Source: a virus
IMG/VR virus record: IMGVR_UViG_3300035047_000215
Strand: one strand, 5' to 3'
DNA: 64,000 nt
In this document: piece by piece, positions 1 through 64,000 of the stretch
Layout of the letters: every line of letters begins with the position of its first letter
Position numbering within the stretch: the first letter of the stretch is position 1
Translations under genes and position numbers: made by a program
The notes under the pieces: generated by a model
What the model saw: the letters and a program-made list of their open reading frames with translations, nothing else
Database searches by the model: none
Told to the model about the DNA's origin: nothing

Positions 1-431
1 CTGCCCGCCGTGCTGGTTACAAAACCCGCTCTGACTCAATCGCCGCGCAAAATATGTTAAAACCTGTGATACAGGCGGCTATCCAGCGTCGCATGGCTGA
101 CAGGGAAAAAAGAACCGAGATTACCCATGATCGAGTTTTACAGGAATACGCCTGCCTGGCTTTCAATGATCCACGACAATATTTCAATGAATCCGGGGAC
201 CTGGTTCCCATTTCTGAGCTATCCCAGGAAGCAGCTGCCGCCATCTCTGGCTTTGATGCCCGCGTGGTGAAGGGCGAAGACGGCACAGAATGCACAATCA
301 TGAAAATCAAGCTGTCTGACAAGCGGGCAAGCCTCAACGACGTGGCCCGCCACCTGGGCATGTTCCTGGAAGACAACAAACAGAAAGGCCCGAGCGAGAT
401 CCTTGTGACCCTGGAGCCGGACAATGACTGA
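1..431 (+). CDS. terS: Terminase small subunit (5' end cut by window edge)
   Basis: The frame stays open from base 3 upstream of the listed Met (..AGYKTRSDSIAAQN-MLKPVIQAAIQRRM..ITHDRVLQEYACLAFND..). This is the pattern I associate with Terminase_2-type small subunits. It overlaps terL by 8 nt. Confidence 0.7.
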   Translation, partial: ARRAGYKTRSDSIAAQNMLKPVIQAAIQRRMADREKRTEITHDRVLQEYACLAFNDPRQYFNESGDLVPISELSQEAAAAISGFDARVVKGEDGTECTIMKIKLSDKRASLNDVARHLGMFLEDNKQKGPSEILVTLEPDND

Positions 432-1668
432 CAATCAAGTTCATATCCGGATCAATCCCAAGATTTACAATCCAAGGTATCTCCCTTACCTGGATTTGCA
501 GACCCGGACCCAGATCTTTTATGGTGGATCATCGTCCGGTAAATCATTCTTTCTTGCCCAACGTGCCGTCAAGGATCTACTCCAGGGCGGCCGGAATTAT
601 TTGATCACCAGGCAGGTATCCAATACCGTCAGATCATCCGTATTCAACGAGATCTGCAAAGCCATTACCGCCCACAAGGCCAACCACCTATTCGAGATCC
701 GGACCGGGGACATGGAAATCACATGTGTCAACGGGTACCAGATGCTGTTCAAGGGCCTGGACGATGAGGAAAAGATCAAATCGGTTACACCAAAGAAAGG
801 TGTCATCACAGATATCTGGCAGGAAGAAGCCACAGAAAATACATACGAGGCTACCAAGCAGCTGGGAAAACGTCTCCGGGGCCGGTCCCGGGTACCCAAG
901 CGGCAGATCCTGTCATTCAATCCGATATACAAAACCCACTGGATCTATACCCATTTCTTTGAGCCCCTGGGCTGGAAAGAGAAACAGACCGAGCACCAGG
1001 ACGATCAGCTGTCCATCCTCAAGACCACCTACGTGGACAACAAGTGGTTGATGCCGGACGATATTCTGGCCCTGGAAACCGAAGGGGATGAGTATTACCG
1101 GCAGGTGTACACATACGGTAACTGGGGAATCCTGGGTGATGCGATTCTCACGAACTGGCGGACCGCTGATCTGTCTGACCACTCCCAGTTCACCAACCTC
1201 AGAAACGGGCTGGATTTTGGATACTCCGGAGATCCCAACGCCTTCACCCGGAATCATTATGACCGGCCGGGCAAAAGGATTTTCACGTTCAAAGGCTGGC
1301 ACCAGAACAAGCTGACCAATCCACAGATAGCCGGCCGACTCAAGCCAGACATTGGGGCCGAAGCCATCTTTTGTGATTCATCCGAGCCCAAATCCATCCA
1401 GGAGCTGAGAGACAACGACATCGATGCCCGGGGTGTGAAGAAAGGGCCGGATTCCCTGCTTTATTCCATCAAGTGGTTGCAGAAACACGAGATCATTGTG
1501 GATGAGAACCTGCAAGGGCTTATCAATGAGCTGAACACCTGGCAGTGGAAGAAGGACAAAGACGGCAATTCCCTGCCAATCCCTGAAGACAAGAACAATC
1601 ATTACATCGATTCCATGCGCTACGCCCTGGAGATCGAATACACCGGTTTCTTTGGGGGTGTGCTGTGA
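424..1668 (+). CDS. terL: Terminase large subunit (PBSX/Terminase_3-like ATPase-nuclease)
   Basis: 414 aa. Walker A is YGGSSSGKS and the Walker B-like stretch is VITDIWQEEATE. There is a C-terminal nuclease-type segment (..NNHYIDSMRYAL). It lies directly after terS. Confidence 0.85.
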   Translation: MTDNQVHIRINPKIYNPRYLPYLDLQTRTQIFYGGSSSGKSFFLAQRAVKDLLQGGRNYLITRQVSNTVRSSVFNEICKAITAHKANHLFEIRTGDMEITCVNGYQMLFKGLDDEEKIKSVTPKKGVITDIWQEEATENTYEATKQLGKRLRGRSRVPKRQILSFNPIYKTHWIYTHFFEPLGWKEKQTEHQDDQLSILKTTYVDNKWLMPDDILALETEGDEYYRQVYTYGNWGILGDAILTNWRTADLSDHSQFTNLRNGLDFGYSGDPNAFTRNHYDRPGKRIFTFKGWHQNKLTNPQIAGRLKPDIGAEAIFCDSSEPKSIQELRDNDIDARGVKKGPDSLLYSIKWLQKHEIIVDENLQGLINELNTWQWKKDKDGNSLPIPEDKNNHYIDSMRYALEIEYTGFFGGVL

Positions 1669-2351
1669 TTGAGATTGTCCGGGATTCATACAATGCAGAG
1701 ACACGGCAGGCCCGCCACGACTGGGCCGAAGTCACGGGCCAGATGCGTGAACTCAAGCCGGCTATCATTCACGACATGAGGACCGGGGCCAAGTATTCAT
1801 CCATCGCCGGCGCCATTGGCTGGCCCACTGCCATGGAGCCCGGTTGCATGATCATCGCCGGGGTGGGGCAGGGAGCTATCAAGGTCCTGGAATTCCGGGA
1901 GCACCAGTCTGTCTATGATCTCATTGAAGACGTGGTGATGACTCGCAAGGAATACAAACACGGCAGCTTTGGCGGCATCCTACCGGACTGGGTAGCAGAT
2001 CCGGACCGGTACCTGGCCCTGGTGGCTGAAACGTCGGTTGCGCTGGAAACCAAGCTGGGATCAGACCGGGGCCTGTATATCAGGGAGCCCGCTGACTGGT
2101 ACGAACAGCATGTTTTCCCTTTGTATATGTGGCAGCTGAGGACCGCCCTGGCCAAAAAGCAGCTGCATATCCAAGACCACCAGGGCCTGGTGGGCCGGTT
2201 GCAATCCATCCCCCCGGACATCATCGACAAGGGCAAGGTGTTTGATTACCCGGCCGTCGGTGCTCTGGCAGGTCTCACACATACCATAATTACAGAAAGA
2301 ACGTGGGAGCAGGACATCGACCACGGCAAACCAATAATGACGGAGATATAG
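1665..2351 (+). CDS. Hypothetical protein
   Basis: 228-aa ORF with a GTG start overlapping the terL stop (GTGA coupling). No motif recognised. Confidence 0.6.
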   Translation: MIEIVRDSYNAETRQARHDWAEVTGQMRELKPAIIHDMRTGAKYSSIAGAIGWPTAMEPGCMIIAGVGQGAIKVLEFREHQSVYDLIEDVVMTRKEYKHGSFGGILPDWVADPDRYLALVAETSVALETKLGSDRGLYIREPADWYEQHVFPLYMWQLRTALAKKQLHIQDHQGLVGRLQSIPPDIIDKGKVFDYPAVGALAGLTHTIITERTWEQDIDHGKPIMTEI

Positions 2352-2353
2352 AC

Positions 2354-2800
2354 ATGGATCAAGCAGTTACGATTGGCGCAGTAGCCAACTATCCCATCAG
2401 GGACGAAGACGACATGGCATCTAACGATGACCGTGGATTACCCACTCAGCAGAGTGTCAAGGCATATGCCGATTCAGTCCGGGCCAACGCCCAGGAGCTG
2501 ACAGAATCCGGGGCCGTCACTCCAGGAGTTAATGCAGTTGAGCTGAACCACATCGACACGGCCGTCGAGGCCACCATCGCGGACCTGTCCGCCCATCCCG
2601 GCATGCTGGTGATCAAAAACACAAGCGCATCCGGATTAGCTGCACACACAGTCACGGCAACCGCTGGCACGTTCGACGGGACCAATGATGTGGTGACCTT
2701 GAACGCCGGCGGGGAATGTATCGTTCTCTGGATCGACTCAGCAGGCAACGGCACAATCATCGAAAACGTGGGTGAAGTCGCACTGTCTGAGGCCGCATGA
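2354..2800 (+). CDS. Hypothetical virion-associated protein (Ala/Thr/Gly-rich)
   Basis: ATG at 2354; the listed Met at 2303 would overlap the previous gene by 49 nt. Contains ..LPTQQSVKAYADS.., a short motif I have seen near N-termini of phage fibre/decoration proteins. Confidence 0.55.
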   Translation: MDQAVTIGAVANYPIRDEDDMASNDDRGLPTQQSVKAYADSVRANAQELTESGAVTPGVNAVELNHIDTAVEATIADLSAHPGMLVIKNTSASGLAAHTVTATAGTFDGTNDVVTLNAGGECIVLWIDSAGNGTIIENVGEVALSEAA

Positions 2801-3096
2801 TGCTTGAGATGATACTTGCATTCATTCTTGCGTGGATCTGTACCCTTTCCGGCGTCGCCCTGGGCGGTTTCCTTGTTTTCCGCACAAAGCGGGAGGGGTA
2901 CGATCCTCTTTTCCAGGCCAATCCCCCAACAGGCGAATCCTTCCATCTGGATGACCTGGGGCTGGATGCAGAAGCGCCCGCCACTAAAACAGAGCTGCCA
3001 AAGGCGATGCAGGATGCCCAGGCCAGATTCTCACAGCAATTTTCCGGGGCGGACATGTTCGCTGAGAGCCTGGCAGAAAAGGCGCGTGAGAAATGA
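2797..3096 (+). CDS. Small membrane protein
   Basis: 99 aa with an N-terminal hydrophobic helix (ILAFILAWICTLSGVALGGFLVF). ATGA overlap with the upstream gene. Confidence 0.55.
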   Translation: MMLEMILAFILAWICTLSGVALGGFLVFRTKREGYDPLFQANPPTGESFHLDDLGLDAEAPATKTELPKAMQDAQARFSQQFSGADMFAESLAEKAREK

Positions 3097-3446
3097 CACA
3101 GGACATTTACCTATCAGCCAAAGGCAAGAAGTACCAGACCCGGAACCTGGCCGAGCGCAATATCCCGGCTGGATACGAGATTGTAGAAGACTCTGACGGT
3201 TTCTATGGGCTGAAGCGTGAGGCACAGGAGATTGTCTGCCCACTGTGCGGGGCCTGTCATTACGAAACAACCGATCAGTTTGACCCGGACCGACACGCAC
3301 ACCCCGGGATGCTCAGACTCAAAGAGCCCTATGCCGGGTATGGATGGGAGCCACCTCCGCCTGATCCGTCTGCCGGGTCCGGGTCCATCGAATGCAGGGA
3401 TTGCGGGGGATTAATGGCACCCGAAGGAAAGTTTAAGCTGAGATGA
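3093..3446 (+). CDS. Zinc-ribbon-like hypothetical protein
   Basis: 117 aa with two Cys pairs (CPLCGAC .. CRDCGG). ATGA overlaps at both ends. Confidence 0.55.
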   Translation: MTQDIYLSAKGKKYQTRNLAERNIPAGYEIVEDSDGFYGLKREAQEIVCPLCGACHYETTDQFDPDRHAHPGMLRLKEPYAGYGWEPPPPDPSAGSGSIECRDCGGLMAPEGKFKLR

Positions 3447-5254
3447 CCAAGCCAATCGAAGAATACAGCGCCGAACGGCCGCCAGAACAAGGACACAAAG
3501 AAATAGGTCTATGGGTCTGGGGCCTGTTTGAAGACTCGTATGCAGAGAAAGAGCGCCTTGGCCTGATGGACAGGTGGGCCAGCAATTACCGCCTATTCCG
3601 TGGGGATCACTGGGGGAACAAGGGCCGGAACCGTCCGGACAAACTCAGTATCAACCTTTTCTTTGCCAACGTGCAGCGGACCGTGGCCAACGTGACAGCC
3701 AAAAACCCCGTGGTGGAAGTGGTGGACCTGGACGGTCACACCGATGCAGCAGGGGAAGTGCTGACGATGAAGGTCCGGAAGCACTGGCACGAATCAGAAC
3801 AGCAATCCACGTTATCCACTACCTGCCAGGTCATGGAAGTGTACGGGATCACGGTTGAAAAACATGGCTGGATCAGTTCCAGCAAAGAGCCGCTTACCTT
3901 TGTCGTGGACCCCTATGCGTGGTTCCCGGCACCGGGATATTGGCAGGACATCCAGGACATGCCGTATGTCATTCATGCGTACCCCATGGATATCCACAAG
4001 ATCGAGAAAATATTCGACCTGGAAGAAGGCACGGTAGAGGCGGAAGATGTCCGCACAATCCTGGGCCGTGAAGACCGGGAGCAGGTCAGACCCAACGAAA
4101 CAATGATGAGCCGTGAAAGCGGTATCGTCCACCAGCAATACAAGAATACATCCGAAGTCACCGCCCGGTACAGCAATAATTCCGGTGAGGGCCTGGTGGT
4201 TGAATGCTGGTTTAGGGATGACACAGCGGCCGATGGTGTCCGGGTCGTTATCATCACCAACCGTGGCAAGCAGGTGCTGGCAGACATGGACAATCCCAAC
4301 ATCAACTTGAACATCAATCGGGAGGCCATCAAAGAAACATATGCCTGGGGCCGGTATCCATTCTCATACGCAAACAGCTATGAGGATTCCACATCGATCT
4401 GGGGATTCTCCGCCGGTGAGCAGGTAGGGGATCTCAACAAGCGCATCGATGAGCTGGTCAGCCGGATGGTAGCCTGGGCCAATCGGGCCATGTTCCCACC
4501 ATTAAGAGTGGATGCCGGTTGTGGAATCACCAAGTCAATGCTCAGCAACAAGCCCGGTCTGGTACTGATGCCCACCAGGCCCAACGCCAAAATTGAGTTT
4601 ATTCCGGTACCCAATTTGCCACAATCATTTTTCCAGGTCCTGGAGATCCTTACCACCTTCCATGACCGGATATACCAGATCGAGGATGCAGACAGGGGCG
4701 TGCTGCCCACGGGTGTGACAGCTGCCAGTGCCATTGTCGCATTGCAGGAGCGAAACGCTGTTCTGATCCAACATAAGATCCGGGCCACGGAGCACATGGC
4801 AAGGGAGCGGGGCCGCTGGGCCATATCCGGGTGGCTGAATTTCTCCACCAAGGTGGAAACCCTGGAAGTCAGGGGGGAAACCGTTGAATTACAGGGCATA
4901 TCACTGGCCGGCCGTCGGTTCAACTACATGGTTGAGAGCGGCAGCACGGTAGCCAGAACATCGATCCAGCAGCAGGAACAGGCCATGGACCTTTACAAGG
5001 AACAGGCCATCGACCGGCAGGCATTGCTTGAAACCCTGAACTTTCCCGGCTGGAAACAGATTATCGAGCGCGTGGGAGAGGGCCAGCTTGACCAGGCTTT
5101 ACAGATCCTGGTGCAGGCCGGGCTGGATGAAGAACAGGCGGCACAGCTGAGGCAGTTTCTTATGGAACCCCAGGGCGGACCGGGCAAACCGGCACCCGAG
5201 GGCAGCAGTCAACCGAAACCCGGAACACCCAGAGCACAACAGGGAGGGATGTAA
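3443..5254 (+). CDS. Portal protein
   Basis: 603 aa, located between the terminase and the scaffold/capsid genes. N-terminal ..RWASNYRLFRGDHWG.. is a portal-like motif and the C-terminus is acidic/Gln-rich. Confidence 0.7.
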   Translation: MTKPIEEYSAERPPEQGHKEIGLWVWGLFEDSYAEKERLGLMDRWASNYRLFRGDHWGNKGRNRPDKLSINLFFANVQRTVANVTAKNPVVEVVDLDGHTDAAGEVLTMKVRKHWHESEQQSTLSTTCQVMEVYGITVEKHGWISSSKEPLTFVVDPYAWFPAPGYWQDIQDMPYVIHAYPMDIHKIEKIFDLEEGTVEAEDVRTILGREDREQVRPNETMMSRESGIVHQQYKNTSEVTARYSNNSGEGLVVECWFRDDTAADGVRVVIITNRGKQVLADMDNPNINLNINREAIKETYAWGRYPFSYANSYEDSTSIWGFSAGEQVGDLNKRIDELVSRMVAWANRAMFPPLRVDAGCGITKSMLSNKPGLVLMPTRPNAKIEFIPVPNLPQSFFQVLEILTTFHDRIYQIEDADRGVLPTGVTAASAIVALQERNAVLIQHKIRATEHMARERGRWAISGWLNFSTKVETLEVRGETVELQGISLAGRRFNYMVESGSTVARTSIQQQEQAMDLYKEQAIDRQALLETLNFPGWKQIIERVGEGQLDQALQILVQAGLDEEQAAQLRQFLMEPQGGPGKPAPEGSSQPKPGTPRAQQGGM

Positions 5255-5520
5255 TGCCCCTTTATCATTATGAGTGCCCCAACTGCACAACCGAATACGA
5301 CCAGTTTCTGAAACTGGCTGAATATAAAACCCCTGTCCCATGCCCCACATGCGGGCGCACAGGGAGAAAGGTCATCACCGCGCAAATCCAGCGGGATGAA
5401 CCCACATGGCTGGACAATGAGGTTCGTGAATGTCTTCAGGACACAGAAGCAGAACCGCCCATTGAAAACCGGTCACAGTACAAGCGCTATCTCAAGGATA
5501 ACGGGATTATCGAACGATAG
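5254..5520 (+). CDS. FmdB-type zinc-ribbon protein
   Basis: 88 aa. MPLYHYECPNCTTEYDQF...VPCPTCG is the CxxC..CxxC pattern of the FmdB/'putative regulatory protein' zinc-ribbon family. Confidence 0.65.
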   Translation: MPLYHYECPNCTTEYDQFLKLAEYKTPVPCPTCGRTGRKVITAQIQRDEPTWLDNEVRECLQDTEAEPPIENRSQYKRYLKDNGIIER

Positions 5521-5589
5521 CCCGCCCGGCGGAAGCATTCAATTTATAATCGGGACAACTGGGAGACCAGCCCCAAAGGAGCGGGAAAA

Positions 5590-6336
5590 ATGAAAGACGA
5601 TGATGTAATGCCAGCAGGCGCAGAGCCCCCCGAAACCAAAGAGGAACCTGTCCAGGAAGACAAACAGGAACCGATACTGGGCAAATTCAATTCACCCGAT
5701 GAGCTGGCAACGGCTTATACGGAGCTGGAAAAGAAATTGGGGGAGCAGGGCACAGAACTGGGCAGCATGAAGCAGATGAACAGCATGATGCTGGAGCAGA
5801 TGCAGAACCGGCAGGCCCAGGACCAGACACCGGCGACCGAGACCGAGAAGGACTCGTTTGATTATGATGCCGGTATGCAGGCGATCACCGAAAAGGTGCA
5901 GAACGGGGATCTTTCCATCGAGGAAGCCCTGGCCGAAACAGCCAACCTGACGGCCGAGAAGGCCACACGCAATGCCCTGTCACAGTACGAGCAGATGAAC
6001 GCCAGGCAGCAGCAGGAAGCTGCACAGCAGAAATTCCTTGAGGACCATCCGGACTTCACCCAGCTTCAACAGACTGGGGAACTGGAGAAGATCAAGAAAA
6101 CCCTGCCCGGCATGCACGATGATTTTTCCGCGTATTTTGCTTTTCAAGCAGACAAAGCCCTGCAAGAAGCACAGGACAAGCAGGCACTGGACACAATCGC
6201 CCAGGGGGATGAAAGGACCGACAAGGTCCTCCAGAAACCCGGGGCCAAAGCAAAAGACATCGGGAAGCCCAAAGGCAAATTATCAGAAGCGGAGCTGAAG
6301 GCACACACCTTAGCCCGCCTTGAGGCCATGGAGTGA
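5590..6336 (+). CDS. Scaffolding protein (putative)
   Basis: 248 aa, acidic and Gln/Glu/Ala-rich with helical character. Located between portal and major capsid. AAGGAG RBS upstream. Confidence 0.55.
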   Translation: MKDDDVMPAGAEPPETKEEPVQEDKQEPILGKFNSPDELATAYTELEKKLGEQGTELGSMKQMNSMMLEQMQNRQAQDQTPATETEKDSFDYDAGMQAITEKVQNGDLSIEEALAETANLTAEKATRNALSQYEQMNARQQQEAAQQKFLEDHPDFTQLQQTGELEKIKKTLPGMHDDFSAYFAFQADKALQEAQDKQALDTIAQGDERTDKVLQKPGAKAKDIGKPKGKLSEAELKAHTLARLEAME

Positions 6337-6363
6337 CCCGGCAACTTATAGGGAACAATAATC

Positions 6364-7335
6364 ATGTCACTCGAAAAACAGCTGGAAGTCATCACTGAGG
6401 ACTGGATCGAATCCAATCGGCCGGAAGATATTGTCTTTCAGGACAACGTTCTTCTTTACATGCTCATGGCGGGCAAAAAATTTCAGGATACCATGGTCCA
6501 GGCCGGTGAGCTGGTGGACGGCGGGAAGAAAATCAAGGTTTTCCTGGAATACGCCAAGTCGCATACCGGGACCTACGGGAATACCACCAAGATTCCTCAG
6601 TCCAAAAAGGAAATCCTTAACGCCTGCCTGTTCGGCTGGGCTGGGTACTATGGTTCCAACACCATCGACCTGGATGACCAAATCCAGAACAACGGCAAGG
6701 CCGCATTGATCAACCTGGCACACGCCATCTTGAAGAACATCCACAAAACCATCCGGGACAACATGGGTGATGATGTTTACAACGCACGGGGTGATAATGC
6801 ACGGGCCTTCATCGGACTGGGAGACCTGTTCAACACCACTACGTCTGAGGTGTACGGGTCGATCAAAGAGGATGATATGGCAGACTGGAAAGCCAACGTG
6901 CTGGATGATGCTGTACCGATCTCTTTCAAGATCATGCAGAAGATCCGCCGGACCGCCAAAATCGGCCAGAGCCGGGATGCCAAACCGAACATCTATATCA
7001 CGACCGATGTGCTCAAAGACGGGTTCGAGCGGACCCTGCACACCCAGGCCCGGTATTCCAATACCAAGCTGGTGGATGCAGGCTTTGACAATGTGCTTTT
7101 CGGTGGTGTGCCCCTGGTGGCAGATGACAAACAGTCTGACGGCATTGTGGATGGTCTCAACCTGAACTATCTGAAAGCCAAGACCCACACCAAATGGAAA
7201 TTCACCACACCCAAGTGGGAATATTCCAAGGATCAGCCGGACACGCTGACGGCAAACACCCGATGGATTGGGCAGCTGATTTGCGCCAACCGGAAGGCGC
7301 ATTGCCGGCACGAAAACCTGACTGAGCCGGAATAA
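6364..7335 (+). CDS. Major capsid protein (putative)
   Basis: 323 aa immediately after the scaffold-like gene and followed by a strong hairpin. Size and position are typical of an HK97-fold capsid gene. No family assigned by eye. Confidence 0.65.
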   Translation: MSLEKQLEVITEDWIESNRPEDIVFQDNVLLYMLMAGKKFQDTMVQAGELVDGGKKIKVFLEYAKSHTGTYGNTTKIPQSKKEILNACLFGWAGYYGSNTIDLDDQIQNNGKAALINLAHAILKNIHKTIRDNMGDDVYNARGDNARAFIGLGDLFNTTTSEVYGSIKEDDMADWKANVLDDAVPISFKIMQKIRRTAKIGQSRDAKPNIYITTDVLKDGFERTLHTQARYSNTKLVDAGFDNVLFGGVPLVADDKQSDGIVDGLNLNYLKAKTHTKWKFTTPKWEYSKDQPDTLTANTRWIGQLICANRKAHCRHENLTEPE

Positions 7336-7371
7336 GCCTAATACCCTGAGAGAGGGTAATTAAAAGACGAG

Positions 7372-7397
7372 ATCCCGGCCTTTAACCGGGCCGGGAT
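7372..7397 (+). terminator. Hairpin after the capsid gene (partial terminator/attenuator)
   Basis: ATCCCGGCC-tttaaccg-GGCCGGGAT is a perfect 9-bp stem followed by only a short TT(T)A tract. Confidence 0.45.
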
Positions 7398-7425
7398 TTA
7401 ACCCAATATAGAAAGGACCATAATC

Positions 7426-7794
7426 ATGGACCAGGATCTTAACTTTCAGCATCGGATGGCTTTTGCCGCTGGTGCCAAGACCTCTTATTTTCAGGTGCCC
7501 TACCGGTGCACCCTTCGTAAAGTTTCCGGGATCGTGCAGGCTGATCCGGGCGACGCTGAAACCGTCACCGTAACCACAGAACCGACTGTTGGCGGAACTT
7601 CTGCCGCCCTGGGTACACTGACCTTTGGCACCGACATCGCAGCTGGTGCCGTCGGGACGTGGGCCGCCGATGCCACCACGGGCGCAACCGTGATTGAAAA
7701 GGGCGAGTTCATCAAGTTTGTGACTTCTGCCGGAGCTGACGCGGATCTGGATCTGAACATCGAGCTGGACCCTTACGCCCGTACCACGGAATAA
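7426..7794 (+). CDS. Hypothetical virion protein (possible capsid decoration)
   Basis: 122 aa, Gly/Ala/Thr-rich, directly downstream of the capsid gene. Confidence 0.5.
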   Translation: MDQDLNFQHRMAFAAGAKTSYFQVPYRCTLRKVSGIVQADPGDAETVTVTTEPTVGGTSAALGTLTFGTDIAAGAVGTWAADATTGATVIEKGEFIKFVTSAGADADLDLNIELDPYARTTE

Positions 7795-7847
7795 TTCTCA
7801 GCCCGGGTGCCAGTCATCCGGGCACAACACATTAAACAGGGGAGCAA

Positions 7848-8522
7848 ATGAATTTCAAAGAGCTGATCGACCAGGTTGCAGACATCATCCAGGACCCTTC
7901 TTTCACAGATGAATACATAGGGCAGGTGATCAACCGGGGTATTCAAACGGTTTGCGCGGGCGTTCTTCTTCCGGGCAAATACGAAATCTCACCGCCATTG
8001 CCGGACCTTTATGCCGTTGATGAGATAGATACGACTCCAGGTGAAGGCGTGGTGTCGCTGCCTGATGACTTCGGGCGGAACCTGGTCATGGTGGTGAACG
8101 ATCTGGGAGAAGAAATTCGCATTGAAAAATCTTTCCTGAAATTCCTGAAAAAAAACACTTCACAGGAAACCGGGTCTATCAGGATCTGTTCTGTTCAAGG
8201 TAAGCGCCTGTTGTACAGGGACGTACCCAGCGCGGCGGAAACCCTGGAGCTTCATTACTATGCCAAGCCCGATGCCCTGGAGGACGAGGAAGACACGCCC
8301 GACTATATCCCCGAGGGCCTGCACCACGACCTTCTTGTCGGGTTCGCCTGTAAGGAAATTTTCAAACTGCTTGAGGACGGGATCAGCGGCCCCACGATTA
8401 ACACGGATAAATGGACAGGAGTTTACCATGCAGGCGTTCATGAGCTGGGCCTCTTTATCGGTGAGGACGGGGAAGCGTTCAACGTGGGTGATGACCTGGA
8501 GAGCGGGGATTACATCTCATGA
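7848..8522 (+). CDS. Hypothetical virion protein
   Basis: 224-aa ORF in the late operon. No motif recognised. Confidence 0.6.
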   Translation: MNFKELIDQVADIIQDPSFTDEYIGQVINRGIQTVCAGVLLPGKYEISPPLPDLYAVDEIDTTPGEGVVSLPDDFGRNLVMVVNDLGEEIRIEKSFLKFLKKNTSQETGSIRICSVQGKRLLYRDVPSAAETLELHYYAKPDALEDEEDTPDYIPEGLHHDLLVGFACKEIFKLLEDGISGPTINTDKWTGVYHAGVHELGLFIGEDGEAFNVGDDLESGDYIS

Positions 8523-9715
8523 GAACCGACAATTTCAAAGGCATGAACAATGTCACTGAAAAAGCCCGGACCATGGATGAACCTGACGTTATCCTGAATG
8601 CCCACGTCATGGCCGACGGTTCCATTGAAAAAAGGGACGGATGTGAAAAGGTCACGGACCTGCCCGGAGCCCACAGCTTATGGACAGACAAGGCAGGAAA
8701 CGTGCTGTGCATGGCCCATGGGTGTCTTTACCGGCTAACCGACGGGGAAGCCATGCTGTTGACCGATACAGGCCAGCCGGATGCGGCGACCAGTTACCTG
8801 TCCCTTAGCGGCCGTGTCTATCTTTCCAATGCCTATTACACCGGCATGTATGACCCTGAAACCGGGACCGTCGAGCCCTGGGGGGTTTCATTGCCGACTG
8901 CACCGGTGATTGTCCCGGGTGATGGTGGACTGCCGGCAGGCACATATCAGGTGTGCTTTACGGTCCCAGGGGTCGATGGGAGACCATCCGGCAACGGCGC
9001 ATTGTCCCAGATCACATTGGACGATGACGGGGGATTTTCCATTGCCAATCTGCCCGCGGGTGCATCTGTCTGGATGACAGACCCGAACGGCAGTCAATTA
9101 TATTTTGCCGGGACAGGCAGCGTTATCACGGAGCTGCCTTCTCCGGAACCATTGCCCACCATGTGGGGATCACCGCCTTTGCCCATGTCCAACCTGTGTT
9201 ACGCACACGGTCTGGTATTCGGGGCCAGGGGTACCCGGATTTATTACAGCGAACCGTATCAGCCGGAGCTGTTCAGGCTATCCGATGCCTTTTTTGAGGT
9301 GGGTGACCTGGTTGGGCTGATCGCCAAAACATCCAATGGTATTTATGTCGGCTGCCGGAAGCACACCTATTTCTTTTCCGGAAAAAACCCGATCGAAATG
9401 GTTCAGCGGACGGTTGGGGATGGGGTTGTCCCGGGATCGCTTTGTTACGCTTCATCCTTGTCGAAACTGGGCCGGAATGTGCCGGTATGGATCGGCAAAG
9501 GTGGCGTATTCGCCGGGACGGTTGACGGCCAGGTTATCAACCTGGTTGAAGAACGGGTGAAGGTGGACCCGGAACAGGATCGAGGTGCATCCATTTACCG
9601 TGTCAAAGACGGTCAGACCCGGATGCTGTTTTCGTACAAACAAAAGGGCCAGCAAATCGGCATGGGAGATAATGCCACATGCGAGGTCATAAGACGTGGA
9701 TCTGTGATCCAATAA
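8519..9715 (+). CDS. Hypothetical virion protein
   Basis: 398-aa ORF with an ATGA overlap to the upstream gene. Gly/Pro-rich, beta-type composition. Confidence 0.6.
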   Translation: MRTDNFKGMNNVTEKARTMDEPDVILNAHVMADGSIEKRDGCEKVTDLPGAHSLWTDKAGNVLCMAHGCLYRLTDGEAMLLTDTGQPDAATSYLSLSGRVYLSNAYYTGMYDPETGTVEPWGVSLPTAPVIVPGDGGLPAGTYQVCFTVPGVDGRPSGNGALSQITLDDDGGFSIANLPAGASVWMTDPNGSQLYFAGTGSVITELPSPEPLPTMWGSPPLPMSNLCYAHGLVFGARGTRIYYSEPYQPELFRLSDAFFEVGDLVGLIAKTSNGIYVGCRKHTYFFSGKNPIEMVQRTVGDGVVPGSLCYASSLSKLGRNVPVWIGKGGVFAGTVDGQVINLVEERVKVDPEQDRGASIYRVKDGQTRMLFSYKQKGQQIGMGDNATCEVIRRGSVIQ

Positions 9716-9733
9716 TTTTAAAGGAGTAGGAAA

Positions 9734-10330
9734 ATGAACGAACTGATTAAGACCGACATCGCGGCCAGACTGGCTGAAGACGTTGAAATCGCCCATGCCC
9801 TGAAGCACCACAAAGACAAGCTGGCTTTTGAAGGCATGGTAACGGCAGAACATGCCCGGGGCGGCAGGATCATTCACCGCCAGGTCGGGAAAAACACCTT
9901 CACCACCCAGGGCATGGCCAAAATGCTGAATATCATGTTTCATGATATTTCCAAAGCCGCGTCCAACATCTGGTATGTGGGTATTTTCAAGAACAACATC
10001 ACCCCGGCCCTGGGCGATACCGCGGCCAAGCTGGGTTCCGGAAACGCCTACGGTGAATGCCAGGATTCCGATTATGATGATCCCCTGACCAACCGGCCGT
10101 CATACGTCACCGAAGACACCACCACGGCGGTTATTTCCAACGTGAACAGCAAGGCCCACTTTGTCATGGCCGGGTCCATCACTGTGTATGGCGCCTTCCT
10201 GTCAGATGCTGCTGCCAAGACGGCATCCACTGGTACCCTGATGTGTGCCAAACGGTTCGGTACCCCGCGGGCGGTTATTGCGGATGATGAGATCTACGTT
10301 ACATATCAAATCACGGCCACAACAAGCTAA
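9734..10330 (+). CDS. Hypothetical virion protein
   Basis: 198-aa ORF with a GGAG RBS upstream. Confidence 0.6.
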   Translation: MNELIKTDIAARLAEDVEIAHALKHHKDKLAFEGMVTAEHARGGRIIHRQVGKNTFTTQGMAKMLNIMFHDISKAASNIWYVGIFKNNITPALGDTAAKLGSGNAYGECQDSDYDDPLTNRPSYVTEDTTTAVISNVNSKAHFVMAGSITVYGAFLSDAAAKTASTGTLMCAKRFGTPRAVIADDEIYVTYQITATTS

Positions 10331-12583
10331 GTGGGAAACACGATCAACCATAACACCCTGGGGGATATTCAGTCTCATGAGTATCTTCCCGGGGTGATAC
10401 TCGCATTGTATCCGGAAGATCCGGCAACTCCAGAGAACCACTGGGACACGGCAGACGTGTATATCGAGGAACTGGGTTTGACCTGGTACAATGCCCCTAT
10501 CTTTTACCATTGCCTGCCAGATGCCCCACTGCGTGAGAATGGGGCCATATTTGACGGACACAAAGGATTCACGGTCAACGACCGGGTGATTCTGTTTTGT
10601 CAAAGCCAGACGGCCCAGACGGGCGAACAGCTGGTGAAAAATGTCAAGGTGATCAGCCACGAAGAAGGGGTGAGGAAGTGCGCTTACAATTATGTGATTG
10701 TCAGGGCGGGCTTGTCATCCATCGAGCCGATCAACCTGGAGGCACCCAACACAGAAGAACTGGTAACGGTCTATGATGTGGCAGGCAAGTGCCCGGCCGT
10801 AATTCTGGACCCAGACACCGGTGACCCCCTGGAGTATCCCTGTTCGATTGATAAGCTGCTGCCGTTTTTGGCTTATGCAGAACTCAAAGGCGTCGAGCTG
10901 TTTGAATACTTTGATCAAGGGGATGATCAAATCCAGGTAGCGGGAGCTTCACCCAACTGGGAAGATGATCCCCAGGGCAGGCTGGTTCATGACACCGAAG
11001 AGGACAGGGACCTGCGGAACTGGATGACAACCGATGATCCGGGCGGCAACCCCATCCAGAACTTTTTTGAAGATACCTGTTACGCAATCATGCACGACCA
11101 TGAAGGCGTGGGCGATGGGACGTATGCCATGGCCATGGATGTGGTGGGCAGCCACATGCCTCAAATCGAGACCTGGGACAGCCGGAGCAATGCCTTCAGG
11201 ACAGATACCAGGGAATATGATGTGGCAGGTCCCACGGTTGAAGGCGTCACGTTCCAGCATGCCGTTGATGTGGAAGGCAACACCTTAGCTAAGGCAACAT
11301 CGCGTCATGTCCAAACGGCCTATGGTGAAACGGAAATATGGTTGTGCATGACACATCATGTGACATCTCCGTTGACTGGCACGATGACGGTATCTTCCTG
11401 CGACGAAAAATGGGATTATTTTCGAGGCGTCGAGGTCCCGGACGCCATAGCCCCTTCTGGACCGAGTCAAATGGGTTTTTTGGAATTTCGGGCGGGGATC
11501 GTGGCCTTGGCGAGTAGGCAGTCACCCCATGACAACCTGTGGAACATGGCTTACCTGAAGCGGATCAATGAAGGTGCTTATCACCGGACCATCCATCCGG
11601 CCCTGAAGACCATGCCCGGCACAGATGAGACTGAAACCATAGCTGCCGGCGGATGGTACGATATCGGGGATGGGCCTGTTTATGTCAGTTCTGATTATGA
11701 GGTGCCCACCTATTTCCCGGGTCCCAAAGAAATCACCGGCAGCAAGATGCTGATGACAACCCCGATTCCGGAAGACACAGACAATGAACCGGCATATTTG
11801 TCGGCTATCAACCTGCGCTGGGACAAAATCGATGCCTGGTACCGATACGATAATTGGACAAACACCGGAGACCGGGCATTTAAGGCTGGTCCATATGCCG
11901 TTCATCCGGCCGCATGGTTCACCAACGTGGGTTTGCAGTGGGGCGCTGAATCGGTTTATGCGGACACCCCACTGGGTTCAATGTGGGTCCGGGCACCCCA
12001 GTGGAGAACGGCCATGGTTAACTGGTCTGAATGGCTGGAAGTGACCCAGATCCGGCGGGATGAACCGGTAAACCAGAAACTGATTGCCCTGGGTAAGCAC
12101 AGTCGGGCCGTCGTTTGTCAGCTGTATGTGGCACAAAGAACGTCCCTGACCCTGCGGCCGGAAGAAGACGGGGACTTTGTGAACCAGACCATAGGGCACG
12201 GGCCTTATTACAGCGTGGTGGAGTCTGCGGACCCGGACGAGGCGGATGCGGCCGTTGATCATGTCAGGATGCCGGACAATTCCCGGGTCCATATCGATGA
12301 TCTGACCCCGGAACAAAAGGACGAGGTTCTGGAAGATCTGAAAATCATTTGGTCTGAGAGCGATGATTCGGTTATCGGAGCACAGAACAACCGGAACGAA
12401 TTTGAGATCATGGGCGCTGCGGACCTGTACGGGGAACTGATGACCGTGCATACCCGGAGAAACCCTGTTGACCAGGAAAGAACCCCGGAACTTGAAAGCC
12501 AGGTGGCGGATCTGATAGCTGCCCTGATGGAAGATGCAGAAACGTCGTTTGACAAGATATTCTTAGACCTGGAGATTGTCTGA
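10331..12583 (+). CDS. Large hypothetical virion/tail protein
   Basis: 750-aa ORF with a GTG start one base after the upstream stop. Confidence 0.6.
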   Translation: MGNTINHNTLGDIQSHEYLPGVILALYPEDPATPENHWDTADVYIEELGLTWYNAPIFYHCLPDAPLRENGAIFDGHKGFTVNDRVILFCQSQTAQTGEQLVKNVKVISHEEGVRKCAYNYVIVRAGLSSIEPINLEAPNTEELVTVYDVAGKCPAVILDPDTGDPLEYPCSIDKLLPFLAYAELKGVELFEYFDQGDDQIQVAGASPNWEDDPQGRLVHDTEEDRDLRNWMTTDDPGGNPIQNFFEDTCYAIMHDHEGVGDGTYAMAMDVVGSHMPQIETWDSRSNAFRTDTREYDVAGPTVEGVTFQHAVDVEGNTLAKATSRHVQTAYGETEIWLCMTHHVTSPLTGTMTVSSCDEKWDYFRGVEVPDAIAPSGPSQMGFLEFRAGIVALASRQSPHDNLWNMAYLKRINEGAYHRTIHPALKTMPGTDETETIAAGGWYDIGDGPVYVSSDYEVPTYFPGPKEITGSKMLMTTPIPEDTDNEPAYLSAINLRWDKIDAWYRYDNWTNTGDRAFKAGPYAVHPAAWFTNVGLQWGAESVYADTPLGSMWVRAPQWRTAMVNWSEWLEVTQIRRDEPVNQKLIALGKHSRAVVCQLYVAQRTSLTLRPEEDGDFVNQTIGHGPYYSVVESADPDEADAAVDHVRMPDNSRVHIDDLTPEQKDEVLEDLKIIWSESDDSVIGAQNNRNEFEIMGAADLYGELMTVHTRRNPVDQERTPELESQVADLIAALMEDAETSFDKIFLDLEIV

Positions 12584-12945
12584 TGTACACACCGAAAGAT
12601 GTCCCCCTGACCATATACCAGGGCGCCACGTTCCAGAAAAGCTGGACGATTGTTGAAACAGGAACCGAGGACCCGATTGATCTGTCTGGATACACGGCCC
12701 GGATGCAGATCCGGGAAAAGCTGAAATCTGAGACGGTTATTCTGGATCTGACCACGGAAAACGGCCGGATCACCATCGATGTGGGAGAGGAAACCACCAC
12801 CCTGACATTGTATGTGGACCCGGAAACCACGGCTGCCATAACGGTTGCCAAAGGCGTGTATGACCTGGAAATCATCGATACCAACGATGACGTTTACCGC
12901 CTGATGCAAGGGGCTGTCACCATCATCCCAGAGGTAACCCGGTGA
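12583..12945 (+). CDS. Hypothetical protein
   Basis: 120 aa with a TGATG overlap to the upstream gene. Confidence 0.55.
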   Translation: MYTPKDVPLTIYQGATFQKSWTIVETGTEDPIDLSGYTARMQIREKLKSETVILDLTTENGRITIDVGEETTTLTLYVDPETTAAITVAKGVYDLEIIDTNDDVYRLMQGAVTIIPEVTR

Positions 12946-13163
12946 TACCTTTTAGTAACAGTCCAGAAGTTAGCTTGCTTGTGGTTGAGGCAGACCAGGC
13001 TATGGTCCTTGAAATTGAGTTTGCCCAAGCTGATATCATTGAATTGGCTTCCGGGTTTGGATCTTCTCTTTATCAGGCACTTCAGGGCTATATCACCCTG
13101 GACGGCGGTAGCGCCGGGGATGTGTTCACCAATATTACACCACTGGACGGAGGAACGCCATAA
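12942..13163 (+). CDS. Hypothetical protein
   Basis: 73 aa with a GTG start in a GTGA overlap. Confidence 0.45.
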   Translation: MIPFSNSPEVSLLVVEADQAMVLEIEFAQADIIELASGFGSSLYQALQGYITLDGGSAGDVFTNITPLDGGTP

Positions 13164-13621
13164 TGTCAATACCGATTCAATTCAGGCGCGGGACAGCCGC
13201 GGAGTGGGCAGCTGCTGACCCTGTTTTATTCCTTGGGGAACTAGGCCTTTTGATTTCCGATGACCCGGATACCCAGCTGATGAAGATGGGAAACGGAGTC
13301 AACACCTGGTCAGAGTTACCTTGGGCATCGAGGGGGCCGAGAGGTTTTGACTTTGCCTATGAGTGGGACGGATACAGCCTGGGCGTAAAACACTCCGACG
13401 AGGCCGAATATACATATGTGGACCTGAGAGGGGAGCAGGGCGCGTCCTTTCAGTTTCAATGGGAAGGCACCACCCTGAAGGTCAAAACGTCAGATGATGC
13501 AGAATATGTTTCTGTTGATCTGGTGGGGCCTCAAGGCGAAACCGGACCACAAGGCGAACAAGGACCAATGGGCGAGGTCACGCTTTTACAGGCCAAAAAA
13601 CTGGCCATCATTTTTGGATAA
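13163..13621 (+). CDS. Tail fibre protein with collagen-like triplets
   Basis: N-terminal IQFRRGTAAEWAAADPVLFLGELGL..KMGNGVNTWSELPW is a fibre N-terminal motif of the Mtd-N/HylP type. It has two ~32-aa tandem repeats (F.F.W.G..L.VK.SD.AEY..VDL.G.QG) and GPQGETGPQGEQGPMGE (six G-X-Y triplets). Confidence 0.7.
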   Translation: MSIPIQFRRGTAAEWAAADPVLFLGELGLLISDDPDTQLMKMGNGVNTWSELPWASRGPRGFDFAYEWDGYSLGVKHSDEAEYTYVDLRGEQGASFQFQWEGTTLKVKTSDDAEYVSVDLVGPQGETGPQGEQGPMGEVTLLQAKKLAIIFG

Positions 13622-13633
13622 AGGAGCGCCAGC

Positions 13634-13945
13634 ATGGCACTAAAACGATGGGCAATAGCTGATTTTGTCGCAGATACGGCAACCACACTTTTAACAGCGG
13701 CATCTGCAAAGGAAACAATCCTTTTATCTTTGCTGATAAGCAACTATAGCGATACAGATAATGCCAATATTTTTGTGGAGCATACGGACGGAACATCTAC
13801 TCTTTTTAAATGGGTGATCAATCTTTTGGCCACAGATTCGCCGTTTGCACTTGATTCAAAGATTGTGCTTGAACCGGGAGATGTAATTCAGGTGACGTGC
13901 AACAAAACAGACGTGTCAATTCTTGCGAGTGGAGATGAGAGCTGA
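13634..13945 (+). CDS. Hypothetical protein (fibre-associated?)
   Basis: 103-aa ORF at the start of the AT-rich segment. Confidence 0.5.
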   Translation: MALKRWAIADFVADTATTLLTAASAKETILLSLLISNYSDTDNANIFVEHTDGTSTLFKWVINLLATDSPFALDSKIVLEPGDVIQVTCNKTDVSILASGDES

Positions 13946-15105
13946 TGAGTATTTTTAAATTTGAGCGCCAGGTTATTGATTCAAGCCGGTATCCGTTTGG
14001 GTATTCAGGTGCCATTTTTGCGTTTTGGTTAGGTGAATGGGCAAACCGAATCCCCCTTACCATAGACCATGCCAAGATTGATTCTGATTTAACCCATTTT
14101 CCGGTGCCGATTGTTTTAACCGGGACGGATGCTGAAGCAGTTATAACAGAAGTTGGTAGTGGCAGTAAAAAAATAGCCGTGGGGTTACCTGATAAAACCC
14201 AATTATATTGTGAAATTGAACAATGGGACACAACAAACAATAAAATAACCCTTTGGGCATCCAGGTCAGATTGGGTAATTTCCAGCACAGAAGACACCAC
14301 CCTTTATCTGTATTATGATGAAACACAAGATGATAATTTGGATTATATAGGTGACCCCGGCGATGTAGTAGCACAAAATGTTTGGAATAGTGATTTTGCT
14401 GCCAGGTATGGCATGGCCCAAGATCCTTCAGGTGGTGCAGATTGTATTATAGATTCCACAGTAAATGCAAATCATGGTACTCCTAGTGGTAGTATGACAT
14501 CAGATGATTTAGTTGATGGTGAGATTGGAAAAGCAATTAATTTTGATGGGTCTGATGATTATATAGACTGTGGTAGTGATAACAGTTTAAATCCAGGAGA
14601 AGGCAGTTTTACGGTTGAATCGTTGGTGAAAACAAATGGGAAATCGACATATGGTGATTATAGAGACAACATGTCTGTTGTTTCCAAAGGGACAACAGGA
14701 GACAACCCTCTCTATAACTTACTAATAATAAGCGAAAGTAACGGGTATCTTCAAGCTACAATAGAGGGTTCAGGAGATCAGGTAGATTTAGCGGGGTCTG
14801 TATCCGCACAAGATAATATATATCACAATATTGCGATGGTAGTTAATCGAGCTACGTCAGAGATGGAAGTTTTTTTCGATGGGTCGGCTGACACTAATAC
14901 GGGGTTTAGTAATGTAGGTGATATTAATCCGTCTCAGTCTTTTAAAATAGGAACTTACGCGTCAAGTCCCTACGAATATTATTATAAAGATATTATTGCA
15001 GAGTTAAGGATATCAAATACTGTGAGATCCGCAGATTGGATCAAAGCCGATTACCATGCCCAAACCAATACCCTTTTAACCGCTGGAGAACACGAGGTAT
15101 TATGA
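13945..15105 (+). CDS. LamG/concanavalin-A-like lectin domain protein (receptor-binding candidate)
   Basis: 386 aa. ..GKAINFDGSDDYIDCGSDNSLNPGEGSFTVESLVKTN.. and ..YHNIAMVVNRATSEMEVFFDGS.. match the Laminin_G_3-type pattern. Confidence 0.65.
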   Translation: MSIFKFERQVIDSSRYPFGYSGAIFAFWLGEWANRIPLTIDHAKIDSDLTHFPVPIVLTGTDAEAVITEVGSGSKKIAVGLPDKTQLYCEIEQWDTTNNKITLWASRSDWVISSTEDTTLYLYYDETQDDNLDYIGDPGDVVAQNVWNSDFAARYGMAQDPSGGADCIIDSTVNANHGTPSGSMTSDDLVDGEIGKAINFDGSDDYIDCGSDNSLNPGEGSFTVESLVKTNGKSTYGDYRDNMSVVSKGTTGDNPLYNLLIISESNGYLQATIEGSGDQVDLAGSVSAQDNIYHNIAMVVNRATSEMEVFFDGSADTNTGFSNVGDINPSQSFKIGTYASSPYEYYYKDIIAELRISNTVRSADWIKADYHAQTNTLLTAGEHEVL

Positions 15106-17474
15106 CACTCCTACTTGCTGAAGGGTTTGAACACTTCCATCCTAGTATAAGAAACCTGCCGGGTTATGGTCCTCACGTTAAGGTCTGGGATCGTTCAGCG
15201 CAATATATGAATGTGCCCGAGGTCTTCACGTCAACAGATCAAGACAACGTAGGCCCGACTGATGTGAATGAAGCTGATCCTCCCGAGGTGTTAGGCGGCG
15301 GAAGGAAGGGTGGCCGATATATCCAGGTTAACAGGCGGTCAGTAAGCCCAGTCGCAAGGCCGTGGGAGGGTGGTTTTTCTGCCATTGGTGCCGTTGTGGA
15401 AAAAAGCAGGACCCTTATCACGGGTGTCGCTATTAGGCTGCCTGGTGGAGGAAACCCAACCATAATAGCAACATTTGGGCGAAGCAGGACCCGGCGCTCG
15501 TATCAATATGGGGTAAACACCAGCAGCATGCGCCCCATGGGTGGATGTGTATGGAAGGAGCGAGGCGGGTACTGTGACCTGGAATGGTGGTTTGATGGTC
15601 AGGGATCGACATACGCACAGATCTTTCACAACCGGAACATCGCAAATGGAGACTGGCATTATTTTGAGTTTGCTACAACCATTTATACGGGAACCGAGGG
15701 TTCCCCGGCCGGTTGGGCAAAGGCAAAGCTGGGATCGAATCTGAGCGTTGTAAACGGAATACATACAACCACGCCTGCATCTAATGCCGAATCATTTATC
15801 AACGCTGTTTCTATCAGGGTCGGTTGGGCAAATTCCCCGGTTCACTTTGATGACTTTTATATATGCAATGATGCTGGTGAGGTGAATAACGATTTTTTGG
15901 GGAGTGTTTTTGTACGGCCAATGAGCCCATCACATACCGGTCAACTCCATGAATCATATTCTGTAGGGGCGTCTTTCAGACACGAGTGTGTGGGGCCTGC
16001 ATTCATAGGGGACGATTCAGAACTTCCGGAAACGCCTCCGACGCCAGAAGAAGATCCTCATTACACCCCTTGGGATAGACCAAATCGCAGTCATTTGATT
16101 ATCCCAAAGGAAGGAGGCAAACAAACATTTGCCTGTACCAGCGTTCCTTTCATGAACTCCGACCCGCGGATACATGGCGTTGTCGCCACGGTTGTTGCCC
16201 AGATGCCTCACCCACAGCTCGCCAGGGCGGTTTTTACGCCGATTAAAACCGTGGGCGGTGCATCGCATCAGTATTTCCCGGTTTCGACAGACATGACAGC
16301 CTATGCCCCCATGAGTCACCTCTTGATAATGGAAAACCCAAAAGCCAATGATGCCACGATAGACGAATATGACCCGGATTGGTCGGTTAATGCGGTGAAC
16401 GATTCTGAATATGGGTTTCGGGTGGACCCGGTGATTGAACAAATCCCCTTAGAGGAAAAGTGGAACCCGGCCCTTACTCGATATCCAGTTTTCCATGACC
16501 ACACGATTGATGAAGGCATAGGGGTGGAAGACTGGCCCAGCAGGCACTGGGAGGAACCGCTGTCTGAAATCTTCTCTTTGGAGTCTGCTGGCCGGTGGGA
16601 CTGGGCCTGTGATGCGATCGATGGGTTTCAGATATACGAGGAACCAGACACCATCCGGGAAGTATTTTTAATTTCATGGTCCAATTTGCGCATGGATGCC
16701 GCGATCTTGATGCCTGAAAAATTCATGAAAGATGCTTTCCTGGTGGAGGATTACACTCGATCTGATTTTGTGACAATGATTGAAGAATCCTTTGGCGTGG
16801 TGGATACCTCATATCAAGAATGGGTTGAACAGCTGCAATCCTGGTTTGATCCGTATGATGCCGTCAAACAAAGCTGGTCCGTGTCCGCCCTGGATAACAT
16901 CGGCCTGGCCATTACAGACCTGTTTGATAACCATTTCGTGGTAAATGACGAGATGGTGGCAACGGTCCAGATCCGAAGCAATCATGAGTTTATCGGTGAA
17001 ACCCTTTATCCGGATGACATGGCGCAAGACGGCGTATTATTGTACGCAGAAGATGGCTTCAGCATGGAAGCTGACCACCATGATGGCAACTGGGTTGAAC
17101 AATTTACGGATGATGTCGGGTTTGAATCCGACATACTTACCAGACACTGGCGGTTTGAATGGTTTATGGGTATCTGTATGGGATACTGGAATATTGGTGT
17201 AGTGGAACAGCCGCTGGAACCAGGGGAACCAAACCCGGTGGATGTGAAAAACGCTGAATATCAGCCTGACAACTACTACATGGATTTCATCGACGAATAC
17301 TATGACCAGGTTGAGTATGATCTTCATGAGCAATGGTTGTTGGCCGGCGGAGACCCATCACTGGATTTCAGCTATGTGAGAACAGCCGATTTCGACTCGT
17401 TTGTTTTTGAAGGCGGCAACGCGGTTGATATGGTGGATGTAAACGGTGAGTCAATCATCGAGGAGGTTCCATAA
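15102..17474 (+). CDS. Large hypothetical tail protein
   Basis: 790 aa from ATG 15102 (ATGA overlap). The listed Met at 15036 would overlap the LamG gene by 70 nt. Confidence 0.6.
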   Translation: MTLLLAEGFEHFHPSIRNLPGYGPHVKVWDRSAQYMNVPEVFTSTDQDNVGPTDVNEADPPEVLGGGRKGGRYIQVNRRSVSPVARPWEGGFSAIGAVVEKSRTLITGVAIRLPGGGNPTIIATFGRSRTRRSYQYGVNTSSMRPMGGCVWKERGGYCDLEWWFDGQGSTYAQIFHNRNIANGDWHYFEFATTIYTGTEGSPAGWAKAKLGSNLSVVNGIHTTTPASNAESFINAVSIRVGWANSPVHFDDFYICNDAGEVNNDFLGSVFVRPMSPSHTGQLHESYSVGASFRHECVGPAFIGDDSELPETPPTPEEDPHYTPWDRPNRSHLIIPKEGGKQTFACTSVPFMNSDPRIHGVVATVVAQMPHPQLARAVFTPIKTVGGASHQYFPVSTDMTAYAPMSHLLIMENPKANDATIDEYDPDWSVNAVNDSEYGFRVDPVIEQIPLEEKWNPALTRYPVFHDHTIDEGIGVEDWPSRHWEEPLSEIFSLESAGRWDWACDAIDGFQIYEEPDTIREVFLISWSNLRMDAAILMPEKFMKDAFLVEDYTRSDFVTMIEESFGVVDTSYQEWVEQLQSWFDPYDAVKQSWSVSALDNIGLAITDLFDNHFVVNDEMVATVQIRSNHEFIGETLYPDDMAQDGVLLYAEDGFSMEADHHDGNWVEQFTDDVGFESDILTRHWRFEWFMGICMGYWNIGVVEQPLEPGEPNPVDVKNAEYQPDNYYMDFIDEYYDQVEYDLHEQWLLAGGDPSLDFSYVRTADFDSFVFEGGNAVDMVDVNGESIIEEVP

Positions 17475-18874
17475 TGTTGATTTATGCAGAAGATTTTGCC
17501 GGACCGTATAGCGATCAATATAGTGCGCGATTCGGTGGGGATAGCAGTCATCCATGGCGCAGATGGAGCCCGGCCAATGTCCCATATGCTGAATTTGGTG
17601 TGGCAGGTGGATCTTATTACGTTCGAGAGAACCCAGGAATTGTTAATAACAATGTTTTGGATTCCGGGCGGCGTATAGAGCAAGGCGTTTACAACAACAT
17701 GGACGGGATAATTCACCTTCCCAGATCACGGAACTTGACTATTGGCTTTTTAGTGCAGTTTGGTGGAACCCGTAGCCCATGGACTGTGCCTATTGAATTT
17801 CGATCTTACCACGACAACTCCGATTCTTATATTGTGAACTTCACTGTCACGCTTTCGATCTCAAGTGCGGACTCCAGACAAAAGGCAAATGTCTATTTTC
17901 AAACGGGTGGGTCTGGATATCCAGAGATTTCGGACGAAGTGGTTTGTTATGATTTCACACAACCGATCTGGTTGTGGGTCCAGTGTGACATGCCATCGAC
18001 AATGCCAACCGCAGAAAACGGGACATGCCGGATATGGCTTAACAATGATTTGGTAATCACAAAAGAGGACATAATTACTGGCCGGGTGGATGACTGGGCG
18101 GCGCAGCCGCTATATGGATACAACAATGGCGTCTATTTCTACTGGAGCGATGCTGATGATCTCTATTCTGTAGTAGCCGTAAATGAAAAGCTTGGCTACC
18201 TGGATTCAGCTTTGGGTGATATAAATGTCAGCGGTCTGCTGCCAGAGGTTGCCGAGGTTTCGCAGTGGTTTTCACACAAGGACGGGCTGAACCTTGAGAC
18301 TGAGCCGGTTGATGTGATGAAAGATAATCTGCACACAGACGAGGCACAGATCCATACCAAGGCCCATCTCCGTGCTGACGACCATTTGGTGCAAAGCATA
18401 TTTGGGCATGAAACGCCATTTAGCGAGGACGCGCATATCATGGCCGTGTCCCATCGCATTGTTCACAGGAAACACAACATCGGTGGCAGTGCAGTTAATT
18501 TGAGGGTTGAGCCGATGATCCACATTTCTGGCAGGGACCCATCTATCGACCGGAGCGCCGGCCAGGTGTCAACCACAAACATTAAAACCATTGTCGCTAA
18601 TTATTCAATTCCATACGCGGGCGCCTACTGGAGCAAAGAGCTGCTGGAGTTGACAAAGTTTGGCTTTGCCTATTTTGACGCAGCCAGGCCAACCCAGGTT
18701 GATGAACAGGTGGATCTGCTGGGTGAATACGACGTGGAAAACCTGGATGATGGCATCGAAATGGGATCTCTTGCCCAGGATGATGACTACCTACTGGGCG
18801 GAACTATCCGGACCCATATTCTGGATGATGGAATGGATTTGGATATTGAAGCCATAGACGGAGACACGGTGTAA
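17474..18874 (+). CDS. Hypothetical tail protein
   Basis: 466 aa with a TAATG overlap. The N-terminus (MLIYAEDFA) weakly resembles that of the preceding protein (MTLLLAEGFE). Confidence 0.6.
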   Translation: MLIYAEDFAGPYSDQYSARFGGDSSHPWRRWSPANVPYAEFGVAGGSYYVRENPGIVNNNVLDSGRRIEQGVYNNMDGIIHLPRSRNLTIGFLVQFGGTRSPWTVPIEFRSYHDNSDSYIVNFTVTLSISSADSRQKANVYFQTGGSGYPEISDEVVCYDFTQPIWLWVQCDMPSTMPTAENGTCRIWLNNDLVITKEDIITGRVDDWAAQPLYGYNNGVYFYWSDADDLYSVVAVNEKLGYLDSALGDINVSGLLPEVAEVSQWFSHKDGLNLETEPVDVMKDNLHTDEAQIHTKAHLRADDHLVQSIFGHETPFSEDAHIMAVSHRIVHRKHNIGGSAVNLRVEPMIHISGRDPSIDRSAGQVSTTNIKTIVANYSIPYAGAYWSKELLELTKFGFAYFDAARPTQVDEQVDLLGEYDVENLDDGIEMGSLAQDDDYLLGGTIRTHILDDGMDLDIEAIDGDTV

Positions 18875-19942
18875 ATGGATGTATTTGCCGAAATATCGGA
18901 ACACGTCGGCCTGTTTGAGTCTGTTCAAGGAAACGTCAACGTCATGGGCCTGGTCTGGGAAAATGATATTGATGAAACCCTGGATCTGGGCCAAAACCTT
19001 TACACGGTTTGGGTTGAAGATCTACTGGACGGTTTTGGCGTGGCTGTTGGGTATGATCCCTTCCATGTCCTGGACCTTCACGAAACACTGACTTTAAATG
19101 AAATCATGGGCAGTGTCCCGCTTGAGGTGTATCATTCCAATATCAATGTGGTTCATGCCAGAGAGGCAGCACCGGTCAAAATCTGGTGGTTTGGCGCCAA
19201 TGTGGTGCATGGGCCGGATGTCTTCTTTGAGGAAGTGCTTTCAAATGTCCATTGCCGTGTAACTCACACGCAGGCGGTCCCGTATTACTGGCGTCATATT
19301 TATGAATCAATCAATTTTGAATTTCACAACATCCAGCCGCACCCGGGAATAACCAAGTCCCTGAACATGCAGACCGGGGACCGGATAAACATGCGTCACA
19401 CAGTTTGGCAGGAATACTTCTTCAATAGCCTTGCTCAGGATCAGCTGTTTACATACGACGGGGTTGCCTGGGGATGGAAACACGACATCGATGAGCCCTT
19501 TGCTGTTGATGACTATGCCATCCGGCATCTGGGGTTCAAGCTGATCGATTACCTGTTCCCGGGAGATGCAGCTGACAGCCGTGTGAATATCGGGATTCCG
19601 GTCAATGACCGGCTGTTTGCCTGGGACCGGGGGGCCATTGCTCACGGGTGGCCGAAAACCCTGGATGATGGCTTTGATGTGGCAGACAAGTCGGTTGCAC
19701 CGATACTGACAACCCTATTGGAGAGCTTAGGAATTTCCGCAGACCTGAGCCTGACAAACTGGAAAGCCCAGCTGACGGCAGCGGATCATGTGAAGGTGCA
19801 GGAGTCTGCCACGGTGGTTAAATTTTTTATGGCCATGGTTGCAGATGGGGTCATCACCACAGAGACCGTCACCGATACCCTGGTGAAGACCTACCAGGAA
19901 ACTGTTTCTGATGGATTCGGCTTTGAAGGGAGTATCAATTAA
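18875..19942 (+). CDS. Hypothetical virion protein
   Basis: 355-aa ORF abutting the upstream stop. Confidence 0.6.
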   Translation: MDVFAEISEHVGLFESVQGNVNVMGLVWENDIDETLDLGQNLYTVWVEDLLDGFGVAVGYDPFHVLDLHETLTLNEIMGSVPLEVYHSNINVVHAREAAPVKIWWFGANVVHGPDVFFEEVLSNVHCRVTHTQAVPYYWRHIYESINFEFHNIQPHPGITKSLNMQTGDRINMRHTVWQEYFFNSLAQDQLFTYDGVAWGWKHDIDEPFAVDDYAIRHLGFKLIDYLFPGDAADSRVNIGIPVNDRLFAWDRGAIAHGWPKTLDDGFDVADKSVAPILTTLLESLGISADLSLTNWKAQLTAADHVKVQESATVVKFFMAMVADGVITTETVTDTLVKTYQETVSDGFGFEGSIN

Positions 19943-20607
19943 TGGGCCTGGTAATCAACGTAGCCATAGAAGACGGAATGGAAATCGTCGATGAATCCGT
20001 CATCGGCATGATGTCCACGAACCTCTTGGCGGAGGAAATCGAATATACAGACACCTCCCAGGGAAAGGTAGCCGTTAAACCCGTCGTTTCAGAAACCGCG
20101 GAACTCGATGCGGACCTGATTGTTCAAGCCCTTCTGTACCCGATTCTGGAAGATGCCTTTGACCTGGTACCGGATTTCAGAACTGACGAATCCTTAAACA
20201 TCACCATGGCCCTGGATACGGAACGGCTGGCACCTTCGGTTCACAGCATGCCGGCCTTTAATTCGTTTGCCCAGATCGATGACGATATCTATGCTGCCGG
20301 CGATGCAGGCATTTACCGTTTGGGCGGAAACACAGACGACGGGGCGGCCATATCTCCCGGGGTTATGTGGGGCAAGATCAGTTTCCGGATGTCCAACCAG
20401 AAGAAGATCCGGGCCGTCTTCCTTGAGGGTGAGGTTGAAAACACCCGGATGCAGGCAGAAACAGACTCAGGGGCCGCGGTATACTCCGTCACGCGGAATC
20501 GTATCCCCGTCGGCCGGAATCTGATCGGCAGAAACTGGGCGTTAAGATTATCCGATTTTGACCGGCTGGAAGCTGTTGAACTTTCGCTGGTGATAGGCAG
20601 GAGATAA
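19942..20607 (+). CDS. Hypothetical virion protein
   Basis: 221 aa with a TAATG overlap. Confidence 0.6.
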   Translation: MGLVINVAIEDGMEIVDESVIGMMSTNLLAEEIEYTDTSQGKVAVKPVVSETAELDADLIVQALLYPILEDAFDLVPDFRTDESLNITMALDTERLAPSVHSMPAFNSFAQIDDDIYAAGDAGIYRLGGNTDDGAAISPGVMWGKISFRMSNQKKIRAVFLEGEVENTRMQAETDSGAAVYSVTRNRIPVGRNLIGRNWALRLSDFDRLEAVELSLVIGRR

Positions 20608-22193
20608 TGGGCGAGATAGCAGAACGATCACAATGGTTTCGAGGGAAAGACCCCATCATGGAAGGGTTTTCCAGGGAAAGACGGGAGATCCTTCGGGTGG
20701 TGGCAGGCCGGGTGGACCATCCCCCCGGGTACCTGATCGATACCATTACCGATGCGGAAATCAAAGCCAAGCGGGCCTTGTCAGACCTGAATTACCAGAT
20801 TATTGCCGAGGCGGTTGACCGGGAAATGGCACAGCAGGGGATCAATTATGACCTTCAGTACCGTGCTGCCACCATCGAATGGGAGGTTGAAAAGGCTGGA
20901 CTGCTGGATGCCCTGACCCGGGAACTGACCGATGCCAAAAAGACCCGGGAGGACCGGGAAAAGGTGCTGGCTGATTTGGCCGTTGAGGTGGGTTTGCGGC
21001 AGGTGGCTTTGATCAACGCAAAGGCCCTTCTGGACAACGAAATGGAGCAGGTCCGCAAAGAAATAGCCGAGGCCCAGGGCCAAACCCTGCCAAAGGAAGT
21101 GGAGCTGGCAAACGCCAGGCTGGCGACTGCACAACGGAAGCTGGACATTATTCCCCATCTCCAGGCCCTTCTTGCGGCACAGGAAGACCTTTTGATTGCG
21201 GAACAGGCCAACATACCGCTGACAGAAGAATTGATAGATGAGCGCATAGCAATGATCCCCATTAAAGAAGACCTGGTGGGATTGAAAGAGCAGCTGATCA
21301 CGGCCCGGGATGCACTGACCGCCCCTAACATGTCTATCGCGGAAAAGAAAAAGATCCTTGCCCAGGCCCGGGTGGATTATGAGACCAGGGCCACGGACAA
21401 GCTGACACCTTCCCTTGAGCTGGTCAGCGCCATGGAATCCTTGAACACGGCCATGCAGGTGTATGTCACAAAGCGGGGTGATCTGGTGGACCCATACCTG
21501 GAAAGAGCCGTCAAGCTGAATGATTTGATTGTGCCCAGGACAGAGTATGCAGAAGAACTTACGGCGACCATCCCCTATATCCAGGAACTGGCCGAGAAAC
21601 GACAGGAGTTGATTGCCCCCAGTCTGGAAAAAGCCGAAGCGCTCGCCACGCTCGCCACCCCGTTGATGGATAAAGCGGAAAAAGCCATGGAGCTTGCCGC
21701 GGCCAGCAATGATATGGCAATGATCGAACACCAAACCAAACAGATTTACCTTGAAATCGAAAACCTGAAGCTGACCGGCATTGATGCGGATCTGGAAGTT
21801 ATGGCAAAGCGGCTGGAGGAAGGTGATTACCAGGAGGCCCTTGTCACGGCAAACGTGATTTTACGGACCCTGCAAGCCACCAACCGGGCAGCATTGGCCC
21901 AAACAGACGCGGTTGATTCGGCTGAATACTTATCCCTGAAGGAATCCGGCCAGAATGCCGTCATTGAGAAAGAAAGGCTGGCCAGTGACACAGAACTGGA
22001 TACCCGGTTCGAGGTCGCTACATCGAGGATTGCCAGCAGGGAGGACAGTGTTAAAACGACCGTTGGCGCAAGGGCCGGCAATGATGGTTCAATCGAGACG
22101 ATTGCAAGGGACCAGGCCCGGGCAAAGAAACGGATCGCTGAAACAAATGCAGCTGCTTCCATCACCAGTAGACTGATTCACACTTTGTCATAA
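20607..22193 (+). CDS. Coiled-coil virion protein (paralogue 1)
   Basis: 528 aa, almost entirely Ala/Glu/Leu/Lys/Gln heptad-like sequence. C-terminus is ..AAASITSRLIHTLS. Confidence 0.65.
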   Translation: MGEIAERSQWFRGKDPIMEGFSRERREILRVVAGRVDHPPGYLIDTITDAEIKAKRALSDLNYQIIAEAVDREMAQQGINYDLQYRAATIEWEVEKAGLLDALTRELTDAKKTREDREKVLADLAVEVGLRQVALINAKALLDNEMEQVRKEIAEAQGQTLPKEVELANARLATAQRKLDIIPHLQALLAAQEDLLIAEQANIPLTEELIDERIAMIPIKEDLVGLKEQLITARDALTAPNMSIAEKKKILAQARVDYETRATDKLTPSLELVSAMESLNTAMQVYVTKRGDLVDPYLERAVKLNDLIVPRTEYAEELTATIPYIQELAEKRQELIAPSLEKAEALATLATPLMDKAEKAMELAAASNDMAMIEHQTKQIYLEIENLKLTGIDADLEVMAKRLEEGDYQEALVTANVILRTLQATNRAALAQTDAVDSAEYLSLKESGQNAVIEKERLASDTELDTRFEVATSRIASREDSVKTTVGARAGNDGSIETIARDQARAKKRIAETNAAASITSRLIHTLS

Positions 22194-22202
22194 AGGGGAC
22201 CC

Positions 22203-23723
22203 ATGCCGATATCATCTATCATAGAAAGGGGCAGACTTCGGGAAAATCGTTTGTGGGCCACGTTCTCACATGACCCGTTTGGCGGGAACAAGGTTGTTCT
22301 TTTCGGTCTATATTCAACGTCGTATCTCCACGGATATGCCTACCTGGTTGAAATTTCCGAAGAACGGCTGGTTCAGATTGTCGCAGACTATGACTCCAAA
22401 ATGGCCCAGCTGACCGCAGATGAACAGATCCTTGTGATGGACCTTGCCACCAAGCGGTATATCGAGACCGTGGAACAGCAGATCCATGACCAGCAGATGG
22501 AAACCAAACGGTCAGAGATCGATGCCAAAGACGCCGAGTTTGATGCAAAGTTTGATGCCCTGGAGTCTGACCGGCTGGCAATCCTCACCAAGCGGGAACA
22601 GCTGGCCCAGGCCATCCAGAAAGCACAGTCTCAAATTCAGATCCTGGAAGCCAAGATAGCAGAAGAAGAAATTTCCAGTGAATATGTGGACGTGGAGATA
22701 GCCAAAAAAGAGCTGGAGGCAGCACAGGCACAGCTGAGGGTCCTTGAGGCCGGTGTCCGTGGTTTGCAAATCCAGTATGATATCGCCAATACCGCCGTGC
22801 AAAAAACCGAACTGGAAGCGGAGAAGCATGAAACCAAACAAAAATTGGATCTGGTGCCGGCCGCATTGGAAGAACTGAACGCCACAATAAAGAATCTGGA
22901 AGCGGATAAGATCCGGACGGATGCGGCCAAGGAAATGATTGATGTGGACATAACCGAATTGGAGATCCGGAAAACCAAAGCGGAGATCGATGAAGAATCC
23001 CGCGGCGTGGACACGGCCCTTTTGGATGTGGATATCGCAAAGGCATATCTTGATAAAGCCATGGTGGACGTTGAGATTGTGGAAACACAAGCCCGCACGG
23101 CCCGGGAGATCGCCAAAAGGATCGGGCTGGAAACAGACACGGCCATGGTCGAGGTGCAGTTGGCCCAGATACAGCTGGACGTTGACCGGATCGCCGTGCA
23201 GCTGAAAGAGATTGAAGCGGACATCGCCACTATGGACGCCCGCCTGTTGAGAAAAGATTTGCTGGAACTGGAGCAGGATATCACCGAAGTGCGCAAATCA
23301 AACATGGAATATGAAATTCCGGAAAAGAGAGACGCCCAGATTGCGGCTATCGAAAAACAGATTGAAGTGCTCCAGTACAAGATCGATGCGGAAGAAGCCT
23401 TCCTATCCCTTGAGGACACTCACCAGGCCAGCCGGGAAACCCTGCAACAAACACAGCATGACCATCGCATGACAATGACCGCCCTGGAAGATGATTACCG
23501 GTTACACCGGGCACAGGTCAAACTTGAATCGTTTGCAAAAGACATCCTGTTGGCCGAAGTGGAAAGGCTTTCTCAGGCGGTACAGGACCAGGAACAGATC
23601 AAGGTCCCTGAATCTCAGGTCCAGGCATCATACAAGAACACAAGCGCGGCAGAAGACGCGGCGGAGATCATGGCTTCCGCCAATATCGTTAACACCCTGA
23701 CACATGTGATCGGGTCAAGCTGA
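22203..23723 (+). CDS. Coiled-coil virion protein (paralogue 2)
   Basis: 506 aa with the same composition. C-terminus is ..MASANIVNTLTHVIGSS. Confidence 0.65.
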   Translation: MPISSIIERGRLRENRLWATFSHDPFGGNKVVLFGLYSTSYLHGYAYLVEISEERLVQIVADYDSKMAQLTADEQILVMDLATKRYIETVEQQIHDQQMETKRSEIDAKDAEFDAKFDALESDRLAILTKREQLAQAIQKAQSQIQILEAKIAEEEISSEYVDVEIAKKELEAAQAQLRVLEAGVRGLQIQYDIANTAVQKTELEAEKHETKQKLDLVPAALEELNATIKNLEADKIRTDAAKEMIDVDITELEIRKTKAEIDEESRGVDTALLDVDIAKAYLDKAMVDVEIVETQARTAREIAKRIGLETDTAMVEVQLAQIQLDVDRIAVQLKEIEADIATMDARLLRKDLLELEQDITEVRKSNMEYEIPEKRDAQIAAIEKQIEVLQYKIDAEEAFLSLEDTHQASRETLQQTQHDHRMTMTALEDDYRLHRAQVKLESFAKDILLAEVERLSQAVQDQEQIKVPESQVQASYKNTSAAEDAAEIMASANIVNTLTHVIGSS

Positions 23724-25093
23724 TGAACAAATGGACAAAAGCCATAGAAGGCCCGGCCATCGATACCCTGAAAGAAGGGCAGATGTCCGGGGCCTTGTCT
23801 GCCAGAATCGGGCAGCTGTATGACCTGGTGAATGAAGACGGGTACCAGAGCCATGCACCCATATCCATTGACCCGGGTGACATTGCTTTCCTGGGCGAGG
23901 ACGGCGGGGGTCTTTCCCTGAGCCTGCCCATTGCTTACGACGTTTGGTATCTGTGGCATACGGTGAACGTGCTGCCGGATAATGCCAAGCTGGATGTCGA
24001 ACCCATGTTTGGGAATCGACCATGCCCGGCCCTTTTGAGGACTGTTCATAAAAATGAGCTGTCAGACATGGACCTGCCCACGCTGGAGTTTTTCCGGGAA
24101 AGGGGCATCCCTTATTTAAAAGAAATGCGGTATGAAACCCTTTTGATGGACAAATCCCCGTTTTATGTATCCGGGGGACCTAGCTGGATCAACTCCACGG
24201 AAATCGATCATACGGGTGAAGGGATCGGGGATGTATATGCCGGATACCTTGCTTTCCCGGTTGGCCCCCTGGGCGTGATGCGGGTGCAGGCGGTTGTCAG
24301 TGAAAGCCTGTTGTCCGGTAATCAGCCGGCAGACAACTCCGAGGATCCATTGCCCGGTGAGCAGCTTATCCCCCCGATGACAGAACAATCCAATGATTGC
24401 ATGGGCCGCAACCTGGTGGAATCCACATATAATGTTGTGGACCCGGATACGGAATACCCGGCGGATGACATGTACGGGACTGAGGAAGTATTGCCTCATT
24501 ACTGGATGCGGCATTGGCTGAGAAAAGACGGCCAGTTCCCGGTACCCGGGGAGCTGGTGTGTCTCCTGTGCAAAGCCCAGAGCGTACCGCCTCATTGCTG
24601 GTGGTACCAGGAAACAAACCCGTTCCTTTATTCCGGAAACTTCTTTGAAACCGAGTATTACACTTCAGGCATTGTGCTGGCCGTCATCGAGGACACTGGC
24701 ACCGAGGACGATGCAGGCGGGCGGATATTTAAGGCCACGGCCGTGTCAGAGCTGGAACAAAGAACCGGCCATGGGGAATACCAGGTCCAACTGGATGATG
24801 AGTTCACCTGGGAAGAAATTGGGACCGTCTATAAGGTCCGGGTGAAGAACCAGGATCTGTATTTAAGGGCTTCCGATTTTGCAGAATATGAGATCGATAC
24901 CCGGGTGGCTATCAGGAAGGCACCCGGCCGGCGGAACGAAAACTTTATGTGGCATAGCCTTGAGCCGGGCCGGCTGGTACCTGGTGAATCCGTTTTGGAG
25001 AAAATGGCTTATGACGGCCAGATGTCTGGCCTGCTTTTTCAAATCAATGTAGAATGGGTAATCGTCCCTATCACGTTTTATGCAGGAGAATAA
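23723..25093 (+). CDS. Hypothetical virion protein
   Basis: 456 aa with a TGATG overlap. Confidence 0.6.
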   Translation: MNKWTKAIEGPAIDTLKEGQMSGALSARIGQLYDLVNEDGYQSHAPISIDPGDIAFLGEDGGGLSLSLPIAYDVWYLWHTVNVLPDNAKLDVEPMFGNRPCPALLRTVHKNELSDMDLPTLEFFRERGIPYLKEMRYETLLMDKSPFYVSGGPSWINSTEIDHTGEGIGDVYAGYLAFPVGPLGVMRVQAVVSESLLSGNQPADNSEDPLPGEQLIPPMTEQSNDCMGRNLVESTYNVVDPDTEYPADDMYGTEEVLPHYWMRHWLRKDGQFPVPGELVCLLCKAQSVPPHCWWYQETNPFLYSGNFFETEYYTSGIVLAVIEDTGTEDDAGGRIFKATAVSELEQRTGHGEYQVQLDDEFTWEEIGTVYKVRVKNQDLYLRASDFAEYEIDTRVAIRKAPGRRNENFMWHSLEPGRLVPGESVLEKMAYDGQMSGLLFQINVEWVIVPITFYAGE

Positions 25094-25096
25094 AAA

Positions 25097-25984
25097 ATGA
25101 GTCTCGACTTAACCATGCGCCGGGCATTTGATCTGCTTGAGGACAACCTCCGGCAAAAACAGAAAAACTATCACACCACGATGCGTTCAAATGAAACAAT
25201 GGAACAGCTTCGGCAGGACACCATGCTGGAAAAACAGCGCCTGGCCAACCAGGGGCAGCTGGCCGTGACGGATCGCCAGCAAATTGGGGAGACCCGACGA
25301 ACCGGAATGACTCAGGAAGGGCAGCTGGCCCAGCAACGGGCAGCGAACGCCGGCGCCAGGGATGTGGCAAATATCAGGGGAGGATTCTCCCTTGATCAGC
25401 AGAGACTTGTCAACCAGGGAGATATGGCCGTGACCAACCGCAGGGAAGAAGGTGCCACCAACCGGGCCAACATCCAGGTGGGCGGGCAAAGATACGTTGC
25501 CGACTTGCAGGACAGACAGGCCACGAACCGGTTGGGACTGGATCAAACCATTGCGGGCAACGAACACCTGGTTAATCAATACAGTGCGATCAGGGACGGC
25601 GGCGGCAACATGCTGGGAGAAGGTGGTAATTCGTTTGCACAGGGATATGCTGACATGCAGCAGCTGGCATTTACACCGGATGCACGTCAGCGGCTGAGAG
25701 ACAGGGTGGTGAAACAGACTCAGACGGCAACGGCGGAGACCCCCGCATCATCGAAAAAAACAACCCCGGAAGCCAAGAGACGAACCACGACCAATGATAC
25801 GGATAACAAAAAGAAGACCACGCCGGCCACGTCAAAAACAGGCGCCAGCGACCCCAGCAAGAAACAAAGCCAGATCTTAATTGACCGAGCCAAAAGAGAA
25901 GTCATGCCCCGGCCCCGGCCCTTGGCCATGGACGAGGATCACAACATTGGCAGGTTCCCGATTAGAAAACGACCCCAATATTAA
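25097..25984 (+). CDS. Gln/Asn/Arg-rich protein with basic Lys/Thr-rich tail (possible internal/DNA-associated protein)
   Basis: 295 aa. Degenerate repeats (RLANQGQLAVTDRQ / RLVNQGDMAVTNRR) and a C-terminal ..KKTTPEAKRRTTTNDTDNKKKTTPATSK.. segment. Confidence 0.6.
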   Translation: MSLDLTMRRAFDLLEDNLRQKQKNYHTTMRSNETMEQLRQDTMLEKQRLANQGQLAVTDRQQIGETRRTGMTQEGQLAQQRAANAGARDVANIRGGFSLDQQRLVNQGDMAVTNRREEGATNRANIQVGGQRYVADLQDRQATNRLGLDQTIAGNEHLVNQYSAIRDGGGNMLGEGGNSFAQGYADMQQLAFTPDARQRLRDRVVKQTQTATAETPASSKKTTPEAKRRTTTNDTDNKKKTTPATSKTGASDPSKKQSQILIDRAKREVMPRPRPLAMDEDHNIGRFPIRKRPQY

Positions 25985-25995
25985 AGGTGCAACGA

Positions 25996-28900
25996 ATGGG
26001 ATTTCCAAGCAAGATAGATGCTGACTGGGTAGATAACCTGACCGATGAGGAAGCGGACAAGATCCATAAAAAATCATGGGAAACCGACCCGGAATACCGG
26101 AAAATGTTTGAAGATGATCCGGACATCCCGGACCCGTCCATTTATGCGCCCAAGCCCCCGCCCGAACCGCCAAAAGGGCGGACCGTCGGCGGGACCCTGA
26201 AAGATGTCGCCATATCCGGAGCCAAAAGCATTATCAGTACCGGTGAGATGGTTCCCGGGTTACTCGACATTCCCACAGGCGGACGTGTCAGCAAAGCCAT
26301 GGAAGACCATTTGGGGTATGATCCCCAGGGGACCAAAGACTGGCTGAGTTCCCATTATTCCGATGCCCAGAAGCGGGCCAATCAGAAGCTGGCAGAGGCA
26401 GAGGGTTTCTGGGGTACCGTCAAAACAGCATTGCAGAACCCGAGCACCATCGGCCATGCGGCCGTTGAATCCCTTCCGCTGATGTTTGCAGGCGGCGCCA
26501 TCGGGCGTGGCGGTGTAAAGGTGCTGAATAGATATGGCCCTAAAATCTGGGTGAATGCCAGCACCAAAATGAAAATGGCCCTGGCTGCCGGCGCAGGAGA
26601 GGGCGCGGTAATTTCCGGGCTATCTGCTTCTGAGATCCGGCAGGAAACCGAAGATGGTTATCTGTCTTTGGGCCAGTCAGCCGCGGCCGTCGCTTCCGGT
26701 TTGCTGGGTGGTGCCATTGGTTTCGCCGGTGGCCGGGTGGCGCAGAAACTGGGTATTGCGGACCCTGACACCATGCTTGTGGGGTTGAGCAATGACCTGA
26801 GACCCCAGCATATTGCCAAACGGATTATCACCGGTGGGATCACCGAGGGCGTGTTTGAAGAACTGCCCCAGGAGTCCCAGGAAGCGATATGGGTCAATGC
26901 GGCCCTTGGCAGGCCCTTAATGGAAGGTGTGGCCGAATCAGGGGCAATGGGTATGCTGGCGGGTGGATTGATGGGAGCCGGCACACAGCTGAAGCCAGGG
27001 CGGCAGGAACAGGCCCCGCCCGATCCCCGGCGCAGAGTCCTGGCCGAGGCGACCCACAACCCGGATAATCCCAGCCTTGCTATCGGAGCTGCCACGACCG
27101 GCATGACCACGGTTCAGGCTTCATCTGTCACCAGACGGTTGAATGATCTTGAGGATCCGGGCGCACGGGAAAAGGCCGTGGATGAAATCGAAAAGGCCCT
27201 TGTCAAAGCCGCTCCCACCCCGGAAGAAGGGAAGCGCCGGGCCAAAGCCTTTGCAGGGTATGCCCTGGGCAAGATCGATGCCGGGGAAGAAATCGAGATC
27301 GATGCGGACCTGGTAGAGTACGCTTCACTGGACCCGGTAGCCAAAAACGAATATGCCAAAGATACCATGTTGGGCGCTGCCGAGGAAACCATCCAGACCC
27401 TGGAAAAGAAAATCGGCAACCTGGAGAAAATCAAGAAGCCGACGCCGGAGATGCAGGCAAACCTTGAGCAGTTCAAAGCGGATCTGGACGTGGCCATGCA
27501 GTCATATGACGCATTGTCCGCAGCGGACCCGGCCCAGGAGGCAGCAGAAGAAACAGCCACGGAAACGGATGCCAAGCCAGATGAAAAATCCGACCAGGCC
27601 CCGGCCATGGAAGACAGTGAAGCGGCCGACCTTTATACGGACGAGGAACTGGATAAGGTAGCCGGCCCGGACATCACCCCCGACGACGTTCAGGAATTTC
27701 TCAGCTACGGCGTGACCGAGGAAGAAGTCGCGGCCATGGACACAGAGACGGCCAAGCAGACGCTGTTTGATCTGAGGACCCAGGCGGAGAATCTGGCAAT
27801 CCAGGAGGCCGAATGGGGGAACAGGGATGCCGGAGTGCCGGAGACCGACGAGGCCGGCACCAGAGATCAAATGGCATGGAAGAATCGGAAAACCGATATC
27901 CCGGAAACGGATGAAGGCGCCAACCGGGATTATTACCAGATCGAGCAGGACATTAAGGGGCAGCGGGAAAAGGCAAAGGTTGACAATAATCTTGAAAAAG
28001 TAACGAATGATTCTGATAAGGTTGACAATCCTCCACTTAAAGACACCGATTCCGCTGACATGGATGAGGCAACCCTTCGGCAAACCCTGGACGGGGGGCA
28101 GACGGTCCCTGAGTCAGTGCTTGACAATCACCCGGATCTGAAAAAGGAGTATTATGATAAGGTCACGAACAACGAGCTTGACATGGTACTTACCGGGGAT
28201 GGAAAGATCGGGTTCAAGGAAATGGATCCGGGGTATATCCCTCAAGATGTCGGAAAAAACAAGGACGGAGAAAAAATCTTTACCCGTCCAGTAGAGCCGG
28301 GCAAGCGATACGTTGATGATTCAAATGGCAACCAAAGCGGCACAACCGGCACACCGGAACAGCTGTTCAAGGAAGGCAAGACTCGTTTCCTGACGGATGA
28401 GGAAATCCAGAAGTTTACAGCAGAAAGCCTCCAACCCGGCCAGACCGTCACCTGGAAAAACAAAAAGGGCAAGGAGTTCACCGGGACCCTGAACAAGCAG
28501 CAGGGGAAAAACTGGCACATCACCCTGGATAACGGTAACAACTCCATCATGCCGGGAACACAGCTGTCACCTGTTGAGTCAGAGCAGAAGACCCACGACG
28601 ACAAGGATATCGAGATCGATGGCGATACCGTATCCGTGGACATGCCGGCAGCTGAAGAAAAGACCCTGAAGCCGGCGGAACAGAAAAAGTACCTGATGGA
28701 TGAGATCGATGCGGCCATCAAGAAAGCCCCGGATTCAAAAGAGCGGCCAACCAGTGGGGGAAACGATGCCTCAATGGATTTCAGGTACAACAAACTGAAT
28801 TTCGGTTATATCACCATCGAGGTGCCCAATGATGGTGAATATAATGTATTGAACACCAAGACCGCCCTGGCTGAGTTTAAGAAGCGGGCCAAGAGATTTC

Positions 28901-31900
28901 CGGCCAAAGAATTTGAACAAACGAATCCAATGCCAAAACCTGCCGGAACCAGGCCGACGAACACCAGGGTAACCGGGTTTGCCGGTGACTATATCCGAGA
29001 ATACGCCCCAAAACGGTCAACAAAGGTGCCGGATCCGCCTGCCCGTGGTGGGAAATACTATCAACAGGATGGTTGGTTCTCGAATGGCGTGACGGCTGTC
29101 AAGGCTACTCCAAAGAACCTTAGCAAACAGTATCCCAAAGAAGCCTTCCCGGATGGCGGCCTTGAAAAACTTATCAATGACGGTCAGACAGACAACCATG
29201 AGGTGACAGCCGTAACAGAGCTGTATGAAAGCCCGGATGCTGATATCCAGACCCTTAAGGCGGTTGTGTTTGCAGAAGACGCACCACCAAATAAGAACAC
29301 GGCTGTGTTTGATCCCCGGCAACTTGATCTGGTTTTTAGGTTTTTCCCGGATGCCAAAATGAGCATCAAGTTCGGGGAATCCTCCGCAGGCGAATATGGC
29401 ATTTTGTTTTTCAAGGACAAGGGCCAGGTGGTTGGGGTTGTTCAGTCCCATTACACCAAACGGGAAACAGACAGCCACATCAAAAGGGCCCTATCGGAAA
29501 TACAGCGAAAGCGCGACGTTGAGAAAGAGAAGCAGGCCCGACCGAGCGAGACGGCAGACCCTGTAGCCGACCGGCTGAAGCGGGCCAAAGAGGAACTGCC
29601 GACAGGCTACTACATTCAGAGGGAAAGGGGGTCTGACGGGAGCGCGGTTTTTTCATTAATGAAAGACGGGCGATACGTTGTCAATGGCCTGAATCATTCT
29701 GTCAATGGGATCGATGAGGCTGTCCGGCAGGCCAAGTCCCGGGTGAAGAAAACAGAACCCGTCACCCCTGCATCCGTAGCCTATGGCCACCTCAAAGCCG
29801 GCAAAGGCTTCAAGAACATCACCGAAGCCCGCAAGGTCATCGGGGAGGCGACCGGCCAGGAGATAAAACCCGGCACCACTGAAGCAAAGCAGATGGATGA
29901 AGTGATTGAAGTGGTGGCGGTTAGGGTCGCCCGGGAGATAGTGGCAGAGGGCAAATCTCCGCAGGAAACATTTGATGCCCTGGTGGACCTTCAGGACCGG
30001 ATGCCGAATCTGTCCGTCAGAACATCCACATCGATGCGGAACCAGGCATATTCGACGCCATTGCCTTTGGCATATGTTGCATCATTGCGGGCCGGTATCA
30101 CCGGGAAAACAAGCGTTTTCGAGCCCTCAGCTGGCAACGGGGCCTTGTTGATCGGGGCCAACCCCAAAAAGGTCATTGCCAATGAAATTGATCCGTCCCG
30201 TGTGTTAAATCTTCAGTACCAGGGCTTTGGCAAAGTCATGCAAGAAGACGGGTCCGCCTTTACGGTTTCCATGATGGATGACAGGGTGGATGTTGTCGTT
30301 GGCAACCCGCCTTTTGGCACTGTGAAAGATGATCGTGGAAATTCCAGAAGATGGACAATCACGCACGAATACGAAACCACACAGATCGATCATGCCATGG
30401 TCTTCAACGCCCTGGAGCAAATGAAGCCCGACGGCCGGGCCGTGTTTATCATCGGCAGCGTGAAGGACCAGAACACAGAAGAACGTGCCCGGATGAACCT
30501 TTACCGGAATCCGACCAAGGTGCAGTTCTTCAAGCACCTCATGGACAACTATAATGTCGTTGACCTGTTTTCTGTATCTGGTAAACTATACTCTAAACAG
30601 GGTGCCAAATGGCCGGTCGATGTCATTGTCATAGATGGTTCAGGCAAATCTGCCATGACACTCCCCGGGGCAAAGCCGCCCCCGTATATCAGCACACTGG
30701 AACAATTAAAGGAGAAACTTGATGGCACAAGAACTGATAGCCTGGATGCCGACGGAACACGAGGACCTGGAGACAGCACAGTACCTGCTGGCGATTCAGA
30801 TACCCAAGGGACGGGTATTGGACAGAACGATGTTCATGAACAACTGGGGGTGGGGACTCCAGTCGATGGCGGAACGGTCCGGGAACCTGGAGGAAGTGAC
30901 GGAACATCTGGCGTCGAAGCTGGAGAGCCTGGGACTGCTTCCGGAGGGGGTGGACGCGGAAAGTCTGGAACAGATGTTGGATCCGGACACCAACCCACGG
31001 ATAGCGGATCTACTGAGAGCGTGGGGGATAGCGGACATGGTACCCAACAAGCCGCTGACGGAGATAAACAAAGAGGCGGAAAAACTGATACAGGAAAGGG
31101 ACAGCAGCACCTGGGTGGACAGTCTCCGGTATCCATAGATCAGGAGCTTGCCAATACATCTGAAGCAGACCTGGATGCCATGCTTGATGAAGCATTCGGG
31201 GAAGACATCACCGTACCACAGGATATTTCCGAAGAACTTCAGAACATGTCAGAGGATGAAATCGATAGCCTCATCGATGACGTGTTTGATGCACCTGCCA
31301 AAACCGCCAAAACCAAAATCCCGGATGAAAAACCGGACAGGGGCCGGCGATCCACGGACGTGGGCCTTCAATCCACCAGGGCGAAGAACGAAGAAGCAAT
31401 AGAGCGGTATTTGAAGAACTGGGCCAGACGTGAAGCCCGGAAAAACAAACCCCCGAAACGGCCGCCCAAAAATCCCCCAAAGGATCCGAAAGACAATCTG
31501 GAAGATATCGCGCTGGAAAGCCTGGAAGGTGTCAAGGATGCAGTCTCCGGACTGAGCGCCCTGTTCACCCCGCGCAACACCCTTTCTTCCGGGTTCATAT
31601 TCAACGAAGAAACATACAAGGCCGCAAAGCCTTATTTTGTCAGCGCCTGGAATCATGCCAAGGCTGCCGGCCATTCCTTGAAACAACTTATTCAGCACCT
31701 GGCCACCCAGTTTGGCGCAGAAATAAAGCCGTATCTGAAACGGTTTTTCGTTGACCAGACCGCAGCAGAAAAAAACAAGGACAAAAAACCGCCCGAGCCC
31801 AAAGAGGAAAAGGCGGATCCAGAGACCCAGGTTGCATATACCCCTGCCAGCAAATCCACAGCTATCGGCACCCTTATGCCGAAGAATATGGCTGAATCCA

Positions 31901-34900
31901 TCAATACTGCACTGAAGGCGGTTCAGGATCAGCACGGGGATATCGATAAATATGTGGCGGATCAGCTGGGATACACGGTTGAGGAAGTCGTCGGGACCAA
32001 GGGTAAATTCGGTTATTTCTCAGCTGAACAGGTGGATGCCATTGCCTTGGCCATGAACAATATCAGCGTCGGGTCCGGGTTTATCATCGGGGATCAGACC
32101 GGCGTAGGTAAGGGCCGGGTTGTGGCGGCCATGATCCGGTATGCCATGCGCAATGATATGGTGCCTGTCTTTGTGACACACAAGGCATACCTCTATTCAG
32201 ATATGTACCGGGACCTGTCAGACATTGGGATGGCTGATATAGCTGACAGAATCCTGATGACCAATTCCAATGAAAAGATCCCGTTGACCGCCGATGGGGA
32301 AAAGATTCTCAGCACCAAGGCAACCCACCTCCAAAACTTGCGTCGGATGACCAGTGAGGGAGAGATCTCCAAGGATTATGATGTGGTTTTCACCACATAC
32401 GACCAGATGAATACCACTGGTTCGGCCAGAAGGGTTTTCATGGAGACCATCACCCGGGGCCGCGGCATGCTGATCATGGATGAAGCCCACAATGCCGGAG
32501 GAACGGCAGGTGACAGGGTGAATCCGCAGACAGGCCAGGTTCCAAGATCGATCTGGTTCAGAGAGCTGATTCAAAACGCACACTCCACTTTCTATTCATC
32601 CGCCACATATGCGAAACGGCCGGATACTATGTCCCTGTATTCCAGAACGGACATGCGGCTGGCCGTGGACGATATCAATGATCTGGCCCATGCCATCGGG
32701 CAGGGCGGCGTACCCCTTCAGCAGGTCACGGCCACCATGCTGGCTGAGGCCGGGCAGTATATCAGGCGGGAACGCTCGTTTGACGGCGTGGACTATAACA
32801 CTGAGACGGTTGAGGTCGATCAGGTAAAAGCGGCGGCCATGTCTGTTGCGTTTGCTGACATCAAGAAATTCAGCGATGAATATATCGGCGGGGCCATGCA
32901 GGATATTGAAGACGGAGGCGCAGCGGGCGGCACCAGTGTTTCTGGTTCATCATCCGCATCGGACCGGAACATTTCCACGACCGGGTTTACATCGGTGATG
33001 CACAACCTGATTGGCCAAACCCTTTTAGCATTGAAGGTCCCGGCAGCTGTTGACCTTGCCATCAAGCAGTACCAGGAAACAGGCAAAAAACCGATCATTG
33101 CACTGGCCAACACCATGGGGTCATTCATAGAAGAACACGCCCTGGAGAACCATCTGACCCCGGGTGATGGCATCGGGTTGTCATTCAATCATTTGATCGC
33201 CAATTATTTGGACAAGACCCGTAGATACAAAGAGGGGAAAAAGCCCAACCAGGTTGAACGGTATATCACGGATGAACAACTGGGGCCGGAAGGCGTCCGT
33301 GAATTCAACCGGGTCAAGAACATGATCTATGACCTGGATTTTTCCGGGGTTCCCATATCACCCGTTGACTATGCGCTGGGGAAATTCAAAGAGGCCGGCA
33401 TATCAGCCGGGGAGATCACCGGCAGACATCACACCATAGAGTACCGCAAAGACGGCACCACCACTTATCAGCGCAGGGGCACCAAAGAGACATCAAACAA
33501 GGCAAAAGTTGACCTTATGAGGGATTTCAACGAGGACAAGGTGAATGCCATGGTCCTCAATCAAAGTGGATCCACAGGGCTATCCCTTCATGCGCTGCCA
33601 AAGTGGGAGGGCCACGATCCGGCTGAACGTGTCATGATCCTGGTGCAGACCGAGGCCAACATTGACACCCACATGCAGATGCTGGGCCGGGTCCATCGGG
33701 CCGGCCAGGTCAAGACCCCGACATATATTCAGCTGACAGGAAATATTCCCACTGAGATGCGCGGAGCCGCCGTATTGGCCGGAAAAATGGCCAGCTTGAA
33801 TGCCAACACCACGGCAGCCAAGGGCAGCAAGCTGGAAGCCGAAGGGGTTGTTGACTTTATCAATAAGTATGGGAACCGGGTGGTGGCCAACATCATGGGT
33901 GACTTTCCGGAAATCCATGAAGCCCTGGGATCTCCGTTACCTCAAAAAGACAGCACCGCTTCCGGACTTTCGGAGCTGGGGGCTGCCAGGAAGGTGACGG
34001 GCCGGATACCGCTCTTGAGGACCATCAAGGAACAAAAAGACCTGTATGACATGATCCTGTCTGAATACAAGGATCTGATTGAGCAGCTGGATGCCATGGG
34101 ACAAAACGACCTGGAGGCCAAATCGTTTGATACCGATGCCAGGACCCTTAGCCGGGCGGTTGTCTTTGAAGGCAGGGGGCAGTCTCCTTTTACCAGGGAA
34201 GCCGTTGCCGAAGTCGTGGACATGAAAAAAATCGGCCGGTCTTACACCAGCCAGGAGGTTACCAACCTTCTGAAGCAATATGTTCTGGGCATGGACAGCA
34301 CCACGGCCAAAAATACAGATCGTACCATCCAGGAATTGATGGTAGACGTTGAGGTGGCAAAAGAAGAACGGTATCAGGATAAGATGGAAGCCTTCCGTGT
34401 CTTCCTGAACGAACAGCTGGAGGATATCGAGGACGAAGACCGGAGGCAGGCCACAAGGGTCCGTCTGACCACCATTGCAGACCATTGGCGATTCATTCAT
34501 GACGTGGCCATCCCGGGTACCGTCTGGGAATTTCCACTGGGAGACACATATTTCCCCATGGTTGTTTTGAACGTCCAGCAAAAAGGATCCCCCAAAAATC
34601 CGTTGGCCCTGGGAACATGGCGCGTGACATTTGCCGTGCCGGATTCAGCCAGGCGGTTTGAGATCTCATTTGCCGCCATAAACAACCTGGTGAGAACGGA
34701 ACAGGATCTATTGGACGGCAACCGGGGGCCGGCGACCGACGCAGACCTTGCCCGGTTTGACAGGGCCAGGAGGACAGCCAGGGAAGACCGGACCATCATG
34801 ACCGGCAACCTGCTGGCAGCGTATGCGAGATATTCCAGGGGCCGGATTATCAACTTTACCGACAATAATGGGAAAGTGCGTCAGGGGATCTTGATGCCGC

Positions 34901-37900
34901 AAACCTTCAACACGCAGGAAGCCTTTCAGGCACAAAGGGTCGTGTTGGACAACCCGGACAATATCATGGCCGTGTTGAACGAAGGGATTGCCGTCAAATC
35001 CAGACGCGGTGATTTGATCGCCGGCAATGTCCGGAGCAGATCCGGAGCAATAGACCCTGATACGTTTAGCCTCAGTGTACCATCGTCCCGGGTCAAGGGG
35101 GCGACATACTTCCTGAACCAGGGGTTGTTGGATGCCATTGGGCGGGACCGAGAGTTTGTGAAGCGTGGCAACCGGATGATAGCAACGGTCCCCAGATCGC
35201 GGATACGGGGCGCTTTTAAGCACATGCTCGACAACATGAACGAGCTGTTTGAAAATGCCAGCGACAACCAGCGCGTCAGAAATGTTTTGGGCATCGAGGA
35301 TTTGACGGTTGAACAGGTGGGTGAATCGGCCACACAGACAGAAGACAGCCAGGCCCAGTTTTCCACAAATGCCGATTACACCCCCGGCCAGGGCCTGGAT
35401 CTGAAAGATATCCAGTCCCGGTTCAAGGGCCAGAGCCTTTTCCTTACCAAAGATGGAACCATCGCAATCCGGATGAAAAACGGCATGGGCCTGGTGGTCC
35501 GGATGGTCAATTTTGGCAATGGTGACACCCGTATGGCCATGGATATGGGCCGCATGAAAGAAGGCGGGGTAGTCCTGGGCAAATACGAAAATCTGGAAAT
35601 CCAGCTGAACCAGGATCTGGCAGACACCCTGACCCGGGATCATGAGCTGTGGCATTTTCTGGAAGAAAACCTGCTTACCGAGTCAGAAAGAATGGTGTTC
35701 CGGAACAAGGCCAAAGCATACGAGGCGGCCGGCAAGTTCAAGTTTGAATGGCGGTCTGACATGAAAGAGAACTCTGCCAATGCCTTTGCCCAGTTCCTCC
35801 AGGAAAGAGAACTTCACCGGGGCACGGCCCTGGGCAGAGTCATCCAGAAGATCCTGGATTTCATCGATGGGCTGAGACACATCGCCCAGATGTCTGAACG
35901 GAAGTTGGCCAGGGAAGTGGAAGGCGGGCAGATGTTTAGCCGGCAGCCGGTTCACGGGCAATCCGGACAAACCTCTTTTGCGGCAGCACCCGGGCGGGAT
36001 TCTGCTGCATTCAAGAAATGGTTCAAAAACAGCAAGGTCGTGGATGAAAACGGCGAGCCCATGGTTGTGTATCATGGGACCATGAGAGACTTCAATATCT
36101 TTGGCAGCGGCCGAGAGGGCCAGATATCTACCAATATCGGCACCCATTTTGCCAAGGATCCAACCGTGACAGATGCGTTTACCATGGGGAACTACACCCT
36201 GCCATCCAGTCATTCCGTGGATACCTGGAACCCGGAAAACAGCTGGTACCGGGACAAAGACGGAAACGTCAGGTTCGATGGTGTTGTCGTGGTTCAGAAC
36301 CAGATGGAAAACAAGGTGGAAGTTCATAACGTCGAAAAGCATGGTCCGCTGTCCAATCTAAAAAGCCACTGGGCGCCCAGGGTCGCGGCACCTGGTGGAA
36401 GGGTCCACCCCACCTATTTATCGATCCAGAATCCCCTTGTGGTTGACAATGATCCGTCGTTTTCCCTGGATGACTATGACGTGGCCAAAGAGATTGCCAA
36501 GGTGGTACTGCCGATGGACCAGGCCCTCTTTGTTCATCTGGCGACCAGGAACCTTATGCTGTCAGAAGAACAGGCCGCAAAAGTGTGGTCAGCATTCAAG
36601 GATGGAGACCCGGTAACTTCTCCCGCGGCCAGCAGTTTGGCGGAAATAATGGGCGGCAAGGACGGGCTTAAATACCACACCTGGGAAGAATATATTTCTG
36701 CCAACAACGGCATTATGAACCATGCACCCAGGGAAAGGGTTGTGCAGCTGTTGACACGGGCCGGGTATGACGGGGTTGTGTATAACAACACCTCCCGGAA
36801 CGAGGTGATGCCCGGGGCGGACCCAAAAGCATATATCATCCTGGAACCGACACAGGCAAAGTCTGTTTACAATCGAGGGGCCTGGGACGGGACAAATCCG
36901 GATCCCCGGTACAACACCCAGGAAGACAGACTGGCATATGATGATGCCCTGTTCGCCAACAAGTATGTCAGCCGGAGAGTGGGCCGGAAACTCACGGAAA
37001 AGGAAAAGGAAGTGGGCCGGCTGGCCTATGGGATCAAGGGTTTGAATCCGGATCACGTCAAGAAAGCGGCGCAGGAAATGGCCGACAAGATCCCGGGGGA
37101 TAAGAGCAAGGCTATTCTGGTTCCCATCCCCGGGCACACCGGTGACACGGCCGCCAACGTCGCCATTGCTGAACAGATAGCCAAAATCACCGGGGCAAAG
37201 ATTCAGGATATCCTGGTAAGAGAGGCTGGCCCGTCACAAAGGGACTTGAGGGTTTCCCGGAAAAAAACACAATCCCCGAAAGAGATCGTCACGGCCGCTG
37301 GGGAAAAGATTTCCCGCACAGAAGACGTGTACTTTATTGATAATGTGATTACTTCCGGGGCCACCATCCGGGCGGCGCGGGATGCCGTTGGCGGGGGCCG
37401 GGGCCTGGTATATGCCAAGTCTTTTTCAAAGGGTCCCAAATACACCTTTGCCGGACCCGAGGCCCTGGGCGCGGATAAGGGCATGGCCTTTGAAGCCCAG
37501 CAGATGAGAGATGCCGGCAAAAGCCGGAAAGCTGTATGGGAAAAAACCGGATGGTGGGAGATCATCCCCGGGTCTGATGTCTGGTCATGGGAGATCGATG
37601 ACAGCAAGGCAAACGTCAATCTGGATGCACTTCAATCACTCCCCGGCCGGCTGGACCTTGCCACGCAGTACCTGAGAGATCAGGGGCACATCACCGGCAA
37701 ACAAGATATAGGATCCCCGGCAGCGACCGAGCCCTTGCGTAAAAAAGCGCTGGCATGGGCAGATGAACAGATCAAATCCGGAGAGGCCGCGTCTATACCG
37801 CTTGATCAGGTGCTCGACCACCCAGAGCTACATGAAAACTATCCTTTTTTGAAAGGGATAAAAGTAACAAGGGCCACCAGCCCAGAGTATGCTGGGGTTT

Positions 37901-40900
37901 TTGATCCGGACACAAACACCATAGGAGTATCCGGGTTCATACATGAAGATCCGAAACAGGTTTTCCTGCATGAAATCCAGCATGCCATCCAGGACCATGA
38001 AGGGTTTGCGACTGGGGGGAACCCTGATTTATTTGTCAATGACCCGACTTTTACGCCGACCCCATTAAGTAAAAGACTTGCGGCGGCGGTACGGCGGCAT
38101 GAAGAAGCGGGAAGGGGTCCTGATGATTATTTCAAGGAACGCGGGCCAGATGGTGAATGGATAACTTCCGTCGAAGATGCCAAGAGATTTTTAAAGGCTG
38201 TCAGGTCCGCAAATGCCTATAATACCTATCGCCTACTTACCGGCGAGGCCCAGGCCCGCCTGACAGAACGGCGCATGGTCTTAAAGGGAAACAAGACCCG
38301 TAAAGCAGAGCCCCCCTGGATCACCCTGAAAGGAATAATGCAGGAAGAAGGATTGTTGCAGGAGGGCCAAGAGCCTGAAGACGTTTTGATCACCCGGTAT
38401 GTCGAAAGCGTGTCAGCCAGCGTGGTAGAAGATAAAAATGAGATCAAAAGGCTGGAGTCTGGCAAAAAGATCAAGGTGTTCCGGGCTATGCAGGTCATTG
38501 ACGGAGAACTTTACCCACCGATGTCCGCCAAGGTAGACGGCAAATTGAGGGAGCCCACCAAAATAGGACAATGGGAAAAAGCGGATGAAAACCCGGAGCT
38601 GATCAAGAAGGGCAATAAGTTCAAGCTGGACAAAGCCAACAAGTCATCCATTGCAGCTGCATATAACCCATATTTTCACACGTCAGCGTCGCCGTTGAAT
38701 GACCAGTTCTCATCTGCTTATAAAAGGCCAAATCTGGTCACTGTCGAGGTAGAGATCCCAGCCAGTGAATTGACAAGCGGATACAAAGCCGAGGGAGCCA
38801 AAGATTCCGTTGGTGAAAAGAAATGGCATTCCGGACCAGTGAGCAGCAAACTATCTGCCGGGAAAAAGCGCACAGTTATCCTTTCCAGATACGCCAAGGT
38901 GTTGCGTATCGTCCCTGACAGTGAAGTCGCGGGAACTATTGCAAACCTTTTGGAAGGTGAGAACGTCACCATCCCTGAAAAGGTAGTTACTCTATCGCTC
39001 AGGGCAGAATTGGAAAAACGAGGGGTGCCTATAGCCGGAGCCCAGTATTCCACATCCTCCGACCGTAAAGACCCCATGTCCGTCTTGCCGGAACCGGCCA
39101 GGGTCCGGATGAAGAAGGCCCGGGGAGTGGATCATACCTCTTTCATCGATGAGGCAAAAAACTGGTTCCAGAAAGTCAAGGAACAGACTGCCCACTTCCC
39201 GGAGCTGACCCGGGTACAGGATAAGAGCAAGCGGGCCATATTCAAGGAAATGCTCCGGCAGCATCAGGAGATTCCGACGATATCCCAGGATAAAGCGGCC
39301 CGGGCCATACACGGGTTTGTGTCCGGGATGACCAAGCAGGAATATGACCTGTATTCCCTCCGGCTGATCCTGGGGGATGAAATAGCCAACCTGAACGATG
39401 GGGCCAGGACAGAAAAAAACCTGCCTTTCGGGTTCAAGTCTGCCAATGAGATCCGGGAGAGTTACCGGAAAATCAATCAGATGGTGGAGGCTTCCCCGAA
39501 GGTCAAGAAGGCCCTGGACGCCCGGCAGGAATATCAGCACCAGGTGGCACGGCGCCTGGTGGAACACGGGATCTTGAACAAAGATGTCCTGAAGAAAAAA
39601 GAGTATTTCCACCACCAGGTGTTGCAATACTGGAACCTGAAGGAACGGGCCTTGAAAGGTCTGGGTACCGGTTCCAAAGATGCCCGGTCCCACTGGCGGC
39701 CCTGGATGACAAAACGGAAAGACTCCCCGCTTGATTATAATACCGAGTATGTGGAAGCCGAGCTGATGGCGCTGGCCCAGATGATTGCCCAGGCCGACAC
39801 AGCTGACAGCCTGAGAAAGATCCGGGCGGAAGCTGATATCTTGCCGGAACTCAAACAGGCGGCCAAGCAGGTCAACACACAGATGATCGATGCCATCTAT
39901 TACAAACTGGCCAAACAGGGTAAATGGGAAGTGACCAAAGACGGGGAACCTGTGGATCCGCTGTTACCCTTCAAGCAGAAAATTGCGATCGGTTTCAGCC
40001 AGCTGGAGAAGCTGGCAAAAGACAACTCCCTGACCTATGACCCCGGGTTTGAACATCTGGTGGATGCGCTGGCAAAGGGAAACACTTCTCACCCCCAGAT
40101 ATGGCAGTTCCTGTCAAACCAGATCCAGAAAGAACACTCCGGGTCCATGCAGGCAGCGATGATATACAAAAACATCAAAGCCCGGGACCAGTTTATAAAG
40201 GATACCCTGGGAGACCGGTTCAAGACCGCCGAGAACATGGTACCGGATGGGTATGTGGCATGGGAGCCCAAAAAGAACACCGGTTGGTTTAAGGTCAACA
40301 CGATTGCGGACCAGACCCTGGAAAAAGTGCTTTCCGGAGAAAAGGCATTGCAGGACCCGGACGTTAAACAGATTCTGGCAAAAGGCCGGCCCCAATACTG
40401 GGTGATCCCGGAAGGGCTGGCCGATACCATGGATAATTTCAGACCGGTCCCCAGTGATTTTGCCCTTGGCAGACTGTCCGGCCGGATCATGACCGGGTGG
40501 AAGCAGTATATTCTGTTAAATCCCCTGTCTGTCATGAAATACAATATCAATAACATGAGCGGCGACCTGGATGCCACGCTGGCATTTGATCCAAAGATTG
40601 CCACCTACTCCAGGCAGGCATTCAAGGACATCCGTAAATGGATGAAATACGGGAAAAATGAAGAACTGGACATCGCCCGGGATAAAGGGGTGATCGGGTC
40701 CGGGTTTGCCGTCCAGGAGGTGGAGGACACAATCCAGATGCTGGGTGTCAACCGGGTGGTGGATGAAGTGATGCTGGAGAAAAACCCGAAACTGGTGTCC
40801 AAATACTGGGCCACAGTAAAAGGGTGGTCAACATGGCGGGAAAACACGCTCAGGCTGGCAGCGTACCGGTATTTCAAGGATCAGCACAAAAAAGGGGTCT

Positions 40901-42057
40901 ATGAGACGTTCGGCGCTTCCAAACCGTCAGAGATCCGGGCCCTGGTTGATAGCGGCCGGGCTGATGATGCAGCTGCCAAAATGGCCCGGGAGCTTTTGGG
41001 CGACTATGGGGCCATATCCCGGCATGGTGAAATGCTCAGAAAGCACCTGATCCCGTTCTGGTCGTGGATGGAAATCAACCTGCCCCGGTACGTTTACCTG
41101 TTGCGGAACCTGAAGCATGAAGGCGGCACGGCCGGCACCGGCACCAGGGCGGCGGGCGTTCTGGCAAAGCGTGGATCCATGTTCGCCTTGAAGGCGTCCC
41201 TGCTGTACGGCGCAATCTCCCTGTGGAACCTGACAATGTTCCCGGATGAGGATGACGACCTGGGGGAAGCAAAGCGGGGACAGCTTCAGCTGATCCTGGG
41301 CAGAACCAAAGATGGATCCATCCGGACCTTGCGCGTTGAGGGTGCATTGTCTGATGCCCTTTCGTGGTTCGGAATGGAAGATCTTCCCGGGGATGTCAAA
41401 GACGTGTACCAGGGCCAGGCAAACCTGACAGACAAGGGCGTTGATATGGGAAAGGCCCTGGTCAATCGATTTGCCCAGGGGTTGAGGCCCGATGCCAAGA
41501 CCATGGCCGAAGTGGCTGCCGGCAGGAAATTTTATCCGGACGTGTTCTCCCCTAGGCCTATTCGGGACACGGTTGAACATGTCCTTGGTACCGTGAAAAT
41601 GCAGATGCCGTATCAGTGGATGACCGGGAAACCGAAAAAGGGGAGCACGGCATCTGAGCACCTGGTGAATGATTTGCTCCAGATGTTCACATACACCACG
41701 GAAGCTGGTGTGCAGGCTTACTATGATACCCGGTCGCAAGTGTATGACTGGAAGGATAAGAACGGGCAGGAGTCAGGCGGGGGCCAGCCGACATCCAGGG
41801 GCAATGCCCTGTATTATTACAAACAGGCCATGAAATACGGAGACCTGGAAGCAGCAGACAGGTATATCCGGAAATACGCTGAATTGGGCGGGACCTACCA
41901 GGGGCTGAAGCAGTCCATTCGGATGGCGCACCCGCTTTCAGGGATAAAGAAGCAGGACCGGGCCAGATTCTTGAGTGAGCTGACCCCGGCCCAGAGAGAC
42001 CGCCTTAACCAGGCGATTCAATGGTATCAATCAACATATTTAGGGAGAAAATCATGA
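25996..42057 (+). CDS. Giant multi-domain 'polyvalent' protein (~5,350 aa): MTase + SNF2/SBNO-type helicase + 2 x HExxH + ART-like + PRTase + unassigned regions
   Basis: A single stop-free frame of 16 kb. ATG 25996 is preceded by AAGGTG (25984-25989); the alternative GTG at 25987 is the listed start. There is an ATGA overlap with the next gene at 42054-42057. Motifs are listed in the domain features below. Confidence 0.9.
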   Translation: MGFPSKIDADWVDNLTDEEADKIHKKSWETDPEYRKMFEDDPDIPDPSIYAPKPPPEPPKGRTVGGTLKDVAISGAKSIISTGEMVPGLLDIPTGGRVSKAMEDHLGYDPQGTKDWLSSHYSDAQKRANQKLAEAEGFWGTVKTALQNPSTIGHAAVESLPLMFAGGAIGRGGVKVLNRYGPKIWVNASTKMKMALAAGAGEGAVISGLSASEIRQETEDGYLSLGQSAAAVASGLLGGAIGFAGGRVAQKLGIADPDTMLVGLSNDLRPQHIAKRIITGGITEGVFEELPQESQEAIWVNAALGRPLMEGVAESGAMGMLAGGLMGAGTQLKPGRQEQAPPDPRRRVLAEATHNPDNPSLAIGAATTGMTTVQASSVTRRLNDLEDPGAREKAVDEIEKALVKAAPTPEEGKRRAKAFAGYALGKIDAGEEIEIDADLVEYASLDPVAKNEYAKDTMLGAAEETIQTLEKKIGNLEKIKKPTPEMQANLEQFKADLDVAMQSYDALSAADPAQEAAEETATETDAKPDEKSDQAPAMEDSEAADLYTDEELDKVAGPDITPDDVQEFLSYGVTEEEVAAMDTETAKQTLFDLRTQAENLAIQEAEWGNRDAGVPETDEAGTRDQMAWKNRKTDIPETDEGANRDYYQIEQDIKGQREKAKVDNNLEKVTNDSDKVDNPPLKDTDSADMDEATLRQTLDGGQTVPESVLDNHPDLKKEYYDKVTNNELDMVLTGDGKIGFKEMDPGYIPQDVGKNKDGEKIFTRPVEPGKRYVDDSNGNQSGTTGTPEQLFKEGKTRFLTDEEIQKFTAESLQPGQTVTWKNKKGKEFTGTLNKQQGKNWHITLDNGNNSIMPGTQLSPVESEQKTHDDKDIEIDGDTVSVDMPAAEEKTLKPAEQKKYLMDEIDAAIKKAPDSKERPTSGGNDASMDFRYNKLNFGYITIEVPNDGEYNVLNTKTALAEFKKRAKRFPAKEFEQTNPMPKPAGTRPTNTRVTGFAGDYIREYAPKRSTKVPDPPARGGKYYQQDGWFSNGVTAVKATPKNLSKQYPKEAFPDGGLEKLINDGQTDNHEVTAVTELYESPDADIQTLKAVVFAEDAPPNKNTAVFDPRQLDLVFRFFPDAKMSIKFGESSAGEYGILFFKDKGQVVGVVQSHYTKRETDSHIKRALSEIQRKRDVEKEKQARPSETADPVADRLKRAKEELPTGYYIQRERGSDGSAVFSLMKDGRYVVNGLNHSVNGIDEAVRQAKSRVKKTEPVTPASVAYGHLKAGKGFKNITEARKVIGEATGQEIKPGTTEAKQMDEVIEVVAVRVAREIVAEGKSPQETFDALVDLQDRMPNLSVRTSTSMRNQAYSTPLPLAYVASLRAGITGKTSVFEPSAGNGALLIGANPKKVIANEIDPSRVLNLQYQGFGKVMQEDGSAFTVSMMDDRVDVVVGNPPFGTVKDDRGNSRRWTITHEYETTQIDHAMVFNALEQMKPDGRAVFIIGSVKDQNTEERARMNLYRNPTKVQFFKHLMDNYNVVDLFSVSGKLYSKQGAKWPVDVIVIDGSGKSAMTLPGAKPPPYISTLEQLKEKLDGTRTDSLDADGTRGPGDSTVPAGDSDTQGTGIGQNDVHEQLGVGTPVDGGTVREPGGSDGTSGVEAGEPGTASGGGGRGKSGTDVGSGHQPTDSGSTESVGDSGHGTQQAADGDKQRGGKTDTGKGQQHLGGQSPVSIDQELANTSEADLDAMLDEAFGEDITVPQDISEELQNMSEDEIDSLIDDVFDAPAKTAKTKIPDEKPDRGRRSTDVGLQSTRAKNEEAIERYLKNWARREARKNKPPKRPPKNPPKDPKDNLEDIALESLEGVKDAVSGLSALFTPRNTLSSGFIFNEETYKAAKPYFVSAWNHAKAAGHSLKQLIQHLATQFGAEIKPYLKRFFVDQTAAEKNKDKKPPEPKEEKADPETQVAYTPASKSTAIGTLMPKNMAESINTALKAVQDQHGDIDKYVADQLGYTVEEVVGTKGKFGYFSAEQVDAIALAMNNISVGSGFIIGDQTGVGKGRVVAAMIRYAMRNDMVPVFVTHKAYLYSDMYRDLSDIGMADIADRILMTNSNEKIPLTADGEKILSTKATHLQNLRRMTSEGEISKDYDVVFTTYDQMNTTGSARRVFMETITRGRGMLIMDEAHNAGGTAGDRVNPQTGQVPRSIWFRELIQNAHSTFYSSATYAKRPDTMSLYSRTDMRLAVDDINDLAHAIGQGGVPLQQVTATMLAEAGQYIRRERSFDGVDYNTETVEVDQVKAAAMSVAFADIKKFSDEYIGGAMQDIEDGGAAGGTSVSGSSSASDRNISTTGFTSVMHNLIGQTLLALKVPAAVDLAIKQYQETGKKPIIALANTMGSFIEEHALENHLTPGDGIGLSFNHLIANYLDKTRRYKEGKKPNQVERYITDEQLGPEGVREFNRVKNMIYDLDFSGVPISPVDYALGKFKEAGISAGEITGRHHTIEYRKDGTTTYQRRGTKETSNKAKVDLMRDFNEDKVNAMVLNQSGSTGLSLHALPKWEGHDPAERVMILVQTEANIDTHMQMLGRVHRAGQVKTPTYIQLTGNIPTEMRGAAVLAGKMASLNANTTAAKGSKLEAEGVVDFINKYGNRVVANIMGDFPEIHEALGSPLPQKDSTASGLSELGAARKVTGRIPLLRTIKEQKDLYDMILSEYKDLIEQLDAMGQNDLEAKSFDTDARTLSRAVVFEGRGQSPFTREAVAEVVDMKKIGRSYTSQEVTNLLKQYVLGMDSTTAKNTDRTIQELMVDVEVAKEERYQDKMEAFRVFLNEQLEDIEDEDRRQATRVRLTTIADHWRFIHDVAIPGTVWEFPLGDTYFPMVVLNVQQKGSPKNPLALGTWRVTFAVPDSARRFEISFAAINNLVRTEQDLLDGNRGPATDADLARFDRARRTAREDRTIMTGNLLAAYARYSRGRIINFTDNNGKVRQGILMPQTFNTQEAFQAQRVVLDNPDNIMAVLNEGIAVKSRRGDLIAGNVRSRSGAIDPDTFSLSVPSSRVKGATYFLNQGLLDAIGRDREFVKRGNRMIATVPRSRIRGAFKHMLDNMNELFENASDNQRVRNVLGIEDLTVEQVGESATQTEDSQAQFSTNADYTPGQGLDLKDIQSRFKGQSLFLTKDGTIAIRMKNGMGLVVRMVNFGNGDTRMAMDMGRMKEGGVVLGKYENLEIQLNQDLADTLTRDHELWHFLEENLLTESERMVFRNKAKAYEAAGKFKFEWRSDMKENSANAFAQFLQERELHRGTALGRVIQKILDFIDGLRHIAQMSERKLAREVEGGQMFSRQPVHGQSGQTSFAAAPGRDSAAFKKWFKNSKVVDENGEPMVVYHGTMRDFNIFGSGREGQISTNIGTHFAKDPTVTDAFTMGNYTLPSSHSVDTWNPENSWYRDKDGNVRFDGVVVVQNQMENKVEVHNVEKHGPLSNLKSHWAPRVAAPGGRVHPTYLSIQNPLVVDNDPSFSLDDYDVAKEIAKVVLPMDQALFVHLATRNLMLSEEQAAKVWSAFKDGDPVTSPAASSLAEIMGGKDGLKYHTWEEYISANNGIMNHAPRERVVQLLTRAGYDGVVYNNTSRNEVMPGADPKAYIILEPTQAKSVYNRGAWDGTNPDPRYNTQEDRLAYDDALFANKYVSRRVGRKLTEKEKEVGRLAYGIKGLNPDHVKKAAQEMADKIPGDKSKAILVPIPGHTGDTAANVAIAEQIAKITGAKIQDILVREAGPSQRDLRVSRKKTQSPKEIVTAAGEKISRTEDVYFIDNVITSGATIRAARDAVGGGRGLVYAKSFSKGPKYTFAGPEALGADKGMAFEAQQMRDAGKSRKAVWEKTGWWEIIPGSDVWSWEIDDSKANVNLDALQSLPGRLDLATQYLRDQGHITGKQDIGSPAATEPLRKKALAWADEQIKSGEAASIPLDQVLDHPELHENYPFLKGIKVTRATSPEYAGVFDPDTNTIGVSGFIHEDPKQVFLHEIQHAIQDHEGFATGGNPDLFVNDPTFTPTPLSKRLAAAVRRHEEAGRGPDDYFKERGPDGEWITSVEDAKRFLKAVRSANAYNTYRLLTGEAQARLTERRMVLKGNKTRKAEPPWITLKGIMQEEGLLQEGQEPEDVLITRYVESVSASVVEDKNEIKRLESGKKIKVFRAMQVIDGELYPPMSAKVDGKLREPTKIGQWEKADENPELIKKGNKFKLDKANKSSIAAAYNPYFHTSASPLNDQFSSAYKRPNLVTVEVEIPASELTSGYKAEGAKDSVGEKKWHSGPVSSKLSAGKKRTVILSRYAKVLRIVPDSEVAGTIANLLEGENVTIPEKVVTLSLRAELEKRGVPIAGAQYSTSSDRKDPMSVLPEPARVRMKKARGVDHTSFIDEAKNWFQKVKEQTAHFPELTRVQDKSKRAIFKEMLRQHQEIPTISQDKAARAIHGFVSGMTKQEYDLYSLRLILGDEIANLNDGARTEKNLPFGFKSANEIRESYRKINQMVEASPKVKKALDARQEYQHQVARRLVEHGILNKDVLKKKEYFHHQVLQYWNLKERALKGLGTGSKDARSHWRPWMTKRKDSPLDYNTEYVEAELMALAQMIAQADTADSLRKIRAEADILPELKQAAKQVNTQMIDAIYYKLAKQGKWEVTKDGEPVDPLLPFKQKIAIGFSQLEKLAKDNSLTYDPGFEHLVDALAKGNTSHPQIWQFLSNQIQKEHSGSMQAAMIYKNIKARDQFIKDTLGDRFKTAENMVPDGYVAWEPKKNTGWFKVNTIADQTLEKVLSGEKALQDPDVKQILAKGRPQYWVIPEGLADTMDNFRPVPSDFALGRLSGRIMTGWKQYILLNPLSVMKYNINNMSGDLDATLAFDPKIATYSRQAFKDIRKWMKYGKNEELDIARDKGVIGSGFAVQEVEDTIQMLGVNRVVDEVMLEKNPKLVSKYWATVKGWSTWRENTLRLAAYRYFKDQHKKGVYETFGASKPSEIRALVDSGRADDAAAKMARELLGDYGAISRHGEMLRKHLIPFWSWMEINLPRYVYLLRNLKHEGGTAGTGTRAAGVLAKRGSMFALKASLLYGAISLWNLTMFPDEDDDLGEAKRGQLQLILGRTKDGSIRTLRVEGALSDALSWFGMEDLPGDVKDVYQGQANLTDKGVDMGKALVNRFAQGLRPDAKTMAEVAAGRKFYPDVFSPRPIRDTVEHVLGTVKMQMPYQWMTGKPKKGSTASEHLVNDLLQMFTYTTEAGVQAYYDTRSQVYDWKDKNGQESGGGQPTSRGNALYYYKQAMKYGDLEAADRYIRKYAELGGTYQGLKQSIRMAHPLSGIKKQDRARFLSELTPAQRDRLNQAIQWYQSTYLGRKS
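26182..26991 (+). other. Giant ORF segment: glycine-zipper/hydrophobic N-terminal region
   Basis: aa ~66-335 contain repeated small-residue hydrophobic blocks: ESLPLMFAGGAIGRGGV, MALAAGAGEGAVISGLSA, AAAVASGLLGGAIGFAGG, GAMGMLAGGLMGAG. Confidence 0.6.
29990..30700 (+). other. Giant ORF segment: N6-adenine DNA methyltransferase domain
   Basis: Motif I is VFEPSAGNGALL (~30114-30150). Motif IV is VVGNPPFG (NPPF at 30304-30315). Confidence 0.75.
32040..34900 (+). other. Giant ORF segment: SF2 helicase of SNF2/strawberry-notch type with long C-terminal extension
   Basis: GDQTGVGKGR (GVGKG at 32101-32115), LIMDEAHN (32476-32490), LNQSGSTGLSLH (~33553-33591) and QMLGRVHRAGQ (33676-33708). Confidence 0.75.
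35560..35700 (+). other. Giant ORF segment: first HExxH zincin-like motif
   Basis: ..GKYENLEIQLNQDLADTLTRDHELWHFLEENL.., with HELWH at 35641-35655. Confidence 0.45.
36000..36915 (+). other. Giant ORF segment: ADP-ribosyltransferase-like domain (of the kind seen in polyvalent proteins)
   Basis: FKKWFKNSKVVDENGEPMVVYHGT..FNIFG..THFAKD...GYDGVVYNNTSRNEVMPG..YIILEPTQAKSV. This is recalled similarity only; no search was run. Confidence 0.45.
37030..37420 (+). other. Giant ORF segment: ComF-type phosphoribosyltransferase domain
   Basis: ..AILVPIPGHTGDT..PSQRDLRVSRKK..EDVYFIDNVITSGATIRAARDAV. The PRPP-binding loop is at ~37327-37365. Confidence 0.65.
37450..38290 (+). other. Giant ORF segment: second HExxH zincin-like metallopeptidase domain
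   Basis: ..WSWEIDDSKANV..LDHPELHENYPFL..VFLHEIQHAIQDHEGFATGG..LLTGEAQARLTERR, with HEIQH at 37969-37983. Confidence 0.55.
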
Positions 42058-42452
42058 AGAAGTATTTGGCGATGATGATGATAGCGGTAATCGGATGTTT
42101 TCTGTTTATGGGATGTCTTGGAGAAAAGACAACCGGCCCGCCCGTGACGGAAAACAAGGTGTTGAAAACGGCAAATGCCATCTATCTCGATATCAGAACG
42201 ATTGTCACGGACCCCGAAGTTAAACCGATGTTCACGGACAAAGAACTGGATCGAATGGCGGAGCTGGAACAGGAGTACCTGGAAGCGGCCAAAATATTAA
42301 GGGCTTTTCCGGACGATGCCGGTGCCATCGATCAGCTGTCCTGGGTTGCAACAGAGATCCTTTATACAATCAATGCCGTGAAGGTGGAGAAATACCGGCC
42401 CTATGTGGCGGCAATCCGGATATCGATCAAGCTGTTGAGGAATCATATCTGA
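42054..42452 (+). CDS. Lipoprotein (lysis-cassette associated; spanin-like?)
   Basis: ATG 42054 overlaps the giant-ORF stop (ATGA). MKKYLAMMMIAVIGCFLFMGC is a signal peptide with a lipobox-like FMGC. Confidence 0.65.
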   Translation: MKKYLAMMMIAVIGCFLFMGCLGEKTTGPPVTENKVLKTANAIYLDIRTIVTDPEVKPMFTDKELDRMAELEQEYLEAAKILRAFPDDAGAIDQLSWVATEILYTINAVKVEKYRPYVAAIRISIKLLRNHI

Positions 42453-42811
42453 TGGCGTGGATCAGGGAAATGCCCACAAGCCGATGCTTGGATTATAAGT
42501 GGTCCATGCTGGTGGATGAGTTCGAGTGTTTTTCTGATATTGTGGGCCGGATCGTGATACCGGTCAGGTTCACTTGTGATTGGGAGTCTGTGCCTCTTTT
42601 TAAAGGCACGTCAAAGGTGGCCGGGCTGATACATGACTATCTGTCCCGGCACGACTCCCGCCCGGTGGTGACAAAAAAGATCGCCGCAGATGTGTATTTG
42701 GAGTTTATGAAATTCCGTGGCACCCCGGCTTGGAGGCGGTATTTAAAATATTTGGTAGTGCTGGCATGGCCCGGGTACTTTCATAAAAAATCGGTGTATT
42801 GGCAAAAATGA
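42452..42811 (+). CDS. DUF1353-like protein
   Basis: 119 aa. ..RFTCDWESVP.. and ..GLIHDYLS.. resemble the DG.S.P / HD.LY motifs I associate with DUF1353. TGATG overlap. Confidence 0.45.
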   Translation: MAWIREMPTSRCLDYKWSMLVDEFECFSDIVGRIVIPVRFTCDWESVPLFKGTSKVAGLIHDYLSRHDSRPVVTKKIAADVYLEFMKFRGTPAWRRYLKYLVVLAWPGYFHKKSVYWQK

Positions 42812-42835
42812 ACCTGAAACGGAAATGGTGGTGGC

Positions 42836-43114
42836 ATGACAAACGGATTAAGTTCCCAACAGGCTAAAATACTCTCAATGGTTTTGAATTTTGCGGTTCT
42901 GATTCTGATTGGCTGTGTGTCATATCTTTTTGTCAATCAGTCACAGATGGCGGTTAAGCAGGCAGAAATGGCGGAAAAGTATGTCATGGTCGAACAGTAC
43001 CGGATAGATGCCCGTAGATCGGAAGCTACCGTTTGCAGGCTTGAGGCGAAGTTTGAAGACTTTGCGAATCGGATGGATGTCAAATTGGATAAAATCATTA
43101 TGAGGCAGAATTGA
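42836..43114 (+). CDS. Single-pass membrane protein with coiled-coil tail (holin or i-spanin candidate)
   Basis: 92 aa with the TM helix ILSMVLNFAVLILIGCVSYLFV followed by a charged helical region. Confidence 0.5.
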   Translation: MTNGLSSQQAKILSMVLNFAVLILIGCVSYLFVNQSQMAVKQAEMAEKYVMVEQYRIDARRSEATVCRLEAKFEDFANRMDVKLDKIIMRQN

Positions 43115-43125
43115 CGAGGTGACAC

Positions 43126-43494
43126 ATGGACTGGAAAGATTATTACCCGCTGTTCAAACCAGATGAGTTCGTCTGCAAATGTGGATGTGGCAAACAGGAC
43201 ATGCAGAAAGAACATATGGATAAGCTATTCAGGGCCAGAATCAATGCTGGAATTCCATTTATCATTACCTCAGGATCTCGATGTTTGGAGCATAATAACT
43301 TTGTTGGTGGATCTGCTACTTCTGACCATCTGAAAGGTTATGGATCAGATATTCGAGCAAATTCTGGCAGAGCTAAGTGGCTAATCCTGACGGCTTTGAT
43401 AAATGCTGGTTTTAACAGAATAGGTATTGGTAAAAACTTTATTCATGCAGGCAATGATCCTCAGAACTCTGAAATGGTGGTTTGGACATACTGA
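43126..43494 (+). CDS. Endolysin, peptidase M15 (D-Ala-D-Ala carboxypeptidase-like) family
   Basis: 122 aa. ..ITSGSRCLEHNNFVGGSATSDHLKGYGSDI..FIHAGND matches the H..D..H zinc-ligand pattern of M15A/M15_3 peptidases. The gene is AT-rich. Confidence 0.75.
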   Translation: MDWKDYYPLFKPDEFVCKCGCGKQDMQKEHMDKLFRARINAGIPFIITSGSRCLEHNNFVGGSATSDHLKGYGSDIRANSGRAKWLILTALINAGFNRIGIGKNFIHAGNDPQNSEMVVWTY

Positions 43495-43679
43495 TGAAAA
43501 TGACACTCGCTGAAATCGAAGACCGGGCAAAGCAGATGATTCAGGCTGCCTGCCCGGTTCGATTATCCCCGCATGGTCAAAGAGATGCGGGACAGCCGAT
43601 GGTACCGTAAGGTTAAAACCCGGGCTGATGCGCTGATCCGGATTGTGGAAAATGGGCACCTGAAAGGGTAAATTTTCAG

Positions 43680-43705
43680 CTTTTCACACAAATCATTCTC
43701 ACAAA
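43680..43705 (+). repeat. 26-bp perfect direct repeat, copy 1 (CTTTTCACACAAATCATTCTCACAAA)
   Basis: Identical to 43890-43915. Together the two copies bracket the terminator and the tRNA fragment. Confidence 0.9.
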
Positions 43706-43710
43706 TGCAA

Positions 43711-43750
43711 AAAGGGCAGTCACCTGGAGGTTGGTGACTGCCCTTTATTT
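43711..43750. terminator. Bidirectional rho-independent terminator
   Basis: Perfect 14-bp stem AAAGGGCAGTCACC (43711-43724) / GGTGACTGCCCTTT (43733-43746) with an 8-nt loop. T-runs follow on both strands. Confidence 0.8.
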
Positions 43751-43776
43751 ATGGTGTTCTTGGTGTTATCCCTGTT

Positions 43777-43831
43777 TGACCTGGCTACCTGCTCCCAAAG
43801 CAGGCGCGCTACCAGACTGCGCTACGCCCCG
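43777..43831 (-). pseudogene. 5' two-thirds of a tRNA-Pro(UGG) (acceptor 5' strand, D arm, anticodon arm); no T arm or 3' acceptor. Candidate attP core
   Basis: The minus strand reads CGGGGCG-TA-GCGC-AGTCTGGTA-GCGC-G-CCTGC-TTTGGGA-GCAGG-TAGCC.. . The D and anticodon stems pair perfectly and the anticodon is UGG. Downstream sequence cannot form a T stem or CGCCCCG. Confidence 0.75.
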
Positions 43832-43853
43832 ACTGTCTTTCCTGGGTCCCTGG

Positions 43854-44924
43854 TCAACTCAGACCCACACATTCTCCCACATTCTCACCCTTTTCACACA
43901 AATCATTCTCACAAAAAATATCATTCAATTTTTCCACGGCGGACCTTTCGGCTGACTCGATACTGTGCAAATATATTTCAGTTGTCTGCAATGCCTTGTG
44001 ACCCAGTAGGGCACCGATGGTCTTTTTGGATATTTTCTCATGGTCAGCAAGGTACGATGCGATAAAGTGCCGGATGGCATGGAACCCGAATGCCGGCTTT
44101 ATATCGGCCCGCTTGCACAACCCCGCCATCATCTTCGGGCGGTGCATGTACCTGGTTTTTGTTTTCTCATTATAGAACACCCACATCTCACTTTCCCTTG
44201 TGTCCCATCGGCGTTTCAATATGCCATACAGCACATTATTCATGTAAATGGTGACGGATTCGTATGTACCCGATTTTCTTTTCCGTGTCCACTTTTTTAT
44301 TTCACGCCGGGTGAAATTGATATCTTGCCACCTCAGCCGTAACACTTCATCTATGCGGGCAACGGTATGGATCAAAACCATGAGAATATCCCGTTCATCT
44401 GTTTTTGGATCCGCGGCCATGATCAGCTTGAGGATATCTGTCTGAGGCGGTATGTATTTTTCATCCGGGGTATGGGGCATCTGATCCAGGTTCCAGCACG
44501 GGTTGTAATCGATGATGCGCTTCACCCTCTTTGCGAAGGTGAACAGGGCACACAGGTCTTTCCGGTGTGCATTGTAATTGTTGTTTGTGGGCCTGGTGTT
44601 AAGATAATGATGCAGGTGGGATGCTGTAATTTGATCGATTGGCAGGTTGCCGGTGTGCTTTACAAAACTTTTTAGTACGAAGGCTTTCTGTTTATATGTT
44701 TTGGGCGCAAACTTCCTTTTGGCAAGATCCAGGTATTCATAGGCAATGGTTTTAAAATCCGTGCCGGAAGTCGTCCGTGCAGACTTGAGCCGTTTTCTTT
44801 CTGCGGCCTCCGCTGCCATTGACTCCGTTTTTGTTTTGAACCCCGACTTGGTGTGACGATCCCCGTCCTTCATGAAATCGTACCGCCACACCCTGCCGGC
44901 CTTGTAAGATGTCATTGATAACAT
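43854..44924 (-). CDS. int: Tyrosine recombinase / phage integrase
   Basis: 356 aa. ..HTVARIDEVLRLRW.. (Arg), HAIRHFIASYL (HxxR) and LGHKALQTTEIYLH (His..Tyr). Confidence 0.9.
   Translation of the reverse strand: MLSMTSYKAGRVWRYDFMKDGDRHTKSGFKTKTESMAAEAAERKRLKSARTTSGTDFKTIAYEYLDLAKRKFAPKTYKQKAFVLKSFVKHTGNLPIDQITASHLHHYLNTRPTNNNYNAHRKDLCALFTFAKRVKRIIDYNPCWNLDQMPHTPDEKYIPPQTDILKLIMAADPKTDERDILMVLIHTVARIDEVLRLRWQDINFTRREIKKWTRKRKSGTYESVTIYMNNVLYGILKRRWDTRESEMWVFYNEKTKTRYMHRPKMMAGLCKRADIKPAFGFHAIRHFIASYLADHEKISKKTIGALLGHKALQTTEIYLHSIESAERSAVEKLNDIFCENDLCEKGENVGECVGLS
43890..43915 (+). repeat. 26-bp perfect direct repeat, copy 2 (inside the 3' end of int)
   Basis: Identical to 43680-43705. It is preceded by two more CACATTCTC units (43868-43886). 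Confidence 0.9.
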
Positions 44925-45081
44925 CCTCCCTGAACCTTAGCACTTTAATACCAGCCGGATAAAATCCGCATAGCCTCTTTTTGTTCTTATAGACCGTTTT
45001 TAGGTCAATTTGCAAGAGGTCTGCGACTTCTTCCGGCTTCAGAAGCTGAGGGAGGTTATATGTCTGGTGGTTGGGTGTCAA
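44752..45081 (-). CDS. Excisionase-like HTH protein
   Basis: The N-terminal ..LLKPEEVADLLQIDLKTVYKNKKRL..GIKVLRFREDVINDIL resembles an HTH_17/Xis-type fold. The 3' part overlaps the int start in another frame, so the true C-terminus is uncertain. Confidence 0.5.
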   Translation of the reverse strand: MTPNHQTYNLPQLLKPEEVADLLQIDLKTVYKNKKRLCGFYPAGIKVLRFREDVINDILQGRQGVAVRFHEGRGSSHQVGVQNKNGVNGSGGRRKKTAQVCTDDFRHGF

Positions 45082-46737
45082 TTAAAAAAACCTCATTTCC
45101 GGTTCAACCAGCCTATCAAACACCGGCCGGCACCTGGACGGCGGTATGTACTGGCCCTTGTCCTCAAAAGGAAATTTCTGCTGCACCCTATCCCAACACT
45201 TTTCCAGTTCCGGCAGGGTCATGTCCCCCCGGGGTTTGCCGAACTCCCGCTTTACCTCCGCCATCACCAGGGGGAATTCGTATCCCTGAACAATGGCATA
45301 CCGTTTCAGATGCCGGTCAATCTGTTTTCTCAGGTCCAGTTCCCGGGCTTTCGGGGTTTGTGTGGGTGGTGCTATGGGCTGGTATGTCCCCACAATCCTG
45401 CTGGCCATGTCCCGGATCTGGGACCGCAACGGGACACACGGGCCGGTTTGCTGGCCGCCATTGCCTTCCTCCCCCAGTTCATCCACGGGGAACAACTCCA
45501 GCTGCTCTGTTTTGGGGGTTGATATCCGGGTCCGCTGTTCCTTTTCAATCACGTCCACAAACTCAAGGAATGCCGGGTCCCGGGGCGCAAATATATGCGC
45601 TGCCTGGGCGTGGAAAGAACCGGATTTTTTGCATACCCGGGTGGCCCGGCCCACGCACTGGGTCATCCATTCGGCGGACCTGATCCGGGTGAGGACGCAG
45701 ACATGGGATATGGCCGGCACATCGAGGCCCTCATACGCCACGGCAATGGTCACAAGGATGTCTGCCTGGGCCTTGAACATGTTGATATTCTGCTGGCAGG
45801 CTTTTGACTCGTGGCTGGTGGCAAGCAGGGCTTTAATGCCCAGCCCCTTCAAATACTCCAGGCACCTTTTTGCATCTTGGATCCGGGCACAAACAAACAA
45901 TATCTTGGCAGCCGGCTTTCCCTTTTTCCACTTCAGCCAATGCACCAGGCTGGCTTCCATCAGCTGTTCCGCAAACCCGGTTTCCAGGGCGGTGTACAGG
46001 GCGCTCGATCTGTCCGAAATCTGAACTTCCGAAAAGCTGGATACCTCCGTAACTTCCTCTTTGCCGATCTTTTTCCAGGAAAACTCCCCGTCATAAAGAT
46101 GGAATGACAGGGGCAGTATCGCCTTTTCCTGAATAGCCTCCGCGCGGGAATACTGGATCACATGGGTGTTTTCATCCCCCCGCAGGTCCACCAGCCCCCG
46201 GTGATACTTCACGCAGGCAATTTGTTTTTTGTTTGCCCGGGAAAGGGTCCCGGACATCTTTATAGTATAGGTGGCCGCTGCCAGGATCTGGTCAATGGCC
46301 TGGTGCCAGGGTGATTCGTCTTCAACATGGTGAAATTCATCCAGGATCACGATGTACCGGCGCCGGCGGATCTCCTGCACCACCTTGCGCTGTTTGTCTG
46401 CACCGATAGCCTGATATGTGGTCACAAACCCGTTTTGCCCCCGGCATGGGTCATTGTCGTTGGTCGATGCCCGGATACCCAGGTTAACCTTGAATAGTTT
46501 CTTGAAAAACGGGTCCATGAACACTTCCTCCGCCTGCTGCTGGAGTGATTGCCTTGGGACGATGCAGCATATCCGGTCTGCTTTCCCGGCCAGGATCAGT
46601 TTACCGGCATTAACCGGAACTGATCCCTTGCCGCCTCCCGGGATCACTGACATGATGATTTCACGGGCTTTGGATTTGCCGGATATCATCATGTCAATGA
46701 TCTGATTGAGTTCATATTGGTGTTTTCTAAGACTCAT
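45082..46737 (-). CDS. SF2 DEAD/DEAH-box helicase
   Basis: 551 aa. IPGGGKGSVP (motif I), VILDEFHHV (motif II) and QCVGRATRV (motif VI). Confidence 0.8.
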   Translation of the reverse strand: MSLRKHQYELNQIIDMMISGKSKAREIIMSVIPGGGKGSVPVNAGKLILAGKADRICCIVPRQSLQQQAEEVFMDPFFKKLFKVNLGIRASTNDNDPCRGQNGFVTTYQAIGADKQRKVVQEIRRRRYIVILDEFHHVEDESPWHQAIDQILAAATYTIKMSGTLSRANKKQIACVKYHRGLVDLRGDENTHVIQYSRAEAIQEKAILPLSFHLYDGEFSWKKIGKEEVTEVSSFSEVQISDRSSALYTALETGFAEQLMEASLVHWLKWKKGKPAAKILFVCARIQDAKRCLEYLKGLGIKALLATSHESKACQQNINMFKAQADILVTIAVAYEGLDVPAISHVCVLTRIRSAEWMTQCVGRATRVCKKSGSFHAQAAHIFAPRDPAFLEFVDVIEKEQRTRISTPKTEQLELFPVDELGEEGNGGQQTGPCVPLRSQIRDMASRIVGTYQPIAPPTQTPKARELDLRKQIDRHLKRYAIVQGYEFPLVMAEVKREFGKPRGDMTLPELEKCWDRVQQKFPFEDKGQYIPPSRCRPVFDRLVEPEMRFF

Positions 46738-49292
46738 TATGCCGCCCTTATCCCGCCTTCTTCAAACTCCAGCACATGATCCGCCATAGCCTGACATTCC
46801 TGGATGTGGCTGATGAAAACCAGTTTCGTGAATCCGCCCTGGTTCATCAGGGCGCGGTACATCTTGATAAACCTCTCGGCTTTCTCGGTATCCAGCTGGC
46901 CCGTTTCCTCATCCGCAAACGCGGTCAGGAACTGAATACCCGATTTCTCAGCATTCACCAGGATCTGTGCGGCCTTGAACGCCTGCAACAGCCACACGCT
47001 TTCCCCGCCTGAATAAGCGGCCAGCGGATAGGACTCCCCATCCCCCCGGGTCACCATCACGTCCAGGATCTCGGCACCGGTTTCCGGATCCTGGGTAATC
47101 AAATCAACAAAGAATTCCCCGCCGAATGCCTCATGCAGCAGATCATTTGCCAGTGACGTAAGCAACGGGGCCGCTGCCGAGATCTCCATAGCCTGTAATC
47201 CGGATTTGGATACCGCCGCCCGGGCATAGGTCCACCGGTTGATTTCCTGGCGGATGAACTGCTCGCGCTCCTTGAGTTCCTCTATCCGGTCTGCATCTTT
47301 TTGCAGCTTGCCGATATTATCCCGGCAGGTTTGGATAACATGTTTCAGGGTGGTGATCCGGTCGCGGTATTGCTGCCTTGCCCCGTCCAGGCTGGTCAAC
47401 AGGTTTTCGGTATCGGCCAGCTCTTTTTCGATCAGGGGCCGGGATACAGCGGAGTCTTTCATCTGAGAAATTTCAGTGTCTATCTGATTCAGTTTCAGGC
47501 TCAGATTTTGCCATTTCTCGTTAAGTGAAGCAGATGTTTCAGAATAAGCCTCATTCTCTAAATGGATGGCCTGGTTGATATCCCTCAGATTCCGTTCAGC
47601 CTCTGCTATATCCGACGCTTTCCCGGCCAGTTCTTCCAGGGCCTGGATCTTTGGCGGGATCTGCTTCAGTTCTTCCCGGTACTGGGCCATTTCCGCCTGG
47701 GCTTTTTCGATCAGTTGGCGGTGATTGTTTACCAGCCGTTCCTTTGCCTGAATCTGGTTGTCGATCTGTGCGACCGCTTCGCTGTCCTCTTTTTCCAAGC
47801 GGGTCCGCTCGTCCATATCTTCGCCAATGGCTATTTCAATCTGCTGTTTACCGGCTATCGCTTCTTCCCGCTCCAGATGTAATTTTTCACCCTGTTCCTG
47901 TACCCTGGATTGTTCCTGGGCAAGCAGCTTTTCTTTTTCGGCCTTTTGTTTCTGACCTTCCAGGGCGTTCACAATAAATGGACAGTCATCGATGGTGCAG
48001 GCATCCGGCCGCTTATCCAGCAAACCCTTGACGTATGCGTATCCCTCAAGGTCGCGTTTCAGTGACATGACAATCGGGTCCTGGTTCAGGTTGGATAACG
48101 CCGCTGACGTCTCCCTGATCTCCGTGTCCCGTTCAATCAGCTGCTGGTTCAGTTTGGCAAGCCGATCATTCAACTCTTTCAGCCGGGGGTTTATCCCTGT
48201 CTTGTACCGCTGTTCCTTCAGGTCCGAAATATCACGTTCCAACCCGGACACGGAATCCAAGGCGGCCCGTTCTGATCTTTGGATATTTTCGATCAGGGCA
48301 TTCAGGTGGGTTTCCAGGGCCTTGAGTCTCTCAATCTCAGCCGTGGCATTCTCGATTTCATCTTTCTGCAACAACAGATTCCGGTAGGGCTGTTCCTGTA
48401 TCCGGACAGCGGCCATGCGGTTCGCATGTTTTGCTTTAGAGTCTGCGATCTGTATGTCAACACCTACCCGCTCCGCCCGGATACCTTCCAGGTTCTTTGT
48501 TTTTTCCTGGATTACAAATTCATCCTGCCGGGCCTTTTCCAGTTTCTGCTGCAATCCTTTTATATGCTCCCGGGATTCCGTGATCCGCTGATCGGTTTCA
48601 TTCAGCTGAGTGACCGTCTGGTCCATCTGTTCGTTGCTGGTGTTGATCCGGGCTTTGTTCTCATCGATCTCGGCAGCGGACTGAGACAGCAACTCCTGTT
48701 CCTTTTCCACTTCCTTCAGGGCCAGTTCGCATTCATCCAGGGCGGGTTTGATGTTCCGCCACATTTCGGTGTAGCGTTCCAGGCCCAGGAGTTCGATCAG
48801 GAGTTGTTTGAATTCTCCGACGGGCAGGTCCGTGAGCTTTTTGCCGTTCTGGCAGCTGAAGATGGAAGAGTAAAAGAGCTTTTCCGAACCGAACAGTTCC
48901 GTCACCATCTTCTTATATTCGCTGATCTTCCCTTTCACCAGGGGTTCACCATCACAGGTGATATATCCCTCCGGTGACATGGTGGTTCCGGCCGGAACCT
49001 CGATCCGGAAAACATACTCCTTTCCCAGGTGTCGGTATGTGACTTCCTTATAGGAATCCCGGTCCTTGAACTGATTCTTGTAGGAGTACCGGCGGGGGTC
49101 TTTTAGCTGCCGTGACGGGAATACATAGAACGGTGACAGCATTTCGAGCAGGCTAGTTTTCCCCCGGCCATTCGGCCCGGCAAGGGTGATAAGCCCGGTC
49201 ATGTCCGTGAAGTCAATTTCTGTTTCTTCGACGCCCATTCCGTAAAATAATCCGATTGCGCCTTTTGATTTGAAACGTAATAGTTCAGCCAT
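46737..49292 (-). CDS. SbcC/Rad50-like SMC-type ATPase
   Basis: 851 aa. Walker A GPNGRGKTSLLE, a ~550-aa coiled coil with an apical DACTIDDCPF, signature YSGGESVWLLQ and Walker B LTAFADEE. Confidence 0.8.
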   Translation of the reverse strand: MAELLRFKSKGAIGLFYGMGVEETEIDFTDMTGLITLAGPNGRGKTSLLEMLSPFYVFPSRQLKDPRRYSYKNQFKDRDSYKEVTYRHLGKEYVFRIEVPAGTTMSPEGYITCDGEPLVKGKISEYKKMVTELFGSEKLFYSSIFSCQNGKKLTDLPVGEFKQLLIELLGLERYTEMWRNIKPALDECELALKEVEKEQELLSQSAAEIDENKARINTSNEQMDQTVTQLNETDQRITESREHIKGLQQKLEKARQDEFVIQEKTKNLEGIRAERVGVDIQIADSKAKHANRMAAVRIQEQPYRNLLLQKDEIENATAEIERLKALETHLNALIENIQRSERAALDSVSGLERDISDLKEQRYKTGINPRLKELNDRLAKLNQQLIERDTEIRETSAALSNLNQDPIVMSLKRDLEGYAYVKGLLDKRPDACTIDDCPFIVNALEGQKQKAEKEKLLAQEQSRVQEQGEKLHLEREEAIAGKQQIEIAIGEDMDERTRLEKEDSEAVAQIDNQIQAKERLVNNHRQLIEKAQAEMAQYREELKQIPPKIQALEELAGKASDIAEAERNLRDINQAIHLENEAYSETSASLNEKWQNLSLKLNQIDTEISQMKDSAVSRPLIEKELADTENLLTSLDGARQQYRDRITTLKHVIQTCRDNIGKLQKDADRIEELKEREQFIRQEINRWTYARAAVSKSGLQAMEISAAAPLLTSLANDLLHEAFGGEFFVDLITQDPETGAEILDVMVTRGDGESYPLAAYSGGESVWLLQAFKAAQILVNAEKSGIQFLTAFADEETGQLDTEKAERFIKMYRALMNQGGFTKLVFISHIQECQAMADHVLEFEEGGIRAA

Positions 49293-49825
49293 TATTGCTT
49301 TCCTTTGTTAAAATGTTTTTCAAAATATTCCGGCCTGACCCCATGCCCTGCCCATTCCCAGGGGTCAACCTCATCCGCCACATCCTCGTCTTTCACAGGC
49401 CCGACCGCGTTAATGGCCATATCTCTCACAAAAACAGGGACAAGCAAATCCGCCACCGCCTCCACCAACAACTTTTTGACTATTGCTGTTTGAATCTTGT
49501 CGCGATGGTTATTGAATATGTCTGTTTGTATAGCATACCCAAAACTGAAGACCGACCCGGCTGGATTGGGAGAAACCGAAAGTGCCACGCCCGGGTGTGT
49601 CGTAGAGATGTACCAAACCGCAATTTCTTTGTGATCATCACTGCCATATTCCGGTATGCCAAAACGTCGGAACATGTAGGCAAACAAAGGGCCGTACTCA
49701 ACATCTCTCAGCCTTTCTGGCAAATCAGATTCATCAAACCAAACAAATCCGCCTTTTGCGGCCCGATACTTTTTATCCGGGCTGAACCTGTAGGCTTTCG
49801 AATGCCATTTTGCTTTGGACGTCAT
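49292..49825 (-). CDS. Hypothetical protein inserted between the SbcD-like and SbcC-like genes
   Basis: 177 aa from ATG 49825 (ATGA overlap with the upstream stop). The listed longer start would overlap the upstream gene by 106 nt. Confidence 0.6.
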   Translation of the reverse strand: MTSKAKWHSKAYRFSPDKKYRAAKGGFVWFDESDLPERLRDVEYGPLFAYMFRRFGIPEYGSDDHKEIAVWYISTTHPGVALSVSPNPAGSVFSFGYAIQTDIFNNHRDKIQTAIVKKLLVEAVADLLVPVFVRDMAINAVGPVKDEDVADEVDPWEWAGHGVRPEYFEKHFNKGKQ

Positions 49826-51048
49826 GCCGCTTCCTCCTGTTTTGTGGTTTCCGGCTCCAACCTCTCCCGGGCATACCGGGCCAGATCCCCGGCTGTCAAT
49901 GTCTCGATCTGTTCCAGCATATCCCATATGCCGTCCGGCGCCGGACGGCTCCGGTGTTCGGCCAGGGCCTTGACTTTATCAACCAGACTTTCAGCTCTCA
50001 ACACGGCATCTTCCCGGGTGTTCTCTCTCCGGACCCGGTTGATTTCCATGGTGACCCGGGCACCCTTTTCCTCGATTCCCCGTTTGATAGCTGCCTGGTT
50101 GATCAGGCGGATCTCATCGATCCATATGTCGATGACAACTTTTACCCAGTCGCGGGGCTCTACCTGTGCCAGGACCCATTCCGTCAGCCCGTCGAATTGC
50201 TCCGGGTGCTTGATCAGGTCGATGTCGATCTGCTTCATTCTCCGGGTGGGGGTTTCGATGAATTTGCTGTGCCAGGTTTCACCATAATAATTGTGAACAT
50301 AGAACCCCTTTGCCTCATTCCGTTCACCAAAGTTGGCCCTGAAAAGGGATCCGGAGTGATATGCCGTACCACCCTGGTACTGGTATTCCTGGGCCATGTG
50401 AATGTGGCCAAGGCAGGTCAACGACGCCCTGGACATAGCTAAAGTATCCCGGGAAACAGATATTTCAGATCCGGGCAATGTCTGGTGTTCAGATATCTTT
50501 GACCCTTTCAAGGAAAAATGCCCGTTCAGGATATGGGGCGCGGTCTTCGATGATGCCGTCGATCCAAACCCAGCAAAGATGGTTCCCATGGCCTGGGCGA
50601 TGTTCTCGTTATCAAGTTCAGCTCCCTGGCGGTTCTTCCAATATTCCTTTGTGGGGGCCGGGATCTGGGTAACGACCAGGTCCGGTGCCGCCGGCACCCT
50701 GGCCCATGTGCCGTCTTCCAGGCAAATCTGTTCCGGTTCTGTGCTGACATGGATCATATGCTCACCGGCCACATGCCGCAGGATTTCCGGGATGCTGCCA
50801 TCATGGGAGGGAGTTCCTCTTACAACCGCCACCGGGGCAATGTCGGACATTTCCCGAAACAACCGGGCGATGGTCTTGGCGGACCGGGTGTCCGCGCCCA
50901 GGTACTGGCTGTTGGTGACATCACCCGAACAAATGAAAGCGTCCGGGTTGTCTGTTTTTGCCGAATGAATCATGTATTGCAGGCATTTCTCAGCCTCGTC
51001 ATGGTTCTTTTCATCGAAGTGGCAATCTGCAAAGTGATAAATTTTCAT
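49822..51048 (-). CDS. SbcD/Mre11-like metallophosphoesterase nuclease
   Basis: 408 aa. KIYHFADCHFD (DxH), ICSGDVTN (GD), LNGHFS and CLGHIHMA (GHxH). Confidence 0.8.
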   Translation of the reverse strand: MKIYHFADCHFDEKNHDEAEKCLQYMIHSAKTDNPDAFICSGDVTNSQYLGADTRSAKTIARLFREMSDIAPVAVVRGTPSHDGSIPEILRHVAGEHMIHVSTEPEQICLEDGTWARVPAAPDLVVTQIPAPTKEYWKNRQGAELDNENIAQAMGTIFAGFGSTASSKTAPHILNGHFSLKGSKISEHQTLPGSEISVSRDTLAMSRASLTCLGHIHMAQEYQYQGGTAYHSGSLFRANFGERNEAKGFYVHNYYGETWHSKFIETPTRRMKQIDIDLIKHPEQFDGLTEWVLAQVEPRDWVKVVIDIWIDEIRLINQAAIKRGIEEKGARVTMEINRVRRENTREDAVLRAESLVDKVKALAEHRSRPAPDGIWDMLEQIETLTAGDLARYARERLEPETTKQEEAA

Positions 51049-52028
51049 TTGGGCCTCCAGCTTTTAATATGTTTCAGGTAATCAGTCCTCGTATCCTGCT
51101 CCCACTCCACCAGCGGGGCGCTGCCCTTCATGTCCCGGTCAAAGTGGGGATAGCTTTTTGCCTGAACCAGCTGCCGGATAATGTTGACCTGTTCCTCCGG
51201 GTCACAGTTCTCGAAATCGACAATCTCCGGGTCCAGGGCTTCGGCGTCAGGGGTTTCGTCCGGTTCCTCGGCAGCATCCCGGGTACTGGCAATCATTTGG
51301 GGCTGGCTGGTGCCATAAACCCCTAAGACCGCCTGAGCAAAAGCACCCAGCTGCACCCTCTGTACTTCCGGATTTGCCGGGTCCAGGATGTACCGGACGA
51401 TGTAAAATCGCTTGGCTACCCCGTCATGCTGGTCTTTGGCGTTCGGGTACTCTTTAAACGAAACCGGCAGATGAAGGATGTTCCGGATAACCCGTGCCTG
51501 GGCACCCGACTCACACCGCTCATCCATTGTTTCCCGGATTTGGTTCAAATCCCTTTCGGTATACATCCGGATGAACTCGGCCTCGTCGGGGGGCCAGAGC
51601 TTTTTTCCATCCTTCTTTTTGAAGAAATACTGTTTCCGGTATTTTTCCTCGGCAGCCGGCCGCTTGGCATCCAGGTCAATGTGCTTGTGTCCGGCGACCT
51701 CGGCCCACAAACCTTCGGCGGTCCGATACCTGCCCACAACCCGGAAGCTGCAATAATTTGGGTTCCTCATATTATCCATCCGGCCAACTCTGCCATGGTC
51801 CGCTGCCCACTGGATGCCGGCAGCGTCCGCCAACTTCATGGCCGCGTAATGGTGTATCCCGAAACTGCCCTGTGCCGGGTAGAAATCCCCCGGGTTTAGC
51901 TTGACCACTTCCAGGACCGGGATAAACAGTCCGTTGACCTTCGGCAGCGGTACGGACGGGCAGAAAACAAAATGCCCGCCGGCTTTTGCCTCGTTTAACT
52001 GTGCTCTGAGTTCACTGTTTTGATCCAT
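51045..52028 (-). CDS. Hypothetical protein (position and acidic C-terminal tail are compatible with a single-strand annealing protein; unproven)
   Basis: 327-aa ORF upstream of the nuclease gene. C-terminal ..EEPDETPDAEALDPEIVDFENCDPEE. Confidence 0.55.
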   Translation of the reverse strand: MDQNSELRAQLNEAKAGGHFVFCPSVPLPKVNGLFIPVLEVVKLNPGDFYPAQGSFGIHHYAAMKLADAAGIQWAADHGRVGRMDNMRNPNYCSFRVVGRYRTAEGLWAEVAGHKHIDLDAKRPAAEEKYRKQYFFKKKDGKKLWPPDEAEFIRMYTERDLNQIRETMDERCESGAQARVIRNILHLPVSFKEYPNAKDQHDGVAKRFYIVRYILDPANPEVQRVQLGAFAQAVLGVYGTSQPQMIASTRDAAEEPDETPDAEALDPEIVDFENCDPEEQVNIIRQLVQAKSYPHFDRDMKGSAPLVEWEQDTRTDYLKHIKSWRPK

Positions 52029-52706
52029 TTATGCCTCCTTTGCAATCATGGCCAGGAGCTGGAGCTCCGGGGTCCGGAACTCTGCCTGAGCAATTCTTTC
52101 CAGTCGGTCATACAGGTCCGGGTGTTGTGTGAAATCGACCAAGACAGATATGATTTCAGGCGCCTTGTCTTCGGTTTCTTCATCCGGCTGGGTTTCTTCC
52201 GCTTTGTATGCGCCAAGATTGAGACCTCTGACACACTCTTTACACCGGGTGTCCAGTCCGTCCCTGCACGTCGGTGCGCTGTAAAAATGTTCCCGGTCGG
52301 CTGGGAAAGAGTCTCCGCAGATGCGGCAGGTTTTTTCTGGCTTTATGATTTCTATACCCTCCGCCTCTTCGGCTTCCATGGATGGCTTTGGGGCCTTTCC
52401 AGGTTTTTGTTCTCCAGACGTTTCCTGTTTCGGTGGCCGGCCTGGCCCTTTGTTCGTCTTAGCTATCGCATCCGGGTACATTGCATTTATTGTTGACCTC
52501 ATGGCTTCCTCCTTATATGGTTTATAGTTTCCTTTTTTGACCTGCTTACCCTGGGCGCATTTTCCACACCGTGGATCCTTTGGGATCTTATTGAGCATCC
52601 AGGCCGGGGGTGTTTTTTTCTCATCGTTCCGCTCCTGGCGGAGAAGACACCCGGACACGGTGATGGTGCAGCGGTGGGTTTCGCAGAATATCTTGTCCTG
52701 ATTCAT
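52029..52706 (-). CDS. Cys-rich (zinc-finger-like) hypothetical protein
   Basis: 225 aa with several CxxC pairs (CGKCAQG, CRICGD, CKEC) and a Lys/Pro-rich centre. Confidence 0.55.
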   Translation of the reverse strand: MNQDKIFCETHRCTITVSGCLLRQERNDEKKTPPAWMLNKIPKDPRCGKCAQGKQVKKGNYKPYKEEAMRSTINAMYPDAIAKTNKGPGRPPKQETSGEQKPGKAPKPSMEAEEAEGIEIIKPEKTCRICGDSFPADREHFYSAPTCRDGLDTRCKECVRGLNLGAYKAEETQPDEETEDKAPEIISVLVDFTQHPDLYDRLERIAQAEFRTPELQLLAMIAKEA

Positions 52707-52951
52707 GCGGGCATGTCCTTCTTGATAACCCCGACGCTATCAATGATTTCTCCGGCGGTGGTGTGATAGATGAAACACCGGTTGAACCACGGCCAGCCAT
52801 AGATGGCAAACGCAAAGGTGTATTTCCCTTTCGACGCCCGGATGGACCGGAAAAGGTCGGTGCGGTATACTCCGAACCGTTGAACGCAAAAATCCGGCAA
52901 ACGGTTTAAGCCGTTTCCGGATTCCAAATTGTCTACAGATTGTTTTGTCAT
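52703..52951 (-). CDS. Hypothetical protein, first gene of the leftward early operon
   Basis: 82 aa from ATG 52951, preceded by AGGGGGG. Confidence 0.5.
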   Translation of the reverse strand: MTKQSVDNLESGNGLNRLPDFCVQRFGVYRTDLFRSIRASKGKYTFAFAIYGWPWFNRCFIYHTTAGEIIDSVGVIKKDMPA

Positions 52952-52968
52952 GAAGCCCCCCTGTAAGG

Positions 52969-52995
52969 GGGCCGTGGTCACCTGTGGAGGGCGAT
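52969..52995 (+). repeat. 27-bp perfect repeat, copy 1 (GGGCCGTGGTCACCTGTGGAGGGCGAT)
   Basis: Identical to 54374-54400. It lies at the predicted +1..+27 of the leftward promoter. Confidence 0.9.
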
Positions 52996-53001
52996 GCTCA
53001 G

Positions 53002-53030
53002 ATTAAAGCAAAATGGCGGGGTGATGTCAA
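53002..53030 (-). promoter_or_regulatory. Leftward early promoter (PL-like)
   Basis: The minus strand reads TTGACA (53030-53025), 17 nt, TTTAAT (53007-53002), directly upstream of the leftward operon. Confidence 0.55.
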
Positions 53031-53124
53031 TAGTTTTTTTGGACTAGGTAGTTTCCCCTATACGGATTAGGTGGTTTCTCTGATTGGACAGTGTTTACTT
53101 TTTGTGATAAACGGTATAATGCGA

Positions 53125-53709
53125 TTATTCCCCGCTATCGCTGCCTGTGTCTCTTTTTTTGCGTTCAGCTTCCTGTTTTTTGGCAACGATCTCTTTTCTG
53201 GTCTCGATGTACTGGAGGATACCGTTAAGCTCTGTGGGGTCCATGGCTTCGAGGTCAACCAATTCCTGGTTGATCTGGAGTGCCTTGTCCTTCTGCTGAA
53301 ACTTCTCCACCACCTTCCAGTGCTGCTGGTCGATGGAGGTGATGTTTGATGAAATTCCTCCGCCAGTAAACCCCGGCATCAAAGCCTTTAATTCATTTCT
53401 GACGGTTTCCCCTATCCGTTCCTTTATATCATCCTTTATAGGATCAAGTTCGTCTTGTCCGATCCGGACCGCTTCTTCATATGACACGCCAGTTGCTTCA
53501 AGTGCTGCTTGCCGGAGATCAAACGGGAAGTTTTGGAAATACCTTTCACCAGTTTCTTTTTTGCGGCCGGTCAGAATATAGCTCAACTTGGACGGTGAGA
53601 TATCAAGAGCCGCAGCAATCTGTTTGCCGTTGAGGCCCTGGCCATCGCTCAGGTATTTATTGAGCCATGCTCTGAAAATTTTTTCTTCATTTTTCATAAT
53701 TTTTAACAT
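53125..53709 (-). CDS. HTH repressor-like protein (CI analogue, no S24 peptidase domain seen)
   Basis: HTH ..LNGKQIAAALDISPSKLSYILTG.. and a coiled-coil C-terminus. Divergent from the cro-like gene. Start uncertain (53709, 53697 or 53724). Confidence 0.6.
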   Translation of the reverse strand: MLKIMKNEEKIFRAWLNKYLSDGQGLNGKQIAAALDISPSKLSYILTGRKKETGERYFQNFPFDLRQAALEATGVSYEEAVRIGQDELDPIKDDIKERIGETVRNELKALMPGFTGGGISSNITSIDQQHWKVVEKFQQKDKALQINQELVDLEAMDPTELNGILQYIETRKEIVAKKQEAERKKRDTGSDSGE

Positions 53710-53796
53710 AGTCCACCCACGCATTAAAGGTCAAAGACAATTATTGTTAAATATTTTCAGTTGGTTTCGCATTGGTTTTCAATTTGAAAAAAGTTG

Positions 53797-53825
53797 TTGA
53801 CATATGACAATAATTAACATAGATT
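53797..53825 (+). promoter_or_regulatory. Rightward early promoter (PR-like)
   Basis: TTGACA (53797-53802), 17 nt, TAGATT (53820-53825). The ATG of the cro-like gene lies 6 nt after the -10. Confidence 0.55.
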
Positions 53826-53831
53826 GCCATT

Positions 53832-54035
53832 ATGAAAATCAAACAAAAACATGTTTGCAGGCGATATGGGTTGAGCCCGACCATTGTTTCTCTGACTCTT
53901 GCGGGGAAACGATCCGTGTCATGGCCATGGGCCATGAAGCTGGCTGAGGACTTCCCAGGCAAATCTGTTGTCCAGTGGAAAGATGCCGACCCTGAAGATT
54001 TAATAAAAGCGTTTCGTTCTTTGGAAACTGAATAA
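53832..54035 (+). CDS. Cro-like HTH regulator
   Basis: 67 aa. ..VCRRYGLSPTIVSLTLAGKRSVS.. Divergent from the repressor-like gene. Confidence 0.6.
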   Translation: MKIKQKHVCRRYGLSPTIVSLTLAGKRSVSWPWAMKLAEDFPGKSVVQWKDADPEDLIKAFRSLETE

Positions 54036-54115
54036 ATCATGAAACGACTCCTTTTCTCCAATCATTCCCCTCCCAGGACGCAACTGCAAACAATTAAAAT
54101 TTCAAAGGATTGCAG

Positions 54116-54361
54116 ATGATTGCAGAACTCCTTGAACAGGCGTTGATAAAGGTTGGGAGCGGGAAAGCCCTGGCCGACACGCTTGATATAACACCATCGG
54201 AACTTTCAAGGATCAGGTCTGGTGATGTCGGCATGAAGCTGACAAAGATTTCAAAACTGATCGAGGTATCGGGTTTCACCCTGGTGCCGGCAGATCATGA
54301 CCGGCGATTAAAAGAAGCATTAAAGACCGTTTCTGCCCTGTGGGCTGAGGCGGATAAATAG
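54116..54361 (+). CDS. CII-like HTH regulator
   Basis: 81 aa from ATG 54116 with an AAAGGA RBS; the listed start at 54110 is TTG. ..GKALADTLDITPSELSRIRSGD.. parallels the CII-type ..S.ISRWK.. motif. Confidence 0.5.
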   Translation: MIAELLEQALIKVGSGKALADTLDITPSELSRIRSGDVGMKLTKISKLIEVSGFTLVPADHDRRLKEALKTVSALWAEADK

Positions 54362-54373
54362 AAACCAACAACC

Positions 54374-54400
54374 GGGCCGTGGTCACCTGTGGAGGGCGAT
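54374..54400 (+). repeat. 27-bp perfect repeat, copy 2
   Basis: Identical to 52969-52995. Here it is extended into a hairpin, GGGCCGTG(54374-54381)...CACGGCCC(54401-54408). Confidence 0.9.
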
Positions 54401-54423
54401 CACGGCCCAAAGGAGGCTTTTAA

Positions 54424-54807
54424 ATGGAATGTAGTTGTTCAATAGACGCCGTAGACTGCGGCGATTATGAATCCTGGGAACTGTTCGAGGACCCAAAGCG
54501 GACAGCCAGGAAACCCCATCGGTGCAATGAGTGTTACCGGACCATCCAGCCGGGTGAAACATACGAGGATATGAGGGGCCTGTCAGACGGCCGCTGGTTC
54601 AAACACAAGACCTGTGCAGATTGTCTTTCTGTCAGGTCTTCTTTTTTTAAATCCTGGTATTACGAGCGGCTTTGGGAAGATGTCAGTGAATATCTGCATG
54701 AGTGTTATTACCAGGTTCCGGAAAAATGTATCGCGGCCCTGACCCCGGCGGCCCGGGCCAAGGTTTGTGAACTGATCGAAAAACATTGGGAGGACGAAGA
54801 TGATTAA
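54424..54807 (+). CDS. Cys-rich hypothetical protein
   Basis: 127-aa ORF with an AGGAGG RBS. Confidence 0.6.
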   Translation: MECSCSIDAVDCGDYESWELFEDPKRTARKPHRCNECYRTIQPGETYEDMRGLSDGRWFKHKTCADCLSVRSSFFKSWYYERLWEDVSEYLHECYYQVPEKCIAALTPAARAKVCELIEKHWEDEDD

Positions 54808-54952
54808 AAGCATATTGTCGGCAGTTGCGGCGGGCCTGTGTTTCTCATTTGGGATTCTACTGGCCGGAAGCCCGGGGCCAAGTTTCCCATGGCCCAACCT
54901 TGTAGGAGCGTGTGTTTTTTGTCTCACGCCTGTCTTTGCAAGGGGCATCTGA
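54800..54952 (+). CDS. Small hydrophobic protein (50 aa; below the ORF-track cutoff)
   Basis: MIKSILSAVAAGLCFSFGILLAG... It overlaps the upstream stop and ends in a TGATG overlap with the next ORF. Confidence 0.4.
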   Translation: MIKSILSAVAAGLCFSFGILLAGSPGPSFPWPNLVGACVFCLTPVFARGI

Positions 54953-55152
54953 TGGATGCAACCGATGTCAAACAGGCGCTGAAGGACCTCCCCCAGGCAT
55001 CGCAATGGGTAACGACCGGTGCCATTGTGGATGTGCTGCTGGATCAAATGGCAGCCGGCAAACCCGTGGACCCCCAGGCGATGTGTTCCATGATGGGGGA
55101 GATGGTCGAGTTTGCCCATAAGCACGGCGATAGGATCAATGCGCCTGCTTAA
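54952..55152 (+). CDS. Hypothetical protein
   Basis: 66 aa from ATG 54952 (MDATDVKQALKDL..). Confidence 0.5.
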   Translation: MDATDVKQALKDLPQASQWVTTGAIVDVLLDQMAAGKPVDPQAMCSMMGEMVEFAHKHGDRINAPA

Positions 55153-55609
55153 ATATCTTCAAGAATACCCACTGAAGCGGGACACCTATACCCGGGCAGA
55201 CGTGGAGAAGATCCGGAAACATGCTTTTCAGGTCGCCTGCGATGTGCCCGGTCCGATCAGCGGCAAGCAAAGGAGATATTATTTTGCCGTGATTGTGGAA
55301 ATGCTTTCCCTGGAAACCGGGTACACAAAAGAGGAAATGCACAAACATGTTTTAGGGGAAATGTTTAGGTTGTGCGAATCCAACGGGCAGGTGTTTGTGA
55401 GGTCCATAACCGACTACAAGGCGCCAGAAATGGAAGATTATATGTCAGGGGTGCGTATGTGGGCATCTCAAGAGCTTCACATGTATATCCCCCTGCCCAA
55501 TGAAACCGAATTTGCATATACAATCAAGGAGAAAATCAATGCCAAAACAGATAAAGACCCTGTCGGATCAGGAGATGGCAAGGTTGAAAAACAAAATACA
55601 GGTCAGTGA
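55139..55609 (+). CDS. Hypothetical protein (weak NinB-like pattern)
   Basis: 156 aa from the first ATG. ..SGKQRRYYFAVIVEMLS..TKEEMHKHVL.. loosely recalls the S..QN..LW pattern of NinB-type proteins. Confidence 0.45.
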   Translation: MRLLKYLQEYPLKRDTYTRADVEKIRKHAFQVACDVPGPISGKQRRYYFAVIVEMLSLETGYTKEEMHKHVLGEMFRLCESNGQVFVRSITDYKAPEMEDYMSGVRMWASQELHMYIPLPNETEFAYTIKEKINAKTDKDPVGSGDGKVEKQNTGQ

Positions 55610-55751
55610 AAGGTATGTGAGATATCTTCAGGGCCAATACCTAACTCAGACAGGTGTCCTACATCATCCATCCGGCCCCTTGCCGGCTTTGGATCTGATC
55701 GAAGCCGTGGAGCACATCAAAGAGGACCTGGCAGAGGCCCGGGGTCTTTAA
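55539..55751 (+). CDS. Hypothetical protein
   Basis: 70 aa with an AAGGAG RBS 7 nt upstream of ATG 55539. It overlaps the previous ORF by 71 nt. Confidence 0.45.
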   Translation: MPKQIKTLSDQEMARLKNKIQVSERYVRYLQGQYLTQTGVLHHPSGPLPALDLIEAVEHIKEDLAEARGL

Positions 55752-56107
55752 TGACCCCTTGTCCCAAAATCATCCCCTTGCGTGATCCAGGATATCTCGC
55801 ATGGCTGCGGACCCTGCCATGTGCGGTATGCGGCAGGGGTCCGTGCGAAGCAGCACACCAGCGATTGCTGGGGGGTGGGGCCGGGTCTAAACCGGATGAC
55901 CGGTACGCGCTGCCGATGTGCCCCGGCTGTCATGATTCGGAACATAGGCGGGGAGTTCTGACAACATGGAACGAGAACCTTCCCGGGAACATGGAGTATG
56001 ACAAACACAGTCTGCGGGAATATCTTCGGGCGCTATGTCTCCATGCCCGGAATATTTACCAGAGAAGGGAACGAGCTTATGGAAACCTGCACGAAACAAC
56101 GGACTGA
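55751..56107 (+). CDS. DUF968-like zinc-binding (HNH-related) protein
   Basis: ..LPCAVCGRGPCEAAHQRL..GSKPDDRYALPMCPGCHDSEH.. Confidence 0.5.
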   Translation: MTPCPKIIPLRDPGYLAWLRTLPCAVCGRGPCEAAHQRLLGGGAGSKPDDRYALPMCPGCHDSEHRRGVLTTWNENLPGNMEYDKHSLREYLRALCLHARNIYQRRERAYGNLHETTD

Positions 56108-56231
56108 CACACCACCCGTGTCTGTGTATCAGGAGTATGATCAACGGAAACGGGATTTGTTTCTGAAATACGGTCATGGGCCTGAGTATGACGAGGCGGT
56201 CCGTGAATTGATTTGCGAGCTGGGGATCTAA
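56079..56231 (+). CDS. Small hypothetical protein
   Basis: 50 aa from ATG 56079 with an AAGGGA RBS. Confidence 0.4.
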   Translation: METCTKQRTDTPPVSVYQEYDQRKRDLFLKYGHGPEYDEAVRELICELGI

Positions 56232-57113
56232 ATGAAAAACCCCTGGAAAAGGAATTCCAAGATCAACCCTCAGCGGGAGGAAGGAACCCGGCAAATCAAT
56301 ACCGAAGTTCTCCATGCCCTGATCAAGGCAAAACTACCAACCGCAGAAATGAGTGTTGTCCTCACGGTGATATCGAAAACCTGGGGGTTTAATATCAAAT
56401 CAAAGGCCATGAAAATTAGTCAAATTGCAGAGCTGACAGGCTTCACAAATCGCGCAATACAGAAAGCAACCTCCGCATTGGTAGAAAAAAGAATTATCGT
56501 GACGGAGAGCAAAAAAAGCACGAACCCTGGTTCACCCTTAAATGAATATCTCTTTAATAAACACTACGATACATGGAAAATAAAAGACAGAAAAAGGGTG
56601 AACCACAGTTCGAAGGGTGAACCAGAGTTCCGGTTAAGGGTGAACCAGAGTTCACCCCCATCCTTTAAAGAAACTTATTATAGAAACTATATACCGCAAC
56701 CGCAAAATCTCCCCGAATCCTCCCCGAAAAACGGAACACCCCCTCACCTGAACGGTGAGGAACAATCAGAAGTCTATCTCACCAAAAAGAAACGGAAGCT
56801 ATCCGGCAAGCGGCTGGAAACTTTTGAACGGTTTTGGACCGCCTTTAATTACAAAAAAGACAAGGCCAATGCAGCGGATGCATGGCTTGATATCCCTCAG
56901 CTTACCCACGCCCTGGTTGATACCATCTGTGATGCTGCTGAAAAAGAAGCATTGTCAAGACCCGGGAAGATCGCCAAAGGCATGATTCCCATTTATGCAC
57001 AGGGCTGGATATCAGCACGCAGGTGGGAGGATGAACCTGAAACATCGCAACCCTCCATGCCACAAATCACAACCAAAACCCCGGAAGAAAGAATCAAGGA
57101 GATGCTGTCATGA
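56232..57113 (+). CDS. Replication initiator, lambda O-like (N-terminal winged-helix)
   Basis: ..LHALIKAKLPTAEMSVVLTVISKTWGFN..ISQIAELTGFTNRAIQKATSALVEKRII. The gene contains direct iterons and sits upstream of dnaB. Confidence 0.65.
   Translation: MKNPWKRNSKINPQREEGTRQINTEVLHALIKAKLPTAEMSVVLTVISKTWGFNIKSKAMKISQIAELTGFTNRAIQKATSALVEKRIIVTESKKSTNPGSPLNEYLFNKHYDTWKIKDRKRVNHSSKGEPEFRLRVNQSSPPSFKETYYRNYIPQPQNLPESSPKNGTPPHLNGEEQSEVYLTKKKRKLSGKRLETFERFWTAFNYKKDKANAADAWLDIPQLTHALVDTICDAAEKEALSRPGKIAKGMIPIYAQGWISARRWEDEPETSQPSMPQITTKTPEERIKEMLS
56595..56653 (+). repeat. Three 17-bp iterons (AGGGTGAACCAsAGTTC) inside the initiator gene: putative ori
   Basis: Copies at 56595-56611, 56614-56630 and 56637-56653, followed by an AT-rich stretch (56660-56690). 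An inverted half-site GGTTCACCC lies at about 56528-56536. Confidence 0.65.
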
Positions 57114-58411
57114 AACCGCTGCCTCATAATCCAGACATGGAAATGGCATTGCTTGCCACCCTGCTCCTGAACAACCGATCTTTTGACGATCTGTGCGACC
57201 TGTCCCATACGGATTTTTATATTAAAAAACACCAAACCATTTACCGGGCGATGGGAGACCTGCGGGCTAAGGGTGAAACCGTGGATCTCCTGACCATTGC
57301 AGACCATATGGGCCGCAATGGTGATCTTGAGCAGATAGGCGGCGCCAGCTATCTTTCCAAACTGGCAGACAACACCCCTATGGCCTTAAATCCAGGAGGA
57401 CATGCCCGGACGATTAAGGACCTATCCACCATAAGGGATGCTGTTCTGACCTGTATGAGAATAATCGACGGTGCCTATACCACCCAGGACCCGGAAGATT
57501 TTTTATCAGACGCACAAGCATCCATCTTGGCACTGAAAACGTCAGATGCCAAAGACCGGTTTTATAGCATGGAAACATTGGCGCACGAAGCCTTAAACCG
57601 GATAGAAAAGGCGCAGTCGGACCGAGGTGAGCGCGGATATTCTTTTGGATTGCCTGTTTTGGACAATGCAATCCGGATCACAGGCAGCAAGTTGATTATC
57701 GTGGCGGCCAGGCCGGGTATGGGGAAAACCGCGCTTGCACTGTCCATAGCCAAGCATCTGGCAAAAAACGGGACAAAAACAGCTATTCTGTCAATCGAAA
57801 TGGACAGGGACTCTTTGACAGACCGGTTTCTTAGTGAGGAGTCAGACGTAAACAATCTGTGTTTTTATGCAAAGGACTCACTCAGCGCGGAGGCGAAGAT
57901 GTACATAAAAGACGCGGCTGAAAACTTGTCTAAAGTCCCCATCTATGTCGATGACAGTGAGTGCAACATCCAGGACGTTGAGCGCAAATGCAGGCTGGCC
58001 AAAAAGATGGGGTGTGAAGTGATTTTTATCGACCAGCTCTCCAAGATCCAGTATCCGGCAAATCTGACAGAGTTCCAGGGCTACACCAGGAACTGTAACA
58101 GGATAGCGCTCCTGAAAAAAGAATTGAGAATGCCAATAGTGTTGCTTTGCCAGCTAAATAGAGAGCTGGAAAAACGGGGGGATAAGAATCCGGTTTTGTC
58201 TGACCTGAAACAAACTGGTGCGATTGAGGAAGATGCAGATATGGTGTTTTTCATTTACCGGCCCGGGTATTACGGGAGCGATGAATCAGCGGAGGCACAG
58301 GCAGAAACATATATCACCCTGGCAAAAAACCGGAACGGTGCCACCGGTGTTGAGGATGGTGTTGTTTTCAAGGCCAAAAGAGGGATGTTCCAGATGGGTG
58401 GCCGAAAATGA
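57110..58411 (+). CDS. dnaB: Replicative DNA helicase DnaB
   Basis: 433 aa with a DnaB N-terminal domain pattern, Walker A ARPGMGKTALALSIA, and ..IFIDQLSKI.., ..LCQLNRELEKR.. Confidence 0.9.
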   Translation: MKPLPHNPDMEMALLATLLLNNRSFDDLCDLSHTDFYIKKHQTIYRAMGDLRAKGETVDLLTIADHMGRNGDLEQIGGASYLSKLADNTPMALNPGGHARTIKDLSTIRDAVLTCMRIIDGAYTTQDPEDFLSDAQASILALKTSDAKDRFYSMETLAHEALNRIEKAQSDRGERGYSFGLPVLDNAIRITGSKLIIVAARPGMGKTALALSIAKHLAKNGTKTAILSIEMDRDSLTDRFLSEESDVNNLCFYAKDSLSAEAKMYIKDAAENLSKVPIYVDDSECNIQDVERKCRLAKKMGCEVIFIDQLSKIQYPANLTEFQGYTRNCNRIALLKKELRMPIVLLCQLNRELEKRGDKNPVLSDLKQTGAIEEDADMVFFIYRPGYYGSDESAEAQAETYITLAKNRNGATGVEDGVVFKAKRGMFQMGGRK

Positions 58412-59082
58412 CCCTCAACCGCACAATAGCCCGCACACCTGTCTGCCCGGTATGTGGGAAAAAATGCTACCCCAAACACTCAAAGGCCCGGGCCGTGGCC
58501 AGGATGATGGAAAAACAGGAAGGGGTGCCGTTCAGCGTCTATCAGTGCGGGGCGGCATGGCACATCGGCAAAACTTTTAAAAATCGATTTTTGAAGGCGG
58601 TACAGATGGGACACATAAACGCAGGATTAGGGATCGATCCCGGCAGGACCGGCGCCATGGCCCTGGTGAATGACCAGGATCTGGTGATCTACGACTATAC
58701 CAGCATCGAGGCAGCGGACCAGGCACTGACGGATTTACAAAAGGATTATGATATCCGGTTCGCTGTTTTGGAATGGGTCTGGATCAGGAAGAACGAGCGC
58801 AATGTCGGTTCAGCAAACACCCTGATCCGGAGCGCTGCCATGTGGGACTGCCTGCTGCATGTGCATGGGATACCCCATGATGAGTATGCACCGCAAACCT
58901 GGAGGAAAGGTTTGGTTTCTGTGAGGGCTGGGAAAGAGGCGATGGTGAAAAAGGCCCATGAGTTGCTGGGCGGACCCGAGAGTGACTTTGTCCGGCATGA
59001 CAGGGCAGAGGCGGCATTAATGGCATACCGGGCTTGGCAGCATGTCAAGGCTGGATGGAAAACTGAAAGGAGGACAGGATGA
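58408..59082 (+). CDS. RuvC-like Holliday junction resolvase with N-terminal zinc-ribbon
   Basis: CPVCGKKC..CG N-terminus, then GLGIDPGRTGAMALV (catalytic Asp motif). Confidence 0.6.
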   Translation: MTLNRTIARTPVCPVCGKKCYPKHSKARAVARMMEKQEGVPFSVYQCGAAWHIGKTFKNRFLKAVQMGHINAGLGIDPGRTGAMALVNDQDLVIYDYTSIEAADQALTDLQKDYDIRFAVLEWVWIRKNERNVGSANTLIRSAAMWDCLLHVHGIPHDEYAPQTWRKGLVSVRAGKEAMVKKAHELLGGPESDFVRHDRAEAALMAYRAWQHVKAGWKTERRTG

Positions 59083-59708
59083 AAGTGTTGGTGGCGTGTG
59101 AGGAAAGCCAAGCGGTTTGCAAGGCGTTTCGTGAAAAAGGCCATGAAGCATATTCATGTGATGTAGTTGAAAGTTCAGGTGGTAGGCCAGAATGGCACAT
59201 ATTAGACGATGTTTTAGACTATTTGCATGACGGTTGGGATATGATTGTCGCTTTTCCTCCATGTACACACCTGTGTTCATCAGGGGCAAGGTGGTTTGCG
59301 CAAAAAAGAGCAGATGGCAGGCAACAACAGGGTATTGATTTTTTCATGCGGTTTGTTGGTTTGGATTGTTGTAGTAAGGTGGCTATAGAGAACCCGGTGG
59401 GAATCATGTCTCGTGTTTATCGGAAACCGGATCAAATCATACAGCCATGGCAGTTTGGGCACCCTGAGTCTAAGGCAACATGCTTATGGTTGAAGGGACT
59501 CCCCCCATTAAAACCCACAATAATTTGTGACCCAATTTGGCATGACAACAAAACAACAAAAGGAAAAAAAACAGCTTTAAACCACAACAAGCCACAGATC
59601 AGGTGGGATGATAGAATACACAAAATGCCTCAAACAAAAAACAGGGCGAAATTGAGATCGAAAACATACTCCGGCATAGCGTTGGCAATGGCAAAGCAGT
59701 GGTCATAA
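59079..59708 (+). CDS. C5-methyltransferase-like protein (PC and ENP motifs, no obvious SAM loop)
   Basis: 209 aa with ..[14 protein letters not shown].. and ..VAIENPVG... The gene is markedly AT-rich. Confidence 0.35.
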
Positions 59709-59733
59709 AAAAACAAACAAAAAGGAGCGCGTA

Positions 59734-60177
59734 ATGTCAGGTTTGAATCGCGTCACACTTATCGGTCGGCTAGGAAAAGATCCAGAAATTAAATACAGCC
59801 AGGCCGGCACGGCAGTATGTCAGCTGAATGTCGCAACATCGGAATCATGGAAGGACAAAAACACCGGGGAGAAGCAGGAAAAAACCGAGTGGCACCGGTG
59901 TGTGTCGTTTGGGAAAAAGGCTGAGGTCCTGGAAAAATACCTGTCAAAGGGCAGCCAGGTGTATTTGGAGGGCAAACTTCAGACCCGGAATTATGAAAAA
60001 GACGGCCAAACCCACTATACCACGGAAGTGGTGGTGCAGCAGTTCACCTTCCTGGGTGGCGGCGGCCAGCAGCAGGGCGGCCAGCAGCAGCAACCCCAGA
60101 GCTATGGGCAGCAGCAGCAACCCCGGCAGCAACCCCAGACCCAGTATCAGGCGGATGATATGGACATACCCTTTTGA
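59734..60177 (+). CDS. ssb: Single-stranded DNA-binding protein
   Basis: OB-fold N-terminus ([29 protein letters not shown]), a Gly/Gln-rich linker and an acidic tip DDMDIPF. Confidence 0.95.
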
Positions 60178-60273
60178 TTTTAGGCCGATAGAGACGTTTC
60201 CAGGGGGGGGTCAGTGCTACGGCATAGACCCGCCCCCCAAACCTTAAATTTGAGCACAGGAATCGATTCTCAC

Positions 60274-60519
60274 ATGGGAAAACAGGTAGAAGCTGAACCA
60301 GATTTTGAGACATTTGAACAGGCCATGGACTGGCTACGGTATAAATTTGCGGAATTACAGGCAACCCGGCAGGCCCTGAAACAGTGCCAGGCCGAAAATC
60401 AAAGATTGATTGAGGGATACCGGTTTTATTGCAACCGGGAAAACTGGAAAACCCGGACCGCGCATTTGGATTGCGGCGCTAAGGCCCGGGAAATATTGAA
60501 GGAGGTGGCAGGCTTATGA
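60274..60519 (+). CDS. Hypothetical protein
   Basis: 81 aa from ATG 60274. The listed start at 60214 is GTG and lies inside a GC hairpin. Confidence 0.5.
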   Translation: MGKQVEAEPDFETFEQAMDWLRYKFAELQATRQALKQCQAENQRLIEGYRFYCNRENWKTRTAHLDCGAKAREILKEVAGL

Positions 60520-61004
60520 GTGAGGAACAGGCAGAATATCAAGCGAGCCGACGTTGCGGCAACTGTAGGAGCAATTCAAAACATGGCTGCACCTTGCGGT
60601 ATGGAGACTGGCAAACGTGCCAGCAAAACCCGTCCAGGCCGTTCTGGAAATCGCTCAAAGAGGAAGGACCAGAGATGCCGGATTTGAAAGATGATGTCAA
60701 GGACTGGGCAAACGCGGACCTTGAAACAGATTACCGCCCGGATAGCCTGGTGGCACAGAAAAAAAAGAGAATCCGGCAGCTGGTGGATGCCCACTGGTCT
60801 TACATGGAAAAGGTCCTGACCGTGGGGCAGGATACGCAACAGACATACACGTTTGACCAGGTAATGGCTATCCGCAAATGGGATTACACGTCGGTCGCGG
60901 CCCATTTTTATGGGCACGGATTTGAAGATGCCCAGCAGGCCCCGGACATGCCGGAAGGTGTGCAGGAGATTTTCACAAACCCGAAGCTGGAGGGGAAGCT
61001 ATGA
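60516..61004 (+). CDS. Hypothetical protein
   Basis: 162 aa with an ATGA overlap. Confidence 0.6.
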   Translation: MSEEQAEYQASRRCGNCRSNSKHGCTLRYGDWQTCQQNPSRPFWKSLKEEGPEMPDLKDDVKDWANADLETDYRPDSLVAQKKKRIRQLVDAHWSYMEKVLTVGQDTQQTYTFDQVMAIRKWDYTSVAAHFYGHGFEDAQQAPDMPEGVQEIFTNPKLEGKL

Positions 61005-61333
61005 TGGCGTTGAATGACTACCAGAAGGCGGCACAGAAAACGGCGGTTTATCCGGGAAAAGGGAAAGATTTGTCATATCCGGCCCTGGGGCTGAACGGGG
61101 AAGCCGGGGATGTCGCGGACAAACTTAAAAAAGTGATCCGGGACAATCACGGTGAATTCGACTGTGAAAGGCGGGAAGCCATCGCCTATGAGCTGGGTGA
61201 CGTGCTTTGGTATGTATCTGAACTGGCTTTTGAGCTGGGGTACACATTGGAATCCATCGCCGTGATGAACATCGAAAAACTTGCAAGCAGGGCGCGTCGT
61301 GGGCTTATCGGCGGTGAGGGGGATAACCGGTGA
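61001..61333 (+). CDS. mazG: MazG-like nucleoside triphosphate pyrophosphohydrolase
   Basis: 110 aa with ..GLNGEAGDVADKLKK.. and ..ELGDVLWYVSELA.. Confidence 0.8.
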   Translation: MMALNDYQKAAQKTAVYPGKGKDLSYPALGLNGEAGDVADKLKKVIRDNHGEFDCERREAIAYELGDVLWYVSELAFELGYTLESIAVMNIEKLASRARRGLIGGEGDNR

Positions 61334-61584
61334 ACCGTGTGATATCTGAACAAGGCAAGGCACCACGCAATCTGTGGGCAGCTGTCCTGGAGCAATCAAT
61401 ACTGGATATCCGGGACGGCAAAAAAAAATACAAGAGCAAGGCAAACCAAAGGGATGCGCGGATACACGCTGACCAGGCCAAGGCGTGGTTTCTCAGTGGG
61501 AGGCTGGCACCCGGTAGTTTTGTTTGGATCTGTAACGCCCTGGATATCACACCATCAAAAGTGCGGGACCGCATATTCGGATGA
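61330..61584 (+). CDS. Hypothetical protein
   Basis: 84 aa with a GTG start in a GTGA overlap. Confidence 0.5.
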   Translation: MNRVISEQGKAPRNLWAAVLEQSILDIRDGKKKYKSKANQRDARIHADQAKAWFLSGRLAPGSFVWICNALDITPSKVRDRIFG

Positions 61585-61781
61585 CAGACAATAATCTTCT
61601 GTATGGCTGGAAGGCCATAGCTCAATACCTGGGATGCTCCGTTAATACCGCAAAACGGTATCATCGATATCGGGGGCTGCCGTTATATCGGACCTGGAAG
61701 GGCGGGGCCGTGCAGGGGATACCCGGAGACATTGACGAATATTTGAGAAAAAGAAAACCCCCAAAACATTCGAGAGATTAA
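61581..61781 (+). CDS. Small HTH DNA-binding protein
   Basis: 66 aa. ..YGWKAIAQYLGCSVNTAKRYHRYRGLPL.. Last gene of the rightward operon. Confidence 0.55.
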   Translation: MTDNNLLYGWKAIAQYLGCSVNTAKRYHRYRGLPLYRTWKGGAVQGIPGDIDEYLRKRKPPKHSRD

Positions 61782-61797
61782 TGTCTTGGGGGTTTTT
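61758..61797. terminator. Bidirectional rho-independent terminator between convergent operons
   Basis: CCCCCAAAACAT (61758-61769), an 11-nt loop, ATGTCTTGGGGG (61781-61792) with one mismatch, then TTTTT. On the minus strand it is followed by TTTTCTTTTT. Confidence 0.75.
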
Positions 61798-61910
61798 GGG
61801 AGATATCCCCAAAAATGGGGAGATCTATTTATTGGGCCGTCCAGGGTTCCGGTATTTCATAGTTTTCAAAATTGGGTATTGGTTTCCACGTTGGCATCAT
61901 GATGTCCTTT

Positions 61911-62045
61911 TTATTTTTTAAGGTAATACTCAAGCGCCCGCAAGATCAGTTCACGCAGGCTGATACCGTCGTCAATGGCCCGGTGTTTTGCCCGGTCCCA
62001 GAGCTCAACAGGGATGTTTCTGAGTAGGTAGTTCAGGGTTTTCAT
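61911..62045 (-). CDS. Ribbon-helix-helix (Arc/CopG-type) protein, 44 aa (below the ORF-track cutoff)
   Basis: MKTLNYLLRNIPVELWDRAKHRAIDDGISLRELILRALEYYLKK. ATGA overlap with the upstream gene. Last gene before the terminator. Confidence 0.65.
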   Translation of the reverse strand: MKTLNYLLRNIPVELWDRAKHRAIDDGISLRELILRALEYYLKK

Positions 62046-62329
62046 TCTGTAGCCTCCATGGCGCTTTTGGTTTGGTTCACCAGCTTATCGGTTTCGGATA
62101 ACCGGCCAAGCATCTGCTGGATCAGGACCGCCTCAACAGGTGTTGAATGTGACAGGGCGGAGAGCAGATTGCTCCGGGCGACTTCCAGGCTTACCGCAGC
62201 CTGAACCAGGCAGTGGATAGTCAGGAAATGCTCCTGATCTTCGCGCCGGAGATCCTCCAGGGCGGATTCTAAATAATCAACGGCCTCTGAATCTTTATAT
62301 TCCTCGATCTTTTCAATAATACTTAGCAT
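62042..62329 (-). CDS. Small acidic hypothetical protein
   Basis: 95 aa with helical, acidic composition. Confidence 0.6.
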   Translation of the reverse strand: MLSIIEKIEEYKDSEAVDYLESALEDLRREDQEHFLTIHCLVQAAVSLEVARSNLLSALSHSTPVEAVLIQQMLGRLSETDKLVNQTKSAMEATE

Positions 62330-62649
62330 GTTATCCCCTCCACTTTTGGCATTCTTGTTTCCAGGCCGGTCGCCTGCCGAAACGATTCCATCAGATTTTC
62401 CGCATACAAATCATGCACCTCCCGGATCTTCTTGTATTTTAATCCCCAGATCCTGCCGTATTCAACGTCGTAAATGTCCAGGCCGTTCAGCGTGATCCGG
62501 ACATAGTTGATACCGTCTTTGGTGTAATGCGGGGTGGAAGGCAGCTTGAATGATAAGCCGTCGTCATGTCCCACAAAATTCCGGGCACCGGTCATTATTG
62601 CCAGCCGGCGGCCGCCGATTTGCTGATATATAGTCTTTGCGATTTCCAT
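62323..62649 (-). CDS. Hypothetical protein
   Basis: 108 aa with an AAGGAG RBS. Confidence 0.6.
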   Translation of the reverse strand: MEIAKTIYQQIGGRRLAIMTGARNFVGHDDGLSFKLPSTPHYTKDGINYVRITLNGLDIYDVEYGRIWGLKYKKIREVHDLYAENLMESFRQATGLETRMPKVEGITC

Positions 62650-62664
62650 TGTTAAATTCTCCTT

Positions 62665-62844
62665 TTAAAGTTTTACAATGAGGTCATGAACCATTGCGTA
62701 GAGTTTTGCACTGATCTTTTCCCGGTCTTCCCCGGAAAGGTCGTGTTCGCTGCAAAGGAAATCCAAGGTAGATTCCCAGTCCACCAAGTTCAGTTCACAG
62801 GAGATCCCTTCCCCTGCTATTCTTTTTATTTCTGCCGTTTCCAT
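62665..62844 (-). CDS. Small acidic hypothetical protein, 59 aa (below the ORF-track cutoff)
   Basis: METAEIKRIAGEGISCELNLVDWESTLDFLCSEHDLSGEDREKISAKLYAMVHDLIVKL, with an AAGGAGG RBS. Confidence 0.55.
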   Translation of the reverse strand: METAEIKRIAGEGISCELNLVDWESTLDFLCSEHDLSGEDREKISAKLYAMVHDLIVKL

Positions 62845-62892
62845 GGTTATACCTCCTTGTGTGCCCCCGGGCGGACCCAGGGGCGGTTTGGT

Positions 62893-63090
62893 TTATCTGG
62901 TCACCCAGTTTTCAATTTCCCGGCACTTAGCCACCTCCGTGGGGAGCAGGTCCCCGCACACGGCATAGTACCGGTATTCGTTTTCCGGAGAGTCGTTGAC
63001 TTCCCGTTCCGTACCGATGATATGATCGAATTCCCGAAGGAATAGCTTGATATGTTCAGCGGTCAACTCCTGTGTTTCGTAATAGTCCAT
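62893..63090 (-). CDS. Small acidic hypothetical protein
   Basis: 65 aa abutting the upstream stop. Confidence 0.55.
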   Translation of the reverse strand: MDYYETQELTAEHIKLFLREFDHIIGTEREVNDSPENEYRYYAVCGDLLPTEVAKCREIENWVTR

Positions 63091-63414
63091 TTATGCCTCC
63101 ACGCGGTATCTGTTAGCAGCTGCAAGGGATTTATCAGCCAGGGCCATATCACGGCGCCAGGCGGCCTCTGCCATGCCATAGTCGCATTCCTCACACACGT
63201 TACCCGGATTATCTGTCGGGTACTCACCACACCTGGGACACATCACAAAAAAATCCCCCGGCTTGTACCCTTTTGACAACGGAACATTGTACCCGTCGCA
63301 TTGGACAAAGGTCTGTCCTTTGCTGTCCTGGATCACATAATAGCTGTTACTTCTCCAGCATACCCGATGCCCAGCAGCAACGGCGGTTTTCACTTCGTCG
63401 ATAGTATTAAACAT
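63091..63414 (-). CDS. Cys-containing hypothetical protein
   Basis: 107 aa from ATG 63414 (ATGTTTAA overlap with the upstream stop). CPRCG..CEEC motif. Confidence 0.55.
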   Translation of the reverse strand: MFNTIDEVKTAVAAGHRVCWRSNSYYVIQDSKGQTFVQCDGYNVPLSKGYKPGDFFVMCPRCGEYPTDNPGNVCEECDYGMAEAAWRRDMALADKSLAAANRYRVEA

Positions 63415-63655
63415 GTGACACCTTCCTTTTTGCGGACTCAAAAGCCCGGTGAACTTCATTGTCATAGCCTTGCGCCTGGGCCTCAATGTCTGCCAACTCT
63501 GTGCCGATGCCCAGGACCAGGAAAAACATCTGGTCCGCATTGTATGAACAATGGCTTTCGATCCATTCCCTTAATGCGGCCGGGTCCCCGGCTGATACTC
63601 CGTCTTTGTACGCGGCAGCAGCGGCCGCCCGGTAAAGTAAATCCAGTTTTGTCAT
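63407..63655 (-). CDS. Small acidic hypothetical protein
   Basis: 82 aa from ATG 63655 with a GGAGG RBS. Confidence 0.55.
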   Translation of the reverse strand: MTKLDLLYRAAAAAAYKDGVSAGDPAALREWIESHCSYNADQMFFLVLGIGTELADIEAQAQGYDNEVHRAFESAKRKVSHV

Positions 63656-63656
63656 G

Positions 63657-63839
63657 TTACCTCCCACACATTTCACATGTTTGTTGATAATCTGCAATTT
63701 CCCAAACGTCTGATTGCAGGTACTTGTCCGCGCATTCGTCACACAGGCAAACGATTTCCCCGGCGGGAAAATGGATGCTGAGAGACTGACCAGCGGGGCC
63801 GTCTCCCGTGTGCCAGTTATAAAGTTTGTGAGCTACCAT
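63657..63839 (-). CDS. Small Cys-containing hypothetical protein
   Basis: 60 aa with an AGGAGGA RBS upstream. Confidence 0.5.
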   Translation of the reverse strand: MVAHKLYNWHTGDGPAGQSLSIHFPAGEIVCLCDECADKYLQSDVWEIADYQQTCEMCGR

Positions 63840-63876
63840 GTGCTGTCCTCCTGTTTGGGTTTGTGGGCCATGCCCG

Positions 63877-64000
63877 TTATTTGATAATAAAGTATATCAT
63901 GATTATCAATATGGCAAGAAAAAAATGCAGGTTTTTTAAAAAAAGTTTCGTTTGGGTGGATTTGGGTACCATTTGGGTACCGTTTTGGTCGCTCATGGGC
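63877..64000 (-). CDS. Possible small tail-anchored membrane protein (may start beyond the window edge)
   Basis: Open frame ..MSDQNGTQMVPKSTQTKLFLKNLHFFLAILIIMIYFIIK* read on the minus strand. This AT-rich region could instead be non-coding regulatory DNA. Confidence 0.3.
   Translation of the reverse strand, partial: PMSDQNGTQMVPKSTQTKLFLKNLHFFLAILIIMIYFIIK

Follow-up and report, generated by a model that had tools for sequence, protein, structure and literature searches.

A cysteine-free polyvalent protein of 5,353 residues encoded beside the lysis genes of an uncultivated temperate phage

The giant gene and its genomic setting

The window (the whole 64,000-nucleotide stretch analysed here, IMG/VR record IMGVR_UViG_3300035047_000215) comes from a temperate, uncultivated phage, and a single gene fills 25% of the approximately 64.35-kb genome (Table 1). 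The ORF listing gives a + strand frame from a GTG at 25987 to position 42057; counted from the ATG at 25996, it comprises 5,353 codons with zero internal stops. Taking a stop-codon share of about 4% at approximately 54% GC, our own arithmetic puts the probability of such an open frame at about e^-220, hence the frame is not explicable by chance. The ribosome-binding site AAGGTG and the ATGA overlap with a lipoprotein gene (TGA at 42055-42057, ATG at 42054) are both present, as the first-pass annotation had read them. The motifs it listed also occur, in the order given, in the 5,353-aa translation: EPSAGNG (starting at residue 1376), NPPF (1437), GVGKGR (2036), MDEAHN (2161), QSGSTGLSLH (2523), QMLGRVHRAGQ (2561), HELWH (3216), VVYHGT (3357), GYDGVVYNN (3590), VYFIDNVITSGATI (3778) and HEIQH (3992). 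The G/S/T/D spacer reported at 30720-31140 matches a polar linker delimited by composition scanning.

The metagenomic source and the unusual length of the frame could point to an assembly artefact, either a chimera or a collapsed frameshift fusing several genes. At least seven samples, assembled independently (JGI, Logan), supplied contigs that tile the ORF at 99.99-100% identity and without indels. These contigs cover nucleotides 1-9989 and 6457-16062 of the ORF, two overlapping segments, with 0-1 mismatches and no gaps, and a 5,353-aa gene was called in one contig of 64,344 bp. Moreover, the ORFs of relatives are equally long or longer. This in silico check, in which independent assemblies agreed and revealed no stop, frameshift or chimera, bears out the uninterrupted 16-kb frame claimed initially and essentially refutes the artefact.

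Upstream of the giant gene lie genes for terminase, SU10-type portal and adaptor, major head and an Hc3-like product; lysis genes and an integrase gene lie downstream. Synteny comparison showed the gene order with the Hc3/tubular-tail-B-like gene to be conserved, and no tail sheath, tail tube or tape-measure genes were found in the genome context. The F116/SU10-type structural module implies a short-tailed virion, and the synteny suggests podovirus morphology. The giant gene had been described as closing the virion operon. It does sit directly before the lysis region, lysis functions being placed immediately downstream by the M15 peptidase gene, but the late operon runs on through the lipoprotein gene, a DUF1353 gene and the M15 peptidase gene to a terminator. 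The lipoprotein-like product begins with MKKYLAMMMIAVIGC, a lipobox-like signal. When 20 kb were compared with deposited phages by Megablast, a 49-nt tRNA-Pro-like match was all that appeared, without any close relative, and ARAGORN identified no complete tRNA in the phage sequence.

Table 1. Positions of the giant gene, its predicted modules and neighbouring features in the window.
Feature	Coordinates	Strand	Basis or remarks
Four upstream genes (528, 506, 456, 295 aa)	20607..25984	+	no Pfam or PHROG match
Ribosome-binding site AAGGTG	25984..25989	+	6 nt 5′ of ATG 25996; read from sequence
Giant ORF	25996..42057	+	5,353 aa, 591.5 kDa, pI 5.96; no cysteine, no tandem repeats
N-terminal module (aa 50-343)	26143..27024	+	Gly/Ala-rich, moderately hydrophobic; phrog_30335 at 2.7e-48
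Unassigned region (aa 344-1337)	27025..30006	+	acidic stretch aa ~400-700; linker aa 511-555
N6-adenine DNA methyltransferase domain (aa ~1338-1505)	30007..30510	+	Pfam N6_Mtase, 25.8 bits vs cut-off 20.4
Polar G/S/T/D low-complexity linker (aa 1572-1726)	30709..31173	+	51% G+S+T at aa 1601-1700
Strawberry-notch-type SWI2/SNF2 ATPase/helicase (aa 2007-2664)	32014..33987	+	Pfam AAA_34 1.1e-24, Helicase_C_4 9.4e-21, ResIII 3e-8
First zincin-type metallopeptidase-like module (aa 3101-3340; HELWH)	35296..36015	+	family alignment
ART-PolyVal ADP-ribosyltransferase domain with variable insert (aa 3341-3640)	36016..36915	+	Pfam, 44.6 bits vs cut-off 31.2, first block
Phosphoribosyltransferase-fold domain (aa 3661-3810; PRPP-loop motif VYFIDNVITSGATI)	36976..37425	+	5-sequence profile vs PDB
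LPD23, large polyvalent-protein-associated domain 23 (aa 3816-3875)	37441..37620	+	Pfam PF18838, 47.4 bits vs cut-off 27
Second putative zincin-type metallopeptidase module (aa ~3920-4100; HEIQH, GE 4083-4084)	37753..38295	+	family alignment
Orphan conserved module (aa 4135-4350; motifs YNPYFHTS, NDQF)	38398..39045	+	homologue identity and AF2 model
C-terminal all-alpha module, CTD (aa 4365-5353; IPFWSW 5019; hydrophobic helix ~5063-5081)	39088..42054	+	AF2 model, family search
Lipoprotein-like gene	42054..42452	+	ATG overlaps giant-gene stop; 132-aa product called in independent contigs
M15 peptidase (endolysin-type)	43126..43494	+	Pfam Peptidase_M15_3, 1.4e-14
Strong bidirectional terminator-like hairpin	43711..43746	.	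14-bp stem; closes late operon

Enzymatic domains

Four Pfam assignments in the giant protein exceed their own cut-offs, namely N6_Mtase, AAA_34 with Helicase_C_4, ART-PolyVal and LPD23. From the N-terminal side, the order of the cargo is N6-adenine methylase, Strawberry-notch/SNF2 ATPase, zincin, ADP-ribosyltransferase (ART), phosphoribosyltransferase (PRTase), LPD23, second zincin and an orphan module. These Pfam gathering scores, together with the recognition of the PRTase fold by a profile search of the PDB, support the early description of a multi-enzyme “polyvalent” protein. The methyltransferase domain contains motif I (EPSAGNG) and motif IV (NPPF) and matches PHROG DNA methyltransferase families; its match to Eco57I is weak. 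In the helicase, GVGKGR, MDEAHN, QSGSTGLSLH and QMLGRVHRAGQ correspond to SF2 motifs I, II, V and VI. Single-sequence searches of the PDB with either half of the giant protein yielded no match.

An alignment of 13 sequences of the HELWH module, for which 23 homologues were found, shows both histidines and a downstream glutamate (in ENxAN) to be invariant and the glutamate of the motif nearly so. The module has no Pfam match and no PDB sequence match, and a profile search of the PDB returned only noise. In the HEIQH module, which weakly matches DUF6782 and phrog_1233, 34-35 of 35 sequences keep the H/E/H residues, and all 33 compared have the downstream G-E. Preservation of the HExxH zincin signature in both families agrees with the peptidase domains predicted by the first-pass annotation.

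The second block of the ART domain (aa 3590-3638) is conserved across more than 220 sequences, and the giant protein retains the family's conserved positions; no position could be pinned down for the catalytic glutamate. The PRTase-fold profile matched PyrR at 7e-4, as well as PRPP synthetase, ComF and APRT, and the only NCBIfam match on the giant protein was a weak one to PyrR. In polyvalent proteins the catalytic motif of the PRTase domain is described as D-D (Iyer et al. 2017, PMC5512222). Here the alignment shows D-N in its place, suggesting that the domain may be inactive or divergent.

Terminal modules, orphan module and cysteine content

The N-terminal module is 39-44% identical to segments of H66 gp60, 8P_023 and 40 other phage records, where it is invariably N-terminal, and is common to the giant virion proteins of F116-type phages. 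Identity is 41% to H66 gp60 (aa 60-340 against 34-314) and 44% to 8P_023. One deposited relative carries the label “DarB-like” given by its submitters. The hydrophobic N-terminal blocks noticed in the initial reading are real: they are Gly/Ala-rich, and of the ten segments with the highest hydrophobicity in the protein, five fall within aa 71-380. These segments stay below classical transmembrane hydrophobicity (maximum KD 1.36). A Gly/Ala-rich hydrophobic N-terminus is found in 65 of 80 full-length family members; in a control region the figure is 28 of 80. The adjoining region, aa 344-1337, matches no Pfam or NCBIfam entry and only one PHROG profile, phrog_11358, large and itself of unknown nature.

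More than 1,200 residues at the C-terminal side had been left unassigned. This region now splits into the 215-aa orphan module and an all-alpha C-terminal module (CTD) of about 990 aa. The orphan module recurs at 50-74% identity in 117 further polyvalent proteins of otherwise different make-up. Its AF2 model is of good quality (pLDDT 86, pTM 0.81); a Foldseek search of the PDB with this model gave nothing significant (best E 0.39), a profile sequence search of the PDB gave noise only, and no match was found in deposited phages or plasmids.

Clustered at 50% identity, the CTD family numbers 2,218 groups or more, and its members nearly always lie at the C-terminal end of giant phage proteins. 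The module ends at most 30 aa from the stop codon in 89 of 104 loci, the median ORF being at least 3,264 codons long. The cargo of its relatives is variable, methylase or helicase being common to only 18-20 of 112 loci. The AF2 model, of moderate quality (pLDDT 72), is almost entirely helical. Its fold matches in BFVD come from fragments at the ends of giant phage proteins that carry, among their cargo, zeta toxin, ART, lytic transglycosylase, RelA/SpoT or methylase. The family is absent from Pfam, NCBIfam, PHROGs, 50,697 deposited phages and 72,556 plasmids. In the PDB, a Foldseek search yielded nothing significant (best E 0.16, generic helical repeats) and a profile search returned noise only.

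Our first hypothesis, that the CTD is an IVP-D/PLxRFG domain, was rejected at the sequence level by BLAST and by shallow and deep hhalign comparisons. With profiles of 153 and 117 sequences, hhalign detected no relation of the CTD to T7 gp16, PLxRFG or N4 gp50; T7 gp15 was also compared. The 153-sequence profile gave probabilities of 0.1% against T7 gp16 and 0.4% against the PLxRFG family, and shallow and deep profiles gave 0.2-0.7% against PLxRFG, the positive control (PLxRFG against gp16) scoring 16.5% with an E of 0.0015. When the neighbouring virion genes were compared by tblastn with 112 related loci, almost no conservation was seen at E 1e-5, and no synteny across the CTD family emerged from this comparison, in part because giant ORFs fill the 10-kb flanks. 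As neither sequence kinship nor a PDB fold match was detected, it is the position of the CTD, its all-alpha character and the behaviour of its family that suggest a role in encapsidation or ejection.

The giant protein contains no cysteine in 5,353 aa, about 61 being expected (the other 45 genes average 1.14%; Poisson P = 4e-27). Likewise, 100 of 150 family representatives are cysteine-free, and T7 gp15, T7 gp16 and the N4 virion RNA polymerase gp50 (vRNAP) have zero cysteine each.

Known systems and interpretation

Polyvalent proteins of phages and conjugative elements, which enter the recipient cell along with the DNA, combine 2 to 15 different domains of diverse function in a single chain (Iyer, Burroughs, Anand, de Souza, Aravind 2017, J Bacteriol; PMC5512222). 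The giant protein has at least eight, and its gene is phage-encoded and adjoins packaging and late genes. Its hub domains are the two zincin metallopeptidases (MPTases), the ART, the SWI2/SNF2 ATPase and the N6A methylase, with a PRTase and an LPD in addition. All of its enzyme types are already listed by Iyer et al. 2017 (PMC5512222), where self-processing by the MPTase is a proposal only. It differs from the proteins described there in having an F116-type N-terminal module and the unannotated CTD instead of a MuF or portal fusion (none was detected), in possessing the rarer Strawberry-notch type of helicase, and in adding the highly conserved orphan module, absent from Pfam.

The N-terminal module links the protein to the giant “PLxRFG domain-containing” virion proteins, among them H66 gp60, F116 p59/p60, phiC725A_54 and 8P_023 of phage 8P (PMC4819975; PMC5217972). 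The record of H66 gp60 states that it was “verified by mass spectrometry as part of the virion”, and that of 8P_023 reads “structural protein”. H66 gp60 has been interpreted as an IVP-D homologue with a cytoplasm-destined domain, like N4 gp50 (Hardies 2016, PMC4819975). Both genes occupy the same slot as the giant gene, as the last structural gene directly before the lysis genes; both proteins share its LPD23-MPTase block and are comparable in size (3,787 and 5,145 aa), with cysteine nearly absent (1 and 2 residues). On the other hand, most of their enzyme cargo is unlike that of the giant protein, the structural genes are only about 26-27% identical, and its last 1,000 or so residues are unrelated at a detectable level: no NCBIfam PLxRFG match and no PLxRFG-like motif was found, and the hhalign probability was below 1%. 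The notion that its size and domain combination are unmatched did not survive, as the 8P protein, in the same slot, was already in GenBank and metagenomic relatives reach 6,639 aa. In view of the 8P protein and of the enzyme types catalogued in PMC5512222, the giant protein is a large new example rather than a new principle.

N4 vRNAP has been modelled as a membrane-associating NTD, loosely connected domains like beads on a string and a large CTD (PMC13434306), with an MPTase preceding the CTD (Iyer 2017, PMC5512222). The layout of the giant protein fits this model, and N4 gp50 is likewise a giant, cysteine-free single chain, one that is ejected. The cargo differs, as Pfam, NCBIfam and PHROG scans found no RNA polymerase family in the giant protein; hhalign detected no sequence similarity, and the one fold match, to an N4-like vRNAP C-terminal fragment, was weak (E 0.12).

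Of the T7 ejection proteins, gp16 (internal virion protein D) is the largest; it is the product of the last internal-virion gene, mostly alpha-helical and provided with an added enzymatic domain. The giant protein is four times larger, with no similarity by hhalign and no PDB match by Foldseek. It agrees with the extended IVP-D family (Hardies 2016) in being a large protein, alpha-helical in the AF2 model of aa 4365-5353, encoded downstream of tubular-tail genes by synteny; it lacks detectable homology to T7 gp16 or to the C-terminal region of H66 gp60. The comparison with phage P1 is by domain pairing alone, methylase (motifs I and IV) and helicase being joined in one chain in DarB as in the giant protein, whose helicase is of the Sno/SNF2 type. 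P1 DarB is a packaged methyltransferase-helicase with anti-restriction function; it travels in a myovirus head, and its packaging needs other Dar proteins.

Together, these data suggest, with a probability that we put near 0.7, that the giant protein is a polyvalent internal-virion protein of a temperate phage, packaged and ejected, with an N-terminal module, enzyme cargo and CTD in succession. A few copies would be taken up into the assembling head. Once infection begins, the chain, free of cysteine and for the most part unfolded, would be threaded down the tail channel before or with the DNA, as are N4 vRNAP and T7 gp16, the end modules presumably serving encapsidation and engagement of the envelope or membrane. 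After refolding of the cargo in the host cytoplasm, the methylase-helicase pair might shield incoming DNA from restriction in the manner of P1 DarB, the ART and PRTase might act on host proteins or on nucleotide- or NAD-based defence, and the peptidases may cleave the chain into active pieces.

Some of these features would also suit a mainly structural part of the ejectosome, that is, a gp16-like conduit or inner-membrane complex for DNA entry whose enzymes are secondary, decayed or regulatory. The IVP-D slot, the all-alpha CTD and the hydrophobic N-terminal module are in keeping with such a role, as are the D-N of the PRTase and the treatment of H66 gp60 foremost as an IVP-D homologue (Hardies 2016, PMC4819975). 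We consider it unlikely to be the main one: catalytic motifs are intact in the methylase (NPPF), the helicase (I, II, V and VI) and both HExxH...E sites, and the cargo, about 70% of the chain, differs among relatives as arms-race effectors would. The structural and counter-defence roles are not mutually exclusive.

Cotranscription with late genes, and a methylase and helicase that could work on replicating DNA, leave a slender chance that the protein is a late cytoplasmic enzyme complex, never packaged, that for instance methylates or processes progeny DNA before packaging. Several observations speak against this: the N-terminal module has a homologue in a virion protein whose presence in particles was confirmed by mass spectrometry, cysteine is avoided completely, as in known ejected proteins and with no rationale for a cytoplasmic enzyme, and ART-PolyVal and LPD23 were defined in delivered proteins (PMC5512222). 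As for a repetitive structural fibre or a tape-measure-like protein, the size of the product would fit, and BFVD returned weak, non-significant matches to tape-measure proteins (E 0.05, probability 0.12-0.14). Tandem Repeats Finder detected no repeats, several enzyme domains lie above curated thresholds and the tail sheath, tail tube and tape-measure context is missing. This reading is already refuted by the Pfam domains and the repeat search.

Under the preferred reading, that of a packaged and ejected polyvalent protein, the giant protein illustrates how far the design of an effector string on a delivery scaffold extends, with one 591-kDa chain in a 64-kb temperate phage; if ejected as proposed, this chain has to be packaged alongside the DNA and pass through a channel that measures a few nanometres across. 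A Sno-type helicase accompanied by methylase, ART and PRTase represents a set of candidate counter-defence tools from phages of poorly studied anaerobes. The CTD family may be a large, unnamed chassis for delivery or encapsidation, onto which nearly any effector cargo appears to be fused by phages of Desulfobacterota, Nitrospirota, Gemmatimonadota and further phyla. The orphan module could be a new enzyme, or an inhibitor directed against a highly conserved host target. Named together, the two modules would provide labels for thousands of giant phage proteins now called “hypothetical”. Near-total cysteine avoidance could predict tail-ejected phage proteins from sequence alone and may thus serve as a cheap signature. 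That all three proposals hold jointly (chassis family, new enzyme or inhibitor, ejection predictor) is a tentative view, somewhat short of even odds. Finally, three of the four genes immediately upstream encode cysteine-free products (0, 0, 5 and 0 cysteines), and we infer that the four are candidates for partner ejection proteins.

Integrity of the giant gene

The ORF scan of the window returned a single plus-strand frame at 25987..42057, whose translation from ATG 25996 yields 5,353 residues with zero stops. At ~54% GC, stop codons make up ~4% of a random frame by our own arithmetic, which rules out that such an ORF arose by chance. The window spans nearly the full length of a metagenomic phage genome of ~64.35 kb, represented by JGI contigs of 64,356 and 64,344 bp. 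The uninterrupted frame claimed in the first-pass annotation was confirmed by contigs assembled independently from at least 7 samples: they match the ORF over nucleotides 1-9989 and 6457-16062 with 99.99-100% identity, and the 5,353-aa gene is called on one of them. Because these contigs agree without gaps, a frameshift or chimera is very unlikely. A repetitive fibre, the identity that the same annotation had set against its own proposal, was ruled out as Tandem Repeats Finder reports no tandem repeats in the 16 kb of the gene.

The remaining sequence features previously described were likewise recovered. The ribosome binding site lies where it had been read, and the predicted ATGA overlap with a lipoprotein gene maps to 42054-42057, the TGA of the giant gene (42055-42057) overlapping the downstream ATG at 42054. 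All of the listed motifs were found in the order stated, and the G/S/T/D spacer corresponds to a polar linker (aa 1572-1726). The downstream product begins MKKYLAMMMIAVIGC. The ORF scan placed the start of this gene at 42021 (42021-42452); from ATG 42054, by contrast, the product begins with a lipobox signal peptide, and independent contigs have the gene called from this ATG (132 aa).

Features located in the window and in the giant protein
Feature	Position	Strand	Remarks
SU10_portal (PF23899)	3443-5254		portal
SU10_adaptor (PF24175)	7848-8522		adaptor
AAGGTG	25984-25989	+	6 nt upstream of ATG 25996, read from sequence
N6_Mtase	aa 1425-1502		above Pfam gathering threshold
AAA_34	aa 2007-2277		above Pfam gathering threshold; part of Strawberry-notch type SWI2/SNF2 ATPase
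Helicase_C_4	aa 2472-2664		above Pfam gathering threshold; part of Strawberry-notch type SWI2/SNF2 ATPase
ART-PolyVal	aa 3350-3397		above Pfam gathering threshold; first third of model only
LPD23	aa 3816-3875		above Pfam gathering threshold
Orphan module	38398-39045 (aa 4135-4350)		motifs YNPYFHTS and NDQF
Terminator-like hairpin	43711-43746		bidirectional, strong; 14-bp stem, 8 G-C pairs
Tyrosine integrase	43854-44924	-	
Replication protein O and DnaB genes	56232-58411		

Enzyme domains, N-terminal module and overall layout

Five Pfam families score above Pfam's own gathering thresholds in the giant protein; together with a phosphoribosyltransferase (PRTase) fold and two zincin signatures, they substantiate the idea of a giant multi-enzyme protein. 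A second ART block (aa ~3580-3640), separated from the first by a variable insert, is conserved in more than 220 sequences obtained by iterative search of the collected proteins, and the family's most conserved residues are kept. The VYFIDNVITSGATI region has a PRTase fold: a profile of five sequences matches PyrR (7e-4), PRPP synthetase, ComF, APRT and UPRT in an alignment spanning the PRPP loop. In this loop (aa 3783-3784; domain 36976-37425) the giant protein and its four closest relatives carry D-N, whereas Iyer et al. described a catalytic D-D motif (PMC5512222); the domain may represent a divergent or non-canonical PRTase. There are only two HExxH sites, HELWH (in the module at aa 3101-3340) and HEIQH (aa 3992). 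In each site's own family, H-E-x-x-H and a Glu further downstream show little or no variation, the pattern by which PMC5512222 defines the zincin signature.

The N-terminal module (NTD, aa 50-343) has counterparts at the N-termini of giant proteins from 42 deposited phages. Identity is 41% with gp60 of Pseudomonas phage H66 (3,787 aa), recorded as "verified by mass spectrometry as part of the virion", and 44% with 8P_023 of phage 8P (5,145 aa, "structural protein"). In H66 and in 8P the gene directly precedes holin and lysozyme, and the order of an Hc3/tubular-tail-B-like gene and its neighbour is conserved also. Another protein that carries the NTD, HELWH and orphan modules occupies this slot too, with an SU10-type adaptor upstream. 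Other structural genes of the window are distantly syntenic with F116/H66; taken together with the SU10 portal and adaptor families, this synteny connects the structural group of F116 type with a portal-adaptor of SU10/kuravirus type. Hardies et al. (PMC4819975) showed H66 gp60 to be homologous to T7 internal virion protein D and to contain an embedded domain destined for the cytoplasm, "reminiscent of N4 gp50".

Of the ten segments of the giant protein that rank highest in hydrophobicity, five lie within aa 71-380. These Gly/Ala stretches lack charged residues and show the chain's highest small-xxx-small density, falling short of classical transmembrane hydrophobicity. Among 80 full-length proteins carrying the same C-terminal module (CTD, aa 4365-5353), a Gly/Ala-rich window is present at the N-terminus in 65; the internal region taken as control gave 28. 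Median peak hydrophobicity was 1.31 versus 0.82, and the N-termini fall into ~40 unrelated sequence clusters.

The giant protein consists of an NTD, linked enzyme beads and a CTD. This layout parallels the model of the N4 virion RNA polymerase (vRNAP), with its membrane-associating NTD, loosely connected domains and large CTD; that protein is present in 4 +/- 1 copies per virion and passes a ~35 Å channel (PMC13434306). As in N4 vRNAP (Iyer et al., PMC5512222), an MPTase lies directly upstream of the terminal domain. Every indirect line of evidence supports the first-pass reading of a polyvalent, probably packaged and injected protein with putative enzyme activities, which its own peptidase domains may cut. 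The accompanying remark that its size and domain combination could be matched to no characterised protein went too far on novelty: the 5,145-aa 8P_023 was already in GenBank. The giant protein is of a kind known both from polyvalent proteins (PMC5512222) and from F116-like phages, which encode giant proteins of IVP type (PMC4819975, PMC5217972). The real leads are its two unnamed modules and a Cys-free signature.

The orphan and C-terminal modules

The C-terminal stretch that had been left unassigned splits into two modules, both still without a named family. The first, the orphan module, shares 50-74% identity with segments of 117 further multidomain polyvalent proteins, otherwise different, that bear ART-PolyVal, LPD3, LPD23 or MuF_C; conservation of this degree points to an important function. 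AF2 models the fold with confidence (pLDDT 86, pTM 0.81). The module has no Pfam family, no PDB match by sequence or by fold, and no tblastn match in deposited phages or plasmids. In a Victivallales MAG (GCA_017417585.1, 9001-14964), a 1,987-aa polyvalent protein combines it with LPD13, MuF_C and ART-PolyVal; the gene stands alone among housekeeping genes, adjoining a Y1 transposase, with no phage or conjugation genes visible.

An exhaustive HMMER scan assigned 2,218 cluster representatives to the CTD family (1,557 at E <= 1e-30), in proteins of 1,000-6,639 aa. The module is nearly always at the extreme C-terminus: in 89 of 104 cases among the 112 loci fetched, no more than 30 residues separate its end from the stop codon, and the median length of the ORFs that carry it is at least 3,264 codons. 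At least 192 IMG/VR contigs, many of them 45-70 kb long, bear the module, as do MAGs or chromosomes of Desulfobacterota (closest, at 49% identity), Nitrospirota, Gemmatimonadota, Acidobacteriota, Bacillota and others; no match was found among 50,697 deposited phages or 72,556 plasmids. Representatives P0167, P0226 and P0191 measure 6,639, 5,612 and 5,267 aa, the first two showing that the giant protein is not the largest of the family. Upstream cargo varies, methylase or helicase being common to only 18-20 of the 112 loci and other cargo tiles to 3-7.

Identity of the CTD with the IVP-D/PLxRFG domain of H66 gp60 was considered and rejected at the sequence level. The C-terminus has neither the PLxRFG motif nor an NCBIfam match, and hhalign comparisons with the PLxRFG family, T7 gp16, T7 gp15 and N4 gp50 gave probabilities below 1%, also when deep profiles (153 and 117 sequences) were used; as a control, the known weak link between the PLxRFG profile and gp16 was recovered (16.5%). 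The AF2 model, almost purely alpha-helical (pLDDT 72), has no PDB fold match in Foldseek. Against BFVD it gave 20 matches at E <= 1e-3 (best 5e-25) and also weakly matched an N4-like vRNAP C-terminal fragment. Since all 20 are terminal fragments of giant uncultured-phage proteins, variously annotated with LPD, zeta toxin, ART-PolyVal, lytic transglycosylase, RelA/SpoT, methylase or helicase, the CTD behaves like a C-terminal chassis for variable cargo, but we do not file it under IVP-D.

Cysteine avoidance and phage lifestyle

The giant protein (window 25996-42054) contains no Cys in 5,353 aa, against ~61 expected from the 1.14% Cys in the other 45 genes of the window (Poisson P = 4e-27). Cys is likewise absent from 100 of 150 family representatives and from T7 gp15 (747 aa), T7 gp16 (1,318 aa) and N4 gp50 (3,500 aa), all experimentally established ejected proteins; H66 gp60 has one and 8P_023 two. 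We infer that disulfides are selected against in chains crossing the tail channel and periplasm in an unfolded state, and Cys absence may provide a sequence-only signature of ejected proteins. Cysteine is not mentioned in the ejection-protein review or the N4 papers returned by the literature search. Upstream genes of 221, 528, 506 and 295 aa (window 19942-23723 and 25097-25984) are Cys-free as well. Of the four genes without assignment that immediately precede the giant gene, three lack Cys and, for this reason, encode candidate partner ejection proteins.

The phage is temperate. Its tyrosine integrase adjoins a 49-nt tRNA-Pro-like fragment (43788-43836) that is 94% identical to Stenotrophomonas phage tRNA-Pro genes, and it also has genes for replication protein O and DnaB. 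ARAGORN found no complete tRNA. The fragment is probably the attP core of a phage integrating into a tRNA-Pro gene, and could be used for finding the host. The hairpin between the lysis genes and the integrase marks the true end of the late operon. In the early/replication arm, the minus-strand segment 45082-51048 encodes a second SF2 helicase (ResIII/Helicase_C), an 851-aa SbcC/Rad50-like AAA_23 protein and an SbcD/Mre11-like calcineurin-like phosphoesterase.

Follow-up and report, generated by a model that had tools for sequence, protein, structure and literature searches.

An ART-PolyVal domain and an adjacent ComF-like phosphoribosyltransferase-fold domain in a giant phage polyvalent protein

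The window, a 64,000-nucleotide stretch of viral DNA (IMG/VR record IMGVR_UViG_3300035047_000215), carries on its plus strand an uninterrupted ORF with a GTG start (25987..42057), which encodes a giant polyvalent protein of 5,356 aa and is the last gene of the structural (late) operon. Upstream of it lie the terminase, portal, major head, and head-closure genes, and an integrase gene follows it on the opposite strand. Pfam detected N6_Mtase, AAA_34/Helicase_C_4 (Sno-type SNF2), ART-PolyVal, and LPD23 in the protein, and its matches in PHROGs were other giant phage proteins. There was no Cys among the 5,356 residues, compared with 0.91% in the neighbouring ORFs. Two antisense ORFs (35683-36342 and 36589-37137) were rejected as genes, because they lie inside the 16-kb ORF, which has homologues along its length. 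The region gave no match to GenBank phages in blastn and a single distant match to isolated phages in tblastn (Virus Rctr197k, 31% identity), and no isolated phage had a large terminase subunit more than 51% identical to the one encoded here.

The protein shares with DarB of phage P1 the pair of an N6-methylase and an SNF2-type ATPase, and it is encoded with the virion genes (PMC5512222, section 14). DarB and T4 Alt are head-packaged anti-restriction or host-modifying proteins. Its place as the last gene of the structural operon, the DarB-like methylase-SNF2 pair, and the lack of Cys make it plausible that the product is a virion-delivered polyvalent protein. A MuF_C fusion carried by a relative, P0196, was also counted as a virion link. 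From context only, we infer that the 5,356-aa protein is packaged and ejected.

The original prediction had placed an ADP-ribosyltransferase (ART)-like segment directly before a ComF-type phosphoribosyltransferase (PRTase) in this region, and all the peptides it quoted are in frame within the one ORF (25987..42057, plus strand). The first block comprises FKKWFKNSKVV (aa 3342-3352, nt 36010-36042), VVYHGT (aa 3360-3365), THFAKD (aa 3386-3391), GYDGVVYNN (aa 3593-3601), and YIILEPTQAKSV (aa 3616-3627, nt 36832-36867). The second comprises AILVPIPGHTGDT (aa 3709-3721, nt 37111-37149), SQRDLRVSRKK (aa 3750-3760), and EDVYFIDNVITSGATIRAARDAV (aa 3779-3801, nt 37321-37389), likewise on the plus strand. 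The gap between the blocks had been put at ~40 aa, but it is actually 82 aa from the end of the first to the start of the second. The PRTase domain itself starts near aa 3650; a strand and two helices precede the LVPIP strand, and only ~6-10 residues separate the domain from the end of the ART domain.

The first block forms an ART-PolyVal domain (aa 3339-3643, 36001..36915, plus strand), which matched PF18760 in two stretches split by inserts. The score of 56.3 bits exceeded the curated cut-off of 31.2 (E 7.6e-15), in support of the assignment of this block to the ART-fold family recurrent in polyvalent proteins. The family motifs F-x-x-WF-x-x-SKVVDE-x-G-x-P-x-VVYHGT, YLSIxNP, GYDG, and P-x-Q-x-KS are all present. 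In the H-Y-D site, the strand-1 His (HG[TS]) is present as H3363 and the strand-5 Asp (G-[YFH]-D-G) as D3595 in GYDG, at positions that are 99% and 88% conserved in the family, respectively. The third catalytic position, the strand-2 Tyr, is replaced by H3387 (GTHF). This column holds Tyr, His, and Phe in 38, 23, and 20% of the family, and judging from the alignment the strand-2 His is a common variant within ART-PolyVal. T4 Alt is an ART of the R-S-E clade, not of the H-Y-D clade (PMC5512222, section 9). ART-PolyVal is a Tox-ART-HYD2-related clade; the domain here carries two inserts of ~65 and ~110 aa, so that it reaches ~305 aa versus the 140 positions of the family model. Insert 1 (aa ~3392-3458, 36160..36360, plus strand) lies between strand 2 and the YLSIQNP strand and is missing from 11 compact ART-PolyVal domains in the alignment. 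Insert 2 (aa ~3480-3588, 36424..36750, plus strand) lies ahead of the GYDG strand and is far longer than in the aligned compact members. Relatives with long inserts (P0011, P0017, P0020, P0027) cover 54-56% of the query. When the ART domain profile was compared with PDB sequences, the only match was a weak one (E 0.11) to the ART-superfamily enzyme Tpt1/KptA.

The second block lies in a domain of the type I PRTase fold that is ComF-like but has no zinc ribbon (aa 3650-3815, 36934..37431, plus strand), identified with AF2, Foldseek, and hhalign. The AF2 model, built from a 63-sequence alignment, had a pLDDT of 92.2 and a pTM of 0.88; it superseded an earlier run with a 3-sequence alignment (pLDDT 61), whose weak Foldseek matches were already PRTases. 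In Foldseek against PDB, the best 50 matches of the aa 3650-3815 model were all type I PRTases (best E 5.3e-5, probability 1.00), with moderate TM-scores to solved PRTases (0.4-0.5). The highest query TM-score, 0.49, was to the ComFC structure 7P0H. The best 22 matches of the family profile to PDB were all of the PRT fold, including PyrR (5e-4), APRT (1e-3), and PRPP synthase (3e-3). Both searches bear out the type I PRTase fold proposed for this block. Against PDB, phmmer and a 3-sequence profile reached only sub-significant PyrR and PRPP-synthase matches, and PF00156 did not match the PRTase segment of the window even at E≤10 in Pfam. The NCBIfam PyrR model gave an E of 1.1e-4, far below its cut-off, and the viral structure library BFVD returned only generic PRTases at E>1e-3.

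All three loops of the PRPP site are conserved. The end of the LVPIP strand and the PPi-type loop, PIPGHTGDTAAN (aa 3713-3724, 37123..37158, plus strand), align to ILVPIPLH...N of ComF; P3713 and P3715 are 100% conserved in the family, G3719 98%, and N3724 74%. The flexible-loop region (aa 3745-3780, 37219..37326, plus strand) includes R3745 and S3750, with Arg conserved in 66% and Ser in 91% of the family, and R3745 aligns to a nearly invariant Arg of ComF. The PRPP-binding loop VYFIDNVITSGATIRAA (aa 3781-3797, 37327..37377, plus strand) reads VYFI-DN-VITSGAT. Of the type I pattern, in which a hydrophobic strand and two acidic residues precede x-x-[TS]-[TS]-G-x-T, it keeps all except the second acidic residue, which is Asn, giving D-N for the canonical D-D. 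Across 148 aligned members, the Asp and Gly of this loop are 100% conserved, the Asn 97%, and the Thr 98%. Among loop matches, D-N was found in 128 of the 132 in the PRTase family and D-D in one, whereas all 22 in the ComF-like outgroup had D-D. This conservation suggests selection on the predicted ligand site.

An exhaustive HMMER search retrieved PRTase relatives in 918 representative clusters (50% identity) at E≤1e-3 and in 433 at E≤1e-10. With this number of relatives at the looser threshold and the PF18760 score above, neither the ART nor the PRTase match is a chance similarity. Members of the family occur in giant proteins of phages, in genes of phage head modules, and on conjugative elements; among the best 150 representatives, 62 are solo proteins of ≤235 aa and 41 are ≥1,000 aa long. 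Genes for solo PRTases were found in the interval from a P22-type portal gene to the coat gene, or immediately before terminase, and in neither setting was there an ART in the vicinity. Counted from these solo copies, the PRTase appears to be an autonomous domain.

In hhalign, the family profile matched ComF with 99.3% probability (E 1.2e-20, 140 columns), and ComF-family proteins were the nearest cellular outgroup at 44-54 bits versus ~22 bits for PyrR/APRT; the proposed ComF-like layout thus stands. The phage domain has the ComF-specific LK helix in common with ComF, together with the ILVPIP strand, the L-x-R motif, and a V-D-x-V-x-T-[ST]-G-x-T loop. ComF/ComFC, however, has an N-terminal 4-Cys (double) zinc ribbon, whereas aa 3640-3830 contain no Cys; the ComF-like outgroup carries PF18912. 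The PPi loop of the phage PRTase is shorter than that of ComF and lacks RGxNQ, and the PRPP loop is D-N in the phage clade in contrast to D-D in ComF. ComF is a cellular competence factor, whereas the PRTase here is embedded in a phage protein. A true ComF orthologue was rejected, because the zinc ribbon is missing, the loop is D-N, and TIGR00201 scored 14.6 bits against the family cut-off of 233.55. The combination of the D-N loop with the missing zinc ribbon appears to be diagnostic of the clade, which probably derived from the PRT domain of ComF by losing the 4-Cys zinc ribbon and fixing D-N. ComFC of H. pylori (PDB 7P0H) binds PRPP, AMP, and ssDNA, with no catalysis known (PMC9005727).

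Directly 3' of the PRTase is an LPD23 domain (aa 3819-3878, 37441..37620, plus strand; PF18838, E 1.9e-13). Farther downstream, the zincin motif HEIQH (aa 3995-3999, 37969..37983, plus strand) marks a metallopeptidase-like domain. The HEIQH region is homologous to segments adjoining the PRTase in the relatives P0005 and P0055 and also gave a weak match to DUF6782 (E 0.045).

ART and ComFC-linked PRTase domains in polyvalent proteins were already recognised in 2017 through sequence analysis (Iyer, Burroughs, Anand, de Souza & Aravind, J Bacteriol; PMC5512222, sections 9 and 24), so that the kind of segment is already known; the ART-PRTase segment of the window is a further member of these domain types. 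The original prediction held that no virion-delivered PRTase had been characterised. In literature searches, none was indeed biochemically characterised, but the claim overstated the novelty in light of the 2017 description. The same searches found no experimental paper on a polyvalent or virion PRTase, nor one on ART-PolyVal, including any published assay. As in that study, the PRTase here is in a giant phage polyvalent protein, has solo and MuF-linked (P0196) versions, and shares with ComFC the Arg after strand 2 (R3745). By the wording of the paper, its PRTases have the "characteristic catalytic DD motif" (PMC5512222), in contrast to the D-N found here; the difference may reflect a separate subclade or merely loose phrasing. 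The text of that paper does not point out the adjacency of ART and PRTase; it calls the function of the polyvalent-protein PRTase enigmatic and links it to DNA entry.

We think it rather likely that the segment consists of two autonomous effector domains side by side in a giant DarB-like polyvalent protein, of which the ART would ADP-ribosylate and the PRTase would bind a 5-phosphoribosyl ligand and act near DNA entry. The giant protein would be produced together with the virion proteins and would probably enter the host along with the ejected DNA. The ART-PolyVal domain, with its H-H-D active site and two inserts, is predicted to perform NAD+-dependent ADP-ribosylation of a host macromolecule early in infection. 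For the PRTase, we infer that the most likely ligand is PRPP or a nucleoside monophosphate. Its role around DNA entry would probably be ComFC-like nucleotide-dependent handling of nucleic acid, or the production or sensing of nucleotides, rather than NAD+ salvage. We counted as points against this reading the His for Tyr in the H-Y-D triad, the results below cut-off for PF00156 and TIGR00201, and the range of the TM-scores.

The two domains might instead serve one pathway, as the original prediction proposed for NAD+, ADP-ribose, and PRPP. For example, the ART could free nicotinamide or make an ADP-ribosyl product that the PRTase then processes with PRPP, or a nucleic-acid- or nucleotide-binding PRTase could guide the ART to its target, with the effect of blunting immunity that relies on NAD+ or nucleotides. 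Their adjacency is indeed enriched: of 14 multidomain PRTase proteins with an ART as well, 7 have the domains ≤100 aa apart versus 2.3 expected, and in proteins of ≥2,500 aa adjacency was observed 4 times versus 0.54 expected, although the window itself is among the cases counted, some of the architectures may be related, and the null model is crude. Either domain can come first, with a short linker of 11-72 aa between them; Pfam finds ART and then PRTase in P0196, P0144, and P0199, and BLAST alignments of the window with P0196, P0193, and P0199 are collinear across the junction. Full independence of the two domains is therefore not established, adjacency being commoner than this null. It is, however, not obligatory: the five closest relatives of the PRTase (P0054, P0055, P0005, P0001, P0002; 55-59% identity) have no adjacent ART, about three-quarters of the multidomain carriers lack an ART altogether, and solo PRTases in five genomic contexts have no ART neighbour. 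Moreover, no enzymatic domain is commoner in polyvalent proteins than ART (PMC5512222). We regard a single pathway, and with it the functional coupling put forward earlier, as unlikely. The same applies to the reconstitution of NAD+. All that NadV and Nampt have in common with the PRTase here is that they are called phosphoribosyltransferases and use PRPP; they are type II TIM-barrel enzymes (PMC9503650, section 3.6), whereas all structural matches of the PRTase are of the type I, Rossmann-like PRT fold. A Nampt-like role in NAD+ salvage was therefore rejected as unlikely. A stronger form of coupling, quite improbable in our estimate, is that the ART-PolyVal domain and the D-N, zinc-ribbon-less PRTase are a recurrent dyad that moves together and performs a joint reaction on NAD+/ADP-ribose- and PRPP-type donors, with the Asp-to-Asn change marking a chemistry foreign to classical PRTases. 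Possible reactions would include the destruction or mimicry of a nucleotide immune signal, the regeneration of a dinucleotide, and the phosphoribosylation or ADP-ribosylation of the same host or DNA target.

Two further readings concern the PRTase itself. It may be a non-catalytic module whose fold, like that of PyrR, PurR, and ComFC, does no more than act as a ligand-gated or nucleic-acid-binding adaptor, for instance holding the incoming DNA end or sensing the nucleotide state of the host and regulating neighbours such as the LPD23-metallopeptidase block. Among solved structures, PyrR regulators match best in sequence; ComFC binds ssDNA and nucleotides (PMC9005727); the D-N pair, which is fixed, differs from the D-D of catalysis; and in P0005 and P0055, which are among the closest relatives, the PRTase has likewise stayed near the LPD23/HExxH peptidase block. 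A strictly conserved PRPP loop is, however, equally consistent with catalysis, and PyrR retains UPRTase activity (1non and 4p82 are named 'PyrR bifunctional protein', and the NCBIfam model 'uracil phosphoribosyltransferase PyrR'). This reading, to which we give little credence, overlaps with that of two autonomous effectors and differs from it only on catalysis. The PRTase could also be a metabolic toxin that uses up PRPP or makes an aberrant nucleotide, deranging host purine/pyrimidine metabolism in the takeover, by analogy with the defence toxin ShosT. The structural matches include ShosT with PRPP-Mg at rank 22 (E 1.3e-3), and the conserved set of PRPP-site loops would suit such a toxin. 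The similarity to ShosT is, however, no better than that to housekeeping PRTases, and the nearest relatives are ComF proteins, with no catalysis known (PMC9005727). Furthermore, with Asn in place of the second Asp, only one of the two canonical acidic residues is left, and Pfam detected no pyrophosphatase partner in the giant protein. We consider a metabolic toxin very unlikely.

If the PRTase indeed acts at DNA entry like ComFC, phage DNA injection would be linked to the unexplained role of ComF in natural transformation. The boundaries aa 3339-3643 (ART) and aa 3650-3815 (PRTase) are clean enough for expression, and small natural test cases are offered by P0001, a solo protein, and by two short ART-PRTase proteins, P0199 and P0144.

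A single unbroken ORF (25987-42057, +) encodes a giant protein of 5,356 aa. The ADP-ribosyltransferase (ART)- and phosphoribosyltransferase (PRTase)-type peptides quoted in the original prediction all lie in frame in this ORF at the positions claimed, with the ART-type motifs at aa 3342-3627 (nt 36010-36867, +) and the PRTase-type motifs at aa 3709-3801 (nt 37111-37389, +). The gap between the two blocks is 82 residues, not the predicted ~40, and the PRTase domain starts at about aa 3650, a few residues beyond the end of the ART domain. Two antisense ORFs (35683-36342, -, 219 aa; 36589-37137, -, 182 aa) were rejected as shadow ORFs inside the 16-kb coding frame. Upstream of the giant gene, on the same strand, are genes for the large terminase subunit, portal, major head, and head closure, followed by ~13 kb of genes without annotation or Pfam matches, presumably for the tail. 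The giant gene is the last of this structural operon. A tyrosine integrase is encoded directly downstream on the opposite strand, and the element is therefore a temperate phage or prophage. No close relative was found among isolated phages.

The PRTase domain (aa 3650-3815) was nearly invisible to single-sequence methods. Pfam gave zero matches to the segment even at E≤10, a PDB search returned PyrR (E 0.15), and NCBIfam returned PyrR (1.1e-4) and ComF (0.024), both far under the cut-offs. We aligned the window segment with solo members (alignment A3, 63 sequences) and used the alignment for a profile and for AlphaFold. The best 22 matches of this profile to PDB sequences were all of the PRT fold (PyrR 5e-4, APRT 1e-3, PRPP synthase 3e-3). 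The AlphaFold model reached a pLDDT of 92.2 and a pTM of 0.88. Foldseek, which had been proposed with the original prediction, was run against PDB and did return the PRTase fold: the top 50 matches were exclusively type I PRTases (APRT, PyrR, HGPRT, XPRT, PurF, PurR, ShosT, and ComF 7P0H), with a best E of 5.3e-5 and modest TM-scores (0.4-0.5). The fold assignment is therefore secure, and the domain is a divergent member of the type I PRTase fold. Searching exhaustively with HMMER and a small profile, we detected 918 representative clusters at E≤1e-3 (433 at E≤1e-10); among the 150 best representatives, 62 were solo proteins of ≤235 aa and 41 were proteins of 1,000 to 7,387 aa.

When the family profile was searched against 5.8 billion proteins, its own members came first, followed by a tier at 44-54 bits (E 5e-9 to 1e-6) consisting mostly of ComF-type proteins with PF18912 (double zinc ribbon) and PF00156. 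Four proteins of this tier carry the source name 'ComF family protein', and the ComF-type scores are roughly double those of PyrR and APRT (22 bits). Profile-profile comparison with 17 ComF-type proteins gave 99.3% probability (E 1.2e-20, 140 columns), so the label 'ComF-type' was correct; this reproduces the ComFC link of the polyvalent-protein PRTase stated by Iyer et al. (PMC5512222). In this alignment, the family V-R-x-x-A-x-x-L-K helix pairs with L-K-Y of ComF, iLVPIP with ILVPIPLH, L-x-R with L-x-R, and FVDNVxTTGxT with LVDDVxTSGAT. Unlike ComF, the window's domain has neither the zinc ribbon nor any Cys, and the PPi loop of its clade is shorter and without RGxNQ. The PRPP-loop acidic pair (D3785-N3786; window 37336-37341, +) is D-N in this clade, whereas it is D-D in ComF. 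Over 148 aligned members the loop is D 100%, N 97%, G 100%, and T 98%; by motif count, the family had DN in 128 matches, DD in 1, and other pairs in 3, against DD in 22/22 for the ComF-like outgroup. Iyer et al. gave the polyvalent-protein PRTase a 'characteristic catalytic DD motif' (PMC5512222), a difference from our D-N clade that may reflect a different subclade or loose wording.

The ART domain was detected as Pfam ART-PolyVal at aa 3339-3643 (56.3 bits versus a gathering score of 31.2), in an alignment broken into two stretches. Relative to compact members it has two inserts (aa ~3392-3458 and ~3480-3588). In an alignment of ~80 family segments gathered here, conservation was 99% for the strand-1 His of VVYHGT (H3363) and 88% for the Asp of G-Y-D-G (D3595); strand 2 carries H3387, in a column of Y 38%, H 23%, and F 20%. 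When PDB sequences were searched as a check, the sole match was Tpt1/KptA, an enzyme of the ART superfamily, and its E of 0.11 was not significant; the assignment therefore rests on Pfam and Iyer et al. We found no biochemical study of the ART-PolyVal family in the literature.

The original prediction speculated that the two domains form a two-enzyme module. We scanned 63 PRTase-bearing proteins of ≥450 aa, including that of the window, with HMMs of both ART halves. An ART at the strict threshold was present in 14 of the 63 and lay ≤100 aa from the PRTase in 7, against 2.3 expected from uniform placement; for carriers of ≥2,500 aa the numbers were 10, 4, and 0.54, respectively, under a null that is crude and with shared ancestry of some architectures possible. 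The order is ART-PRTase in the window and in the relatives P0196, P0199, and P0193, and PRTase-ART in P0064, P0180, and P0192. By Pfam, P0196 reads LPD3-ART-PRTase-MuF_C, and P0144 and P0199 have ART then PRTase. BLAST alignments among several of these proteins span the junction. ART is the commonest enzymatic domain of polyvalent proteins (PMC5512222). The adjacency excess is genuine and gives weak support to coupling; on the other side all five closest PRTase relatives (55-59% identity) lack an ART beside the PRTase, as do the solo PRTases in the five genomic contexts read. Thus, the PRTase works without ART in most settings. In two of the closest relatives, P0005 and P0055, the PRTase instead sits close to an LPD23/HExxH-peptidase block, the one that is also present in the window.

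Solo PRTases lie between P22-type portal and coat genes (locus L001, 6807-7760), immediately upstream of an intein-containing large terminase (L005, 6001-6540), near RecA (L007), and in a conjugative-type region adjoining an LRR protein (L002). The head-module position in L001 and L005 suggests that solo forms, too, are expressed late and may be packaged. In conjugative-element-like contexts (L002 7301-8762; P0200 and P0108), a leucine-rich-repeat protein (LRR_4) either is fused to the solo PRTase or precedes it, with RadC, DUF6166, and N6_N4 methylase nearby.

The giant protein has no Cys in 5,356 residues, compared with a mean of 0.91% in the other 24 window ORFs counted (P ~5e-22 with the window ORF average as reference). 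Several upstream ORFs (19942-20607, 20607-22193, 22203-23723, and 25097-25984) are also Cys-free, and PRTase-bearing giants from elsewhere are likewise Cys-poor (0-34 per 2,600-7,400 aa). Transit through the tail or periplasm is a possible reason for this absence, which would also account for the lost ComF zinc ribbon. Location, domains, and Cys absence fit the 'polyvalent protein' class, proposed to be packaged and delivered together with DNA (Iyer et al., 2017; PMC5512222).

Two predicted folded domains with ligand sites under purifying selection reside in a protein encoded with virion genes. By analogy with DarB and MuF-fused effectors, and from the Cys absence, the giant protein would be packaged and ejected; the ART domain would ADP-ribosylate a host macromolecule, and the PRTase would bind a 5-phosphoribosyl ligand. 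The nearest studied relative, ComFC, binds PRPP, AMP, and ssDNA and is required for DNA transport and handling, with no catalysis known (PMC9005727). Because of these properties we favor a ComFC-like role at DNA entry, as proposed by Iyer et al. (PMC5512222), which would depend on nucleotide or PRPP binding. We rank below it PRPP depletion of the ShosT type (PMC11961720) and also NAD+ salvage, whose enzymes use another fold (PMC9503650). The 2017 work (PMC5512222) had already covered both domain types, their occurrence in phage polyvalent proteins, and the connection to ComFC. Our additions are modest: a fixed D-N loop that marks the clade, zinc ribbon loss within a Cys-free protein, a measurable but non-obligatory ART-PRTase adjacency, and the family size. 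The small homologues now provide tractable test cases for these putative enzymes.

In addition to ART-PolyVal and LPD23, Pfam detected a DarB-like methylase-helicase pair elsewhere in the giant protein (window 30253-33987, +). It consists of an N6-adenine methylase (aa ~1423-1505, +) followed by a Strawberry-notch-type SNF2 ATPase (AAA_34 and Helicase_C_4; aa 2010-2667, +), and its top match among phages, at 33% identity, is to a hypothetical protein from Bacteroides phage BS-TP4. A motif scan placed HExxH zincin motifs on both sides of the ART-PRTase pair, HELWH (aa 3219; window 35641-35655, +) and HEIQH (aa 3995; window 37969-37983, +), the latter within the LPD23 and peptidase-like block; these could be self-processing sites. 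In PHROGs, the matches were to further giant phage proteins without a known function, with none for the 638 aa at 34087-36000; the C-terminal 918 aa (window 39301-42054, +) matched neither Pfam nor PHROGs. The N-terminal aa 55-332 (window 26149-26982, +) contain several Gly/Ala-rich hydrophobic stretches and matched, at E 1e-48, the N-terminal end of phrog_30335, a profile of giant phage proteins that is 2,900 positions long; this region may serve as a conserved module for anchoring or packaging. Beyond the giant gene, window 43857-51048 (-) encodes the integrase followed by an SF2 helicase (ResIII/Helicase_C), an SbcC-like AAA_23 protein (851 aa), and an SbcD-like metallophosphatase; the latter three could serve phage recombination or belong to a host or defense locus.
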